Origin: an uncultured Dictyoglomota bacterium
Lineage (GTDB): Bacteria; Dictyoglomota; Dictyoglomia; Dictyoglomales; Dictyoglomaceae
Length of the DNA stretch: 50,417 bases
Assembly (NCBI GenBank): GCA_964654465.1
Contig: CAZZIO010000072.1
Location: forward strand, 1 to 50,417
Direction: 5' to 3'
Shown here: positions 1 to 50,417 of the stretch, piece by piece
Layout: every line of letters starts with the position of its first letter
Numbering within the stretch: the first letter of the stretch is position 1
Position numbers and translations under genes: made by a program
Notes under the pieces: model-generated
Databases searched by the model: none
Seen by the model: only the letters and a program-made list of their open reading frames with translations
Told to the model about the DNA's origin: nothing

Positions 1-446
1 GAAATACTCGTAAGATAGCTGAGATTATACATAAATATGTAGATGGCACTCTAATTGAGATCATCCCAGAGAAACCCTATCCAAAGTCCTACAATGATAC
101 AGTTCACCAGGCTAAAAAAGAAATCAGAGAAGAATATAAACCTCCTATAAAAAATAAAATTGATAATATAGACGATTATAATATTATATTTGTGGGTACA
201 CCTAATTGGTGGAGTACTATTGCACCTCCTATTGCAACCTTTTTATCACAATATGATCTTTCGGGTAAAACTATTGTACCATTTTGTACTCATGGTGGGG
301 GTGGAAAAGGAAGAATTGTAGAAGATATCTCAAAGCTTTGCAATAATGCAAAATTTTTAGATTGTTTTTCTATATATGGTGGTGAATCAAGGGATTTAGA
401 AAATAAAGTTGCAGAATGGCTTAAAAAGATTGGACTATTAAAATAA
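1..446 (+). CDS. Flavodoxin-like protein (Flavodoxin_4 type), 5'-truncated by the window edge
   Basis: Frame is open from base 3 (NTRKIAEII...IFVGTPNWWSTIAPP...PFCTHGGGG); flavodoxin motifs; the track start at 192 is an internal GTG. Confidence 0.85.
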   Translation, partial: NTRKIAEIIHKYVDGTLIEIIPEKPYPKSYNDTVHQAKKEIREEYKPPIKNKIDNIDDYNIIFVGTPNWWSTIAPPIATFLSQYDLSGKTIVPFCTHGGGGKGRIVEDISKLCNNAKFLDCFSIYGGESRDLENKVAEWLKKIGLLK

Positions 447-463
447 AGTTGGGAGGGATTTTT

Positions 464-860
464 ATGAAGATAAAAGAAGTAAGTGAAAAATATGGAATTC
501 CTAAAGATACATTGCGATACTACGAGAAGATAGGATTAATTCTTCGTATAAAACGTAATAAAAATGAAGTTAGAGAATATACAGATGCAGACTGCAAATT
601 AATTGAACTTATTAAACATATGAGAAGTGCAGGGTTTAGAAATAGAAGCTCTCATAGAATATGTAAAGCTTCTTCAAGAAGGTGATTCTACTTTAGAAGC
701 AAGAAAGAAAATCCTGATAGAGCAAAGAGAAAAGCTTATAGCACGTATTGAGGCAATTCAAAAAGCAATAGACAAACTTAATTTTAAGATTGAATATTAC
801 GAGAGTCTTCTTTTATCCTTAGAGAGAGAGTTTAAAAAAGAAAAAATAACATCAAAGTAA
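464..860 (+). pseudogene. MerR-family regulator (AdhR/NmlR-like), split by a one-base frameshift near 632-637
   Basis: N-half MKIKEVSEKYGIPKDTLRYYEKIGLI...HMRSAG (ATG 464, SD GGGAGG) continues in the +1 frame as GLEIEALIEYVKLLQEGDSTLEARKKIL; removing one base from GCAGGGTTTAGA gives a continuous AdhR-like protein. Confidence 0.8.
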
Positions 861-882
861 AAAAAGAGGGAGGATTTGGCGT

Positions 883-1905
883 ATGAAGCTTAGAAGACTT
901 GGAAGAACAAATATTGAGGTTTTTCCTATAGCCTTTGGAGGAATACCTATCCAAAGAGTAAATGAAGAAACTGCTGTGAAAATTGTAAAAAGAGCCATAG
1001 AACTTGGAATTAATTTAATTGATACTGCAAGAGGTTATACCGACAGCGAAATAAAAATTGGAAAAGCCCTAAAAGGTATAGATAAAAAAGTATATTTATC
1101 ATCAAAATCTGCTAATAGAACTAAAGATGGTATCTATGAAGATGTAAAAATAAGTCTTAAAAATTTAGGGATAAACAAAATAGATATTTATCATATCCAT
1201 GGTGTTAATGATTGGGAGACTTTTAAAAAAATATTTGAACCAGATGGGGCCTATTTTGGACTATTAAAGGCGAAAGAGGAAGGATTAATTGACTTTATAG
1301 CGGTATCAAGTCATAGCAACGATATATTAGCAGAATTAATAAAGACAGATAAATTTGATGTTATACAAGTTAGTTATAATTTTATAGAAATAGAACCCGA
1401 AGAGAAAATATTTCCTTTAGCTCTTGAAAAAGATATAGGAATAATAGCCATGAAGCCTATGGCAGGAGGAGTACTCCCGAATCCTCGCCTATCATTGAAA
1501 TTTGTACTCCAAAAAGAATTTATATTACCAGATCCAGGAATGGAATCTATAGAAGAGTTAGAAGAAGATGTAGAAGTAGCATTAAATCTTACACCTTTAA
1601 CTCACGAGGAATGGGAAGAAATAGAGAGAACAAGAAAAGAGATAGGGACAACTTTTTGTAGAAAATGCGATTATTGTCAGCCATGTCCTCAAGGAATCCC
1701 AATATCTACAATCATAAGATCTGAGTCTTTTTTAAAAAGACTTCCTGAATCTACTATAAGGCAAGGATGGTTTTATGATGCTTATTTAAAAGCTCAAAAT
1801 TGTACAAAATGTGGAATATGTACTACAAGATGTCCTTATAATCTTCCAATTCCTGATCTTATAGAAAAGAATGTAGCATTAGTAAAAGAATATTTAGGAG
1901 AATAA
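883..1905 (+). CDS. Aldo/keto reductase with C-terminal 4Fe-4S dicluster domain
   Basis: RRLGRT, IDTARGY, SSK, IAMKPMAGG; CRKCDYCQPCP and CTKCGICTTRCP. Confidence 0.9.
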   Translation: MKLRRLGRTNIEVFPIAFGGIPIQRVNEETAVKIVKRAIELGINLIDTARGYTDSEIKIGKALKGIDKKVYLSSKSANRTKDGIYEDVKISLKNLGINKIDIYHIHGVNDWETFKKIFEPDGAYFGLLKAKEEGLIDFIAVSSHSNDILAELIKTDKFDVIQVSYNFIEIEPEEKIFPLALEKDIGIIAMKPMAGGVLPNPRLSLKFVLQKEFILPDPGMESIEELEEDVEVALNLTPLTHEEWEEIERTRKEIGTTFCRKCDYCQPCPQGIPISTIIRSESFLKRLPESTIRQGWFYDAYLKAQNCTKCGICTTRCPYNLPIPDLIEKNVALVKEYLGE

Positions 1906-1907
1906 AA

Positions 1908-1937
1908 AAGGAGGAAGCCATTTCTGGCTTCCTCCTT
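1908..1937. terminator. Bidirectional terminator-like hairpin between convergent genes
   Basis: AAGGAGGAAGCCA-tttc-TGGCTTCCTCCTT, 13-bp perfect stem. Confidence 0.8.
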
Positions 1938-1965
1938 ATCCATATCTTATTAATACCGAACTTTA

Positions 1966-2397
1966 TTAGTTAGTCTTAAGATTTAAACAAGGACAATTTT
2001 GATAATTTTGGAATCCTCTTCTACCACCTCTAACAATATTATTCCAAGGAGAATTTTGTAAATTTAGTACTTCTTTTCCATCAACACTCGCTTTTACTGC
2101 TTTAAACACATTAGTAACTGGAGATACAAAACCTTCCACTTCTATTTTACTTCCTACTTTCAAATCCTTAATTTGCAGCCAAGCAGGACCTAAAATTACT
2201 TCTTTGTCTCCAGACACTGTTTTTATCGTTACTGTAAGCGCTGGAGTATTTGTAATTTTGCTTACTGTACCAGATATCTTTGTAAGTTGAATATTTACAT
2301 TAGCCATATAACCACCAAACTTCGGTCCATAGGCATAAGCTAATGAAAAAACACTATGAATCACTAAACTTAGAATTACTAAACTTTTGAATTTCAT
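1966..2397 (-). CDS. Secreted hypothetical protein, probable OB-fold (LGPxW...KVGSKIEVEG)
   Basis: Signal peptide ending AYA; SD GGAGGTG; beta-rich core; C-terminal GGRRG...CPC. Confidence 0.65.
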   Translation of the reverse strand: MKFKSLVILSLVIHSVFSLAYAYGPKFGGYMANVNIQLTKISGTVSKITNTPALTVTIKTVSGDKEVILGPAWLQIKDLKVGSKIEVEGFVSPVTNVFKAVKASVDGKEVLNLQNSPWNNIVRGGRRGFQNYQNCPCLNLKTN

Positions 2398-2471
2398 AAT
2401 ACTGCACCTCCATTTTTTATTTTTTTTCTCAAGGTTATCCTTGAGACTGAAAATAATTTTAAAAGTACAAA

Positions 2472-2510
2472 CTTAGACAAAAATTAGAAAAAACTTAAAA
2501 ATTGCTTAGA
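2472..2510. promoter_or_regulatory. Four direct repeats (CTTAGA consensus) at exact 11-bp period; candidate OmpR/PhoB-family binding site
   Basis: cttaga 2472, attaga 2483, cttaaa 2494, cttaga 2505 in a divergent intergenic region. Confidence 0.5.
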
Positions 2511-2578
2511 AAATTTTCACTTTATTTAAAAATTTTTCTGTGATAAGTTATTTAAAACAAAAGAAAGAAGGACGAATT

Positions 2579-3529
2579 ATGAGGACATTTTTATTAGCAA
2601 TACAAGGAGTTTTAGAAATAGTCATAATCTTAATAGTTGGATATTTCTTATCTAAAAAGAGCTGGTTTGATATAAATACTGCAGACCTTTTCGCTAAACT
2701 GGTTTTGAACTTATCACTACCACTAAATATGATTGTTAACCTTACTACTTTTTTTAAAAGAGAAGATTTGATCCATTCTGCTAAGGGACTCATTATTCCA
2801 TTTTTATCTATTGTTACTTCTTATATTATAGGATATATATTAGCCCTCATATTTAAAACCAATAAACATAGAAGAGGACTATTAGCAGGAATGTTTTCTC
2901 TTTCTAATTCCATATTTATAGGCCTTCCTATGTCTCAGGCTCTTTTTGGAGAAATAGCCACTCCTTATACCCTTCTCTATTATATGGCAAATACAACTAT
3001 ATGGTGGACTATAGGCGTTTATGGCATTATATTAGATACTCAAGGAAAAATAGATAAAGGAATTTTTAATATGGAAACATTAAAAAGAATATTTAATCCA
3101 CCTTTTCTTGGTTTTCTTGTAGGTGTAATTCTTATCTTTTCCAATTTAAAAATACCTTCTTTTATCTTTAATAGCTTTAAAATGATAGGAAATCTTACTA
3201 CTCCGTTATCTCTCTTTTACGTAAGTATTATTATTTATCAAATGGGTTTTAAAAAATTTAATCTTGATAAAGATACCATCATCACATTCATAGGAAGATT
3301 TATAGTAACACCCTTATTAGTAATAATATTAAACCACTTTATTCCTCTTCCAAAAATCATGAGAGATGTTTTTGTCATAATGTCTGCCATGCCTGTAATG
3401 GTAAATTCTGCCATAGTCTCAAGAATATATGGAGGAGACTATGAATTTGCTGTAGTCATGATAACCTATACCACCCTTCTAAGTATCGTAATCATGCCAT
3501 TTTACATGGTCTTAATTGAAATCATTTAG
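2579..3529 (+). CDS. AEC (auxin efflux carrier / malate permease) family transporter
   Basis: About 10 hydrophobic segments; SNSIFIGLP and SAMP motifs; ATG 2579 after AGAAGGA. Confidence 0.85.
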   Translation: MRTFLLAIQGVLEIVIILIVGYFLSKKSWFDINTADLFAKLVLNLSLPLNMIVNLTTFFKREDLIHSAKGLIIPFLSIVTSYIIGYILALIFKTNKHRRGLLAGMFSLSNSIFIGLPMSQALFGEIATPYTLLYYMANTTIWWTIGVYGIILDTQGKIDKGIFNMETLKRIFNPPFLGFLVGVILIFSNLKIPSFIFNSFKMIGNLTTPLSLFYVSIIIYQMGFKKFNLDKDTIITFIGRFIVTPLLVIILNHFIPLPKIMRDVFVIMSAMPVMVNSAIVSRIYGGDYEFAVVMITYTTLLSIVIMPFYMVLIEII

Positions 3530-3544
3530 AGTTTATGATAAAAT
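3516..3544 (+). promoter_or_regulatory. Sigma70-type promoter for the tRNA
   Basis: TTGAAA-17 bp-TAAAAT with TG extension. Confidence 0.55.
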
Positions 3545-3569
3545 ATAGTTAATAATTACAAAATTTTTT

Positions 3570-3656
3570 GCGGATGTGGCGGAATGGCAGACGCGCAAGA
3601 TTCAGGATCTTGTGGGGAAATGCCCCGTGGGGGTTCAAGTCCCTCCATCCGCACCA
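3570..3656 (+). tRNA. tRNA-Leu, anticodon CAG
   Basis: Acceptor GCGGATG/CATCCGC plus ACCA; anticodon stem CAAGA/TCTTG with loop TTCAGGA; long variable arm; GTTCAAG T-loop. Confidence 0.95.
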
Positions 3657-3677
3657 AATAAAATAGGGGGTATCAAG

Positions 3678-3884
3678 ATGTTAGAAAAAATATCCTACAT
3701 TATTCTTTTAATCATAGTTCTCACATATATAATAGCTATAATTTTAGGTTTCATTATGGCTTTTCCTGTTGGCATAATAGGTCTTTTAGTTATTATAGCT
3801 ATGGGACTTCTATTTATAAAAGTATTAAAAGATAAATTTACAAGTAAAGGCAAAGAAGAAAAATATAAAGATATTAAATGGTAG
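3678..3884 (+). CDS. Small two-TM membrane protein (68 aa)
   Basis: ATG 3678 after AGGGGG; two hydrophobic helices; the longer track ORF overlaps the tRNA. Confidence 0.75.
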   Translation: MLEKISYIILLIIVLTYIIAIILGFIMAFPVGIIGLLVIIAMGLLFIKVLKDKFTSKGKEEKYKDIKW

Positions 3885-3896
3885 GAGGTGTATATT

Positions 3897-4223
3897 ATGA
3901 TTATAACCACCACAGATTTTATTCCCGGATATGAGATCACTGAAATACTTGGAATTGTTAAAGGGAGTTCCGCAAGGGCAAGACATTTAGGAAAAGATAT
4001 TTTAGCAAGTTTAAGAAATGTTGTAGGTGGAGAAGTAGTAGAATATACAAAATTAATCGGAGAAGCAAGAGAACAAGCTATAGATAGAATGAAAGAAGAA
4101 GCAAAAAGACTTAATGCAGATGCAATAATTGGAGTTAGATTTGGTACAACTCAAATCATGCAAGGTATTGCAGAAATACTTGCTTATGGTACAGCTGTGA
4201 AAATAAAGAAAAAGGAAATATAG
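3897..4223 (+). CDS. YbjQ/UPF0145 family protein
   Basis: MIITTTD.IPG.EI...LGIV.G; GGEV.EYT; ADAIIGVRF; AYGTAVK; SD AGGAGGTG. Confidence 0.9.
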   Translation: MIITTTDFIPGYEITEILGIVKGSSARARHLGKDILASLRNVVGGEVVEYTKLIGEAREQAIDRMKEEAKRLNADAIIGVRFGTTQIMQGIAEILAYGTAVKIKKKEI

Positions 4224-4252
4224 TTGACAAAATTCTTTTAATATTATATAAT
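4224..4252 (+). promoter_or_regulatory. Consensus sigma70 promoter upstream of the GH16 gene
   Basis: TTGACA (4224)-17 bp-TATAAT (4247). Confidence 0.75.
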
Positions 4253-4362
4253 TTCAAAAAGAAACTAAAAATGAGGAGGTGAACTTTAAGATGGTTTAAA
4301 TAATATAAATAAATTATATTTTTTAGTTTCTTTCAAGAAGAAATATTTAGGGGGAAGTAAGT

Positions 4363-6234
4363 ATGAAAAAGAATCTATTAAAAATCATCTTAATTATTCT
4401 CTTAATGGTATTAGTAGCTGGCTGTGCTCCAAAGGCACAAGCCCAACCTCAAGTTGAAAATCTTTTATCAAATGGAGATTTCTCAAATCCTCTAATCTAC
4501 ATATCTGAATCCTACCCTGAACTGCCAGATGGAAATTTTGATACACAAGGAACATGGCTATTTAGAACAGGAGATGGTGCTTCCGCAACTGGCACAGTGG
4601 AAAATGGAGTATTAAAAGTAGAAATAATAAATGGAGGGCCAAATTCCTGGTCAGTACAAGTGCTACAATCACCAATAAAGATAGAATATTTAGGAATATA
4701 TGAGGTAAGCTTTGAGGCATGGGCAAGCAAAAATAGAAGAATAGGTGTTAAAGTAGGAGGAAATGCAAACAGAGGATGGACACCATATAACCCGGGACCA
4801 TCTGGACAGGTAGATCAATCAGGAGGATACGCTATAAATATAACTACCACAAAACAAACCTACACTTTCCAATTCAAGATGGTATATGAAACCGATGAGA
4901 GAGCAAGATTTGAATTTCAATTAGGTCAAGATGATGGAACAATTTATATTGATAATGTAAGACTTGTCAAAGTTGGCACAGCTGAACCTCCTGCTCCTCC
5001 ACCAGCATTAGGACAAAAATATTGGTATCAAACAGTATGGGAAGAAAACTTTGATTCTCTTGATGAAAATGTATGGAGCTTTGAAATTGGAAATGGACAT
5101 GCCCAAGGAATTCCTGGATGGGGTAATGCTGAGCTTGAATACTATAAGAAAGAAAATGCATGGGTAGAAAATGGAGTTTTAATAATAGAAGCGAGAGAAG
5201 AAGATGTTTCTGATGATCACGGTACATATAACTATACATCTGCAAGAATGAAGACTCAAGGTAAATTCAATGTCAAATTTGGTAGAGTTGAGTTTAGAGC
5301 AAAGCTTCCAAAAGGAAAGGGAATATGGCCTGCTTTATGGATGCTTGGAGAAGATATTACCCAAGTTGGATGGCCTGCTTGTGGAGAGATAGATGTTATG
5401 GAGCTTTTGGGTCATGAACCAAACAAAGTATATGGTACAGTACATGGACCTGGATACTCTGGAGCAAGTAGTAAAGGAGGAAGCTATACTCTACCAAGTG
5501 GAGACTTTACGCAAGATTTCCATACATTTGCAGTTGAATGGGATCCGATAGGAATATCCTGGTATGTTGATGATATTAAATTCTTCACCATAACAAGACC
5601 TGAAATAGAACTTTACGGAAATTGGGTATTTGATCATCCTTTCTTTATCATAATGAACGTGGCAGTTGGTGGATATTGGCCCGGATATCCAGATGAAACT
5701 ACAGAATTCCCTCAAAGAATGTATGTAGATTATATAAAGGTATATAAAGGTGTAACAATGGAAGAAATAAATAACGGTGACTTTAGCTTCCCATTTACTA
5801 ATGATCAAGCAAATTGGCCAGATGACTGGTTCTTATGGTATGGATCACCTTATGGAATGGGAGGTACAGCAACAGCAGATATTGATACTACTAATAAGAT
5901 TGCCACTATAAGTGTGGAAGATTACGGATGGGAGTCTTGGCATGTACAATTCAATCAATGGGTAGGACTTACAAAAGGAAAAACCTATAAACTTACTTTC
6001 ACAGCTAAGGCAGATAATGCAAGAGACATAAATGTAAAATTCCTCCATCCAACAACATATGCTCTTTACGCAAATCAAAGTTTCAATTTAACCAATGATT
6101 GGCAAACCTTTGAATTACAATTTACATTCAATGCTGATTATCCTGCAGCAAATCTATCCTTTGAGCTTGGAAAAACGCAAAATCCAGCAACTGGAAATAT
6201 ATATTTTAAAGATGTCAAATTAGAATCTCAATAA
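4363..6234 (+). CDS. Lipoprotein endo-1,3-beta-glucanase (laminarinase), CBM4-GH16-CBM4
   Basis: Lipobox LVAGC; two NGDFS-initiated CBM4-like modules; Pro linker; GH16 WPALWML and EIDVME catalytic motif. Confidence 0.9.
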   Translation: MKKNLLKIILIILLMVLVAGCAPKAQAQPQVENLLSNGDFSNPLIYISESYPELPDGNFDTQGTWLFRTGDGASATGTVENGVLKVEIINGGPNSWSVQVLQSPIKIEYLGIYEVSFEAWASKNRRIGVKVGGNANRGWTPYNPGPSGQVDQSGGYAINITTTKQTYTFQFKMVYETDERARFEFQLGQDDGTIYIDNVRLVKVGTAEPPAPPPALGQKYWYQTVWEENFDSLDENVWSFEIGNGHAQGIPGWGNAELEYYKKENAWVENGVLIIEAREEDVSDDHGTYNYTSARMKTQGKFNVKFGRVEFRAKLPKGKGIWPALWMLGEDITQVGWPACGEIDVMELLGHEPNKVYGTVHGPGYSGASSKGGSYTLPSGDFTQDFHTFAVEWDPIGISWYVDDIKFFTITRPEIELYGNWVFDHPFFIIMNVAVGGYWPGYPDETTEFPQRMYVDYIKVYKGVTMEEINNGDFSFPFTNDQANWPDDWFLWYGSPYGMGGTATADIDTTNKIATISVEDYGWESWHVQFNQWVGLTKGKTYKLTFTAKADNARDINVKFLHPTTYALYANQSFNLTNDWQTFELQFTFNADYPAANLSFELGKTQNPATGNIYFKDVKLESQ

Positions 6235-6242
6235 AACTTCTC

Positions 6243-6269
6243 AGGTGGGAGGATAAAATCCTCCCACCT
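6243..6269. terminator. Bidirectional terminator-like hairpin
   Basis: AGGTGGGAGGAT-aaa-ATCCTCCCACCT between convergent genes. Confidence 0.8.
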
Positions 6270-6274
6270 TCATT

Positions 6275-6979
6275 TTATGGTTCTACATAAACCCAAAGTT
6301 TATTTTTATACTTAGGATCTTTAGGATTTATACCCTTCCTCCTAAATAATTCACTTAAAGTAACAAACTCATACCCTTGCTTCTTAAGTTCTGGTATTAT
6401 GATATCAAGGGCTTCTGGAGTTGGATGGGGTTCCGGTTGTACATCGTGAAGAAGAATAATTGCCCCATCTCTTATCCCTTTTAAGACATTGTTTGCTATA
6501 TTCTCTGGAGTTCTATCACATCCAAACCAATCAAATCCAATTACTCCACTTACAAAAGGCATATCTATCACATCAAACATGGTCTTACTAATAGCTAAAT
6601 TGGGTGGTCTAAAAAATGATGGTTTCTTACCTGTATACTTTTCTATTACTTCATTTGTACGAGCAATTTTATCTATTATTTCTTTTGGATCAGCTTTATC
6701 AAGGGGATTATAGTCCCAAGAATGATTCTCATATTCACAACCAAGGGAAAGTGCTCTATCAATTACTGATTTTGTAGTATCATTTATCCTAAATCCTACA
6801 ACAAAAAAGGTTGCTGGTACTCCATATTTTTCCAGCATATCAAGTACACGTGGTGTAAGTTTTGTATCAGGTCCATCATCAAAGGTAAGAGCACAAATCT
6901 TAATAGTATTTTGTACCGCAGAATTCACAGAAAAGAGACTTAAAGTGATTAAGATTAATGAAATAAATAACTTTTTCAT
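6275..6979 (-). CDS. Secreted CE4 (NodB) polysaccharide deacetylase, probable acetylxylan esterase
   Basis: Signal peptide; TFDDGP, NHSWDY, FRPP, LLHD motifs. Confidence 0.88.
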   Translation of the reverse strand: MKKLFISLILITLSLFSVNSAVQNTIKICALTFDDGPDTKLTPRVLDMLEKYGVPATFFVVGFRINDTTKSVIDRALSLGCEYENHSWDYNPLDKADPKEIIDKIARTNEVIEKYTGKKPSFFRPPNLAISKTMFDVIDMPFVSGVIGFDWFGCDRTPENIANNVLKGIRDGAIILLHDVQPEPHPTPEALDIIIPELKKQGYEFVTLSELFRRKGINPKDPKYKNKLWVYVEP

Positions 6980-7002
6980 AAACTACCCCTTTATTTTATA
7001 AT

Positions 7003-7059
7003 AAAACATTTGCATAAACATTTTTCCGAAATTATATGACAAAACTCTTCTACAGTCAA
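7003..7059 (-). promoter_or_regulatory. Promoter plus 22-bp operator-like palindrome for the CE4 gene
   Basis: Minus strand TTGACT-17 bp-TATAAT, then 6 nt, then AAAATGTTTATGCAAATGTTTT. Confidence 0.65.
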
Positions 7060-7072
7060 TCCCTCTTTAATT

Positions 7073-7810
7073 TTACCTTATGTTATCTGGATTATACACA
7101 AGAGTTGCTTTACCGTAAGTAACATAAAAGCCTCCAAAATTACCATAGGGGTATGGTTCACCCTTAAGTTCTCCTGATACAACTTTTTCTACTGCCTTTA
7201 TCAAATCGAGAAGGTAATCACTGGAATAAGGCGTCATATTACACTGAGAAAGATGCCCATTATATATTTTCTCAAATTCATCAATTCTTTCACGTAATTT
7301 ATATAAACTCTGAAGATATGAAGTTAATGGCAAACATCCCGGAAGCTGTAGCCAAGTATGTCCTGCTCCCAAAGCATCACCACTAAAAAGAAGTTTATTT
7401 TCTTTATCTAATACCACAATTGAACCTGGAGTATGTCCTGGTACTTCAATAACCTCTAATTTTCTATCACCTAATTCCAAGATTTCTCCATCTTTCACAT
7501 CTTTAATCCTATCTGTCTTGATATTCATGCCAAAAATCTCTAATATTTTGAAGTCTTTATGATTCATGTATACTTCATCAAATTGATCTATTTGCATAAT
7601 ATGGTCCCAATGAGCATGAGATATAATAACCTTTAATGGATTTTTAGTAATATTTTCCACAAAAAATCTAAGATCACCTTCTCCCATACCTGTGTCAAAA
7701 AGTACACTTTCCTTTTCTCCCTCTATTAAGTACATGCTATCATTCCTATAATCCGAAATATGCCAAACTTTTGGTTCAACGAGAGTAGAAACATATTCGT
7801 TTTTTTCCAT
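7073..7810 (-). CDS. MBL-fold metallo-hydrolase
   Basis: FDTG, SHAHWDH, PGHTPGS, FSGD, NGH. Confidence 0.9.
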   Translation of the reverse strand: MEKNEYVSTLVEPKVWHISDYRNDSMYLIEGEKESVLFDTGMGEGDLRFFVENITKNPLKVIISHAHWDHIMQIDQFDEVYMNHKDFKILEIFGMNIKTDRIKDVKDGEILELGDRKLEVIEVPGHTPGSIVVLDKENKLLFSGDALGAGHTWLQLPGCLPLTSYLQSLYKLRERIDEFEKIYNGHLSQCNMTPYSSDYLLDLIKAVEKVVSGELKGEPYPYGNFGGFYVTYGKATLVYNPDNIR

Positions 7811-7867
7811 CTTTAAACCTCCTCTTAAGAATTATTATTTATTATAGATTAACGTTTATTTTTTAAT

Positions 7868-7924
7868 TTGACAGAAAAAATTTTTATGCATAAAATTTTA
7901 TTAAAACGTTTGTATAAGCATTTC
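7868..7924 (+). promoter_or_regulatory. Promoter plus 22-bp operator-like palindrome for the solute-binding protein gene
   Basis: TTGACA-17 bp-TAAAAT, then 6 nt, then AAAACGTTTGTATAAGCATTTC. Confidence 0.65.
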
Positions 7925-7941
7925 AATAAGGGGGGTTATAT

Positions 7942-9861
7942 ATGAGGAAAATCCAATGGATTGTACTCCTTTTAATCTTGTTAACCTTACTAAGTAATGG
8001 GCTTCTTGCCCAGAAAAAATATAATGAATCACCCATGCTTGAATCTCTTGTAAAACAAGGAAAACTTCCACCCATAGAAAAGAGACTTCCTAAAAATCCT
8101 GTTGTAATAAAACCTTATGAAGAAATTGGACAATATGGAGGAACTTGGAGAAGAGCTTGGCTTGGACCTGGAGATAGATGGGGAATAGCAAGATTATCAA
8201 TATCAGCTGCAAACCTATTAAGATTTAGCTCCGATGGTAAAAAAGTATTACCATGGCTTGTAGATAAATACACTATATCTTCGGATGGAAGAGTATATAC
8301 TTTCCATATAAGAGAAGGAATTAAATGGTCTGATGGCACCCCATTTACAACTGATGATGTCATATTTTGGTATGAAGATATTATCTGCAATAAAGAATTA
8401 ACACCAACTATGCCAGCTCAATTTATATCTTCCAAAGGAGAGATTGCAAAATTCGAAAAAATAGATACATATACTTTTAGAATCGTATTTCCAGAACCTA
8501 AACCACTATTTATTTATGATATTCCAGCTCAGGGATGGTATATAGATAATACTTATGGTTCTCTTTCATATTACGCTCCTAAGCACTATTTAAAACAATT
8601 CCATCCTAAATATACTCCTCAAGATGAATTAGATAAGCTTGCAAAAGCTTCTGGTTTTAATAAATGGTATGATCTTTTCAAATTCAAGGCTGACTGGTTA
8701 CAAAACCCTGATCTTCCGATGACATCTCCATGGAAAGTAGTAAGTAAATCTACCAATGATCCAGTATTTATAATGGAAAGAAACCCATACTACTTTGCTA
8801 TAGATCCTCAAGGAAATCAATTGCCATATATAGATCGTATAGCACATTATTTAGTGAGTGACGCAGAAATGGTAAACATGAAGGCAGTAGCAGGAGAACT
8901 TGACATGATGGACAGACATACCAGACTTTCCAATTATACTTTATTCATGCAGAACAAGGATAAGGGAAATTATAGAATAATTCGTTGGAGATCAGCTGTA
9001 GGTGCTGATCCAGCTATATACCTAAATCAAAATGTAAAAGATCCTGTAAAGAGAAAACTTTTCCAAGATGTAAGATTTAGACAAGCCTTATCCCTTGCTA
9101 TAAACAGGGATGAAATAAACAAAATCCTTTACTTAGGACTTGGAACTCCAATGCAGGCTGCAATACCTAAGGGAGCATCCTATTACGATCCAGGATGGGA
9201 AAAAGCCTATGCTCAATACGATCCTCAAAGAGCAAGAAAACTTCTTGATCTTATGGGGCTTAAAGTTGGAAAAGATGGGTTTAGAATAGGGCCAGATGGA
9301 AAACCTATAGAATTAATAATAAGCTTTACAACATATCCTGGAAATGCCAATATTAATGTGATGGAATTAATAAAGAGCTACTGGGAAGCTATCGGAATAA
9401 AAACTATAATTAAACAAATAGACAGAAGCTTATATACCACTAATTGTAACTCTGGAGATATAGAAATTGGAGTCTGGGTTATGGATAGATGTTCTAACTT
9501 CATTCTCAGTCCTGGAAGAATTTTAGGTACTATAACCGATGGTCCTTGGGCACCTCTTTATGCTAGATGGTATTGGACAAAAGGAAAAGAAGGAGAAGAA
9601 CCAACAGGAGATATAAAGAAACTATATGATTTATGGGACGAAGTCAACCAAACCATAGATGCTAAAAAGAGAGATCAACTTATTAGGCAGATTGTAAGCC
9701 TACATAAGAAAAATATATGGATTATTGGTACTGTTGGGGCTCTCCCACAATTAGTAATAGTTAAAAATAATTTTAGAAATGTACCAGAAGATCTAATCAG
9801 TGATGCTCCTCTTTTCACTCCTCTAAATGCATTCCCAGAACAATTTTTCATAAAACAATAG
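7942..9861 (+). CDS. ABC transporter substrate-binding protein, family 5 (Opp/Dpp-like; possibly oligosaccharide-binding)
   Basis: Signal peptide; GKLPPIEKRLP, IREGIKWSDGTPFTTDDV, RNPYY, GNQLPYID, FRQALSLAINR. Confidence 0.9.
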   Translation: MRKIQWIVLLLILLTLLSNGLLAQKKYNESPMLESLVKQGKLPPIEKRLPKNPVVIKPYEEIGQYGGTWRRAWLGPGDRWGIARLSISAANLLRFSSDGKKVLPWLVDKYTISSDGRVYTFHIREGIKWSDGTPFTTDDVIFWYEDIICNKELTPTMPAQFISSKGEIAKFEKIDTYTFRIVFPEPKPLFIYDIPAQGWYIDNTYGSLSYYAPKHYLKQFHPKYTPQDELDKLAKASGFNKWYDLFKFKADWLQNPDLPMTSPWKVVSKSTNDPVFIMERNPYYFAIDPQGNQLPYIDRIAHYLVSDAEMVNMKAVAGELDMMDRHTRLSNYTLFMQNKDKGNYRIIRWRSAVGADPAIYLNQNVKDPVKRKLFQDVRFRQALSLAINRDEINKILYLGLGTPMQAAIPKGASYYDPGWEKAYAQYDPQRARKLLDLMGLKVGKDGFRIGPDGKPIELIISFTTYPGNANINVMELIKSYWEAIGIKTIIKQIDRSLYTTNCNSGDIEIGVWVMDRCSNFILSPGRILGTITDGPWAPLYARWYWTKGKEGEEPTGDIKKLYDLWDEVNQTIDAKKRDQLIRQIVSLHKKNIWIIGTVGALPQLVIVKNNFRNVPEDLISDAPLFTPLNAFPEQFFIKQ

Positions 9862-9890
9862 TATCTAAATATATAAAACTTTCATCTTGT

Positions 9891-9917
9891 AGGGGGACTA
9901 AGGTCCCCCTCTTTTTT
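9891..9917 (+). terminator. Rho-independent terminator
   Basis: AGGGGGAC-taag-GTCCCCCT followed by a T-run. Confidence 0.8.
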
Positions 9918-9956
9918 ATCTTTACTTTTCAACTCAAAAGATTTGTGTTAAAATAC

Positions 9957-9976
9957 ATTTAGATATTTATCTAAAT
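9957..9976. promoter_or_regulatory. ArsR/SmtB-type operator (9-2-9 inverted repeat) just downstream of an extended -10
   Basis: ATTTAGATA-tt-TATCTAAAT directly upstream of the ArsR gene; TGnTAAAAT at 9946-9954. Confidence 0.7.
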
Positions 9977-9993
9977 AATAGAAACATTAAAGT

Positions 9994-10278
9994 ATGAGGT
10001 TTAATCTTTTATTCAAGGCCTTGAGTGATGAGACAAGAAGAGAGATATTAAAAATACTCTCCGAAAGAGACATGACTGCAGGAGAGATTGCTGATAGATT
10101 TCAAAAATCATGGCCCACTATTTCCCACCATTTAGAGATATTAAAACAGGCAGAGCTTATTACTGATGAAAAGAGAGGAAAATATATTATCTATTCCCTA
10201 AATACCACTGTGTTTCAAGAGATTATTATTTGGTTTATGAACAATTTCATAAAGGAGGATAAAAAAACAAATGTATAG
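9994..10278 (+). CDS. sdpR: ArsR-family autorepressor, SdpR-like
   Basis: FKALSDETRREIL, MTAGEIA..F, TISHHL, YSLNTTVFQE; adjacent to SdpI. Confidence 0.85.
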   Translation: MRFNLLFKALSDETRREILKILSERDMTAGEIADRFQKSWPTISHHLEILKQAELITDEKRGKYIIYSLNTTVFQEIIIWFMNNFIKEDKKTNV

Positions 10279-10942
10279 TTTAAAAGGCTCTATAAAAAAG
10301 GATATAGCAATTATTATACTAATTACCCTTATGTTTATTATTGGAATCTTTTTCTATCCTTATTTTCCTGAAAAAATCCCAATGCATTGGAACTTTAAAG
10401 GAGAAATAGATAGATATGGCTCAAAATTTGAAGGTCTTTTTGGCATACCTTTAATGAGTCTTGGTTTCTACTTATTATTTTTAGTACTTCCTTATTTAGA
10501 TCCCAAAAAGGAAAATTATCAAAAATTCGAAAAAGTATATCAGATAATAAAATATGCCTATATCTTTTTTTTATTTACACTACAGATGGCGATCATTATA
10601 GTCACCTTAGGAGGTCCTAAAGATTTAATACCTAAAATAACACCAACATTAGTCGGACTTCTTTTCATCATATTAGGAAACTACATGCCAAGAATAAAGC
10701 CTAATTGGTTTGTAGGAATAAGAACACCTTGGACCTTATCCAACGAAGAGGTATGGAAAAAAACTCATAGATTTGGAGGATATATATTTATTATTGGTGG
10801 AATATTTATTATAATTGCCGGCTTTTTGCCTACATTTATAAATTTGATAGTTCTCATGTTATCAATACTTCTTATAGTTTTAGGTACCACTCTTTATTCC
10901 TTTATCCTTTACCAGAAATTAGAAAGAAAGGAGAAAAACTAA
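10271..10942 (+). CDS. sdpI: SdpI-family immunity membrane protein (DUF1648 + SdpI)
   Basis: PMHWNFKGEIDRY; GNYMPRIKPNWFVGIRTPWTLSNEEVWKKTHRFGG. Confidence 0.88.
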   Translation: MYSLKGSIKKDIAIIILITLMFIIGIFFYPYFPEKIPMHWNFKGEIDRYGSKFEGLFGIPLMSLGFYLLFLVLPYLDPKKENYQKFEKVYQIIKYAYIFFLFTLQMAIIIVTLGGPKDLIPKITPTLVGLLFIILGNYMPRIKPNWFVGIRTPWTLSNEEVWKKTHRFGGYIFIIGGIFIIIAGFLPTFINLIVLMLSILLIVLGTTLYSFILYQKLERKEKN

Positions 10943-10943
10943 A

Positions 10944-11147
10944 ATGGAATATTTAACTAAAAATTTTCCCTTATTATTACCTCTTATTATTATACAGATA
11001 ATCTTTCAGTTTACAGCATTAATTGATTTAATAAAGAGAAACAAAGAAGAAATAAGATGGGAAAATAAGATTCCTTGGGTAATTATAATCTTGGCCTTGG
11101 GTATACTAGGACCAATTTTATATTTTATCTTTGGGAGAAAATCATGA
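10944..11147 (+). CDS. PLDc_N-domain small membrane protein (YxlE-like)
   Basis: LLPLIIIQ...ALIDL...K..WVIIIL...ILGPILYFIFGR. Confidence 0.8.
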   Translation: MEYLTKNFPLLLPLIIIQIIFQFTALIDLIKRNKEEIRWENKIPWVIIILALGILGPILYFIFGRKS

Positions 11148-12037
11148 ATATAATTGAAACTTTTAACCTTTGTAAATATTACAAAAACAAAAAGGCATTA
11201 GATAATCTTAACTTAGAAGTGCCAGAAGGAATAATCTTTGGATACTTAGGACCAAACGGTGCAGGAAAAACAACCACTATAAGACTATTATTGAATCTCG
11301 CAAAACCAACCAAAGGTTACGCTATTATTATGGGAGAAAACATATTAAAAAGTAAAAATTATTTAAGAAAAATTGGATTTCTACCAGATGTACCAAATTT
11401 TTACAATTACTTTACAGCTAAAGAATACTTGAAAATATTAGCCGAAATATTAGGAGTAGATAAAAAAAGAGTAGATGAAGTACTCGAATTGGTTGATTTG
11501 AAAAATGAGAAAAAAAGAATTGGTACATTTTCAAGAGGTATGAAACAACGCCTTGGTATTGCTCAAACATTGCTCCATAACCCTAAACTTCTAATATTGG
11601 ATGAACCTACATCAGCCCTTGATCCACAAGGCAGAAAGGAAATCTTGGATCTTATTAAATCTCTAAAAGGTAGTAAAACCATATTTTTCTCAACACACAT
11701 TCTCTCAGATGTAGAAAAAATATGTGATAAAGTAGCTATAATAAAGGATGGAAAGCTTCTTCTTAATGAGAATGTAGAGGAACTTAAAAAGAGATATGCT
11801 AAAAGATTGATCACTATTGAAGTAGATAATAAAGATATACTATTGGAAAAACTTAAAGATAAACCTTGGGTTATAAATATTACAACTCACAATAAAAGCT
11901 TATTATTAAATATCAATAATATATCTATGGCACAGAAAGAAATTCCCAAAATTATTTCTGAGAATAACCTCTCATTAATACATTTTGAATTTCTTGAACC
12001 TACCATTGAAGACATATTCTTTGAGGTGATATCATGA
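11144..12037 (+). CDS. ABC-2 exporter ATP-binding protein (YxlF-like)
   Basis: GPNGAGKT, FSRGMKQR, LILDEP, STH; ATGA overlap with the upstream stop gives start 11144. Confidence 0.92.
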   Translation: MNIIETFNLCKYYKNKKALDNLNLEVPEGIIFGYLGPNGAGKTTTIRLLLNLAKPTKGYAIIMGENILKSKNYLRKIGFLPDVPNFYNYFTAKEYLKILAEILGVDKKRVDEVLELVDLKNEKKRIGTFSRGMKQRLGIAQTLLHNPKLLILDEPTSALDPQGRKEILDLIKSLKGSKTIFFSTHILSDVEKICDKVAIIKDGKLLLNENVEELKKRYAKRLITIEVDNKDILLEKLKDKPWVINITTHNKSLLLNINNISMAQKEIPKIISENNLSLIHFEFLEPTIEDIFFEVIS

Positions 12038-12804
12038 TATGGAAATTAATGAAAAAGGAATTAAAGGAGTTTTTAAAAACAGGAAAAATTTATGTTCTTC
12101 TTTTTTCCCTCCTATTCTTTGGAATTTCAAGTCCTATAATTGCTAAATTTACACCAGAAATTATAGAAAGTCTTGTCAAAAATCAAGAAATGCAAGGTCT
12201 CATAATACAACTTCCTCCTCCTACTTGGAAAGATGCTTTTATGCAGTTTTTCAAAAATTTAAATCAGATAGTATTTCTTATTATAGTTTTACTTTTCATT
12301 GGAAGTATCTCTGAAGAGAAAAATAAAAACACTGCAAGCATCTTTATTGCTTTAGGTATTGACAGAAAAAAATGGATACTTTCTAAATTCCTTTTTCAAA
12401 TAATAATAACCTATACCTTTCTACTAATCTCCTTTATAGCTTGTACCTATTATACATATTTCCTTTTTTCAAAATTTCCCATACAAAATTCACTTTCAGC
12501 TATGTTGCTATATTTTATCTATATCTTTTTTATTTTATCACTTATTATCTTCTCAAGCTCCTTAGGCAACAATTTCATTCAATCAGCAGGTATTTTCTTA
12601 GGAATATTTATTATTTTTAATCTTCTTTCTATATTTCCCAATATGGATCCATACAATCCTATGTCTCTCTCTTCTTTACAAAATGAATGGATCTTAAAAA
12701 GTGTAATATGGAAGGATGCATTAAAAAATATAACTTTCACCCTCATATATTCTTTCATCTTATTAATATCAGGAATAATATCTTTTGAAAGACAAGAGCT
12801 TTAA
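12034..12804 (+). CDS. ABC-2 exporter permease (YxlG-like)
   Basis: MKKELKE start, about 6 TM helices, ISEEKNKNT, ERQEL end; ATGA overlap. Confidence 0.85.
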   Translation: MIWKLMKKELKEFLKTGKIYVLLFSLLFFGISSPIIAKFTPEIIESLVKNQEMQGLIIQLPPPTWKDAFMQFFKNLNQIVFLIIVLLFIGSISEEKNKNTASIFIALGIDRKKWILSKFLFQIIITYTFLLISFIACTYYTYFLFSKFPIQNSLSAMLLYFIYIFFILSLIIFSSSLGNNFIQSAGIFLGIFIIFNLLSIFPNMDPYNPMSLSSLQNEWILKSVIWKDALKNITFTLIYSFILLISGIISFERQEL

Positions 12805-12825
12805 ATGATATAATCTATCCCGAAT

Positions 12826-13995
12826 ATGATTGTAGGATTATTTAATGATTCCTTTCCTCCAGTAATAGATGGAGTAGCTATAACAGTTAAAAATTATGCA
12901 TATTGGATAAACAAAAAACATGGTTTATCCTATGTAATTACTCCTGCATACCCTAAATATAAAGATAATGAAGAATTTGAAGTTATTAGGTACTTTTCAT
13001 TACCTCTCATATTTAGACCCCCATATAGACTCGGAATTCCTTTTTTAGACATTAATACAATAAAAAAAATTGAGAAAATTCCTTTTGACATAATACATGC
13101 CCATTCTCCTTTCTCCACAGGACTCTTAGGGTTATATATAGCAAGAAAGAAAAAAATACCCATAGTAGCTACCTTTCATACAAAATATTATGATGATTTT
13201 AAATCCGCAACAAAATCTGATCTTATAAGCAAAATAGCAGTAAAACTAATAGTAGAATTCTATAACCAAGTAGATGAGGTTTGGACAGTAAATCATTCTA
13301 CCGCAGAAACTTTAAGATCATATGGCTTCAAAAAAGATATAAAAATAATGCCTAATGGGACTGATTTTATTCCTCCTGAAAATCCTCAAGAATATAGAGA
13401 AAAAATAAATAAAATCCATAATTTAAAAGAAGACGAAATTTTATTTCTTTTTGTAGGACAAATAATAAAGCAAAAAAATATAGAGCTGTTATTGAAATCT
13501 TTCAAAATACTAAAAGACAGAGGCTATCACTTTAAAGCTATTCTTATAGGGACAGGAAAGGATGAGAAATATTTCAAAGACTTAACACATAAACTTAATC
13601 TTGATGAAATTGTAATATTTACTGGAAAAATTTTAGATCGAGAACTTCTAAAAGCATACTATGCAAGAGCAGATTTATTTACATTCCCATCCCTTTATGA
13701 TACCTCTGCGATTGTTCTTCAAGAGGCTTCAGCTATCAAATGTCCTTCCTTGGTTATTGAGAATTCAAATATAGCAGAAGAGATTATAGATGGGTATAAT
13801 GGCTTCTTATCCCAGAATGATCCATATATTTATGCTGAGAAAATCTCTCAAATAATCTCTGATAGAGAAAGATTAAAATCTGTTGGAGAGAATGCCCAAA
13901 AAACCCTTTATAAACCATGGGAAAAGATTGTTGATAAAGTAGTAGAAAGATATAAAAAGATATTAAACCTTCAAAAAGAACATATAAACTTATAG
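12826..13995 (+). CDS. GT4 glycosyltransferase (diacylglycerol glucosyltransferase-like)
   Basis: DSFPPVIDGVA, HAHSPF, TFHTKY, FVGQ, FPSLYDTSAIVLQEA. Confidence 0.85.
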   Translation: MIVGLFNDSFPPVIDGVAITVKNYAYWINKKHGLSYVITPAYPKYKDNEEFEVIRYFSLPLIFRPPYRLGIPFLDINTIKKIEKIPFDIIHAHSPFSTGLLGLYIARKKKIPIVATFHTKYYDDFKSATKSDLISKIAVKLIVEFYNQVDEVWTVNHSTAETLRSYGFKKDIKIMPNGTDFIPPENPQEYREKINKIHNLKEDEILFLFVGQIIKQKNIELLLKSFKILKDRGYHFKAILIGTGKDEKYFKDLTHKLNLDEIVIFTGKILDRELLKAYYARADLFTFPSLYDTSAIVLQEASAIKCPSLVIENSNIAEEIIDGYNGFLSQNDPYIYAEKISQIISDRERLKSVGENAQKTLYKPWEKIVDKVVERYKKILNLQKEHINL

Positions 13996-14350
13996 ACATG
14001 GGAAAATTTTTTAATTACGATTAAAAATAGAAAAAAAACTTTTTAAGAAGAAAATTTTCTACAAATAAGAGATAAAGATAATCCCCAAAATATTGTAGTA
14101 AATATTTTTTTGTATATTACTATAAAAACAAATCAAAAAATCTATTGAAATTTTTCTTATTTTTTGCTATAAAAAAACTGAAGGTAGATTAAAATTATTT
14201 TAAAGCCTAAAGTTTTATAATATACGATTTTAAATGAATATAGAAGATTTGGTATTTTTAAATAGCATGAAAAATTAGATTTTAAAATAAGGAGGTGATA
14301 ACATATCCCAAAATCGCAAGCCAAAAACTATAAATGGGGGGGTTATACCT

Positions 14351-15319
14351 ATGCGTTTAAGAACATTTATCGCTATCTCTTTATTTTTGCTTCTTCTTTT
14401 AAATATTGGAACCAGCGTAGATTATCCCAGAAGACCAGTACAGATAATTGTTCCATGGTCTGCAGGTGGAGCAACAGACGTGCTTTTCAGAGCTATAGCT
14501 TCTGTATTTCCTAAATATGCCAATGGACAGCCATTAGTAGTGAATAATATTCCCGGTGGTGGAGCAGTTCCTGGTACTATAGAGTTCCTACGAGCAAAAC
14601 CTGATGGCTATACCTTACTCTCCTTCGCAGCTCCTATACTAATAAAATCTCATATGGATCCTGTAAATTTTGATGTAAATTCTTTTGAGCCTGTAATTTT
14701 AATCGTCAATGACCCATGCTACATATTAGTAAGAAAAGACGCTCCTTGGAAAGATTTAAAAGAGTATGTAGAGTATGCAAAACAGAATCCAGGAAAAATT
14801 ACCATAGGTAACGGAGGAGCAGGTGGAGGTACACATCTTGCAGCTCTTGCCTTTGAAAGTTTTACAAAGATTAAATTAACCCATGTTCCTTTTGAAGGTG
14901 GAGGTCCTGCCGTGACTGCTTTAGTTGGCGGACATATTAACTCTTACATGGGGGCTGCTCCAGAAGGTCTTAACAATGTAGATGCTGGACAATTAAGAAT
15001 ATTAGGGGTTTTTGGAGATAAAAGACTTGATAAATATCCTGACGTACCTACTGCAAAAGAACAAGGATTCAATTTTAAATTTGGAATGTGGAGAGGAGTA
15101 GCTGTCCAGAAAGGTACCCCAAAAGAGATTGTAGATAGACTCCATACTATCTTCTTGAGATGTATGAGAGATCCAGATTTCGTAAAGAAGGCAAAAGAAC
15201 TTTCCTTAACCTTAGAATATAGAGGACCATCTTCTTTCTCAAAATTCATACAAGATTACAATGCTTATTATGAAAATCTGATTAAAACAAATAAATTAGG
15301 AACCAAATATAAATATTAA
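14351..15319 (+). CDS. tctC: Tripartite tricarboxylate transporter substrate-binding protein (Bug/TctC)
   Basis: YP.RPV.IIVPWSAGGATD, PDGYTL, HVPFEGGGPA, PDVPTAKEQG. Confidence 0.92.
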   Translation: MRLRTFIAISLFLLLLLNIGTSVDYPRRPVQIIVPWSAGGATDVLFRAIASVFPKYANGQPLVVNNIPGGGAVPGTIEFLRAKPDGYTLLSFAAPILIKSHMDPVNFDVNSFEPVILIVNDPCYILVRKDAPWKDLKEYVEYAKQNPGKITIGNGGAGGGTHLAALAFESFTKIKLTHVPFEGGGPAVTALVGGHINSYMGAAPEGLNNVDAGQLRILGVFGDKRLDKYPDVPTAKEQGFNFKFGMWRGVAVQKGTPKEIVDRLHTIFLRCMRDPDFVKKAKELSLTLEYRGPSSFSKFIQDYNAYYENLIKTNKLGTKYKY

Positions 15320-15324
15320 AAACC

Positions 15325-15353
15325 TTCCCCCTACCCTCTATGGGTAGGGGGAA
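15325..15353 (+). other. Intercistronic GC-rich hairpin after tctC (mRNA stabiliser or partial terminator)
   Basis: TTCCCCCTACCC-tctat-GGGTAGGGGGAA with only a short T tail. Confidence 0.65.
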
Positions 15354-15379
15354 TTTAAGATTTAGGAGGGTTATCTTTT

Positions 15380-15832
15380 ATGAAATTAAAAATTAGCTGG
15401 GACACCAGAATTGGATTGGGAATAATTATTTTAGGAATTTTCATTCTTATTAATTCTTTTTCACTTCCAAAATCTCCCTTAGGACTTGGAGCTGGAGATT
15501 TTCCTATGATTATATCCTATGGCCTTATCATATGTGGTCTTCTATTAGTATATCAAGGAATTAAAAAGACAGAAGAAACAGTAAAGTTATACTCTTTTAA
15601 AGATTTAAAAAAGATATTTTTATTAACTCTTCTATGTTTTTTATATGTTTATCTTGTATCCTATATAGGTTTTCTGTATCTTACACCATTTTTAATGATG
15701 GCTACACTTTATCTTTTTGGATACAAAAAATGGATATTCGGGGTAATCATTAGTATTGTATTTACAATATTAGTTTATTATGTATTTTTTAGCATATTTA
15801 AAGTACCCTTACCACTTCCAAGTTTATTTTGA
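15380..15832 (+). CDS. tctB: TTT small permease
   Basis: 4-5 TM helices; G...FP and F.VPLP motifs; lies between tctC and tctA. Confidence 0.88.
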   Translation: MKLKISWDTRIGLGIIILGIFILINSFSLPKSPLGLGAGDFPMIISYGLIICGLLLVYQGIKKTEETVKLYSFKDLKKIFLLTLLCFLYVYLVSYIGFLYLTPFLMMATLYLFGYKKWIFGVIISIVFTILVYYVFFSIFKVPLPLPSLF

Positions 15833-15849
15833 TTAGAGGTGAAAGAAAA

Positions 15850-17328
15850 ATGATTAACTATTGGTTAGAAGGCTTAAAAATTGCAATCCAACCTGGTAAT
15901 TTAATCCTTATGTTAATTGGAACAGTAGGAGGAATCATAGTTGGCGCCCTCCCAGGTGTTACATCATCTATGGGGATAATATTATTACTTCCATTTACTT
16001 ATTACTTAGATCCTAAATTAGCCCTTTTAATGTTAGCAGGAATGTATTCTGGCTCCATGTTTGGAGGTTCTATCTCAGCAATCCTTCTTGGAGTACCAGG
16101 GACTCCCTCCGCAGCAGCTACATTAATTGATGGCTATCCTTTAGGAAGACAAGGTAAGGCAGGGAAAGCTATATTTACAGCTTTAATTGCTTCTGTAAGT
16201 GGGGGCATTTTAAGTGGCATTATTTTAGCTTTATTAGCTCCTCAACTTGCAAATTTTGCCCTTAAATTTTCTCCCATAGACTATTTTGCTTTAGCAATCT
16301 TTGGATTATCAATCATTGCAAGTGTTTCTGGCAAAAATTTACTAAAAGGAATTATTTCGGGATTATTGGGTCTTTTTATCTCAACAGTAGGAATTGAAAA
16401 TATAAGAGGCTCTACAAGATTTATCTTTGGAATACCATCTCTTTCTGCTGGATTTGAACTTTTACCAGTGTTAATAGGTATTTTTGCTATAACTGAGATT
16501 ATGATGGAACTTGAGAAAGAAAAAGAGGAAATAATACCAAAACAAAAAATCTCAAACATATTTTTATCCAAAGAGGAATATAAATCTATAATAATACCTA
16601 TATTGGTTGGAGCCATAATTGGCATAGCTTTAGGCATAATTCCAGGAACAGGAGGAACTATTGCTACTTATTTAGCATATAACCAATTACGAAGTTGGTC
16701 AAGAAAAAAGGAAAAATTTGGAAAAGGGGCTATTGAAGGTATAGCTGTTGTAGAATGTGCTAACAACTCAGTAACAGGTGGAGCTTTAGTTCCTACTCTC
16801 GCTCTAGGCGTACCAGGAGATGTGGTTACTGCTGTTATGCTCGGAGCCATGATCCTTATAGGAGTTAGACCTGGACCACTTCTTTTCCAATCTACTCCTG
16901 ACCTTGTGTACTCCTTTTTTGCAGGTTGGTTTATAATTCAATTTCTTATGTTAATAACAGGATTCATATCTACTTTAATTGCTCCATACATATTAGAAGT
17001 TCCAAAGAAAATACTAATGCCAATTATATTGATATTCGCAATTATTGGGTCTTTTGCCATTAGAAATAGCTTATATGATGTTGGAGTAGCAATAGCCTTT
17101 GGACTCTTTGGATATTTCATGAGAAAACATGCCTTTCCTTCAACCCCTTTAATCTTAGGATTGATATTAGGACCTATGGCTGAGCAAAACTTAAACAGAG
17201 CACTAATCCTATCCGGAAATGATTGGACTATTATGTTTAGAAGCCCCATTTCGTTACTTCTTCTTGTATTATCAGTACTCTCAATAGTTTTTGCAGTATT
17301 TCCTACAAGAAAAGGAAGTAAAAGGTAA
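15850..17328 (+). CDS. tctA: TTT large permease
   Basis: GALPG, GGSISAILLGVPGTP, DGYPL, ECANNS, PTLALGVPG, GVRPGP; ATG 15850 after GAGGTG. Confidence 0.92.
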   Translation: MINYWLEGLKIAIQPGNLILMLIGTVGGIIVGALPGVTSSMGIILLLPFTYYLDPKLALLMLAGMYSGSMFGGSISAILLGVPGTPSAAATLIDGYPLGRQGKAGKAIFTALIASVSGGILSGIILALLAPQLANFALKFSPIDYFALAIFGLSIIASVSGKNLLKGIISGLLGLFISTVGIENIRGSTRFIFGIPSLSAGFELLPVLIGIFAITEIMMELEKEKEEIIPKQKISNIFLSKEEYKSIIIPILVGAIIGIALGIIPGTGGTIATYLAYNQLRSWSRKKEKFGKGAIEGIAVVECANNSVTGGALVPTLALGVPGDVVTAVMLGAMILIGVRPGPLLFQSTPDLVYSFFAGWFIIQFLMLITGFISTLIAPYILEVPKKILMPIILIFAIIGSFAIRNSLYDVGVAIAFGLFGYFMRKHAFPSTPLILGLILGPMAEQNLNRALILSGNDWTIMFRSPISLLLLVLSVLSIVFAVFPTRKGSKR

Positions 17329-17339
17329 GGAGGTTAAAA

Positions 17340-18446
17340 ATGGAAAGAAAACAGGAAGTAAAAATAAAGTTAGAGAAAGTTAGAAAATTTATGGAAGAAA
17401 ATAAATTGTCAGCTATGCTCATTAAGAAACAACCAAATTTCTCATGGATAACAGCAGGTGGAGTAAATTTTGTAGGAATAGCAACAGAGATGGGAGTCAC
17501 ATCAGTATTAATTACTCGTAATGATCAATTTGTAATTGCTAATAAGATTGAGGCACGAAGAATGAAAGATGAAGAAGTAGGAGATATTGGCTTTGAAGTT
17601 CTTGAATATGAATGGTATGAAGACAAAGAGATGGAAATAGTAAGAAATATAGTCAAAAACGGAGAAATAGGATGTGATATAGTTCTTCCAGGCACACAAT
17701 TTGTAGAAAATTCCTTTAGAAAACTTCGCTTTGAGCTTACAGAGGGAGAAATAGAAAGGTATATATTCTTAGGAGAAAAATTATCAAGAATAGTAGAAGA
17801 AGTGCTGATGTATGAAACAAAACCTGGCGATACAGAATTAGAAGTAGCAGGAAAAATATCAGCCAAATTATGGAAAGAAGGAATAGAACCTACAGCTTTT
17901 ATGGTTTCCTCTGACGAAAGAATTAAAAATTATAGACATCCCATATCCAAAAACAAAAAAATAGAAAAATATGTTATGGCGTCAGTAAATGCTCGATACA
18001 AAGGTTTAATTGCCACTATTACCCGCATGGTATATTTTGGGAACTTACCAGAAAGTCTAAAGAAACAATATAGAGACAATGTAGAAATCGAATGCATTAT
18101 GATTGCTAAAACTAAGATTGGAGAAGAAATGAGAGTTCCAGTTTTAGCAGCTATAGAAGAGTATGAAAAAAGAGGATACAAAGATGAATGGAAACTACAT
18201 CACCAAGGAGGATGCATAGGTTATTATCCCAGAGAGATAAGAGTAACACCATCTACCCCAGATAGAATTTTAAAAAATCAGGCTTTTTGCTGGAATCCTT
18301 CTATTTCAGGTACTAAATCAGAAGATGGATTTATAGTAACAGAGAAAGGACTATTAATGATTACAAAACCAATTATTTTCCCCACTATAAATTTGGAAAT
18401 AGAGAGAATAAATTTTGTTAGACCGGATATTCTGGTAATATCGTAA
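17340..18446 (+). CDS. M24 (pita-bread fold) peptidase/creatinase-like protein lacking most metal ligands
   Basis: Creatinase-N-like N-domain; PGDTELEVA, YRHP, TITR, HHQGG, WNPS, KSED. Confidence 0.75.
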   Translation: MERKQEVKIKLEKVRKFMEENKLSAMLIKKQPNFSWITAGGVNFVGIATEMGVTSVLITRNDQFVIANKIEARRMKDEEVGDIGFEVLEYEWYEDKEMEIVRNIVKNGEIGCDIVLPGTQFVENSFRKLRFELTEGEIERYIFLGEKLSRIVEEVLMYETKPGDTELEVAGKISAKLWKEGIEPTAFMVSSDERIKNYRHPISKNKKIEKYVMASVNARYKGLIATITRMVYFGNLPESLKKQYRDNVEIECIMIAKTKIGEEMRVPVLAAIEEYEKRGYKDEWKLHHQGGCIGYYPREIRVTPSTPDRILKNQAFCWNPSISGTKSEDGFIVTEKGLLMITKPIIFPTINLEIERINFVRPDILVIS

Positions 18447-18458
18447 AGGAGGGGCCTT

Positions 18459-19637
18459 ATGGAAAAGGCAAGGATAGGACTTGTAGGTACAGGTTTTATA
18501 GCTAAAATTCATATAGCTGCATATAAAGAAATTGCTCCATATGCACAAATAGCAGGGATTTGTTCCAGAAAAAAAGAGAACGCAGAGAACTTTGCAAGAG
18601 AATATAATATTCCTAAAGTATTTGATAATTTTGAGGAATTATGTACTTCTCCTGATATAGATATAGTTGATATATGCACACCTACCAACCTACATGATGA
18701 AGTAATAATTTGTGCTGCTAAAAATAAAAAAAATGTGATATGCGAAAAACCTCTTACTGGGTATTTTGGAGAAGACAGTGAAAAGGAATTTGTCGGCATA
18801 GAAGTACCAAAGAGTCATATGTATAAAAAGGTATTAGAAAAAATAGAGAAAGTAGAAAAAGCCATTAAAGAAAATAATATAAAGTTTATGTACGGTGAAA
18901 ATTTAATATACGCTCCCTCTATTGAGAAAATGAAAAGAATGATATCAGCTTCTTCCTCTACTATCTTAGAAATTCGGGCAGAATGTAGCCATTCTGGCTC
19001 TCATGCAAGTTATGCTAAGCTCTGGAGAACATCAGGCGGAGGAAGCCTGATGAGACTTGGGTCTCATCCTGTAGCTGTTGTTCTTCATTTAAAATATTAT
19101 GAGGGAATCCAAAGATATGGAAAACCTATTAAAGCAAAATCTGTGTTAGCAGAGATAGGAAATCTTACCAAGATAGAACCTTTTATAAGAGAAGAAAAGC
19201 ACTACGTAGCAACTGCCTGGGAAGATGTAGAGGACTGGTCAATCCTTATAATCAATTTTGAGGATGGAACAAAAGGAATTATATTCTCCAATGATATTAG
19301 TTTGGGAGGTCTAAAAAATTGGATTCAAGTATCTCTATCCAAAGGTCAGATATATGCAAATATAAATCCAAACAATATGATGGTAGCCTACGCTCCTGAA
19401 AAGGAAATTTGGAAAGATGAATATATTGCTGAAAAAATAGAAACAAAAGAAGGCTGGAATTTTCCATCCCCTGATGATTTCTGGACCAGAGGCTTTCCTC
19501 AAGAATTAAAGGACTTTGCTATATCAGTAATAGAAGATAAAGAACCTATATCAAATTTTGAACTTGCTAAGGAAACTATAAAAGTAATATATGCAGGATA
19601 TCTATCAAGTGAAGAAGGAAGAAAAATAGAGCTTTAA
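18459..19637 (+). CDS. Gfo/Idh/MocA family NAD(P)-dependent oxidoreductase
   Basis: GLVGTGFIA, ICTP, CEKP, SGGGSL..LGSHP, VED. Confidence 0.9.
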   Translation: MEKARIGLVGTGFIAKIHIAAYKEIAPYAQIAGICSRKKENAENFAREYNIPKVFDNFEELCTSPDIDIVDICTPTNLHDEVIICAAKNKKNVICEKPLTGYFGEDSEKEFVGIEVPKSHMYKKVLEKIEKVEKAIKENNIKFMYGENLIYAPSIEKMKRMISASSSTILEIRAECSHSGSHASYAKLWRTSGGGSLMRLGSHPVAVVLHLKYYEGIQRYGKPIKAKSVLAEIGNLTKIEPFIREEKHYVATAWEDVEDWSILIINFEDGTKGIIFSNDISLGGLKNWIQVSLSKGQIYANINPNNMMVAYAPEKEIWKDEYIAEKIETKEGWNFPSPDDFWTRGFPQELKDFAISVIEDKEPISNFELAKETIKVIYAGYLSSEEGRKIEL

Positions 19638-19642
19638 AAAAT

Positions 19643-19680
19643 AAGGCTGGGAAGAAATCAAGAATGTTCTTCCCAGCCTT
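19643..19680 (+). terminator. Hairpin (terminator or stabiliser) between the oxidoreductase and dctP
   Basis: AAGGCTGGGAAGAA-10 nt-TTCTTCCCAGCCTT, no T-tail on the + strand. Confidence 0.6.
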
Positions 19681-19705
19681 AAAATAAATAATAGGGGGGT
19701 TCTAT

Positions 19706-20683
19706 ATGAAGAAATATTTTATCTTAATTTTAACCCTTTGTGTAGTATTTGCCATAAACAATATCAATGCTCAAAACATTACTACTATAAAAGCAGCTAC
19801 ACCTTTCCCCAAGGGACATATCATAACTGATGCTATGGAAAACTTTAAGTCTATAATTGAAGCAGAAACAAAAGGAAGAATAAGAATAGAACTACAAATT
19901 GCCCAAGATACAGAAGAAGGCGTAAATGACAAATGTGCAAAAGGAGAAGTCGACATGCAATTCACTGGTGGCAGAGCCTTAGAAGTATTTGCTCCACAAT
20001 ACTTCTTTATAAATGCTCCCTTTGTTTTAAAAGATTACGAACATTTCTTCCGCCTAATGAAAGGACCAATTGGAGAAAAAGCTAAAGCAGAGATCTTAAC
20101 AAAAGGTAAAATGTATACTCTTGGATATCTATATCGAGGCTATAGACAAATGACCTCTAACAAACCAATACTTGGACTAAAAGACTTAGAAGGGCTAAAA
20201 CTCAGACTTCCTGTAGTACCAACTTGGATTAAAGTTTGGGAAGCCCTTGGCACTAAGCCAGTCCCTGTACCTCTCACAGGATTATATCAAGCCCTAAAAG
20301 AAGGGACAGCTGAAGCTTCTGAAGGTGATCTTACTCAGATATCTGGATATAAATTATACGAAGTACAAAAATATCTCATAATCACAAATCACCTTGTTTC
20401 CTTCGGATGGGTACACATGTATAAACCAACCTTTGATAGGCTAACCCTTTCAGATCAACAATTATTTAGAGAAACAGTTGAAAAGGTATGTGACCAAGCC
20501 ACTAAAAAACTCTTTGAAAACGAAAATAACATACTAAAGTCTCTTATAGAAAATGGTATGACAGTGATCTATTTAGATTCTAAAACAATGCAACAAATAA
20601 GAGAAAAAGCAAAACCAGCTGTTGAAGAGCTCTTTAAAACAACATGGCCTGTAACAACATGGGAAGAAGTCTTAAAACAATAA
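19706..20683 (+). CDS. dctP: TRAP transporter substrate-binding protein (DctP family)
   Basis: Signal peptide; GYRQMTSNKPI, DLEGLKLR, LYQAL, LYEVQKYL. Confidence 0.88.
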   Translation: MKKYFILILTLCVVFAINNINAQNITTIKAATPFPKGHIITDAMENFKSIIEAETKGRIRIELQIAQDTEEGVNDKCAKGEVDMQFTGGRALEVFAPQYFFINAPFVLKDYEHFFRLMKGPIGEKAKAEILTKGKMYTLGYLYRGYRQMTSNKPILGLKDLEGLKLRLPVVPTWIKVWEALGTKPVPVPLTGLYQALKEGTAEASEGDLTQISGYKLYEVQKYLIITNHLVSFGWVHMYKPTFDRLTLSDQQLFRETVEKVCDQATKKLFENENNILKSLIENGMTVIYLDSKTMQQIREKAKPAVEELFKTTWPVTTWEEVLKQ

Positions 20684-20713
20684 AAGAAAGCCATTGAAAA
20701 TTATGGAAAATTT

Positions 20714-20742
20714 AAAGAGGCTGGCATATGTCAGCCTCTTTT
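20714..20742 (+). terminator. Rho-independent terminator
   Basis: AAAGAGGCTGGCA-ta-TGTCAGCCTCTTTT. Confidence 0.75.
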
Positions 20743-20766
20743 ATAAATAAAAAAGAAGGTGAGCTT

Positions 20767-22206
20767 ATGGGACTTAAAGGAGATATCTCAACAATGTCCA
20801 TGTGGGAAATATTCCAGTTAATCTCCATTAGCAAAAAAAACGGCAAACTTCAATTAGAATACAATGAGAATCTGGCAGAAGTTTATTTTTCAGAGGGAAA
20901 AATAGTTTATGCAAAGTCTGGAAAATTAGAAGGTATAGATGCCCTAATAGATATATTCTTATGGTCAAAAGGAAATTTTAATTTTTTACAGAACATCAAC
21001 CCACCCAAATCTACCATGACATTAGATATTTTTGAAGTTTTATTTCAACTGGATACATATGTGGATAAAATGAATTATTTCTCTGATTTTATTTTAGTAC
21101 CGATAAATATGGAGGATTTATCTGAAGAAGAATACAAAATTGTTTCTATTCTTGATGGAATAAAAAACGTTAAGGAAATTATAGGAGAATACAAAGGAAT
21201 AAAAACAGAAGGATTAGAAAACATAATAAAGCTCAATAAAGACAAAAAGATCATAAGAATTACTGATGATACTAATATCTTCTGGTTTTATCTCTTTTGT
21301 CGTATATGGGATTATTTAATAAAAGAATCCAATAAACTAAAAATTAATGAACAAAAATTAAGAGATTTTGCCAGAAAATTTATAGATAGAAGTGGATCAT
21401 ATCTTAAAGAGATTTTTAAGGAGATAATTTCACCTTATAATATCTCCCCTCTTCATTTTTATAAATACATTAAAGAGGAAACTATCAACCAAGAAGATAT
21501 AGAAAATGTTTATGAAAACTTGATTTATGATGAAAAGATTCCTTGGGACCATATCTATAAAACTATAAAAGATTTTTCTCACAAAGCCATACAAGATTTT
21601 GTAAAAGACTTTCTGATAAAACTCTTTTCCATAGAAGAACCTTTATACAAAAAATATCTTGACTTAAATACAAATCACTTATATCAAAACTTTAGTGACA
21701 ATCAACTAAGAGACCTATACATATATAATGGAGAGATATCTTCTTTGGAGGAAGAAATCCTTTCATGGTTTTTGAATGGTAATAGAAATTTAGAAACTTT
21801 TGTAAGAGATTTTATCTTTGACGAGAAAAAGAACCTAATTATTTTCAGCAAACTAATAGATGAAGGTAAAATTATTTCTATATTTGGAAAAGAAAAGTCG
21901 ACAATTATACATAAATTTATTGAACTTTGGAAAGATATTAAAAATGAATACAAAAATAATAGTAAATATATAGAAATTTACAAAAAAGTGCGAGAGTTTA
22001 TAGATAAAGATTCAAGAGATACAAGATTTATAGTAGAAAAGATTATAGAAGACTATCCCATCAATTGGAGGTATATCTTAAATAAACTTACATTAATTTC
22101 AGAGGAAGAAGTGAAATTGTTTACATATGATATTTTATCTTTATTTGAAGTAAGTAATAATCCCAAATTAAAAGATAAGATATCGACTCTTAAAGCTTCC
22201 CTATAA
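20767..22206 (+). CDS. DUF4388 (PATAN-like) domain protein
   Basis: N-terminal LKGDISTMSMWEIFQLI...K.G.L...VYFSEGKIVYA...W.KGNFNF; ATG 20767 after GAAGGTGA. Confidence 0.75.
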   Translation: MGLKGDISTMSMWEIFQLISISKKNGKLQLEYNENLAEVYFSEGKIVYAKSGKLEGIDALIDIFLWSKGNFNFLQNINPPKSTMTLDIFEVLFQLDTYVDKMNYFSDFILVPINMEDLSEEEYKIVSILDGIKNVKEIIGEYKGIKTEGLENIIKLNKDKKIIRITDDTNIFWFYLFCRIWDYLIKESNKLKINEQKLRDFARKFIDRSGSYLKEIFKEIISPYNISPLHFYKYIKEETINQEDIENVYENLIYDEKIPWDHIYKTIKDFSHKAIQDFVKDFLIKLFSIEEPLYKKYLDLNTNHLYQNFSDNQLRDLYIYNGEISSLEEEILSWFLNGNRNLETFVRDFIFDEKKNLIIFSKLIDEGKIISIFGKEKSTIIHKFIELWKDIKNEYKNNSKYIEIYKKVREFIDKDSRDTRFIVEKIIEDYPINWRYILNKLTLISEEEVKLFTYDILSLFEVSNNPKLKDKISTLKASL

Positions 22207-22213
22207 TAGTAAT

Positions 22214-22245
22214 AAATAAGGGAAGCCCGAAGGCTTCCCTTATTT
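22214..22245. terminator. Bidirectional terminator
   Basis: AAATAAGGGAAGCC-cgaa-GGCTTCCCTTATTT. Confidence 0.85.
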
Positions 22246-22272
22246 TGATACGGTAATGGGGGTAGGTGACCT

Positions 22273-22431
22273 CTATACAATCCTTGATGTTAAATAGTTT
22301 ACTACAGGAGATTCAATTATTAAATACTCAACTTCTAAATTTTTTACATTTCTTTCTTCCTTCTTTATAGTCTTTATCTCTTTTTCACTTAATGTTGGAA
22401 TTATATTAACCTGTTTAAGGATTGCTTTCAT
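22273..22431 (-). CDS. Small hypothetical protein (52 aa), absent from the ORF track
   Basis: SD AAGGAGG then ATG; MKAILKQVNIIPTLSEKEIKTIKKEERNVKNLEVEYLIIESPVVNYLTSRIV*; TATAAT upstream, terminator downstream. Confidence 0.7.
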   Translation of the reverse strand: MKAILKQVNIIPTLSEKEIKTIKKEERNVKNLEVEYLIIESPVVNYLTSRIV

Positions 22432-22661
22432 TTAGCATCCCTCCTTTTTCATTGTTTTCGAGTACTATTATAATTTACCCGTGTTAATATAAATTTAAAA
22501 GTTAATTAAATTTATTTTAGACAATTTAAAGAATTGTTTAAATTTAATCTTGTTAAACATTATTTAACACTTATTTACCTCTTTTTCAAAAGAATTTAAC
22601 ATCTTTTAAATCATATATAAAGATAATTATCTATAAAAATATCTTAAGGAGGTAATTTAAA

Positions 22662-24488
22662 ATGAAAAAATTTCTTATCCTCATTATATTAATTCTATTA
22701 TCCTCAACAGGTTATTGTAATAATAGTTTCTTAATAGGAACATTAAACCATATATCTGGAATTGAATATGAGTCTGTAACCCAAAAAGGCATCACAGATA
22801 CATATGGACATTTTAAATATATACAAGGAGAAAAAATAACTTTTAAAATTGGAAACTTAATAATTGGTGAGACTATAGGAAAAGACAATATAACATTATT
22901 AGACTTAATACCAAACAGTATTGATAAAAATAATTACCCCTCAATAAAAACTATAAAAACATCAATTCTCCTTTATTCATTAGATGAAGATAATGATCCT
23001 ACAAATGGTATTCAAATAACAGAATGGCTTAGAAACAAATTTAACAATATAACACAAACTCAAATAAACGATGATACTGATTTAGACGATTTAATTAAGA
23101 AATTGGATATAAAAATAGATCTTATAGACCCAAAAATAGCTTTAGAAAATCTATTAAGTAGTTTGTCAGAAATCTATGGTACATATAATGTAAAATACAC
23201 GGATGGTCCTATTTCTGAAATTCATATAAAAATAGTAAACACAAATGATTATGATATTCCATTCACTATTGATACAAACACACATAATATTCCAATTTCC
23301 ATCGGTTCAGGACTTTGTTTAAAATTTTACAATAACAATAAAATCATATTCTATGCATTAACCGATAGAGGCCCTAATACCCCAGGTCCAAGTGGAACAC
23401 AAAATGATCCTGCGGTTAAAACTACCAATAATACTTTCATTCAGTCTGTAGTTTTTCCTGTACCAGAATTTACACCACAAATATTAGAAATAGAGATTAC
23501 TGACAAACATGCTAAAATTACAAAAAGCATTCCTATAAAGAATATTAAAGGAGAGTATACCTCTGGAAGACCTATACCTCCGGGAGAAATAGGTTCTACT
23601 CTTGAAGCACCTTTAAGCACTGATCTAAGTAAATTATTAGATTTTGATCCAAACGGTATTGATCCAGAAGGAATCGCTATTGATAAAGATGGCAATTTCT
23701 GGATAGCTGATGAGTATGGGCCTTTTATTTTAAAAGTAGATTCATCCGGGAAAATTATTAAAAAATATTCTCCAGGACTAAATTTACCCCATATGCTAAC
23801 AAATAGAATTCCTAATAGAGGATTTGAAGGTATTACGATAGATCCTAATACAGGTTTAGTTTATGCAATAATGCAAACCCCCTTAAAAGGAAATGATAGT
23901 TATATCTGTTTAGTAGAACTTGATCCTAACACTGATGAAGTCAATCTTTATGCAATTCCTTTTGAAAATATATTTAAACCAAATCAAGTTAAAATAGGTG
24001 ATATTGTATCCTTAGGTGACGGTCAATTTTTGATAATTGAGAGAGATAAAGTTGTATACATTGTAAAAGTAGACATCTCTTGTGCAACCAAAATCACTAA
24101 AGATATGTACGAAAGTAAGCAACAATTAAGAGAGATTGAAAATATAACTCCTGCTAAAACCAAAATAATCGTAAATTTAGCAGAATATGGCTTCCCTTTA
24201 AAAGCAGAAGGTTTAACAGTAATTGATGAAAAAACATTTGCAATAACTAACGATAATGATTTTGGGATATCAGCTATCTCCTTTTGTACTCTAAACGGAG
24301 AAAAGATTTACTTAGATCCTGCTAAATTAAGATTAGAGTTTACAAACAATTCACCAATAATAAAAACTATTGAGAGAAATGATTATGATAAAAATAGTAT
24401 TAAATACACTATAACAAAAGGTTCTCCTGTAGATAAAAGATCAAGATTATGGATAGTTAAACTTACTAAACCAATAAAAGAATTTTAA
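22662..24488 (+). CDS. Secreted phytase-like esterase family protein with an extra N-terminal domain
   Basis: Signal peptide; TDRGPN, DPEGI, DEYGP, NRGFEG, KAEGL, NDNDFG. Confidence 0.82.
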   Translation: MKKFLILIILILLSSTGYCNNSFLIGTLNHISGIEYESVTQKGITDTYGHFKYIQGEKITFKIGNLIIGETIGKDNITLLDLIPNSIDKNNYPSIKTIKTSILLYSLDEDNDPTNGIQITEWLRNKFNNITQTQINDDTDLDDLIKKLDIKIDLIDPKIALENLLSSLSEIYGTYNVKYTDGPISEIHIKIVNTNDYDIPFTIDTNTHNIPISIGSGLCLKFYNNNKIIFYALTDRGPNTPGPSGTQNDPAVKTTNNTFIQSVVFPVPEFTPQILEIEITDKHAKITKSIPIKNIKGEYTSGRPIPPGEIGSTLEAPLSTDLSKLLDFDPNGIDPEGIAIDKDGNFWIADEYGPFILKVDSSGKIIKKYSPGLNLPHMLTNRIPNRGFEGITIDPNTGLVYAIMQTPLKGNDSYICLVELDPNTDEVNLYAIPFENIFKPNQVKIGDIVSLGDGQFLIIERDKVVYIVKVDISCATKITKDMYESKQQLREIENITPAKTKIIVNLAEYGFPLKAEGLTVIDEKTFAITNDNDFGISAISFCTLNGEKIYLDPAKLRLEFTNNSPIIKTIERNDYDKNSIKYTITKGSPVDKRSRLWIVKLTKPIKEF

Positions 24489-24558
24489 AATCCTTATACA
24501 AAAAATATAAACATAATATAAGGCAATAGCTTTCCTTTGTATGTTTTAAAAATCAGTA

Positions 24559-24588
24559 TTGACAATATAATTATATAAATGTTAGAAT
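24559..24588 (+). promoter_or_regulatory. Sigma70-type promoter upstream of the glutamate synthase gene
   Basis: TTGACA-18 bp-TAGAAT with TG extension. Confidence 0.55.
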
Positions 24589-24633
24589 TCCTAAAATAAA
24601 TTTTTGAAAATTACTAAGGGAGGTGCATAATTT

Positions 24634-26202
24634 ATGTCCTTTTCAAAACCTAACTTTTCAGAAGCTACCTTAACCCGCCTACGCTTAAAAGATTACTCTC
24701 CATTTAGTGGAATGTGTGTCACCTGTTTGGATGGATGTCCTGGATATTGTGAAATTGCAAAATCAGCTGTAAGAGGAAGAGAATATATTTATCCAAAGCC
24801 TTACGGTAAAGTAACATCAGCCTCCGAAAAAGACTACCCAATAGATTTTTCCCACTTCAATATCAATGGTACCTGTGTCGGAGCTCAAGGAGTAGAACCA
24901 GATCCTGATAAAGCAACTTTTCCTGCAGTAGACATAGAAACAAAAATAGGTAACATTAAATTAAGAGGTCCATGGTTTACTACAGGTCTCGGATCTACCT
25001 TCATCGCAAGAGATAACTGGGAAGGCGTCGCTATTGGATCTGCCCTCTTCGGTACAATGGTAGGAGTCGGTGAAAATGTATGTGGTGTAGATCCAGATGC
25101 TGAATTCAAGAATGGAAAAGTTGTAAGATCTCCTGAAATGGAAAGAAGAATTAAATTATTTAAAGAATGGCAAAAAGATGGTTATGGTGGAGTTATAGTT
25201 CAAGAAAATGTAGAAGATTCAAGACTTGGTACATTGGAATATGTGATTGAAAGTTTAGGAATAGAATTTGTAGAGATAAAATGGGGACAAGGAGCAAAAG
25301 ATATAGGAGGAGAAATAAAACTCTCTGATATTAAGAGAGCAAAACAGTTAAAAGATAGAGGATATATTGTTTTCCCTGATCCAGATGATCCTGTAATTCA
25401 AGAGTTATTTGCAAAGGGTGGAATTAAGGAGTTTGAAAGACATTCAAGACTTGGTATGGCATCAGTAGAGGGATTTGTAAAAAGAGCAGATGAACTCAGA
25501 AAAAGAGGAGCCAAATATATATCATTAAAGACAGGAGCTTATAGACCAAAAGATCTTGCCCTTGCTTTGAGAGCAGCATCTGAAGGTAAGGCAGATTTAC
25601 TAATTGTAGATGGCGCTGGCGGTGGAACTGGAATGAGTCCATGGAGAATGATGAATGAATGGGGTATTCCTACCGTCTACTTGGAAGCTTTAACCTACAA
25701 ATATGCAAAGATGTTAGCAGAAAAAGGGAAACATGTACCTGCAATAGCAATAGCTGGTGGATTTACCTTAGAAGATCACATCTTTAAAGGTCTTGCATTA
25801 GGAGCTCCATATGTAAAGCTTGTGGCTATGGGAAGAGCCACACTTACTGCAGCTATGGTAGGAAAAACTCTTGGAAACTTAATTAAGAGTGGAAATATAC
25901 CAAAAGATTATGCAGAGTATGGTAATGATGTAGAAGAAATCTTTGTAGCAGTTGCAGAAATGAAAAAACTCTTTGGAGAAGATTGGAAAAAGATTCCACC
26001 AGCAGCCCTTGCAGTTTATGGATATTTTGATAGATTAGCTGTCGGCTTAAAACAATTTATGGCAGGAGCAAGAAAATTTAAGCTTGAATTTATCTCAAGA
26101 GATGATATTGTAGCTCTTACAAAAGAAGCTGCGGAAGTTACAGGTATAACCTATGTAATGGATCTTGATCACGATGAAAGTATGAAAATCTTATTCGATT
26201 AA
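24634..26202 (+). CDS. Stand-alone FMN-binding glutamate synthase family protein (GltB2-like)
   Basis: EIKWGQGAK, VDGAGGGTG, IAGG, GLALGA, MGR; N-terminal CxxCxxxCxxxC. Confidence 0.85.
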   Translation: MSFSKPNFSEATLTRLRLKDYSPFSGMCVTCLDGCPGYCEIAKSAVRGREYIYPKPYGKVTSASEKDYPIDFSHFNINGTCVGAQGVEPDPDKATFPAVDIETKIGNIKLRGPWFTTGLGSTFIARDNWEGVAIGSALFGTMVGVGENVCGVDPDAEFKNGKVVRSPEMERRIKLFKEWQKDGYGGVIVQENVEDSRLGTLEYVIESLGIEFVEIKWGQGAKDIGGEIKLSDIKRAKQLKDRGYIVFPDPDDPVIQELFAKGGIKEFERHSRLGMASVEGFVKRADELRKRGAKYISLKTGAYRPKDLALALRAASEGKADLLIVDGAGGGTGMSPWRMMNEWGIPTVYLEALTYKYAKMLAEKGKHVPAIAIAGGFTLEDHIFKGLALGAPYVKLVAMGRATLTAAMVGKTLGNLIKSGNIPKDYAEYGNDVEEIFVAVAEMKKLFGEDWKKIPPAALAVYGYFDRLAVGLKQFMAGARKFKLEFISRDDIVALTKEAAEVTGITYVMDLDHDESMKILFD

Positions 26203-26216
26203 GAAATAAGAAAATA

Positions 26217-26257
26217 AAGAGGGGATAGGGATAATTTTTTAATCCTTATCCCCTCTT
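26217..26257. terminator. Bidirectional terminator at the convergence of the + and - gene blocks
   Basis: AAGAGGGGATAGGGAT...ATCCTTATCCCCTCTT. Confidence 0.8.
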
Positions 26258-27998
26258 ATCCTTTTAGTTTCTCTTTTTTAATTCTTTTTTGTTCATACAT
26301 GATTTCATCGGCTTTTTGAAGAAGATCTTCTAAAGAAACAGGATTCTTAGGATCATAGGTCACAATTCCTATACTTATAGATATCTTATAGGGTCTATCT
26401 TGCTTGCTATTGAATTCTTCTATCTTTTCTAAAAGCCTTTTAAGGACTATTTCTTTATGATTTTCTTCCCCTATAATACCCATAATTACAAATTCATCTC
26501 CACCAAACCTTGCTATAAGGTCGTTCTGTCTAAGGGTTTCTCTCAAAATATTAGCTAAATCAATAAGGGCTTGATCTCCCACCTGATGTCCATATTTATC
26601 ATTTATTTCTTTCATGTGATCAAGATCAATAAACATAACAATTATCTTTTTATTTAATCTATTAGCTATAGAGAAGGTATGCTCTGCCAGAGTCATAAAT
26701 CCACGCCGGTTGTAAAGGCCCGTTAGAGCATCGGTTATAGAGAGTAACTTTAATTCTTCTTCTAACTTCTTCCTATAAGTTATATCAAGAATTGATAGGA
26801 GTATTGATTTTTTACCTTTATAAAGAACATTAACCATAGAGATCTCTAAATATGCTATTTCGTTATTTATTTTTCTTATTCTAATTTCATCTATTATATA
26901 TTCAAAAGTATTTTCTAATATCTGATTATACCTTTCCAAAAATCTATTTTTGTCCTCTTCATAAACATATTTTGTAAAATCATTTAGAGTTTCAAGTCTT
27001 GGTGGATAACCAAGGATCTCAACAAACCTTGAATTAGTGTATATGAATTTATTATCTTGTAATAAAGAAACACCAGTAAGAGACTGTTCTGCTAAAACTC
27101 TATACCTGGCCTCAGATTCCCTTAACGCTTCTAATAGCTCAATATTCTCAAAGATTATGGCAGCTTGCATAGTAAGTGTTTCTAAATTGAGAATATCATC
27201 CTGTTTAAAAGAATTCCTTTCAAGAGACTCTAAAACTAATATGCCTAATACCTTCTCTTTACCTAATATAGGAACAGCTAAGACAGAATTTGATACTGGA
27301 TTAACACATTTTATATCTGTTTCCCCAGTATAAGGTATATAAATAGTTCTCCTTTCACTAAGAACTTTTTTTAAAATACAAGAAGGGCTTTCTAAGTCTT
27401 TTGAATAATCTAATACACTTTTTGTAGATCTTTTCAGAAGAAAATTACCATCTTTTATCAAAAAAAGATAAACAAAGGGAGCATTACTTATTTTTATAGC
27501 TCCTTCAAAAAGTTTATCAAATAATTCTTCCCTATCTAAGGTAAAAATAGATTTTTGAATATCATTTAAAACCTTTAAACTTCTTATTTGCTTTTTATAA
27601 TTTTCTTCCCTTTTTACCCTATCTGTTACGTCTTCAATTATCGCTATTATGCCTTTTTCTACATTTCCCTCTAAAAGAGGAAACATCTGTACAGTTTGTT
27701 GCATATATTTATATTCTTCATCCTTTATTTCAATAGGTATAAGGTATTTATGAAATCTTTGAGAAAGAATAACTGAACTTCCTTGCAATACCTGCTGAAA
27801 ATAATTTTCAAATCTTTTAATCTGGGGAACTACCTCAAAAATATTTTGTCCAATGATATTTTCTTTTTTTATTCCTGTATTTACTTCAAGCCACTTATTC
27901 CAAAATATAACTTTAAAATTGGTATCTGTAATGAAGATACCCCATATACTGTATTCTTCAAGCCATGTAATGAGACTACTAAGAAAAAGTTCATTCAT
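26256..27998 (-). CDS. Diguanylate cyclase, PAS-GAF-PAS-GGDEF
   Basis: TDALTGLYNRR, FIDLD, INDKYGHQVGD, RQND I-site, ARFGGDEF; no TM segment seen. Confidence 0.93.
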   Translation of the reverse strand: MNELFLSSLITWLEEYSIWGIFITDTNFKVIFWNKWLEVNTGIKKENIIGQNIFEVVPQIKRFENYFQQVLQGSSVILSQRFHKYLIPIEIKDEEYKYMQQTVQMFPLLEGNVEKGIIAIIEDVTDRVKREENYKKQIRSLKVLNDIQKSIFTLDREELFDKLFEGAIKISNAPFVYLFLIKDGNFLLKRSTKSVLDYSKDLESPSCILKKVLSERRTIYIPYTGETDIKCVNPVSNSVLAVPILGKEKVLGILVLESLERNSFKQDDILNLETLTMQAAIIFENIELLEALRESEARYRVLAEQSLTGVSLLQDNKFIYTNSRFVEILGYPPRLETLNDFTKYVYEEDKNRFLERYNQILENTFEYIIDEIRIRKINNEIAYLEISMVNVLYKGKKSILLSILDITYRKKLEEELKLLSITDALTGLYNRRGFMTLAEHTFSIANRLNKKIIVMFIDLDHMKEINDKYGHQVGDQALIDLANILRETLRQNDLIARFGGDEFVIMGIIGEENHKEIVLKRLLEKIEEFNSKQDRPYKISISIGIVTYDPKNPVSLEDLLQKADEIMYEQKRIKKEKLKG

Positions 27999-28000
27999 AT

Positions 28001-28603
28001 TTATCCAATCTTTTCAAGGCTTTCCAAAAGTCTTTCTAAGGAAGAGACTCCCAAGATTATTACCAAATATCCCTTTATACTACTATCTCTCACCTTAAAC
28101 TGAGTTATAGCTATTAAGGCATATTTTAACTCCTCTTGAGATATTACAAGAGTGTCAAGCATCACATTGAGAGCTTCTAGATGGATTTTAGGAACAGAAA
28201 AGGTAATATGAAGCTGCAATAAGTTTCCAAACATTCCAAGACATGCATTAAGTAGAATATTTCCTATCTCCATTAATACTTCTTTTAAAGATGGGGTCAA
28301 ATAATCAACTTCCAAATCTTCTCCAGATAATAGGTTTGTAAGTTTTACAGCACCCTGATAGTCTAGAAGAAGAAGTGCATCTCCTGCTACAGGTCCTGAG
28401 AATATCTGGTGTACTGTAGTCACATCGCCATTAATCTCTTTCATGAGCCTACCCTGCAATTCACCAATAGGAACTATATCTACCTTAGGTGGTTCCAATA
28501 AAACTCTGTCTCCTGTAATCTCTGATAAAGAGGCTGCAGCTCTTGAGAAAGCAATATTAATAAGCTCGGAAAGAGCATCTTTTTGATTCTCATTTAAGAT
28601 CAT
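28001..28603 (-). CDS. cheC: CheC-family phosphatase
   Basis: DALSELINIA and LMEIGNI (two ExxN motifs), FSVP. Confidence 0.85.
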   Translation of the reverse strand: MILNENQKDALSELINIAFSRAAASLSEITGDRVLLEPPKVDIVPIGELQGRLMKEINGDVTTVHQIFSGPVAGDALLLLDYQGAVKLTNLLSGEDLEVDYLTPSLKEVLMEIGNILLNACLGMFGNLLQLHITFSVPKIHLEALNVMLDTLVISQEELKYALIAITQFKVRDSSIKGYLVIILGVSSLERLLESLEKIG

Positions 28604-28606
28604 ATC

Positions 28607-28963
28607 TTATCCTCCCGAAATTTTCTTAAGAATGTTTAAAACCTCTTCCTCAACAACTGGCTTATTTAAAAAAGCAGTAGCCCCTTTTTGCGTGGCAAGC
28701 TCTTTCGTTTGTCTTTGTATATCAGCTGAAACTATTATAACCTTCGCAGAGTTATCTATTTCCTTAATTTTTTCAAGAACCTCAAGCCCATTTAATCCCT
28801 CCATAGTAAGATCCAAAAATACCACATCAGGCTTCTCAAGATAAAATTTTTCCAACCCCTCTATACCACTTCCTGCCTCAATTATTTCATGATTTTCCTT
28901 TTCTAATACTCTTTTCAAAATCCTTCTTGCAAGACTTGAATCATCAATAAGAAGAATTTTCAT
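28607..28963 (-). CDS. cheY: Single-domain response regulator (CheY-like)
   Basis: ILLIDDS, FLDLTM, SAD, KP; start adjusted to MKILL. Confidence 0.88.
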   Translation of the reverse strand: MKILLIDDSSLARRILKRVLEKENHEIIEAGSGIEGLEKFYLEKPDVVFLDLTMEGLNGLEVLEKIKEIDNSAKVIIVSADIQRQTKELATQKGATAFLNKPVVEEEVLNILKKISGG

Positions 28964-30032
28964 TATTGCTTCCCCCCATAACAAAATTTATTATCTCTTC
29001 CGCCATATTATAAAGAGGAATACTTTTATCACTTAATCCTCTCTCTTCGACAGCTCTTGGCATGCCGTAAATTATACATGTTTCCTCAGATTCGGTAAAT
29101 ACAATTCCCCCTTTTGATTTTATTACTTCTACCCCTAAGAGTCCATCATTTCCCATCCCTGTCATTATAATACCAAGAGTTCTACTACCAAATATTTCTC
29201 CTGCAGATTTAAACAAAACATCTGCTGAAGGTCTATGAAGAGTATCTAAAGGTTTTAAATCCAGTCTCACCAAAACCTTATCATCCATTTTTTCAAAGAA
29301 CATATGTTTGCCTGCAGGTGCAATATACACCTTTCCTCCCTGTAAGATATCACCATCTTCCGCTTCTTTGACCTCTAATTCAGATATTTCATTTAATTTT
29401 TCTGCAAAAATTTCTGTATATCCTATTGGCATATGAATAACAATAGCTATTGGAACTGGAAAATCCCTTGGAAATTTTGGTATTAAATACCTCAAAGCCT
29501 GTGGGCCTCCAGTAGAGATTCCAATAACCACAACATCTACTCTGGTCTTTTTAATTTCTTTTTTAATCTCTAATTTAGGTGTGGGTAAGCTTATAACTTT
29601 TTTGACTTTTTTAAGAGATATCATACTTGCGTTTTTTACTTTTTCTATAAGCTCATTGGATATCTCATAGATCTTTTCAGAGGCTAATGCAGTAGGTTTC
29701 TGTATAATATCTACTGCACCTAAATTAAGAGCCTCAATAGCTAAATCTCCTGTCTCACTCGCTATACTTACTATTACAACAGGAAGAGGCCTTCTTTTCA
29801 TTTGTTCCTTTAAAAAGCCAATACCATCAAGTCTCGGCATAATAAGGTCCAAGGTTACTACATCAGGTTTTAATTCTTCCACCTTTTCAAGAGCTTCTTC
29901 TCCATCTCGTGCAGTCCCTACTACCTCAATAAAAGGACTTTTAGAGAGAATATTAGTTAATACTTTTCTTACAAAAGCAGAATCATCTACAACCAGTACT
30001 CGGATTATTCTATCTGGATTATTTTTTGACAT
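28944..30032 (-). CDS. cheB: Chemotaxis methylesterase (REC-CheB)
   Basis: VLVVDDS, TLD..MP; GISTGGP, IHMP, RPSADVLF, TGMGNDG; start MSKNN after GGAGGTG. Confidence 0.95.
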   Translation of the reverse strand: MSKNNPDRIIRVLVVDDSAFVRKVLTNILSKSPFIEVVGTARDGEEALEKVEELKPDVVTLDLIMPRLDGIGFLKEQMKRRPLPVVIVSIASETGDLAIEALNLGAVDIIQKPTALASEKIYEISNELIEKVKNASMISLKKVKKVISLPTPKLEIKKEIKKTRVDVVVIGISTGGPQALRYLIPKFPRDFPVPIAIVIHMPIGYTEIFAEKLNEISELEVKEAEDGDILQGGKVYIAPAGKHMFFEKMDDKVLVRLDLKPLDTLHRPSADVLFKSAGEIFGSRTLGIIMTGMGNDGLLGVEVIKSKGGIVFTESEETCIIYGMPRAVEERGLSDKSIPLYNMAEEIINFVMGGSNNENSSY

Positions 30033-30855
30033 ATACAAAAGCACCTCCAATAATTTGTAAATCAAAGGAATGGGAAAATCTAAGTAAGGACTCTGATAAT
30101 CCAATAAAGAGATAACCAGGATTTTCCATATTCTCTTCAAATATCCTTATAACTTTCTGTATTATGTCATCAGAAAAATATATAAAAACATTTTTACAAA
30201 AAATAATCTTTGACTTCGATAAATCCACTATCTCTTGCTTACTTACCAAATTTGCTTTTTTCCATATAACCTTTTTATGTATATCTGGTATTATTTTATA
30301 CCCATTTTCTACTTTTATAAAATATTTATCAATTAAATCATTTGGAAAATTTCTAAAAGACCTTTCTTTATAAATTCCTTTTTTAGCCTTTTCTAAAGCA
30401 GAATTACTTATATCGCTTGCAAATATTTCTATTCGCATCTTATCAAACCAACCCTTTTCATTTAAAACAATAGCTATAGACAACGGTTCCTCTCCTGTAG
30501 CACATGCACTACTCCATATCTTTACATATCTTTCCCCTTTTTCATAAAGATCAGGAATAATATGTTCAGATAAAACTTTTAAATGTTCATATTCTCTGAA
30601 GAAATAGGTCTCTTGCACAGAAAGAGCATCAGCTATTTTATCCCATTCCTCTTTTCCCTCAGGGTCATATTTTAAGAAATAGTAATAATCAACAAAGTTA
30701 GTAAAATTCCTTTCTAAAGCAAGGGGAGTAAGTTTATCTGCTAAAATATCTTTCTTCGAATCATCGTAATATATTCCAATTTTATCTTTGATTAAATCTC
30801 TGAGAAGAGAAAAAGAATTTCCAGGAAAATCTAAAGTCTCTTGATAGAAAATCAT
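30019..30855 (-). CDS. cheR: Chemotaxis methyltransferase
   Basis: ETYFFRE, IWSSACATGEEP, ASDIS, IFCKNVFIYF, G.SESL. Confidence 0.95.
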   Translation of the reverse strand: MIFYQETLDFPGNSFSLLRDLIKDKIGIYYDDSKKDILADKLTPLALERNFTNFVDYYYFLKYDPEGKEEWDKIADALSVQETYFFREYEHLKVLSEHIIPDLYEKGERYVKIWSSACATGEEPLSIAIVLNEKGWFDKMRIEIFASDISNSALEKAKKGIYKERSFRNFPNDLIDKYFIKVENGYKIIPDIHKKVIWKKANLVSKQEIVDLSKSKIIFCKNVFIYFSDDIIQKVIRIFEENMENPGYLFIGLSESLLRFSHSFDLQIIGGAFVYVKK

Positions 30856-33566
30856 ATTTCCCTACCTTCTAATATATTTTTTACAATTTGTATAATTTCA
30901 GAATCCTTCTCTTCTAACAAGAAGTCCTTAAGGATTTTATATTCTTCTATTGAACCCAAATTGTGTAAAGAAAATATAGCTTGAATTTTTACATCCCTAT
31001 CATCGTCTTTTAAAAATTGAGCAATATATTTTGTAACCCCTTTCCTTTTTCTCTCTAAAGCAAGAATCAAAGCTTTCTTTTCTATTTTTGTTATATTGTT
31101 ACATGCTTTCAATAAATTTGGGATTTCTTCTAAAGGTATTTGAGAAAGAGTATCAATAGCCATATCTCGCTTATCAGCATATAAACTGAGAGACAATATA
31201 GCCCTATAACTTTCTAAGATACCCATTTGTAAAAAGGCCAAAAGAGCTTCTTTTATTATATCCTTATCATTTTCTGTTATAGTGCACCAAAGTATATTTT
31301 GTATCACTATAGGATTTTTCTTATTTTTTAACGCTCTTATTGCTTCTTTTTTTAAATCTTTATCTCTGGAGTTAAGAAATTGCAAAAGCAAAGGTATGGT
31401 CTCAGGATGATCTATGTTACCAAGAGCAGATATGGAATTTAATATTAAGTCTTTGTTATCAGAGTCTAAAAATTTTTGGATTAAAGGTATAGCTCTTTTA
31501 TTTCCTATCTTTCCTAAGGATTCAATAATAATAGCCTTTACTAACTCTGACTCCTCTCTGTGTAATAAATCTTCAAGCAAATCAATAATATAGGGAGGAT
31601 TATGGAAAACTAAGGATTTTACTGCATAATACCTTACCCAAGGAGAGGAATCTTTTAATGCTATCTCTATTAATGGTAATGCTTTTTCTTTTTCTATATA
31701 TATTAAAGCTCTTGCTATCACTTCCCTTATTTTTCTTTTCTCTTTTTCTAAACCACTTTTAAGAATCTCAAAAATTCTTTCATCATCAAAAAATACTATA
31801 TTCTCATATACTGCTTTCCTTATTTCTTCATTATCCTCTTCCAAAAGTTTTATTAAGTCGTCTTTATACTCTTCATATCCAAAATATCCTATTATCTTTA
31901 TAGCAGATTCCTTTTCATAACAATTATTACTTACTAAGAGTTCTTTTACCCTTTCTCTCATTTCAGGATGCCCCAAAGAATTCAAGGCAGATATTATTGA
32001 CTGTCTTATATAGGGATTAGGATGTCCTAATTTCTTAATTAATGGATCAAAAGCCCTTCTATCTCCTATTTTGGCCAACGCTCCTGCACAAACAATTGTA
32101 AGATTTTCGTCTTCTAATTGTTCTAATATGTAAGGTACTGCCTTTTTACTTCCTATTCTTCCTAAGGCCATAATAGCTAAGGTTTTTATCTCTATATCTT
32201 CATCCCTTAAGCTTTCTATAAGCAAATCCTCTATTTCTTTTCCATATTTAATAAGCACCTCAATAATTTCATTTCTCACGTTTGGATTTCCAATAAACTT
32301 TATTAAATATCTTTCCACAGTAGGATCCTTAAGGTAGGCAAGAATAGGTATGATGTTTTTTAGAGTTTCCTCTCTAAGTTTAAAAATAAAATCTAAAACA
32401 TTTTTTAACCCTTGGGGTGTTAAATTGTCCTTTATCTCTTTAGCAATATATTCACCCTCTTCGTATATGTTCTCATATCTTCTATATATTTTTCCTAAGG
32501 CCTCTAAAATATCTTCTATATATTCAGGCGATTGATTTAAATGATTTACAAGTATTTTTACTGAATTTTTATCTCCCAATTCTCCTAAAATCTCTATTAC
32601 GTGAGGTTTAAAGAGTTCATCTTCAAAATAAGGATAGATTTTCTCAATAATAGTTGGATCATTTATTTCTTTTAAGGCATTTAAAATCGCTACTCCTAAA
32701 TAATAGTCTTTACTTTCAAGAAATTTCAAAAGATAAGGTACTGCTTTTTGAGATTTTTTATTCCCCAATCCTTCTATAGCTGAAAACACCACATTAGGAT
32801 TACTATCTGAAAGGGCAGATATTAAAAGATCCTCTGCTTCTTCAAAATTAATATTTGAAAGTATCTGAACTGTATAGAGTCTTAAATCTGGATCTTTATC
32901 CTTCAACATTTGAGAAAGGGCATATAAAATATCTAAATCAGTAGTGGAGGATAGAATTTGAATCACACTATTCAATACACTCAAATTTCGGTATTCTTCT
33001 TTCATTCTCTTTAAAAGTTCATAAGCAAATTTTCCACTTTTTTTCTTTATCTCTTCCACCGCAATCTTTCTTACTTTCCAACTTTCATCATTAATAGCTT
33101 CTACTATTCCTTCATCTTCCCTTTGACTTAACTTCTTTAAAGCCAAAATTCTCTCCTTTTCATCAGGGCTTTTCAGTTTCTCTTTTAACTCCATTTCTTC
33201 TTCTAAAATCTGAGTAACATCCTCAATAGTTATTATCAAACCTACAACCTCTTTCTCTGTCTTTAGCGGGGCAATAGTAACTCTCTGTCTCATTTTATCA
33301 AAATACTTGGAAGGATAGGATAGTTCAATAGGTATAAGATACTTGTGAAATCTTGTAGATAGAATTCTTACCACACCATTTTGAAGTACTTCTTCAAAGA
33401 TTTTAGTGATACCTCTATCTATCAAATCAGGATATATCTCAGTGATTAATTTTCCAACTATATCCTCTCTTGGAATTTTTGTTTTTTCTTCTAACCAACT
33501 ATTCCAGTAAGTAATTATAAGATTTCTATCAGTAGTAAGAATACCATAATTTTCTTTATCCTCCAT
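30852..33566 (-). CDS. PAS domain plus long HEAT-repeat protein
   Basis: N-terminal PAS (GILTTD...YWN...IEDVT); many LxDxxxxVRxxAxxALG-type repeats. Confidence 0.85.
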
Positions 33567-35415
33567 TTTCTCTTTCCTCCATTTTATCCATACCTTCTTG
33601 TATCTTAGAAATACTCTTTGATAGAGCCTCTAAATTACTAATATTTCTCTTATTAGCTTCTGCTATTTCTTTTATCTGTTTTGCTATTTTGGTTATATTT
33701 TCAAACACATTTTTATTGGCAATAACTTGTTCATCCATTCCTTTCTTTATACTATTAAGTTGTTTCCTTATCATCTCTATAGCCTTCACAATTTGAGATG
33801 ATGCAATAGCTTGCTCAGATATTGCCTTACTTATACTATTAATTAATTTACCTAATCTTTCAGTTTCTTTCGCAATTTGATCACTGGCAATAGACTGTTC
33901 TTGCATAGCTTTTGCAGTGTTTAATGAAATTTTTCTCATTGAATCCACTGCTTGTACAATCTGGTTAGCTCCTTTTGCTTGCTCCTCTGTAGCCTTTTGT
34001 ACTAAGCTTGCAAGTCTCGAGGTTGCTTGCCCTGATCTTAATATTTCCCTGGCAGCTTTTGATTGTTCCTGCATAGCTTCAGTTATTTGTTTTGTTATTC
34101 TCCTAATATTGTTTACATTTTGTACTATAGAATGGGCTGTTTTATTTTGCTCTGAGGTTGCCTTTGCAATCTCTTCTGATTGTTTAGAGGTAATATTTAC
34201 GGTATTAACCATATTTTGACCTGCCACCAACTCTTCCTCACTGGCTCTTGCTATTTGAGAAATCATAAGAGTTGTCTCCTCTATTCCAGAAAGAATTCTC
34301 TTTAAAGCATTAGCTCCTTCTTCTGAAAGATTTGTGCTTTCCTCTACTACTCTTAGTCCCTCCTTAGAAGCTGACACAGCTTCTTGGGCCACTTCTTGCA
34401 AATTTCTTATAATCTTTCCAATATCAGAAGTAGCCTTTGTAGCTCTTTCTGCCAAATTTCTTATCTCCTCTGCAACCACAGCAAAACCTCTGCCTGCTTC
34501 TCCAGCTCTTGCTGCCTCTATGGAAGCATTTAAGGAAAGAAGATTAGTTCTTTCAGCTATAAGGTCTATAGTATCCACTATTTCATTAATTTCTCCTGCC
34601 CTTTTTCCCATTTCTTTAATTACCGATGATATTTGTTCCATCACATTTCTTATCTTATTGATACCTTGAATAGCTTTTTCAATTGTAATTCCCCCTTCTT
34701 TTGCCTCTCTCTCAAGTCTCTTTGAGGTTTCATCAGCTCTTTTTGTAATATCCACTACCGATCTTATAGACTTATCAAGCTGTATAGCACTTGTGGCACT
34801 ATTTTGTACCGCTGAAGTTATATCTTCAGCTCTCTTTGCCACATTCTCTATAGATCTTGCCATCTCTTCTATAGCAGTTGCTATTTGTTCCACTGATGAA
34901 GATAAATTTTCAACTGAAGCTGTTACCTCTTCAATAGAGGAGGCCATCTCATTTATAGAAGAAGTTGTTATTTCTGCAGACTGCGAAAGTTCTTTTGCAT
35001 TATCTGCTACTTGCTGAATTGAACGAGATATTTCCTCTATAGAGGATGCCGTCTGTGTTACTGCAGAGGCAAGAGAATCAACATCAGCCGTAACCCCTTT
35101 TATAGATTGGGACATTTCCGTGATACTTGCAGAAATCTCTTGAGATGATGTAGCCATCTCTTGGGACATCTGATTTACACTCTGGATCGAATTAGACAAT
35201 TCCTCTATACTTGCTGAAATTTCCTCTACTGCAGAAGAAAAACTTTCAAGGTTTTCTTTGAGTTCCTCTATAGAAGTAGAAAGTTCATTAGTAGAAGATA
35301 TGATATTTTCTGTTGAAGAAGTTATATTTTCTGATTCAATTGTTATTATCTTCAAATCTTCAGTCAATTTTTCTAATTTATCCAAATCTAACTCCTCACT
35401 TTTTCTCCTTTTCAT
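33556..35415 (-). CDS. Soluble methyl-accepting chemotaxis protein with no TM or sensor domain
   Basis: [37 protein letters not shown] at the protein midpoint. Confidence 0.93.
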
Positions 35416-35872
35416 CTTCTAAGCCTCCTTCTTTTAGAATCTCTTTAGGATTTAATATCAAAATTAATCTATCTCCAAGATTAGCAATTCCCTCCAAAAA
35501 TTTTTCCGATATACCAAAAATATTTTCAAAAGATTCTTGAATCTTATCTGGTGGTATAGAGATATATTCACGAGCAGAATCTACAATAAGCCCTACCTCT
35601 TTATCTTCTATTTTAATAACAATCATTCTTGTTTTTATATCATACGGAATTCTCTCTAATCCCATTCTTGCCCTTAAATTAATTACTGGTATTACTTTTC
35701 CCCGAGAAAGGGTAACACCATCAACATAAGGTGTTGCATTAGGCACAAGGGTAATATTCTCCACCATCTCTATCTGCTGAATATACTTACTTTTTATACC
35801 GTAAAAGGTTTCACCTATTTTAAAAACCACATAAGAATTTTCTTCATCAATGATGTAAAACACTTTTTTCAC
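35396..35872 (-). CDS. cheW: Chemotaxis coupling protein
   Basis: [29 protein letters not shown]. Confidence 0.93.
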
Positions 35873-37766
35873 TCCTTCCCTTTAGAAGTCCATCTATATT
35901 TAAAATCAGTACAACTTTTCCATCCCCAAAATCTGTTCCCCCCATAATGGCAGGATTTTTAAGTATAATAGGATCCGTAATAGGTCTTACTACTGCCTCT
36001 TTCACACTTATTACCTTATCAACTCCTATTCCAATATCTTGATTTTCCTTTGTTACAATAAGAAGATGATATTTCTCTTTCTTCTCTGTAGGAAGGTTAA
36101 AAATCTCAGAAATAAATAATACAGGAATACTTTTGGCTCTATAGGGAATCATTTTTATCCCTTTGAACCTTACAATATCCTCATTTTTTACCTCTATGAT
36201 CTCCTTTATATAGGATTGAGGAATAGCATATCTTTCTTTTCCTACCTCTACCAATACTGAATCCAAAATAGCAAGAGTTAAAGGAAGTTTCAAAATAAAT
36301 CTTGTGCCTTTATCTTTCTCACTACTCAAATAAAGATTACCACCCAATTCCTGGATGGTATTTTTCACTACAGACATACCTACTCCTCTTCCGCTTTCTC
36401 TATCTGCCGAATCTCGTGTGGAAAAATCTGGAGAACATATAATTTCTAACACCTTTTCATCCGAATTTAATTCATCTCTACCTCTTATCATTCCAAGCTC
36501 TAACGCCTTATCCGCTATTTTATCTCTATCTATTCCTTTACCGTCGTCTTCTACTTCAATAATCACATTATCTCCAGAAGTATAAGCTCTTAAATATATA
36601 TTCCCATAAGGATCTTTACCCTTTTCCAATCTATCTTTCTCTTCCTCAATTCCATGACTTACAGCATTCCTTACAAGATGTAAAAGAGGATCTATTAATC
36701 TTTCCACGATATACTTGTCAAGTTCCGTTTCTTTTCCCAATATATGTAGATTTATTTTTTTCTTGCTTTCTCTAATAAGATCTCTTATAACAAACTGCAT
36801 TCTTTCAAAAGCTTCTCCTATGGGTACTAATCTGACTTTCATAAGACTTTCTCTTAAATTTCTTAAATTCTTATCTAAAAGTCTTATGGTCTCAGAAAGT
36901 CTACTTTGCATTATTGGTGATACTACCGATTCTATTTCTTTAAAATCTTCTTGTAATCTTGACTTTGTAATTACCAATTCTCCCACAATCCTCATAAGTT
37001 CATCTAATTTGGAAAGATCCACTCTTATAAATGTGGTAGGAGAAAGGGTAGTTGGAACAGATTTTACTTTTTCCTCTAATCTTCCTTTTTCTTCTTCAGG
37101 ATAATATTGAATATTCAACTCTTTAAGAAATTCTAAATTTGATTCATCATCACAAGAGAACAAAAACTCAAAATATATCTTTTTATCCTTATCCACTTGT
37201 GGTATGGCTTTAAGTAATTTGGTCTTCTCTTGAAGATTTTTTCTTAAAAATTCTACATTTATACCTTTTTCAGATAGTTCTTGAGAAGGATAAAAAACAA
37301 TTTTATATACCCTTTCTTCTTTTTTCTTTTCTACCTCTTCCTTAAATTCCTTAGGAGTCTCATCATGAGTAGTGAGTACCTTTAACTTGGAAAGTGCCTC
37401 TTCTATATCAGGAATTTCTTTATTCTCCTTTTTGCACAAAATGACTTCTTCCAATAGCTTTACACCATCTCTAAGTAATAAAAGATCTTCTTCTTTAAAA
37501 CTCTTTTTTCCAGTCCTCAGCAATTTAAGATAACTTTCCAATTGATGTGATAATTTTTCAGCTTGCAATATACCTACCATGGCAGAAAGACCTTTTATGG
37601 TATGAAAACTTCTAAAAAGCTCATTTATTATCTCCTCATTAATTACTTCTTTGTCTAAATAATCTTCTAAAGCAATAAGATTTTTCTTTATTGATAATAG
37701 GTGTTCATCACATTCAGCAAAATAATCTTGCAATAAAGAATCTAAAAACTCCTTATCATCTTTCAT
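35847..37766 (-). CDS. cheA: Chemotaxis histidine kinase
   Basis: FRSFHTIKG (Hpt), IRVDLSKLDELM, HLVRNAVSHGIE, DDGKG, GRGVGM, LPLTLA, C-terminal CheW domain. Confidence 0.96.
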   Translation of the reverse strand: MKDDKEFLDSLLQDYFAECDEHLLSIKKNLIALEDYLDKEVINEEIINELFRSFHTIKGLSAMVGILQAEKLSHQLESYLKLLRTGKKSFKEEDLLLLRDGVKLLEEVILCKKENKEIPDIEEALSKLKVLTTHDETPKEFKEEVEKKKEERVYKIVFYPSQELSEKGINVEFLRKNLQEKTKLLKAIPQVDKDKKIYFEFLFSCDDESNLEFLKELNIQYYPEEEKGRLEEKVKSVPTTLSPTTFIRVDLSKLDELMRIVGELVITKSRLQEDFKEIESVVSPIMQSRLSETIRLLDKNLRNLRESLMKVRLVPIGEAFERMQFVIRDLIRESKKKINLHILGKETELDKYIVERLIDPLLHLVRNAVSHGIEEEKDRLEKGKDPYGNIYLRAYTSGDNVIIEVEDDGKGIDRDKIADKALELGMIRGRDELNSDEKVLEIICSPDFSTRDSADRESGRGVGMSVVKNTIQELGGNLYLSSEKDKGTRFILKLPLTLAILDSVLVEVGKERYAIPQSYIKEIIEVKNEDIVRFKGIKMIPYRAKSIPVLFISEIFNLPTEKKEKYHLLIVTKENQDIGIGVDKVISVKEAVVRPITDPIILKNPAIMGGTDFGDGKVVLILNIDGLLKGRSEKSVLHH

Positions 37767-37772
37767 CTAATT

Positions 37773-38510
37773 TCACTCCTTAAACAAAAACCTCTTAACA
37801 TTATCCAAAAGTTCCTGGGGATTAAAGGGTTTTACCACATACAAATTAGCTCCTTCTTTTATAGCTGTTTCCTTCATTTCTTCGTCTCCACGAGTAGTTA
37901 ATATAATTACAGGAATATCTTTATATAAATCATGCTTTCTCATGAATTTCAAAACCTCAATTCCATGCATATCTGGCATATTAAGATCAAGAATCACTAA
38001 ATCAATCTTTTTTAATGCAAGTTTTTCAAGAGCAAATAAACCACTTTCAGCTTCCTCAAACTGAACCTTGGGAATCTTTGATAATACAGTCATAAGCATT
38101 TTACGGATAGTCTTAGAATCATCCACTAATAATATTGTCTTCATATATTCTTTTCCCCCAATTTTTTCTATTATTTCGTCAATATGAGAAAACAGCTCTG
38201 ACTTTGAAATAAAGCCATCTGCTCCTACTTCATTACTTGCCTTTCTGTATTCCTCGTTATCATATAAAGTTAAAATAATTGTTTTAGGTGGATTCTCCAT
38301 TTTTTTTATTTCCTTTATAGTGGCAAAACCATCCATATCTGGCATAACTATATCCACAAAAACAAGATCAGGTTTTTTTTCTCTCACAATTCTTATTCCT
38401 TCTTGGCCTGAATTAGCAAAACCTACAACTTCAAAATTCTCTTCTTCCAAAATCTTTACTGCAGAATTTATAAAATCTTTACTATCATCAATAAGCACTA
38501 CTTTATACAT
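37773..38510 (-). CDS. Tandem receiver-domain protein (NarL-type REC fused to CheY-type REC)
   Basis: VLIDDS..FVDIVMP..ISK and ILLVDDS..ILDLNMP..KPF. Confidence 0.85.
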   Translation of the reverse strand: MYKVVLIDDSKDFINSAVKILEEENFEVVGFANSGQEGIRIVREKKPDLVFVDIVMPDMDGFATIKEIKKMENPPKTIILTLYDNEEYRKASNEVGADGFISKSELFSHIDEIIEKIGGKEYMKTILLVDDSKTIRKMLMTVLSKIPKVQFEEAESGLFALEKLALKKIDLVILDLNMPDMHGIEVLKFMRKHDLYKDIPVIILTTRGDEEMKETAIKEGANLYVVKPFNPQELLDNVKRFLFKE

Positions 38511-38564
38511 TTTTCTACTTCATCCTCCTTGTAAAAGGATAGAATAGATATGGATATAAATCTA

Positions 38565-38602
38565 TAAGGATTTTCCTTAAGATTTTTTAGGGAAAGTTCT
38601 TA
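38565..38602. promoter_or_regulatory. Two tandem 6-3-6 inverted repeats upstream of the che operon; candidate NarL/LuxR binding sites
   Basis: TAAGGA-ttt-TCCTTA (38565) and TAGGGA-aag-TTCTTA (38588). Confidence 0.55.
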
Positions 38603-38616
38603 TGGGTACATATAAA

Positions 38617-39252
38617 TTAAATATCAGTTAATCCATGTTTAATGGCATATTTTACAAGTCCGGGTATATCATATATTCCTAACTTATCCATAATTTGAGA
38701 TTCATGAGTTTCAACGGTCTTTACACTTAAGTTTAGTTTATTAGCTATTTCTTTAGTAGAATATCCCTCTGCTATTAACTTAAGAATCTCCTTTTGACGT
38801 TCTGTAAGAACCTCTAATGGGTTTTCAAGGAGATCCAAATAATCCTTTACTAACATTTGAGCTATCTTAGGACTAATGTATATATTACCTTCATATACTG
38901 ATTTAATTGCGAATTCCAATTCAATGAAGGAGGAATCTTTTAATATATAACCTTTAGCCCCATATCTAAAGGCTTCTCTTACATATTCTTTAGAAAAATG
39001 CATAGATAAAATAATTATCTTGGTTTCAGGTGAAATTTCTTTAATCTTCTCACAAAATCTTATTCCAGAAACCTTTGGCATTGAAATATCAAGTATTAAA
39101 ACATCTGGTTTAAGATCGGATGTTTTTAATAACGTTTCTTCTCCATCTCCTGTCTCTGCAATTACCTCTATGCCCTCAACATCCTTTAAAAGAGATTTAA
39201 TCCCTTCTCTTACCAAAGTATGGTCATCAGCAATTATAATTTTTATACTCAT
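38617..39252 (-). CDS. NarL/LuxR-family response regulator
   Basis: IADDH, LDISMP, LTERQKEIL...GYSTKEIA..L.LSVKTVETH. Confidence 0.95.
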   Translation of the reverse strand: MSIKIIIADDHTLVREGIKSLLKDVEGIEVIAETGDGEETLLKTSDLKPDVLILDISMPKVSGIRFCEKIKEISPETKIIILSMHFSKEYVREAFRYGAKGYILKDSSFIELEFAIKSVYEGNIYISPKIAQMLVKDYLDLLENPLEVLTERQKEILKLIAEGYSTKEIANKLNLSVKTVETHESQIMDKLGIYDIPGLVKYAIKHGLTDI

Positions 39253-39962
39253 ATATTTCTCTCTAAAGGAATATTAATTTTTATTTCTGTACCCTTTTGG
39301 ATTTCACTTTTAATCTCAATTCTTCCGTTAAGTAGTTCAACCCTTTCCTTTATACCAAGAAGCCCTAAAGCCCTTCCTTTACTAATATCCTTAAAAACCT
39401 GTTTTATATCAAATCCTTTTCCATTATCTTTAATAAATATCTCAATTTCATCATCTTCTTGTATTACTCTTAATAAAACCTCTGTAGCTTCAGCATGTCT
39501 CACAACATTAGTTAGACCTTCTTGAATTATTCTGAAGATAGTTATAGAAAAATCTTTAGGAATATCCTTTTGTTCAAGTTTCAAGGAGAGTTCTATATTT
39601 AGATTACTTTTTTCCTTAATTTTATCTACAAGCCATTTTATAGCCGAAATTAGTCCTAAATCATCAATAAGGGAAGGTCTTAAGTTTAAAGAAATATCTC
39701 TTACCTCTTCTATAGCTCTATTTATTAAATTTATATTTTCTTCTATTTGCCCTTCAAAATCTTTACCTATTTTCCTCTTTAGTAATTCCAGGTTAATCTT
39801 TATAGCAGTAAGTATTTGCCCTATTTCATCATGTAACTCTCTTGCAATCTTTTTTCTCTCTTCTTCTTGAGCCTTTATTAAATATCTGCTAAGATTTACC
39901 CAATCACTACTGTCCTTTGAGTTTTCAAAAGATTTTTCTTTTTCAGAAGATATAATCTTCAC
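39249..39962 (-). CDS. HisKA_3 (NarX/DegS-like) histidine kinase with no sensor domain
   Basis: QEEERKKIARELHDEIGQ, QEGLTNVVRHA, DNGKGFD, LGL.GI.ERV. Confidence 0.9.
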   Translation of the reverse strand: MKIISSEKEKSFENSKDSSDWVNLSRYLIKAQEEERKKIARELHDEIGQILTAIKINLELLKRKIGKDFEGQIEENINLINRAIEEVRDISLNLRPSLIDDLGLISAIKWLVDKIKEKSNLNIELSLKLEQKDIPKDFSITIFRIIQEGLTNVVRHAEATEVLLRVIQEDDEIEIFIKDNGKGFDIKQVFKDISKGRALGLLGIKERVELLNGRIEIKSEIQKGTEIKINIPLERNI

Positions 39963-40017
39963 CCCTTAATTATTTAACTTCTTAAAAATTTATATAATAA
40001 ATTATAACTAATTTCAA

Positions 40018-41334
40018 CTAAGTATCATTATCAGAAATAATCACTATAACTATATCATTCACATTTGTATGCGTAGGTCCAACTTTGATTAAATCACCCA
40101 ACTTATCGAAAAAATGATATGAATCATTATTTAGAAGATATAATACTGGATCTAATCCTAATTCTCGTGCCCTTTTAAGAGTAGTAGTATCGGCATATGC
40201 TCCAGCTGCATCACAAGGACCATCTCTTCCATCTGTGGCAAAAGCCATCATATAAACCTTCTCTAAATCATCTATTTCAATAGCAAAAGATAAAGCAAGT
40301 TCTTGATTCCTACCCCCTAAGCCACTGCCCTTTATAGTAACTGTTGTTTCACCCCCAAAAATAAGAGCACATGGTGAAGAAATAGGATTTCCTGAATATT
40401 TTATCTCTCTAACTATACCTGCAATTACCTTAGCTACTTCTCTCGCCTCACCCTCTAAAAAACCTGAAACAAGAATAGTATTGAAACCTAATTCCTTTAA
40501 CCTCTGCATCACTTTCTCTAAATAATCCCTATTAGAAAGGATAATCAAAGCATAATGCCTACTGTCGATAGATTTTGGAGTCTCTGGAATATCTCCTGCC
40601 ATTCCCTTCTTTATAAGCTCTTTAACCCTATCTGGTATCTTTTCCCATAAATCATATTTAATAAAAATATTGTAAACATCTTGATATGTGGTAGGATCAG
40701 GAACAGTAGGACCAGAAGCAATACTATCCAATGGATTTCCAAGAACATCAGATATTATTAAAGTAACAATTGTTCCTTTACATATATCAGCAAGTTGTCC
40801 ACCTTTTATCTTGCTTAAATGCTTTCTGACAGCATTTATCTCTTGTATTCTGGCAGAACATGATAACAAAAGTTTAGTGGTCTCTATCTTATCCTCAAGC
40901 AATATCCCATCTCTTGGTAATGGAAGAAGAGCTGATCCTCCACCCGATAATAAGAATACTAATATATCCCCTTCCTCCATACTTTTTACAAAATCATAAA
41001 TTTTCTCGGCAGCTTTAACCCCATTCTCATCGGGTATAGGATGAGAGGAATGTATAACCTCAATATTTCCCTCAAAAGATCCCTCATATCCATAAGGTAC
41101 TACTACATATCCTTTATTTATCAGATCTCCTAAGATTTCTATAATCCCCTCGGTCATTGTAAAAGATGCTTTACCAACGGCAAGAAGATATACTTTGCTT
41201 TTTATTTCAAACTTTCTCTCCTTTACCTTTAACAATTTATATTCTGGATCATAGGAAACATATTTTTTAATTGCATCTTTTGGATTCAAACTTCTTATAG
41301 TATCTATAATGATATTTTGTAATAAATTTTTCAC
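40018..41334 (-). CDS. Glycerate 2-kinase (type II, MOFRL family)
   Basis: GKA, HPIPD, SGGGSAL, KGGQLA, SDV.G, IASGPT, GGETTV, GGRNQE, TDGRDG, TNVND. Confidence 0.92.
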   Translation of the reverse strand: MKNLLQNIIIDTIRSLNPKDAIKKYVSYDPEYKLLKVKERKFEIKSKVYLLAVGKASFTMTEGIIEILGDLINKGYVVVPYGYEGSFEGNIEVIHSSHPIPDENGVKAAEKIYDFVKSMEEGDILVFLLSGGGSALLPLPRDGILLEDKIETTKLLLSCSARIQEINAVRKHLSKIKGGQLADICKGTIVTLIISDVLGNPLDSIASGPTVPDPTTYQDVYNIFIKYDLWEKIPDRVKELIKKGMAGDIPETPKSIDSRHYALIILSNRDYLEKVMQRLKELGFNTILVSGFLEGEAREVAKVIAGIVREIKYSGNPISSPCALIFGGETTVTIKGSGLGGRNQELALSFAIEIDDLEKVYMMAFATDGRDGPCDAAGAYADTTTLKRARELGLDPVLYLLNNDSYHFFDKLGDLIKVGPTHTNVNDIVIVIISDNDT

Positions 41335-41340
41335 ATTCTT

Positions 41341-43332
41341 TTATTTCATGACCTCCCTTTTTCTCAAAAAGATTAATATAATAATATTTACTGCTAAAAC
41401 TATTATAAATACTGCAAGATATAGAATCGAAGGTCGGAATTCAAAAATAGATATAAATCTTTCTTTTCTTTCCACAAGATTAAAAGATGATGTATTTCCA
41501 AGTTTTGTCATTATGAAAACTTGTCCATAAATCTTTCCTATATTCCTTATATCATCTAAAAAATTATTAAACTTAATAAGAGAACTTTCGTCATTGTATA
41601 AGATAACATATAGTTTCCCATTTCCTCCAAGAGGAGAATAATCAGATTGCATAACTATATCTGTTGTAAAACCATCGAAGAATATACCTAAATCTTTTTT
41701 AAATATAAATTTATTACCTTCTGGTTTTACCCATAGATTTTTCTCAATTTTCCTTAATCTATCATCATAGAAACTACCTATAAAGAAGATATCCTTATCC
41801 TTCATTTCCTCTTTCAATTCATTCCCTAAAATTACTTTAAAGTTATAAATATTACCTGTGTTTTGCGAAATCTTTCCTATCAATGTAGCCATTAAAGATA
41901 TTTCGTAAGGAGTTGGATTTTGAGGAAACCATATATAGATATCCTGGTAATTTCCACTCCATATGTTCCTCAAATTAGGATATTCTTCCGCATAACCTTT
42001 ATTTAAGTAAATAACAGAATCACCATCTATCTTTGTCCATGCAATCTCATCATACCTTTTATCACAATCCCCATCTTTCAATGCATGATAAACTTTTATT
42101 TCAATATTCCATTCCTTTTCTTTCAAAAGATCCTTAGGAAAATATGCTTTTAATCTTCCACTTTCTATATTCCCACCATATAACCTTTCTGCTTTTACAG
42201 GAATCCCGTTAATATACAGAGTTATACCTGATTTCTCGGGATCTAATACAGGAGAATGGGAAAATTTTAGCTCTATATAAGAACCTGTCTGTATTGATTG
42301 ATAACCTATAGGTAATTTTAAGGAGAAAGAAAAACTTTGATGATGGGCTCCTGAAATTACCACATTACTATAACTAAGATCCTTTAAAGTCAAAACCTTC
42401 TTACTTTCAATTTCTCTTTCAGATAAAGAAGGCTCCGAGGTTATGATAACAGGATTTGTCTCTGTTAATTTTACCTGCTCAGGATTCAATAGATATTTTA
42501 TAGACTTTTCAATACCCTTTCCTTTACCAGAAATATATATTTGCAAATTATCATTGTATTTAGCTAAATATAATAAACCTGAATCCTCATCTATGTTAGT
42601 AAAACTTTTATCATTAAAAATTCTCCATCTTTCTAAACTTCCAATTAATATTTGATTTTCTCCTTTTTTAACATAAGGATCATCCAAAAACACCCTAAAA
42701 GAAAGCCTTTTATATCTCTCCTTTATCGAAAGATTATTTACAAGCTTAAAGAGAATATCTAAATTTTGATTTGATACCTCATTTAAATAGATATTGGAAT
42801 TAATCACTTTTAGAGATAATAAATCCATAAAGGGATAAGGGAAATAAGAAATTTTATAAGGCTTATCTGATGTTTCAAGATGTAAAATAGAAGTATTGTT
42901 AATGATGAACCAATTAGCATCATTATCCAAATCCTTACAAGGTCCCTCAATATTTCTTTGTCTTGTAGAAATTGTTAATTCATTGAAGCCGTGCTTTAAT
43001 CTCCTTACAGGAATCTTAACAGTAAGTTTCACATAGTTTCCTTCTTTTTTTACAATAGAACTACTGGATATAGGATATCCATTTATTAAAATGGTAAAAA
43101 AAGACTCATTAGACTTTATGGTCTCTGAATAAAAGTAATTTAGATTTAAATAACACTTGTCCAATATATTTACACCTTCCGGAATATAAAACCAAAAAGA
43201 GTACCTATTTAAAGGTAAATTAAGAAGAACATCTTGAGAGGTTATAGGTAAATTGTACACTTTTATATTATCATAGCCAAAAACAGGAACCATCATTAAT
43301 ATTATGAGAAAAAGAAACAAACATCTCCTCAT
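41341..43332 (-). CDS. ydaN: BcsB-like polysaccharide synthase accessory subunit (YdaN-like)
   Basis: Signal peptide, two jelly-roll-like modules (ING.P), GPC...N..W, FPYPF, single C-terminal TM; follows the GT2. Confidence 0.75.
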   Translation of the reverse strand: MRRCLFLFLIILMMVPVFGYDNIKVYNLPITSQDVLLNLPLNRYSFWFYIPEGVNILDKCYLNLNYFYSETIKSNESFFTILINGYPISSSSIVKKEGNYVKLTVKIPVRRLKHGFNELTISTRQRNIEGPCKDLDNDANWFIINNTSILHLETSDKPYKISYFPYPFMDLLSLKVINSNIYLNEVSNQNLDILFKLVNNLSIKERYKRLSFRVFLDDPYVKKGENQILIGSLERWRIFNDKSFTNIDEDSGLLYLAKYNDNLQIYISGKGKGIEKSIKYLLNPEQVKLTETNPVIITSEPSLSEREIESKKVLTLKDLSYSNVVISGAHHQSFSFSLKLPIGYQSIQTGSYIELKFSHSPVLDPEKSGITLYINGIPVKAERLYGGNIESGRLKAYFPKDLLKEKEWNIEIKVYHALKDGDCDKRYDEIAWTKIDGDSVIYLNKGYAEEYPNLRNIWSGNYQDIYIWFPQNPTPYEISLMATLIGKISQNTGNIYNFKVILGNELKEEMKDKDIFFIGSFYDDRLRKIEKNLWVKPEGNKFIFKKDLGIFFDGFTTDIVMQSDYSPLGGNGKLYVILYNDESSLIKFNNFLDDIRNIGKIYGQVFIMTKLGNTSSFNLVERKERFISIFEFRPSILYLAVFIIVLAVNIIILIFLRKREVMK

Positions 43333-44588
43333 TATTCTGAACTCCTTTCTGTTTTATACCATTTCACAGTTTTACCTGTTATTCTATCTTTAAGAGTAAA
43401 ATAGATTGCCCTGATAACAACAAAAAGCCATAATTGACAGTATGTAAAATACATAAGACATATAAGTAGAAGATTTTTTAAATTACCTTCTCCCCTTTCC
43501 AAGCTCAAAGATATAAAAGTCTCAGTTATAAAAAGTAAATATGCTAATATCCATATAGTAAATAGAGGCCCTCCCAAATGAAGTTTTATAACTTTTAAAA
43601 GCCCCAACCCAAAAATAATATCTGATATTAAAATGGCAGAAAAAGCCACAAGATAGATGTAAGAGAAATAAATAATATCAAAAGCAATTTTGCTTCTTAA
43701 ACTAAATATATTCTTCAAATACTGAGCAATAACAGAAATATTACCTCTTGCCCATCTTGTTCTTTGTTTTATCCAAATCTTTAATCTTTCTGGCTCTTGC
43801 TCCCAAGTTACTGCTTGTGGTATCCATTTTATTCTATATCCCTCCTTATATATCCTTATAGTAAGCTCTGTGTCCTCAGTAAGGGAATGAATATTCCATC
43901 CTCCAATTTTTTCCAAAAGATCTTTCCTAATTATAAAATTGGTACCAGGAATAGTAGTAAGACCTAAAAAATAGTTTCTTGAAGCTTGAATAAGCCACTG
44001 GAAACTAAGTGTTTCTATATTTATAAACCTTGTAAGAAGATTTTTATCTTTATTTCTCGTTCTAAACTTTCCTACCACTGCTCCAAGATTATCATCCTTA
44101 ATTATAAATCTCACTAAATTATAAATTGCTTTTCTTTCTGGAGTATTATCAGCATCATAAACCAATATATAATCTCCCTTCGCTATCTTTAATCCTTGAT
44201 TTAGAGCATTTGATTTACCCTTAGCTCCTAAGGGGGGCTTAATCTCAAGTACTTTAAGATTTGGATATAACTTTTGTTTCTCTTTTAATACTTCTCCTGT
44301 CCCATCAGTAGAATTATCATTAATCACTATGATTTCAAATTTATCACGAGGATAATAAGCCCTCGCTATAGCATCTACTGTATTGCCTATAACCTTTTCC
44401 TCATTATGAGCAGGCACCAAAACAGAGATAAAAGGATACTCTTTTATCTCTTCATCTTCTTCAAAGTCTAAACTTATAAGAAAATAGCGATATCCAAAAT
44501 AGGTTAGCAAGATATGATATAAAAGAACAGACCAAGTCATTACCATGGATATTACAAAAGCATAATCCCAGAAAGTCAGAACTTTCAC
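43332..44588 (-). CDS. ydaM: Processive GT2 polysaccharide synthase (YdaM/IcaA-like)
   Basis: VPAHNEE, NDNSTD, GKSNALN, VYDAD, TEDTE, QRTRW; TM helices at both ends. Confidence 0.88.
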   Translation of the reverse strand: MKVLTFWDYAFVISMVMTWSVLLYHILLTYFGYRYFLISLDFEEDEEIKEYPFISVLVPAHNEEKVIGNTVDAIARAYYPRDKFEIIVINDNSTDGTGEVLKEKQKLYPNLKVLEIKPPLGAKGKSNALNQGLKIAKGDYILVYDADNTPERKAIYNLVRFIIKDDNLGAVVGKFRTRNKDKNLLTRFINIETLSFQWLIQASRNYFLGLTTIPGTNFIIRKDLLEKIGGWNIHSLTEDTELTIRIYKEGYRIKWIPQAVTWEQEPERLKIWIKQRTRWARGNISVIAQYLKNIFSLRSKIAFDIIYFSYIYLVAFSAILISDIIFGLGLLKVIKLHLGGPLFTIWILAYLLFITETFISLSLERGEGNLKNLLLICLMYFTYCQLWLFVVIRAIYFTLKDRITGKTVKWYKTERSSE

Positions 44589-46048
44589 TGCCTTTTTCCC
44601 CTCTCATATAATCTGATTCTGGAAAACACAAGATAAAGAATAATAACAATAAAACTTGTTACTACGAATATCAATATAATTCTTAAATATTCAACAAATT
44701 TTTCAAAAAACCTTTCTAATCTACTTTTTGAATACGGCAATACATTGCTTACAACAACTTTTTTCCCATTTTTATTCATTATTATTAAATTATTATTCTC
44801 CACATGATATGGCTCTTTTAAAAGATCAAGAAAATCATAACCCAAATCTTTCAAACCCAGTATAAGCCTTTCTATGTCTTCCCTATCTAAATATATAGGT
44901 ATAGAAATTCCTAATATGGCATCCCTCAAAGCCAAAAAATCTTTTGCTTTTCTTAAAATTAAATTCACATTCTTTGGATCCTTTGGATTATAAAAGCCTG
45001 CATTTATTGGATAGATAAGTGTATACAATCTTTTTGTAAAGACCAGATCATCACCGAGAAGGATCCTAAAGAATTTTGCAGCATCAATATATCTCTCTTT
45101 ATAAGGTACACCGTAAAATTTAAAAGCAATGGGATGTATTCCATAACTTGCCAAAAGATTTAAATCACTATTTATCTTTGAATCGTAGTTTTTCTCATAA
45201 TAACTTCCCTGTATTATACCAATATTACTATTTTCTATTTCCAATAATACCTTACTAAGCTTTTCATTATCACTAAGATAATATAATTTTCCATCCTTTT
45301 TTACTGTGGGATACACCACTATAGAATAAGGAATCTGATGACAACAGACCGTTTGAAGTTTTCCTTGAAGGAGAGATGCATCAGTAAAAGGATTTATTTC
45401 ATCAATAATTATAAGAGCTTTTTTAAAAGAAGGATACTTAATTCCTAAAATATCATGTAAAAGATCTAAAAAAACTATTCCAGTACTATCTCTAAAATCT
45501 AATCTCCCAAAATAATAAAGATTGTCCACTCGAAATACATAAGGAAAATTATTTAAATCATCAGATACATAAGACAATACATTGGCTTTTTTAGGAAGAA
45601 CTATATGAATAAAAGTTTGAGGATCAAAAGAAAGTTTATAACCCTTATAACTTAACTCTATAAAGCCGTATCTTTTTCCTACATCCTTGAATTCACTACA
45701 TCCTATATATTTTGCAAACTGATCTATATTTTCCTCAATCCAAACAATCTTTTTACTCTTTGAAATCTCTTTTAAAAAATCCCTTTTTAAGAGCTTCTCT
45801 TGAAACCCCAAATATATAACAAGATCATATTGGGTTACATCAGGTAAAAGCTCTTCACTATTTACAGATCCTACATATACTCCATAGTGGGACAAATATT
45901 CTTCCAACTGATTCCCAATTGGATAGTCTTCTCCTATTCTTGAAAAACTGTCATAGATTACTAATACTCTCTTAGTCTCCTCTGCAAAGGAGAGGGTTAA
46001 AATAATTAAGATAAGAAAGATAAGAATTATCTTAAACTTATACATCAT
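44585..46048 (-). CDS. ydaL: DUF2334 deacetylase-like protein (YdaL-like)
   Basis: Signal peptide, VLVIYD N-domain, DLLHDIL..ALIIIDEINP, C-terminal TM; position in the operon. Confidence 0.65.
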   Translation of the reverse strand: MMYKFKIILIFLILIILTLSFAEETKRVLVIYDSFSRIGEDYPIGNQLEEYLSHYGVYVGSVNSEELLPDVTQYDLVIYLGFQEKLLKRDFLKEISKSKKIVWIEENIDQFAKYIGCSEFKDVGKRYGFIELSYKGYKLSFDPQTFIHIVLPKKANVLSYVSDDLNNFPYVFRVDNLYYFGRLDFRDSTGIVFLDLLHDILGIKYPSFKKALIIIDEINPFTDASLLQGKLQTVCCHQIPYSIVVYPTVKKDGKLYYLSDNEKLSKVLLEIENSNIGIIQGSYYEKNYDSKINSDLNLLASYGIHPIAFKFYGVPYKERYIDAAKFFRILLGDDLVFTKRLYTLIYPINAGFYNPKDPKNVNLILRKAKDFLALRDAILGISIPIYLDREDIERLILGLKDLGYDFLDLLKEPYHVENNNLIIMNKNGKKVVVSNVLPYSKSRLERFFEKFVEYLRIILIFVVTSFIVIILYLVFSRIRLYERGKRQ

Positions 46049-46883
46049 ATTTACTACTATCTTTTGCTCTTTCCCAAATAATCAGTGTATCTTCACCTTC
46101 CTGGAATTCTGCCTCACCAATTTTAATTTTTAATGATATAACCCTTCTTTTTCCTCCTATTTCAACAATGATCTTATCCAAAGCTCTATGAAGTTTCTCC
46201 TTTACTATTTTTACGGAATTGATATCAGTATCTGGCAATATGATGCCCAAAACTCCATCTTCTATTCTTCCTTTTATGTCTGTAGTCCTTGTATTCTTTA
46301 AGATTTCATTTGCAATTACCCTTAAGATACTCTTATATCCATCCTCTCCATATATATTCTTCAATTCCTTCCAATCCACAATATTAATGTAAAGTATAGA
46401 AAAAGTCTCCTTATACCTTTGTGCCCTCTTAATCTCTTCTTCTAATCTCTGAAAAAACCCAAAAGGATTATAAAATCCAGTAACATCATCTAATAAAACC
46501 AATTTTTCCCTTTCCTCAAATTCTCTAAGCCTTTCCTTCAAAACCCTAAATTCCCTCTCCAAACTTCCCGAAAGAAAAGCTCCTACAGGAAACGAAACTA
46601 ACCAAAAAGCATATTCCAATTTAAACTCAGAAATAGTATTCAATACTATAATGGAATATAAGAGATAGGATCCGTACCCAAAAACTAAAAATAAAGAAGT
46701 AATTAAGCCAGCTACTATCCTAAGATTATAGGCTATCAACATATTCAAAATAAGAGCAGAAAACAATAAGTAATTAATAAAATTTACATTATAGCTAGTA
46801 CTAAATATTACTATTAGAATTAAAAGCCAAAAAATTAACAAAAGGCTAAAAATAAGATTATCTTTCATAAAATTCCTTTCCAT
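46038..46883 (-). CDS. ydaK: Membrane-bound degenerate GGDEF c-di-GMP receptor (YdaK-like)
   Basis: 4 TM helices, coiled coil, DDVTGFYN, intact RTTD I-site, GGDEF replaced by EDGVL. Confidence 0.82.
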   Translation of the reverse strand: MERNFMKDNLIFSLLLIFWLLILIVIFSTSYNVNFINYLLFSALILNMLIAYNLRIVAGLITSLFLVFGYGSYLLYSIIVLNTISEFKLEYAFWLVSFPVGAFLSGSLEREFRVLKERLREFEEREKLVLLDDVTGFYNPFGFFQRLEEEIKRAQRYKETFSILYINIVDWKELKNIYGEDGYKSILRVIANEILKNTRTTDIKGRIEDGVLGIILPDTDINSVKIVKEKLHRALDKIIVEIGGKRRVISLKIKIGEAEFQEGEDTLIIWERAKDSSKYDV

Positions 46884-47972
46884 CTACTCCTCCATATAAC
46901 TTAATGTCAATAATACTTCTAATTGATCAAAAGCATAATAGACCTTCCCTAAAAAATCTCCGTAACCCGAAGAAGATCTACCACTAAATTTTTCAACAAA
47001 ATTTAATATCCTCTTAGCCCCTATTCTATCATTACAAAAAATAAATAACCTTGCTAAAATAGCATATATTGCTACATTCTCTTCATCTTTTAGCACTTTA
47101 TGATCCATATAGAATGTATTTAATTTGTTATAGTTATTTATTTCATTTTTTACAAACTCTAAAAAGCCTTTTATTTTATTCGTATCATCAAAATTTATAG
47201 CAGTAATTACCTGTTCCAACATATTTAGAGGATAATAGGTCTTATAGGAGAAAGTAAAGAAGTCAAATTCCTTAGGGAAAAAGGGACTATTTATGGATAC
47301 GGAGTTTTCAAGGATCTTTTTTGATGTAATGTAGTATTTATTAAAGGAGGGCAATATTTCAGCTATCTTTTTCAATTTCCTAAGATCTAAATAGAATAGA
47401 GAAATTTTATTAGCTTTTTCTTTCATATTTCCATCATAATAATCTACAAAAAATTCTCCTGATGAATTAAATTTCAATATTCCATCTGCTACTTTTTCTC
47501 CCATTTCCATATACTTTTTATCCTTAAAAGTATCATAAGCACATAAAAGAGCATACAAGATCCTTATAGAGTCTATTAAAGCAGTACTATTATCAGGTCT
47601 CAAGTTTAACCTATTTATCCTCCAATATAGATATCCTTCTTTACTATAAAAATATTTATCTACTATTGAAAGAAGAATATCAAAAAGATTTTTGTCTCCC
47701 CTTAATAAAGCATATTCCATTAATTCCCCATAGGATTCCAGAAGGGAATATTCCAAAGGCTTTCCATTTTCTATTTTTGATATGATAAATCCCCTGTTAT
47801 CAATAAAATCTCTTCTAATAAAACTTAATAGTTCTTTCTCTTTATATGATACACTCCTTTCCATAGCTTTAAGTTCATTTTTTAATTTAAATCCATAATA
47901 ATAATCTTTTATTTGAAAGATAATAATAATCAATATAATAGAAAACAGGAGAATTAAGAATAAATTTCTTAT
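46884..47972 (-). CDS. ydaJ: GH8-like six-hairpin glycoside hydrolase (YdaJ-like)
   Basis: LLESYGELMEYA, YLYWR, STALIDSIRI, ISLFYLD, YAFDQL; start uncertain (TTG 47933 or ATA 47972). Confidence 0.7.
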   Translation of the reverse strand: MRNLFLILLFSIILIIIIFQIKDYYYGFKLKNELKAMERSVSYKEKELLSFIRRDFIDNRGFIISKIENGKPLEYSLLESYGELMEYALLRGDKNLFDILLSIVDKYFYSKEGYLYWRINRLNLRPDNSTALIDSIRILYALLCAYDTFKDKKYMEMGEKVADGILKFNSSGEFFVDYYDGNMKEKANKISLFYLDLRKLKKIAEILPSFNKYYITSKKILENSVSINSPFFPKEFDFFTFSYKTYYPLNMLEQVITAINFDDTNKIKGFLEFVKNEINNYNKLNTFYMDHKVLKDEENVAIYAILARLFIFCNDRIGAKRILNFVEKFSGRSSSGYGDFLGKVYYAFDQLEVLLTLSYMEE

Positions 47973-47977
47973 TTTAT

Positions 47978-49378
47978 TTACCCCATAATTTTAAATACTA
48001 AAGGATAATCTAATTTATCATAATCTGGAATATGTATTCTAAGACCCTTCTCATCTCTTTCAAATCCAATTTCTCCTATTCCCAAAATCTCTACCTTCTT
48101 AACTTCTTTATTATATAAAGTTAGATTTGTACTAAGAGACTTTATTAAGGCTTCTCCTTTTGTAGGCTTTTCCATTAAAATAGCATAAAGATCATCTCCC
48201 TTTGTAGTAAATCTAAAATCTTCTCCTGTATAACTTATTTCCTTTTCACTAAAAGGCCCATGAGCTTCTTTTGTAGGACCTTCACCATAAATTTTCCATG
48301 GTCTTGTACCATAAATAGCAGGACCATTTTTAAGAAGCCAATTACCTATCTCTAAAAGAATATCACGAGCAATATCAGGTATAGTTCCATCAGCTTTAGG
48401 ACCTACATTTAAAAGAAAATTCCCATTTTTACTTACAATATCTATAAGTTCCCAAATAAGTTCTTTAGCTGGTTTATAGATATCATTTTCAATATATCCC
48501 CAAGAGAGACGAGAAATAGAAGTATCTGTTTGCCAATATATGGGATCAATATCTCCAAGCTTTCCTCTTTCTATATCCCATACTGCACATTCTCTCGGTA
48601 CCGCATAATTTTTATAATTTATTACTACTCCTCTTCCCCATTGATAGGCTCTATTGTAATAATAGGCAAAAAATTTCTTTAAATAAGGTTCGAAGGCAGG
48701 TTGCTCTATCCACCAATCAAAATAAATAAGCTGAGGCTGATATTTGTCCACAATCTCAAAAAGCCTTAAAAGCCAATCCTCTAAAAATTCTTCTGTAGGT
48801 TGCATACTTTCAGGCTGGGCAGGTCCATATAGGTCAAAATAATTCCTATCTCTTACATCAGAGTCAAATTTCATTCCCTCATGTAAAAACCACCAATGTT
48901 CTGCCCTATGATAGGAAACTCCAAAGGTAAGATAATTTTCTCTCACTGCTTTAGCAAGTTCTCCAATAATATCTCTTTGAGGTCCCATTTTACTGGCACA
49001 CCATCGGGTATAGCTACAATCATACATAGCAAAACCATCGTGATGTTCTGCAACAGGTACTACATACTTAGCACCTGCCTTTTTAAAAAGATCTGCCCAT
49101 TCATATGGGTCAAACTTCTCTGCCTTAAAAAGAGGAATAAAATCTTTATATCCAAACTTTTTATGGTCTCCATAAGTTTTCAAGTGATGTTCATATTCTT
49201 TTGTACCCTTTATGTACATGTTTCTTGGATACCATTCATTACCAAAGGCAGGCACTGCATAGACACCAAAATGTATAAATATCCCAAATTTAGCATCCTT
49301 ATACCAATCCGGAATCCTATAATTTTTCAAGGATTCCCAAGTAGGCTCAAAAGGTCCTTCTGGCATTTTATACCTCAT
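47978..49378 (-). CDS. Alpha-L-fucosidase, GH29 (cytoplasmic)
   Basis: PTWESL, DAKFGIFIHFG, AEHHDGF, YFDWW, DIVSKNGNFLLNVGP, IYGTRPW. Confidence 0.93.
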   Translation of the reverse strand: MRYKMPEGPFEPTWESLKNYRIPDWYKDAKFGIFIHFGVYAVPAFGNEWYPRNMYIKGTKEYEHHLKTYGDHKKFGYKDFIPLFKAEKFDPYEWADLFKKAGAKYVVPVAEHHDGFAMYDCSYTRWCASKMGPQRDIIGELAKAVRENYLTFGVSYHRAEHWWFLHEGMKFDSDVRDRNYFDLYGPAQPESMQPTEEFLEDWLLRLFEIVDKYQPQLIYFDWWIEQPAFEPYLKKFFAYYYNRAYQWGRGVVINYKNYAVPRECAVWDIERGKLGDIDPIYWQTDTSISRLSWGYIENDIYKPAKELIWELIDIVSKNGNFLLNVGPKADGTIPDIARDILLEIGNWLLKNGPAIYGTRPWKIYGEGPTKEAHGPFSEKEISYTGEDFRFTTKGDDLYAILMEKPTKGEALIKSLSTNLTLYNKEVKKVEILGIGEIGFERDEKGLRIHIPDYDKLDYPLVFKIMG

Positions 49379-49402
49379 AGGTTGACCTCCTTAATAATTT
49401 AT

Positions 49403-50417
49403 TTAAATAATCTCTTTCACTGCTTTTTCAATTCTTCTAAGGCCTTCTTCAAGAATACTACGGGGACAAGCAAAGTTAAGACGGGCAAACCCTTCCCCTG
49501 ATTTACCAAAGATATAGCCATCATCAAGACCAACCTTCGCATTTTTTCGGAGGAATTCGCTTAAGGTATACTTATCCATACCAAGTTCTCTAAAATCAAG
49601 CCATGCAAGGTATGTACCTTCAGGTTTTATAACTTTGACCTTTGGAATTCTCTTCTCCACGTAATCCATAAGAAACTTGAGATTTCCTTCAAGATATTCA
49701 AGAAGCTGTGAAAGCCAATCATCACCATAACGAAATGCAGCTTCTGTTGCTACAAGTCCAAAAGGATTTGGATTTGATAAAAGTTTACCTTTTGCTTCAA
49801 TAAATCTCCTACGGAGTTTTTTGTTTGGAATAATTATGATAGAGGTTTCTAATCCTGCAATATTAAAAGTCTTACTTCCTGAAATAAGGGTAATAGAGTT
49901 ATCTGCAAACTCTTCTGATATGGATGCAAAAGGAATATGTCTATGACCTGTATAAACAATTTCACAATGAATTTCATCAGAAATGACAACAACTTCATTT
50001 TTAATTAAAATCTCGCCAATCTTTGTTAACTCCTCTTTTGTGTAAACTCGTCCCACAGGATTGTGTGGATTACATAAAATCATTGCCTTAATACGATTTG
50101 AGCCTGTAAATATCCCATCCTTGCCTAAAAATTTATCCTCAAGATAATCAAAATCAATTTCATAATGATAGTTTACAAGTTTTAAATCATTACTTACAAT
50201 ATGAGCCCCATTATCCCTTATTGCACTGAAAAATGGATAATATACTGGTTCTTGTACGAGTACACTATCCCCAATAGAGGTAATTGCTTTTATTGCTATA
50301 TATAAAGCAGAAACCGTACCAGGCGTAAAAATAAGCCACTCAGGTTTAACATCCCAGTTAAACTTTGACTTAATTCTTTCAATCACTGCATCTATAAGAG
50401 ATTCAGGAATAGTAGTA
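49403..50417 (-). CDS. patB: MalY/PatB family PLP-dependent cystathionine beta-lyase, 5'-truncated by the window edge
   Basis: PVYYPF, LCNPHNPVGRV, SDEIH, SKTFNIAG, EGTYLAWLD, RLNFACPR; frame open to the window end. Confidence 0.9.
   Translation of the reverse strand, partial: TTIPESLIDAVIERIKSKFNWDVKPEWLIFTPGTVSALYIAIKAITSIGDSVLVQEPVYYPFFSAIRDNGAHIVSNDLKLVNYHYEIDFDYLEDKFLGKDGIFTGSNRIKAMILCNPHNPVGRVYTKEELTKIGEILIKNEVVVISDEIHCEIVYTGHRHIPFASISEEFADNSITLISGSKTFNIAGLETSIIIIPNKKLRRRFIEAKGKLLSNPNPFGLVATEAAFRYGDDWLSQLLEYLEGNLKFLMDYVEKRIPKVKVIKPEGTYLAWLDFRELGMDKYTLSEFLRKNAKVGLDDGYIFGKSGEGFARLNFACPRSILEEGLRRIEKAVKEII

Follow-up and report, generated by a model that had tools for sequence, protein, structure and literature searches.

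The Pseudomonas Wsp system is a non-motility chemotaxis-like pathway, equipped with CheR and CheB, in which the last gene makes cyclic di-GMP (c-di-GMP). The diguanylate cyclase WspR is a REC-GGDEF protein, phosphorylated by the CheA homolog of this system. In Bacillus subtilis, R202 and D205 of YdaK sit five residues ahead of the motif SDERI and exopolysaccharide (EPS) production requires both, as described in the passages on YdaK in PMC5422440, according to which SigB drives the yda operon and the gene for the DgcK cyclase lies elsewhere. Listeria monocytogenes PssE binds c-di-GMP with a Kd of 0.79 µM, and the operon of the Listeria hydrolase gene also encodes two cyclases and one phosphodiesterase, according to the sections of PMC4125290 that treat them. 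In Myxococcus xanthus, CheY7 of the Che7 system acts on the HEAT-repeat protein Cpc7, as summarized in parts of PMC11514114 and PMC9040617 (citing Darnell 2014), and ACF cluster outputs are presented in part of PMC3447774 as receiver (REC) domains joined to histidine kinase (HK), GGDEF, and similar domains. Here, we describe a locus of a Dictyoglomota bacterium, a hot-spring organism without flagella, in which two separable modules, a Yda/Pss-type polysaccharide operon (module A, 41341-47933) and a chemosensory cluster ending in a diguanylate cyclase (module B, 26256-39962), lie side by side by happenstance of lineage, their adjacency being a local accident.

In the window, i.e., the whole stretch of 50,417 nucleotides analyzed, gene calls placed every gene across 26256-50386 on the minus strand, as are all features described below. 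Gene-call coordinates give gaps of 44 nt between the fucosidase and YdaJ-like genes, 6 nt between the BcsB-like and glycerate kinase genes, 55 nt between the glycerate kinase and HK genes, and 106 nt between the NarL and CheY-CheY genes; the remaining junctions within 26256-47933 measure 6 nt at most or overlap. The cyclase stop is followed by an intrinsic-terminator-like hairpin and then a U-rich tail (~26212-26261; ΔG -22.9 kcal/mol, z -2.74), and intragenic terminator-like sites on the minus strand are at chance level (6 versus 6.8 expected and 7 versus 4.5 expected in two consensus scans). No match to flagellar or pilus families was found among the 20 open reading frames of at least 140 amino acids in positions 1-26202. 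The observations of the earlier note, namely one strand with small gaps or overlaps, no terminator until 26217-26257, and a window free of flagellar and pilus genes, were confirmed. Pfam and NCBIfam domain calls on the window proteins, together with structural models, bore out every gene that it had listed, but a glycerate 2-kinase-like gene (40018..41334; DUF4147 and MOFRL, NF041176 E 5e-88) had been overlooked. Its interpretation, a self-contained circuit from chemosensing via c-di-GMP to EPS, was partly supported.

Module A is preceded by an alpha-L-fucosidase gene (47978..49378; Pfam Alpha_L_fucos, E 9e-105), which lies outside the range given in the earlier note. This gene is also found directly upstream of the YdaJ-like gene in G002 and G009, making it a conserved neighbor of the yda-like operon, and module A is probably transcribed together with it. 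The first gene of the module (46884..47933) encodes a YdaJ/PssZ-like protein of 349 amino acids, which itself had zero matches in the Pfam/NCBIfam search, while 3 of 16 orthologs matched PF01270 (best E 1.4e-6). Its AF2 model (pLDDT 93.5) retrieved 3ren and 6r2m, Listeria PssZ (TM 0.74-0.82), at the top of the Foldseek ranking, followed by BcsZ; by this model, the product is a glycoside hydrolase of GH8 fold. The YdaL-like DUF2334 protein (44585..46048) matched PF10096 at E 0.0021, i.e., below the cut-off, although 8 of its 18 homologs carry this domain and the Atlas cluster ranked first for it (score 0.97) bears the name YdaL; hydropathy places transmembrane (TM) segments at both its N and C termini. 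A YdaM/PssC-like GT2 synthase (43332..44588; Glycos_transf_2, E 5.6e-34) is membrane embedded, as judged by its TM segments, and PgaC/IcaA-like, with an E value of 9.7e-55 against PgaC_IcaA that stays below the equivalog cut-off. The last product, a YdaN/PssD-like member of the BcsB family (41341..43332; BcsB, E 5.1e-36), shows a signal or TM segment at its N terminus and a TM anchor at its C terminus by hydropathy.

The YdaK/PssE-like membrane protein (46038..46883; GGDEF domain, E 2.3e-20) has a multi-TM N terminus, hydrophobic at residues 10-81 by hydropathy, and a degenerate GGDEF motif with an intact RxxD motif, RTTD(199)-IKGRI-EDGVL(208). RxxD (R199-D202) and an RxxR motif (R153-R156) are invariant in 5/5 orthologs, in which EDGVL, DEFSL, or DESTI stands at the GGDEF position. 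Applying the I-site rule drawn from the passages on YdaK in PMC5422440 and on PssE in PMC4125290, we predict from these residues that the protein is an I-site c-di-GMP receptor. Domain order, motifs, the GH8 fold of the hydrolase, for which Listeria PssZ is one of the two top structural hits, and the DUF2334-bearing orthologs agree with the EPS operon with a YdaK/PssE-type receptor proposed in the earlier note, and module A is very probably a synthase-dependent, c-di-GMP-gated EPS machine. A search of the genome for PilZ domains yielded none, and the YdaK-like protein is therefore among few recognizable receptors.

Module B opens with a cytoplasmic HisKA_3 histidine kinase (39249..39962; HisKA_3 and HATPase_c), 237 amino acids as called (217-219 in relatives), with neither sensor domain nor TM segment. 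Its gene overlaps by 4 nt that of a NarL/LuxR-type response regulator (38617..39252; REC and GerE), which is conserved ahead of the tandem-receiver CheY-CheY gene in G002, G009, and G010, the two genes being ~106 nt apart. CheY-CheY (37773..38510) consists of two REC stretches (E 9.4e-56) with the acceptor contexts FVDIVM and ILDLNM. Pfam identified CheA (35847..37766), comprising Hpt, dimerization, ATPase, and CheW-like domains without REC and carrying HTIKG at residue 55, and CheW (35396..35872). The chemoreceptor (MCP; 33556..35415; MCPsignal, E 2.5e-45) is a soluble protein of 619 amino acids with no TM segment and no recognized ligand domain. It is followed by a 904-amino-acid PAS-HEAT protein (30852..33566; HEAT_2, E 2.5e-87, and an N-terminal PAS) with 99 homologs, those of ~900 amino acids being 25-60% identical over 96-100% of their length. 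Further Pfam matches are CheR (30019..30855), CheB (28944..30140; 359-368 amino acids in relatives), whose true start is probably the ATG near 30032, a single-domain CheY (28607..28984), and a CheC/CheX-type phosphatase (28001..28603; both CheC and CheX matched) with D-x3-E-x2-N at residue 9. The terminal PAS-GAF-PAS-GGDEF diguanylate cyclase (26256..27998; GGDEF, E 2.7e-42) has the motif RQND(490)-LIARF-GGDEF(499), with GGDEF and RQND conserved in 3/3 orthologs, and lacks a REC domain according to Pfam. CheA is the sole H-kinase_dim match in the genome and the MCP is its sole MCP, and FlhA was not found in this genome or in 10 other genomes of the phylum, which upholds the earlier view of a non-motility che cluster.

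We show here that module B is a member of a widespread, highly syntenic chemosensory class, for which we found no earlier description in the literature and of which the PAS-HEAT protein is the hallmark. The class gene order is REC, CheA, CheW, soluble MCP, PAS-HEAT, CheR, CheB, CheY, CheC, and a PAS-led gene, here called PAS-X. Across 76 non-Dictyoglomota metagenome loci, each gene being counted over those loci that have room for it, we found CheA in 34/34, CheW in 46/46, CheB, and CheY after it, in 49/49 each, and CheC in 47/47; the PAS-HEAT gene is flanked by MCP (53/53) and CheR (58/59). The gene 3' of CheC is PAS led in 43 of 44 cases, and its PAS is paralogous to that of the HEAT protein. 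When 110 PAS domains were placed in a tree, a single branch (SH-aLRT 97) splits 66 HEAT-type from 44 X-type domains, a split equalled in 0 of 500 label shuffles. The leading PAS of X is an ancient paralog of the HEAT-protein PAS; in the cyclase described here, this domain is 41.5% identical to the HEAT-protein PAS versus 25.8% to its own genomic paralog. X is an output enzyme, mostly a histidine kinase but a cyclase in Dictyoglomota and a few others: the 24 loci scanned comprise 15 with a hybrid HK, 5 with an HK that lacks REC, 3 with a GGDEF protein, and 1 with another protein, and locus L040 encodes PAS-GGDEF and PAS-HD-GYP proteins that both open with an X-type PAS. Because a second genus retains the block and the post-CheC gene is so consistently PAS led, the cyclase is likely an integral output of module B, and its assignment to the che cluster by the earlier note held. 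The class as such is not an EPS controller, considering the kinases in 20 of 24 X slots and the presence of yda genes near 0 of 76 outside loci.

The phylum sample comprised 11 genomes, i.e., this one and 10 others. Modules A and B adjoin only in this genome and in one sister species, G002, and these two alone have the glycerate kinase gene placed between them; this gene was not found beside yda or che genes in G009, G010, or G007. In G009 and G010, which belong to another genus, the NarL-to-cyclase block is conserved (57-78% identity) but the two modules are on different contigs. In L019, a close metagenomic relative whose HK region is 94% identical at the nucleotide level, synteny ends exactly at the kinase-HK boundary, and GntR and dehydrogenase genes take the place of the kinase and yda genes. 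The 55-nt gap at this boundary (39963..40028) holds a promoter-like site, ATGATA-16-TATAAT at 40028-40001 (10/12 matches), such sites being at chance level in DNA this AT rich. Linkage in relatives had been named beforehand as a test of conserved co-location, and with these breaks and 0/76 outside loci, that claim did not hold. The interval from a glutamate-synthase-like gene to the fucosidase is a variable spot, at which G001 and G003 carry other genes over 11.2 or 14.7 kb.

The two modules share a common presence/absence pattern across the phylum. YdaK orthologs occur in 5 of the 11 genomes (G000, G002, G007, G009, and G010), all of which have the cluster-type cyclase (at least 58% identity), and the nine genomes that are at least 99% complete have both modules (four) or neither (five). 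G007 has lost most che genes and kept an intact CheC, the cyclase, and ydaKLMN. Holders of the modules form two separate clades in an RpoB tree, with the modules unlinked in one of them. Both modules are missing from two complete genomes of this organism's genus, which weakens the idea of a role in rotund bodies raised in the earlier note. We count the co-occurrence in favor of a link from module B to module A; against it, we count the small sample of 11 related genomes, which may represent as few as two independent events, and G004 (72% complete), in which che genes are present and no YdaK ortholog was found.

From the observed domain content, motifs, synteny, PAS paralogy, and shared phyletic pattern, we infer the following protein-protein steps, c-di-GMP binding, and cyclase-to-receptor link. 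The soluble receptor array would set CheA activity, with adaptation via CheR and CheB. Phospho-CheY, reset by CheC, might act on the PAS-HEAT protein, like CheY7 on Cpc7 in Myxococcus. Without a receiver domain, the cyclase cannot be controlled by CheA through the known Wsp route, and the Wsp-like control assumed earlier was not borne out in its mechanism. We propose that coupling to the cyclase instead runs through the paired PAS domains, which would convey the state of the PAS-HEAT protein or a signal that they share. A transcriptional arm might be formed by the sensorless kinase and NarL. C-di-GMP from the cluster cyclase would be read by the YdaK-like inactive-GGDEF membrane protein, in which binding at the RxxD I-site would switch on synthesis; the membrane-embedded GT2 with its BcsB-like partner would synthesize and export the polymer, and the GH8-fold hydrolase and DUF2334 protein would process it. 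For this account as a whole, two modules with a che-driven cyclase acting on EPS via the YdaK-like receptor, we consider the balance of evidence even. That the cluster cyclase specifically feeds the YdaK-like receptor is a tentative proposition, a little short of an even chance: the adjacency here and in G002, the shared phyletic pattern, and the retention in G007 speak for it, and the unstable adjacency, the intervening unrelated glycerate kinase gene, and the promoter-like gap speak against it.

It is conceivable that the two modules are chance neighbors that function independently of each other, with the YdaK-like protein reading a cellular pool of c-di-GMP to which several cyclases contribute and the cluster cyclase serving other targets, for instance the pilus/secretion ATPases with MshEN domains, or a global pool. 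The genome contains ~10 GGDEF loci and ~9 HD-GYP proteins, and MshEN domains were detected on two pilus/secretion ATPases (877 and 563 amino acids); hence, other c-di-GMP producers and receivers are available, and the description of the circuit as self-contained was an overstatement. The separate contigs in the second genus, the break in L019, the absence of yda genes from all outside loci, the glycerate kinase gene in between, and the variable spot bordering the fucosidase are likewise in keeping with independence. Nevertheless, we regard it as unlikely, though by no means far-fetched, since all five yda holders have the cluster-type cyclase, five complete genomes are without both modules, and G007 keeps cyclase and yda genes amid che decay. 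A dedicated producer is also a known pattern, as DgcK serves YdaK in B. subtilis according to the relevant part of PMC5422440. The opposite extreme, a single 21.7-kb operon from upstream of ydaJ to the 26.2-kb terminator forming a closed producer-controller-receptor circuit, as the earlier note had it, would fit the one strand, the gaps of at most 106 nt, internal terminators not above chance, the strong hairpin found only after the cyclase, and the identical arrangement in G002. It appears quite improbable to us: in genus g3, the che block begins at NarL behind divergently oriented genes, which argues that it has its own promoter; synteny breaks at the very gap that holds the promoter-like site; and the many further GGDEF and HD-GYP genes leave the circuit unclosed.

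The main output of the cluster might also be transcription, reached by phosphotransfer via the sensorless HK, NarL, and the CheYs, with the cyclase responding in parallel to the same cue as a PAS sensor that is not under CheA/CheY control. NarL as the conserved first gene in Dictyoglomota, the cyclase without REC, and the phosphorelay outputs implied for the class by kinases in most X slots are compatible with this scheme, as is the recurrence of NarL upstream, seen in 9 of the 26 outside loci that have room for it, with HK in 4. Yet NarL is missing from the other 17, whereas PAS-X is near universal, and the maintenance of two PAS paralog clades across the class argues for X being bound to the system rather than just parked beside it, so that we hold this explanation to be improbable. 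Steering of type IV pilus motility, i.e., twitching taxis, is very improbable. Four PilB/PilT-type ATPase matches were found in the genome outside the window, and two of these bear MshEN domains through which c-di-GMP could be read, but such ATPases occur in 11/11 genomes of the phylum, including those without che genes. Moreover, pilus genes were detected neither in the window nor among the 21 proteins scanned that are encoded beyond the cluster at outside loci, and a CheA-REC hybrid of the Pil-Chp kind is absent.

Module B resembles Wsp as a non-motility cluster with CheR, CheB, and a final c-di-GMP-making gene and in matrix production as the expected outcome. It differs from Wsp in the PAS-GAF-PAS-GGDEF enzyme without REC, the soluble receptor, and a CheA without REC, and in the presence of a PAS-HEAT protein and CheC. 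Module A has the same five-gene order as B. subtilis ydaJKLMN, i.e., GH8-like, TM plus degenerate GGDEF, DUF2334, GT2, and BcsB-like. As described for YdaK in the pertinent part of PMC5422440, RxxD stands five residues before the degenerate site with an RxxR upstream, the site reading EDGVL here and SDERI in B. subtilis, a likeness to Bacillus that is one by description. In contrast to the Bacillus operon, a fucosidase gene precedes and a cyclase-ended che cluster follows here. The Listeria GT2 (PssC), BcsB-like protein (PssD), and I-site GGDEF receptor (PssE) have counterparts in module A, and the PssZ crystal structure 6r2m resembles our hydrolase model. The receptor gene is last in Listeria pss and second here, and the pss locus is without chemosensory genes, whereas a che cluster adjoins module A. 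C-di-GMP enzymes beside Pss genes do have a precedent in the Listeria operon, as far as it is described in PMC4125290.

M. xanthus Che7, as portrayed in the reviewed portions of the literature cited above, likewise has a HEAT-repeat protein inside a non-motility che cluster with a single-domain CheY as its proposed partner. The HEAT protein of module B carries a PAS at its N terminus that is paired to a PAS of the terminal enzyme. In its majority form (15/24 outside loci), the class ends in a PAS-HisKA-HATPase-REC hybrid, which is reminiscent of ACF clusters. However, X enzymes without REC occur in Dictyoglomota and in 7/24 outside loci, and the constant element is the PAS rather than the receiver. 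What is new compared with these systems is the membership in the chemosensory class and the PAS-paralog pairing of the HEAT protein with the post-CheC gene.

All open reading frames (ORFs) called between 26256 and 50386 lie on the minus strand, and Pfam and NCBIfam scans identified their products as follows, in order of transcription. An aminotransferase gene (49403-50386) and an alpha-L-fucosidase gene (47978-49378) precede those for a YdaJ-like 349-amino-acid protein without a family match (46884-47933), a GGDEF-domain protein of 281 amino acids (46038-46883), a 487-amino-acid protein without a match at an E value of 0.001 (44585-46048), a GT2 protein (43332-44588), and a BcsB-family protein (41341-43332). 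After a DUF4147/MOFRL glycerate 2-kinase-like gene (40018-41334), the row continues with a HisKA_3 histidine kinase (HK) of 237 amino acids (39249-39962), a NarL-type regulator (38617-39252), a REC-REC protein (37773-38510), CheA (35847-37766), CheW (35396-35872), a methyl-accepting chemotaxis protein (MCP; 33556-35415), a PAS-HEAT protein of 904 amino acids (30852-33566), CheR (30019-30855), CheB (28944-30140), CheY (28607-28984), CheC/CheX (28001-28603), and a PAS-GAF-PAS-GGDEF protein (26256-27998), here called the cyclase. This is the gene set described in the earlier note, which had passed over the glycerate kinase gene alone. The largest intergenic gaps are 106, 55, and 44 nucleotides, and most other junctions overlap. 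The terminal hairpin claimed 3' of the cyclase gene is real (dG -22.9 kcal/mol, z -2.74) and is followed by a U-rich tail.

Consensus scans for promoters (66 sites versus 71.2 in shuffled sequence, and 67 versus 64.3) and for terminators (6 versus 6.8, and 7 versus 4.5) were uninformative, and a promoter-like consensus site at the boundary between the polysaccharide and chemosensory modules comes from a scan whose site counts equal those of shuffled sequence. The spacer between the NarL gene and the double-CheY (REC-REC) gene is kept in length (about 106 nucleotides) with patchy sequence conservation, and no operator could be called in it from the alignment of four genomes. The rest of the window encodes transporters, glycoside hydrolases, and the like; none of its 20 ORFs of at least 140 amino acids matched a flagellar or pilus family, in agreement with what had been noticed before. 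Further carbohydrate genes lie at 4363-6979 and 12826-13995 and include a GH16 gene with CBM4_9, an oppositely oriented polysaccharide deacetylase gene, and, after an ABC-2 transporter pair, a GT4 glycosyltransferase gene. At 20728-22206, the plus strand encodes a protein of 492 amino acids that begins with a DUF4388 domain (E 8.6e-18).

The genes at 41341-47933 are best read as a polysaccharide operon of the Yda/Pss type, with gating by c-di-GMP predicted from the protein at 46038-46883. Hydropathy indicates a hydrophobic N terminus in this YdaK-like protein, which carries RTTD at 199 and, five residues on, EDGVL at 208 in the GGDEF position. Both the RxxD motif and an upstream RxxR are invariant in the five YdaK-like orthologues, among which the GGDEF position drifts (EDGVL, DEFSL, DESTI), consistent with a degenerate membrane-bound GGDEF domain that retains an intact I-site. 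Published descriptions give the same pattern for Bacillus subtilis YdaK, in which R202 and D205, five residues ahead of SDERI, are needed for polysaccharide production (PMC5422440), and for Listeria PssE, which binds c-di-GMP with a Kd of 0.79 uM (PMC4125290). The YdaJ-like window protein has no Pfam match of its own, and PF01270 (GH8) is matched by 3 of its 16 orthologues; a Foldseek search with its predicted model (pLDDT 93.5) returned 3ren and 6r2m (PssZ, Listeria) as best matches, followed by BcsZ and GH8 glucanases, the whole series at E 4e-20 to 1e-8, in keeping with a GH8-family hydrolase of the YdaJ/PssZ kind. The YdaL-like protein (44585-46048) scored 18.1 bits against DUF2334 (E 0.0021), under the cut-off of 26; PF10096 (DUF2334) is present in 8 of 18 homologues, and the closest cluster in the Atlas bears the name YdaL (score 0.97), which we take as a lead only. 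The GT2 protein (Glycos_transf_2, E 5.6e-34) and its BcsB-like partner (BcsB, E 5.1e-36) show the expected membrane segments, as predicted for a membrane synthase and its partner.

The second module (26256-39962) is a chemosensory cluster that probably serves a function other than motility. The genome of the window (G000; 1.91 Mb, 99.97% complete) holds a single CheA and no MCP other than the soluble one encoded here. Control of a flagellum does not fit: the flagellar export family FHIPEP (FlhA, the single marker searched) has no match in this genome or in the ten other genomes of the phylum that were compared. A Pil-Chp-like role with type IV pili does not fit either, as pilus genes are absent from the window, and pilus-type ATPases occur in 11 of 11 genomes of the phylum whether che genes are present or not. 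Membrane segments are lacking in the MCP, the HK, the PAS-HEAT protein, and the cyclase, and CheA consists of Hpt, dimerization, ATPase, and CheW-like domains only. The acceptor residues are present in the proteins of the module, and its domain content would allow a standard adapting array composed of the soluble MCP, CheW, CheA, CheR, CheB, and a CheY reset by CheC. In the cyclase, an intact GGDEF motif at 499 and RQND five residues upstream are both kept in three orthologues.

The PAS-HEAT protein, encoded between MCP and CheR, provides an entry to relatives of this module outside Dictyoglomota. Its 99 homologues, many of about 900 amino acids and 25-60% identical across nearly the full length, come from Syntrophales, Syntrophorhabdaceae, Melioribacteraceae, and other groups, and among its Atlas clusters Acidobacteriota are the most frequent source. 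When metagenomes were scanned with an alignment of 32 rows, 489 of 600 pattern matches proved to be relatives, and 80 loci were kept, 4 of them Dictyoglomota-like and 76 from outside; counting only outside loci with room for the gene in question, gene order proved near-invariant. Upstream of the PAS-HEAT gene lie MCP (53 of 53), CheW (46 of 46), CheA (34 of 34), a REC gene (30 of 31), and NarL (9 of 26, accompanied by HK in 4); downstream lie CheR (58 of 59), CheB (49 of 49), CheY (49 of 49), and CheC (47 of 47). The window has this same order of REC, CheA, CheW, soluble MCP, PAS-HEAT, CheR, CheB, CheY, and CheC. None of the 76 outside loci contains yda genes, and the genes beyond the cluster (21 proteins) share no common theme. 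A genome-collection scan with N-terminal patterns from a CheA alignment returned two loci, both from Dictyoglomota. The comparison indicates that the module represents a large and very syntenic class, PAS-paired and with an exchangeable output, and we found no description of it in searches of the literature on HEAT-repeat proteins, chemosensory systems, and CheC.

The output of the class is encoded by its last gene. In 43 of the 44 outside loci that extend at least 450 nucleotides beyond CheC, the next gene starts with a PAS domain of the same kind as that of the HEAT protein, the exception (L085) being a REC-ParA-like gene. The window conforms to this arrangement: the N-terminal PAS of the cyclase is 41.5% identical to the PAS of the HEAT protein versus 25.8% to its own genomic paralogue. 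In a tree of 110 such domains, which has few columns and some long branches, one branch (SH-aLRT 97) parts the 66 copies on HEAT proteins from the 44 on terminal genes, a split matched by 0 of 500 label shuffles; the two PAS domains of the window fall on the corresponding sides. Since a single branch separates the two sets, the PAS duplication predates the spread of the class, with both copies kept since.

Behind the conserved PAS, the terminal gene varies. Scanned in 24 of the 44 loci (27 proteins), it encodes a PAS-HisKA-HATPase-REC protein (15 loci), a REC-less kinase (5 loci), a GGDEF cyclase (3 loci: L025, L040, L064), or another product (1 locus). The window cyclase thus occupies a conserved output slot, and we regard the conservation of this slot as the strongest evidence that the enzyme belongs to the chemosensory system, as opposed to lying beside it by chance. 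At L040:15669-18926, CheC is followed by a PAS-PAS-GGDEF gene and then a PAS-HD-GYP gene, both starting with the class-specific PAS, which places synthesis and degradation behind the same input domain. Three loci (L030, L038, L064) have, after the first CheC, a second gene of about 320 amino acids with REC and a CheC-like C-terminal part, located before a longer PAS-GAF-PAS kinase or after a cyclase. Ten consecutive residues are identical in the cyclase PAS (from 81) and the HEAT PAS (from 72) of G000, a stretch at which the HEAT PAS of the genus comprising genomes G009 and G010 differs (IHRYLFSAK, IHHYFFSVK); the PAS paralogues may have undergone gene conversion in this lineage. Elsewhere in G000 (G000:C6:4727-6876), a GGDEF gene adjoins an HD-GYP gene, and a 39-residue stretch upstream shares 51% identity with the beginning of the cyclase PAS (E 2e-6).

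As to what the PAS might do, the fold itself is generic: Foldseek with a model of the class PAS (pLDDT 94.6) gave generic PAS, LOV, heme, and PYP matches at a TM of about 0.6, which point to no particular cofactor. A heme-binding role, suggested by an invariant His and Met 16 residues apart, was dropped, as a profile search of solved structures retrieved 3mxq and the C-terminal PAS domains of phytochromes, and no heme sensor came out above E 1. Complex prediction with PAS-HEAT residues 1-850 (32-row alignment) and cyclase PAS residues 1-140 (37 rows), run without controls, scored 0.00 in both runs and speaks neither for nor against binding.

Within Dictyoglomota, both modules are accessory and have been lost repeatedly, as seen in a sample of 11 genomes (G000-G010) from three genera. 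G002, of the same genus and about 90% identical, has the same order of fucosidase, ydaJKLMN, kinase, HK, NarL, and che genes. A 231-amino-acid ORF without a Pfam match lies directly before HK in G002 (L002:15596-16291) and on a metagenome contig related to it (L019:2938-3633); the window has no such ORF, its kinase gene and HK being 55 nucleotides apart. L019 is 94% identical to G002 in DNA over this ORF and HK, whereas GntR and dehydrogenase genes lie upstream in place of the kinase and yda genes; synteny with the window breaks exactly at the gap between kinase and HK. In G009 and G010, of another genus, the block from NarL to the cyclase is kept at 57-78% identity in the order of the window, a separate contig carries the yda operon tens of kilobases off any contig end, and NarL comes after divergently oriented genes; the che block therefore has its own start there. 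In G009, at a distance of 2.4 kb upstream from the che block, a PAS-HD-GYP phosphodiesterase gene (L004:3920-5272), with a PAS of other than the class-specific type, adjoins the sensorless HK in divergent orientation.

The remaining genomes range from decay to absence. G007 keeps ydaKLMN, located elsewhere in its genome, and a decaying che cluster (L011:3390-7142, contig C14) with fragments of CheR and CheB next to an intact CheC (200 amino acids) and cyclase (577 amino acids). G004, which is 72% complete, contains che genes as well as fragments of the cyclase, and a YdaK orthologue was not found in it. Both modules are absent from G001, G003, G005, G006, and G008. In G001, a complete genome otherwise without the cluster, a relic about 70 kb from the fucosidase locus (G001:C1:241707-243267) covers HEAT residues 427-754 (at 56-59% identity and with one internal TAG) and continues in a frame that aligns with cyclase residues 334-577 (66% identity), which looks like a deletion fusing the HEAT gene to the C-terminal half of the cyclase gene. 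The stretch from a glutamate-synthase-like gene (24634-26202) to the fucosidase gene is a variable spot, 21.8 kb long in the window; compared with it (L015, L016), the two complete genomes of the same genus, G001 and G003, have 11.2 and 14.7 kb with unrelated transporter and AraC-type regulator genes. A 41%-identical homologue of the DUF4388 protein of the window sits in the variable locus of G001. Because these two complete genomes lack both modules, genus-wide traits cannot depend on them, which weakens the suggested bearing on rotund bodies; literature searches on Dictyoglomus with chemotaxis, rotund bodies, c-di-GMP, or exopolysaccharide yielded nothing on this system.

On whether the cyclase feeds the YdaK-like receptor, the evidence points both ways. 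Arguing for such a link, the modules adjoin in two species, cyclase and yda genes both survive in G007, no PilZ domain was found in G000, and the phyletic pattern is common to both modules: all five holders of a YdaK orthologue also carry a cluster-type cyclase (at least 58% identity), and five genomes at least 99% complete have neither. However, the holders form two separate clades on the RpoB tree, (G000, G002) and (G009, (G007, G010)), so that as few as two events may account for the shared pattern. Also against the link, G000 has about 10 GGDEF loci, about 9 HD-GYP proteins, and MshEN domains on two ATPases, no EAL domain was found in this genome, and the adjacency of the modules is unstable. 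Of the self-contained circuit from chemosensing through c-di-GMP to exopolysaccharide proposed in the earlier note, it holds that producer and controller belong together, as the output slot indicates, and that the receptor operon is of the right kind; the circuit is not a closed one, and its co-location is lineage-specific, since the modules are on separate contigs in G009 and G010, the linkage is broken in L019, and 0 of 76 outside loci have yda genes.

Chemotaxis-like pathways controlling non-motility functions are common in genomes; to our knowledge, few of them are understood, and in Wsp, the established path to c-di-GMP, the cyclase carries a receiver domain. The interest of the present cluster is as a large, very syntenic, PAS-paired class with exchangeable output: it is very conserved, is found in hundreds of metagenome contigs, and has the paired PAS as its constant output link, the output being a kinase or a cyclase. 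We put forward, tentatively and as a rather doubtful possibility, that it is a phylum-spanning, undescribed class of cytoplasmic chemosensory systems in which an ancient PAS pair, one on a scaffold of roughly 900 amino acids with HEAT repeats among the array genes and one on the last gene, replaces the receiver link and couples the array physically or chemically to an exchangeable output (hybrid kinase, plain kinase, cyclase, or cyclase plus HD-GYP), and that in Dictyoglomota the cyclase feeds a Yda/Pss-type polysaccharide machine. If so, a flagellum-less thermophile would gain adapting, chemotaxis-style control of its surface coat, and coupling of array to enzyme by the PAS pair would amount to a new principle in the wiring of chemosensory outputs. 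As a test case, the Dictyoglomota form would be compact, comprising a single CheA, a single soluble receptor, a single cyclase, and a recognizable I-site receptor on a polysaccharide synthase.

Wsp-type control of the cyclase is at odds with the domain content. In Wsp, a membrane-bound receptor and a CheA-REC hybrid kinase act on an output cyclase whose receiver domain is phosphorylated by the CheA homologue, whereas here the MCP has no transmembrane segment, CheA has no REC, and the PAS-GAF-PAS-GGDEF cyclase gave no Response_reg match in Pfam or NCBIfam. Because the cyclase is devoid of a receiver domain, the step from array to cyclase cannot follow the Wsp route. Instead, phosphorylated CheY might act on the PAS-HEAT protein, and the PAS pair might then hand this state, or a common cue, on to the cyclase. 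We propose this order because the Wsp receiver is missing and because the Che7 system of Myxococcus, in which CheY7 binds the HEAT protein Cpc7 (as cited in PMC11514114 and PMC9040617), is the closest parallel to a che cluster that, like the one here, encodes a HEAT protein.

Follow-up and report, generated by a model that had tools for sequence, protein, structure and literature searches.

The window (the whole 50,417-nt stretch of DNA analysed here, from an uncultured Dictyoglomota bacterium) carries on its minus strand a chemotaxis-like operon whose genes were assigned by their Pfam domains. At its head lies a gene for a REC-REC tandem receiver protein (37773..38510), followed by the genes for CheA (35847..37766), the sole CheA found in the whole genome, CheW (35396..35872), and a 619-aa MCP (33556..35415) in which only the MCPsignal domain is recognized and which we read as probably soluble. 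Next come a 904-aa PAS-HEAT protein (30852..33566; HEAT_2, 287.7 bits in eight stretches, plus PAS_9), CheR (30019..30855), and CheB (28944..30140; REC plus methylesterase); the listed TTG start of CheB probably lies too far upstream, as the protein of a 92%-related locus has 368 aa. The operon ends with genes for a single-domain CheY (28607..28984; Response_reg, 89 bits), a 200-aa CheC-type phosphatase (28001..28603; Pfam CheC and CheX), and a 580-aa PAS-GAF-PAS-GGDEF diguanylate cyclase (26256..27998; GGDEF, 144.7 bits, GAF_2, and PAS), with CheC directly upstream of the cyclase across a 2-nt gap. The cyclase sequence shows GGDEF and RxxD (RQND) motifs, and its Pfam domains include no receiver, in agreement with the first-pass annotation of this DNA. 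Searches of the genome returned neither FliG nor CheD. As a whole, the operon is a Che7-like, widely conserved, non-motility chemotaxis-like pathway.

Two PAS Domains of One Subfamily

The N-terminal domains of the PAS-HEAT protein (aa 1-125, 33192..33566, minus strand; PAS_9 over aa 7-119, 28.8 bits, cut-off 27.0) and of the cyclase (aa 1-140, 27579..27998, minus strand; PAS, 51.9 bits, cut-off 22.6) are paralogous, as had been proposed, with 52/133 identities (39%), 59% positives, and 5 gaps in BLASTP (E = 3e-27). The 10-residue peptide that the first-pass annotation had found in both is also confirmed: it is translated on the minus strand from 33324..33353 (aa 72-81 of 904) and from 27729..27758 (aa 81-90 of 580), while the plus-strand readings of both sites are unrelated peptides. 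At E≤0.01, the 1.91-Mb genome contains these two copies of this PAS type and no third. The AF2 model of the cyclase domain (pLDDT 94, pTM 0.85) matches generic PAS/LOV folds in Foldseek (TM 0.60-0.68); in it, the 10-mer covers a helical turn (residues 80-83), which comes just after a short G strand (76-78), and the irregular segment beyond.

By sequence, both domains are members of a single widespread PAS subfamily that has had no name and for which we coined the label “PASx.” It has 10150 representatives at E≤1e-3 and 1849 at E≤1e-10, nearly always with the domain at the N-terminus, and its signature blocks are WNxWLE, LSxxFHxYLIP, MQQ, and IEDVT. The architectures of the best 150 comprise about 50 HK or HK-REC proteins, 15 HEAT, 13 GGDEF, 2 HD-GYP, and 53 unclassified proteins, and the core of the 10-mer, FHxYLIP, recurs in 96 of these 150 across many architectures. 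The core is thus a generic, family-wide hallmark rather than a private feature of the window operon, and the shared 10-mer is the most conserved PASx block, kept by purifying selection. If identities were spread uniformly at 39%, ten in a row would turn up somewhere in the domain with P ∼0.01; because the run sits on the family's most conserved block, homology and purifying selection account for it, not coincidence. The exact 10-mer is present in none of the 150 top representatives and in 2 of 5 Dictyoglomota HEAT orthologues, the corresponding site in sister lineages reading KIHKYLIPIK, RIHHYFFSVK, or KIHRYLFSAK. The earlier step from motif identity to a docking surface specific to this operon is therefore unjustified.

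The two window copies represent two old PASx subclasses. One, the HEAT type, is carried by the Cpc7-like HEAT protein in operons that resemble Che7; the other, the output type, is found on the operon's last gene, whose product is the PAS-GAF-PAS-GGDEF cyclase in the window and, elsewhere, an HD-GYP protein or a kinase (histidine or hybrid). An N-cap helix is present in the output type (the cyclase) and absent from the HEAT type. On a 166-row tree, which has few columns and leaves 78 of 163 branches unresolved, the HEAT label changes 6 times against a shuffled mean of 21, and twice once 41 short, unclassifiable rows are removed. The window HEAT-PAS groups there with foreign PAS-HEAT proteins, its nearest non-Dictyoglomota relatives, and the cyclase PAS with foreign output-type proteins. 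Synonymous sites are saturated.

CheC as the Neighbor of Output-Type PASx

The new result of this analysis is the CheC context. A CheC-like gene lies directly upstream of the non-HEAT PASx gene in 58 of 64 evaluable loci (L012-L081), metagenome loci that were ascertained by motif pattern and include near-duplicates; in the others, the PASx gene is the second of a tandem (two loci) or has no CheC upstream (four loci). Clustered at 70% identity, 22 of 26 clusters have CheC upstream. An unbiased sample of 401 genomes yielded 10 non-family matches of at least 62 bits, 9 of them evaluable: in eight, the gene directly upstream encodes CheC or REC-CheC, and the ninth is a single PASx-GGDEF-EAL-CheC fusion protein. 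Among weaker profile matches in this sample (47-61 bits), CheC accompanies only 3 of 8 evaluable cases. Exceptions to the adjacency include L039, which is syntenic with L015 and lacks the HK-CheY-CheC trio, and L045 and L069, which have no CheC upstream. The CheC-PASx pair stays constant across loci while the output domain changes; the adjacency of CheC to output-type PASx is near-obligate. The HEAT-type PASx gene does not adjoin CheC. The first-pass annotation had named, as an outcome that would count against docking, a motif generic to its PAS subfamily and occurring in unrelated contexts, together with no interaction or change in activity: the motif is indeed generic, which is half of that outcome, but the contexts are not unrelated, as CheC is common to them.

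The window CheC carries both D/E-x3-E-x2-N-x22-P sites (D9/E13/N16/P39 and E108/E112/N115/P138); among 27 homologues, E13, N16, P39, and N115 are invariant, and D9, E112, and P138 are at least 90% conserved. It matches the profile of T. maritima CheC (1xkr/2f9z) with an E of about 2e-30 and scores 76.8 against the NCBIfam equivalog for Thermotogales CheC, below the cut-off of 250.

Predicted Docking of PASx to CheC

Modeling of CheC with the cyclase PAS domain, one of the pairings suggested by the first-pass annotation, gave ipSAE values of 0.71, 0.70, and 0.68, with 0.00 for the best of three controls. The pass mark is reached by 116 of 157 solved complexes and by 2 of 215 mismatched pairs, counts that hold only roughly with user alignments, and a pass is a model score, not a demonstration of binding. 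The runs share at least 94% of contacts, with a partner pLDDT of at least 89. In the predicted interface, PAS contributes its G-strand/turn (residues 73-82), the H strand's outer face, and the linker helix at its C-terminus, and CheC contributes residues 132-138 and the helix of its second active site (residues 103-115); the modeled construct ends in this contact-making linker helix, which a full-length dimer may engage elsewhere. Interface positions differ between the subclasses (P80/A81, R102, and T104 in the HEAT type versus Q80/R81, S102, and R104 in the output type). The earlier suggestion that these domains might bind CheC thus gains substantial support for the cyclase PAS from adjacency, fusion, and a model that passes its controls; of the 10-mer, the confident interface takes in R81 and F82 only, and H83-E90 lie outside.

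The best explanation, to which we assign a probability of roughly 60%, is that PASx is a widespread subfamily with two old subclasses, whose output-type members dock the CheC-type phosphatase encoded upstream. Physical CheC-PASx binding is predicted by the model and is the most likely reading of the gene pair. The signal would pass from CheA through CheY∼P, CheC, and PASx to GGDEF. PASx would cover the second CheY∼P site of CheC, so that CheY∼P and the cyclase might compete or modulate each other there; we infer both this competition and the direction of signaling. The logic would be like that of Bacillus, where binding of CheC to CheD depends on CheY∼P: in B. subtilis, this binding is made stronger by CheY∼P (PMC3513319, abstract), and CheC D149 is cited at the CheC-CheD interface. 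The CheC-CheD-CheY∼P module of B. subtilis and T. maritima (PDB 2F9Z) contains a two-site CheC-type phosphatase homologous to that of the window, with a second partner besides CheY∼P as we propose here; unlike that module, no CheD was found in the window genome, and the partner that we propose is a PAS domain.

CheC docking suggests a way for a Che-like non-motility pathway to reach a cyclase without a receiver. In Pseudomonas, the Che-like Wsp pathway drives the REC-GGDEF cyclase WspR, which is phosphorylated directly on its own receiver domain. Wsp and the window system are alike in having c-di-GMP synthesis as the output of a chemosensory pathway; unlike WspR, the receiver-less window cyclase would need an adaptor, for which we propose CheC.

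The window operon has the same CheY-CheA-CheW-MCP-HEAT protein-CheR-CheB order as M. xanthus Che7, a Che pathway that likewise serves a role other than motility (“alternative cellular function”), a likeness drawn from published descriptions (Darnell et al. 2014, J Bacteriol, as cited in PMC11514114 and PMC9040617) and gene tables (PMC3945109). Mcp7 lacks a HAMP domain and any predicted TM segment, which we count as a likeness to the window MCP, and the Che7 HEAT protein partners a single-domain CheY. The window PAS-HEAT gene, with MCP on one side and CheR on the other, is placed like that of Cpc7. Unlike Che7 as described, however, the window HEAT protein has an N-terminal PASx, and the operon continues with CheY-CheC-PASx-GGDEF; Des7, part of M. 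xanthus che7, has no counterpart in the window operon. A HEAT_PBS protein is also found in the che region of Halobacterium salinarum, where OE2401F interacts with CheY, CheD, and CheC2 (PMC2666748); the likeness to the window lies in the repeats, and OE2401F differs in that it comes from an archaeon, has a link to the archaellum switch, and has the HEAT-like repeats as its only domain.

Alternative Readings

It is possible, if doubtful, that the main role of PASx is to sense a small molecule or cofactor, with paralogous pockets by which the HEAT protein and the cyclase read one intracellular cue. CheC would then be adjacent because it acts in the same pathway, with no direct contact between CheC and PAS, although sensing may also hold alongside docking. 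PAS domains are classic sensors, the fold resembles ligand-binding PAS/LOV/heme domains (at the TM values above), and L039 keeps PASx-GGDEF without an adjacent CheC. Furthermore, the residues that vary in neither subclass (W33, W36, H83, Y85, M99, and Q101) lie outside the predicted CheC interface, an indication, together with the alternation of the named H-strand residues, of a buried core or a pocket for a ligand. However, no cofactor signature was found, the nearest solved structures being at most 22% identical; a pure sensor is not expected to track one neighboring gene across outputs, nor to fuse to CheC; and the CheC-PAS model passes its controls.

We consider it unlikely that CheY∼P binds PASx directly, with CheC as a mere signal-resetting phosphatase. 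The order CheY-CheC-PASx in 41 rows of the locus table would fit this arrangement, as would two reported contacts: Cpc7, the HEAT protein of M. xanthus Che7, is reported to bind CheY7 (Darnell 2014, as cited in PMC11514114), and CheY3 of Shewanella oneidensis interacts with diguanylate cyclases (PMC7666153, abstract). The latter is also a likeness to the scheme proposed for the window, in that CheY∼P controls c-di-GMP enzymes by protein-protein contact, not phosphotransfer; the abstract mentions neither CheC nor a PAS domain dedicated to docking, and the CheY3 and cyclase genes, as presented there, form no conserved cassette, unlike those of the window. Against direct binding, L016 and L020 keep the CheC-PASx pair intact where CheY is missing or cut short, the gene that touches or overlaps the PASx gene is CheC, not CheY, and it is CheC for which the complex model passes.

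A heterodimer of the HEAT and cyclase PAS domains, recruiting or inhibiting the cyclase through the shared motif, seems rather improbable. PAS domains commonly dimerize, and a PASx-HEAT and a PASx-output gene occur together in 10 of 17 loci with at least 7 kb of upstream sequence, as well as in the Dictyoglomota relatives G009 and G010 and, on two separate contigs, G004. Yet 6 of the 17 (L015, L018, L020, L037, L076, and L079) hold CheY-CheC-PASx-output without any HEAT gene, and the HEAT protein of L026 has no PAS, so a PAS-PAS heterodimer is not required. Nor is the exact motif co-conserved between both proteins in sister lineages, and there is no concerted evolution: the window HEAT-PAS shares 37-42% identity with each cyclase PAS, that of its own operon among them.

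Recent gene conversion between the PAS-coding segments, or chance, is a very improbable source of the identical 10-mer: DNA identity is locally higher there than domain-wide (27/30, with all three differences synonymous), but the block is the family's most conserved, and codon identity, at 7/10 where operon codon usage predicts 5.5 (P = 0.26) and 17/38 where 18.0 are expected at shared residues beyond the 10-mer, fits that usage and so gives no sign of conversion.

Operon layout and the two PASx domains

The genes of this region all lie on the minus strand and form one tightly packed operon (ORF list and Pfam searches). A tandem-receiver protein (REC-REC, 37773-38510) stands at its head upstream of CheA (35847-37766), and is followed by CheW (35396-35872), a 619-aa MCP (33556-35415) that matches only MCPsignal in Pfam and that we read as a soluble protein, the 904-aa PAS-HEAT protein (30852-33566), CheR (30019-30855), CheB (28944-30140), CheY (28607-28984), a CheC-type phosphatase (28001-28603), and a 580-aa PAS-GAF-PAS-GGDEF protein without a receiver domain (26256-27998). 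The GGDEF domain of this last protein scores 144.7 bits in Pfam and retains an intact motif (RFGGDEFV), which fits the class of putative diguanylate cyclases; reading of the sequence also places RQND, a candidate I-site (RxxD), five residues upstream of the GGDEF motif. The CheB ORF as listed has a TTG start, encodes 398 aa and overlaps CheR by ~120 nt; since the CheB of a 92%-related locus is 368 aa long, its start is probably an internal ATG. REC genes similar to the tandem-receiver gene (211-245 aa) precede CheA in three other loci (L014, L070, and L071).

Neither FliG nor CheD was found in the genome that carries the window (G000, 99.97% complete); the CheD profile (PF03975) gave zero matches there and matched the control genomes. 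The genome holds a single CheA, encoded in this operon. Thus, the operon is the only Che pathway of its genome and cannot act via a flagellar switch. The close named relatives of the window are Dictyoglomaceae MAGs, and the operon is patchily distributed in the family, 5 of whose 10 genomes contain the PAS subfamily described below (PASx). No PASx match was obtained in G001 and G003, two complete genomes from the genus of G000, so the operon is an accessory feature of that genus.

The N-termini of the PAS-HEAT protein and the cyclase are homologous, as the first-pass annotation had noticed: they align over 133 residues with 39% identity (E 3e-27), and the two 30-nt stretches at 33324-33353 and 27729-27758 translate on the minus strand to the same 10-mer (aa 81-90 in the cyclase). 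These are the only two PASx-type domains in the 1.91-Mb genome. The cyclase N-terminus matches Pfam PAS with 51.9 bits (cut-off 22.6) and PAS_9 with 45.6 bits (cut-off 27), and the N-terminus of the HEAT protein matches PAS_9 with 28.8 bits (cut-off 27), its PAS_4 and PAS scores lying under their cut-offs. Against NCBIfam sensory_box, the cyclase scores 45 bits and the HEAT protein 22.8 at a cut-off of 22.9.

An AF2 model of cyclase residues 1-140 (pLDDT 94, pTM 0.85) displays a five-stranded antiparallel sheet with flanking helices, as the PAS fold requires. The model begins with a cap helix (3-15) and strands 20-25 and 29-33, continues through helices (35-71), a short G strand (76-78), a turn (80-83) and an irregular segment (84-100), and ends with strands 101-110 and 113-123 and a helix at 125-139. 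Its atypical feature is the shortened G strand with the turn and irregular segment that follow, and it is these last two elements that carry the 10-mer. Foldseek returned only generic PAS, LOV, and heme-PAS structures (probability 1.00, TM 0.60-0.68, identity 11-22%), so that the resemblance to cofactor-binding PAS sensors (LOV, heme-PAS such as DosP/FixL, NifL-FAD) is one of fold; a profile search of the PDB for a closer solved structure gave weak matches only, the best being 3mxq (E 9e-6), a domain whose ligand is unknown. No named family for PASx was found, NCBIfam assigning a generic "PAS S-box" and the ESM Atlas generic PAS clusters.

To place these domains in a wider family, we searched 1.84 billion representative proteins with a profile of ten Dictyoglomota domains, which returned 10150 matches at E<=1e-3, 1849 at E<=1e-10, and 44 at E<=1e-30. 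Nearly all of the best 150 matches start within the first ~40 residues of their proteins. Local classification of these 150 (phmmer, with the window's own domains as queries) yielded about 50 histidine or hybrid kinases, 15 HEAT, 13 GGDEF, and 2 HD-GYP proteins, with 53 unclassified, many of them short. The N-terminal signature blocks WNxWLE, LSxxFHxYLIP, MQQ, and IEDVT are present in both window proteins and conserved family-wide. The first-pass annotation had taken the identical 10-mer to suggest a shared docking surface, a reading that a motif generic to this PAS subfamily would count against. The core is generic in this sense, 96 of the 150 best matches having the pattern [FLIM]H.[YFH][LIVF][LIVF]P, and a docking surface is therefore unjustified on grounds of identity. 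The exact 10-mer was found in 0 of the 150 (18 come within three mismatches).

The subfamily divides into two types. Alignments of output-type PASx display an N-terminal cap helix with the consensus LSQRFHKYLLPMP, and those of HEAT-type PASx, which is without this helix, give the consensus LAPAFHHYLIPCP. For a tree, proteins longer than 1100 aa and domain matches below 60 bits or 100 profile positions were left out, and dereplication at 80% identity reduced 212 rows to 166. The HEAT label changes 6 times on this tree, compared to a mean of 21 after shuffling (0 of 500 shuffles were as low), and 2 times when 41 unclassifiable rows (<400 aa) are left uncounted; the tree has limited resolution (143 columns, with 78 of its 163 branches left open). 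The nearest neighbors of the window's HEAT PAS are foreign PAS-HEAT proteins, and those of the cyclase PAS are foreign output-type proteins. Because both copies cluster with like-built proteins from elsewhere, we regard the paralogy as ancient and a recent duplication specific to Dictyoglomota as disfavored.

The DNA encoding the two 10-mers is identical at 27 of 30 positions, the three differences being synonymous. Identical codons are used at 7 of 10 residues, compared to 5.5 expected from operon codon usage (P = 0.26), and at 17 of the 38 identical residues outside the 10-mer (18.0 expected). Codon identity close to expectation indicates that synonymous sites are saturated, and this codon test leads us to reject recent gene conversion as the origin of the 10-mer; we infer that the peptide itself is kept by selection. 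Cyclase orthologues in the family carry RFHKY[LIF]IPI[EK], one of them RLHKYLIPIK. The exact 10-mer is present in 2 of 5 HEAT orthologues (the window's and its 92% relative), the others having KIHKYLIPIK, RIHHYFFSVK, and KIHRYLFSAK. Concerted evolution of the two copies is likewise ruled out, because the window's HEAT PAS is similarly distant from every cyclase PAS, its own included (37-42% identity).

CheC genes upstream of PASx

In the window, CheC (28001-28603) lies directly upstream of the cyclase (start 27998) on the same strand. In the case of the HEAT protein the upstream gene is the MCP, and CheC comes four genes further down the operon. A scan of a genome collection found three loci beyond the named Dictyoglomota, in a Nitrospira-labelled MAG, Aliarcobacter, and an uncultured bacterium. 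All three have a CheC-like gene ahead of PASx, two of them with CheY ahead as well, and they differ in output: two carry GGDEF and one a histidine kinase.

A metagenome scan added 63 loci, and 70 loci were annotated with local profiles; the metagenome and genome loci were found via a motif pattern and include near-duplicates. Among them are 68 non-HEAT genes with a PASx domain of at least 60 bits, 64 of which have at least 300 nt of upstream sequence. A CheC-like gene is directly upstream in 58 of these 64, two are the second gene of a PASx tandem, and four have no CheC upstream (L039, L045, L069, and L057). Clustered at 70% identity, 22 of 26 clusters have CheC upstream. The gap between CheC and PASx is mostly -28 to +79 nt in the ORF table, the genes often overlapping; a few larger overlaps reflect over-long ORF calls. 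The order CheY-CheC-PASx was observed in 41 rows. Seventeen loci extend at least 7 kb upstream, and ten of them display the full order CheA-CheW-MCP-PASx:HEAT-CheR-CheB-CheY-CheC-PASx:output. The HEAT gene is absent in six of the 17 (L015, L018, L020, L037, L076, and L079), and the HEAT protein of one, L026, is without a PAS domain.

As an unbiased check, we searched 401 genomes by profile (11 of the window's family and 390 of other families). Sixteen non-family genomes contained PASx matches at E<=1e-12, at 19 loci. Ten of these loci score at least 62 bits, and of the nine that could be evaluated, eight have CheC or REC-CheC directly upstream and one is a fusion. The remaining nine loci score 47-61 bits, with CheC in three of eight evaluable cases, and are probably generic PAS domains.

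The fusion (L111:442-2718, plus strand) is a 758-aa protein consisting of PASx, a weak GGDEF domain, EAL, and a C-terminal CheC/CheX domain, and is a Rosetta-stone link that joins PASx and CheC with c-di-GMP turnover. Behind it come a 207-aa CheC-like gene (L111:2715-3338), recognized by the local profile and not by Pfam, and then a PASx-PAS-GGDEF gene (L111:3335-4621). Taken together, the context survey identifies CheC plus PASx as the invariant unit; what varies around it is the output domain and the remainder of the operon.

A predicted CheC-PASx complex and its possible signaling role

We take the CheC active-site motif to be D/S-x3-E-x2-N-x22-P, occurring twice per protein. The window's CheC carries site 1 as D9-x3-E13-x2-N16-x22-P39 and site 2 as E108-x3-E112-x2-N115-x22-P138, in which E replaces D/S at the first position. 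E13, N16, P39, and N115 do not vary in 27 homologues, and conservation at D9, E112, and P138 is at least 90%. A profile built from these sequences matches the T. maritima CheC structures 1xkr_A (E 2e-30) and 2f9z_A (E 2.6e-30). The window's protein passes the Pfam cut-offs for both CheC (33.6 bits, cut-off 22) and CheX (33.7, cut-off 27) and falls below the Thermotogales CheC equivalog cut-off of NCBIfam (76.8 versus 250). Class I CheC has a CheD partner, a protein for which this genome gave no match.

We modeled the complex between CheC and the cyclase PASx, as the first-pass annotation had proposed, using a 27-row alignment for each partner (A5 and A6, respectively). The models scored 0.71, 0.70, and 0.68, compared to 0.00 for the best of three controls; the runs share at least 94% of their contacts, with a partner pLDDT of at least 89. 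Among solved complexes 116 of 157 attain the score mark, as do 2 of 215 mismatched pairs, counts that hold only roughly for user alignments. The model lends support to binding of the cyclase PASx to CheC without demonstrating it. Of the options first offered for the shared peptide, binding to CheC thus gains support for the cyclase from conserved context, the fusion protein, and a controlled model, short of proof, and a PAS-PAS heterodimer is not required.

The predicted interface on CheC comprises residues 66, 70, 92-99, 103-115, 119, 123, and 132-138, which places the contact at the second active site (E108/E112/N115/P138). On PASx, it comprises residues 69, 73-82 (GSSVILSQRF), 102/104/106-107/109, and 112/114, together with the C-terminal helix on one of its faces. 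The 10-mer contributes just R81 and F82 to the named interface. Six residues that do not vary in either subclass (W33, W36, H83, Y85, M99, and Q101) lie outside it and are probably core or pocket residues, a placing that follows strand alternation in the interface list. At the interface positions, output-type PASx has Q80/R81/S102/R104, whereas HEAT-type PASx has P80/A81/R102/T104.

Many bacteria possess chemotaxis-like operons that do not steer flagella, and for most of these we know of no described step from CheY∼P to output, especially where the output enzyme is without a receiver domain. We propose that CheA would phosphorylate CheY, that CheY∼P would engage CheC, and that CheC, docked by its own second site onto PASx and the linker helix of the cyclase dimer, would change cyclase activity. 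CheY∼P and PASx would either compete at the second site of CheC or modulate each other there. In the boldest reading, PASx would be a dedicated CheC-docking domain standing in the place that CheD has in Bacillus, and CheC, beyond its phosphatase role, would be a CheY∼P-sensitive adaptor that connects an entire class of non-motility pathways to receiver-less cyclases, HD-GYP phosphodiesterases, and histidine kinases; HEAT-type PASx on the Cpc7-like protein would vie for this CheC or serve as its scaffold, and so link both outputs of the operon. We give this boldest reading a probability of about one in three.

The logic of the proposed step has a precedent in the CheC-CheD pair of B. subtilis, in which CheY∼P strengthens binding (PMC3513319). 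HEAT proteins also partner chemotaxis proteins elsewhere: Cpc7 partners CheY7 in M. xanthus (cited in PMC11514114), and OE2401F partners CheY, CheD, and CheC2 in H. salinarum (PMC2666748). The window's order CheA-CheW-MCP-HEAT protein-CheR-CheB, with a single-domain CheY, matches the Che7-like order and is the same as that of M. xanthus che7 in the tables of PMC3945109. This order is already known; new here are the pairing of the PAS subfamily with CheC and the docking-domain reading, both absent from the literature searched, NCBIfam, and the Atlas. Neither a CheC-PAS pairing nor a PAS-HEAT protein in Che operons was found in that literature; Darnell 2014 and the Muff & Ordal 2008 review, outside the search, may bear on this.

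What began as a curiosity of one genome thus becomes a general, testable proposal, in which a recognizable PAS subfamily occurs alongside a CheC-type phosphatase in different phyla and with different outputs, is once fused to it, and is predicted to sit on the second CheY∼P site of CheC. If the proposal is true, CheC proteins gain a role as signaling adaptors outside motility, the outputs of Che7-like systems can be predicted by rule, and experiments linking chemosensory input to c-di-GMP have a defined protein pair and defined residues.

Variant and rearranged loci

REC-CheC fusions (about 320-364 aa) lie directly before PASx in several loci. Three loci carry one as an extra gene beside a stand-alone CheC (L024:331-1293, L025:2197-3159, and L073:8995-9957), and further examples are L094:452-1459 and L101:356-1450.

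Several loci depart from the common operon. L016:3468-5404 retains an intact CheC-PASx-GAF-GGDEF pair, upstream of which CheR and CheB are reduced to fragments (127 and 91 aa, respectively) and CheY is missing; here the Che operon appears to have decayed while the CheC-cyclase pair survives. In L020, whose cyclase shares 89% identity with that of the window, CheC is preceded by a chimeric gene (L020:8944-9387) that joins part of HisKA_3 to the C-terminal half of a receiver domain, and no che genes occur in the 9 kb upstream; this looks like a rearrangement breakpoint cutting the cassette from the operon. L039:4954-12801 and L015:2654-12749 are syntenic, with upstream ORFs of 320/321, 167, 256, 563, and about 230 aa and a downstream REC-HD-GYP gene in both. 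L039 is without PAS-HK, CheY, and CheC before PASx-GGDEF and is thus a natural deletion variant. On two metagenome contigs (L070:6186-8890 and L071:10001-12720), PAS-HEAT is spread over 3-4 successive ORFs, through either sequencing frameshifts or pseudogene formation.

Tandem PASx-output genes behind one CheC occur in L046:9353-12610 and L056:2478-4802. The L046 tandem consists of PASx-GGDEF followed by PASx-HD-GYP, a putative pair of synthesizing and degrading enzymes that both carry the docking-type PAS.
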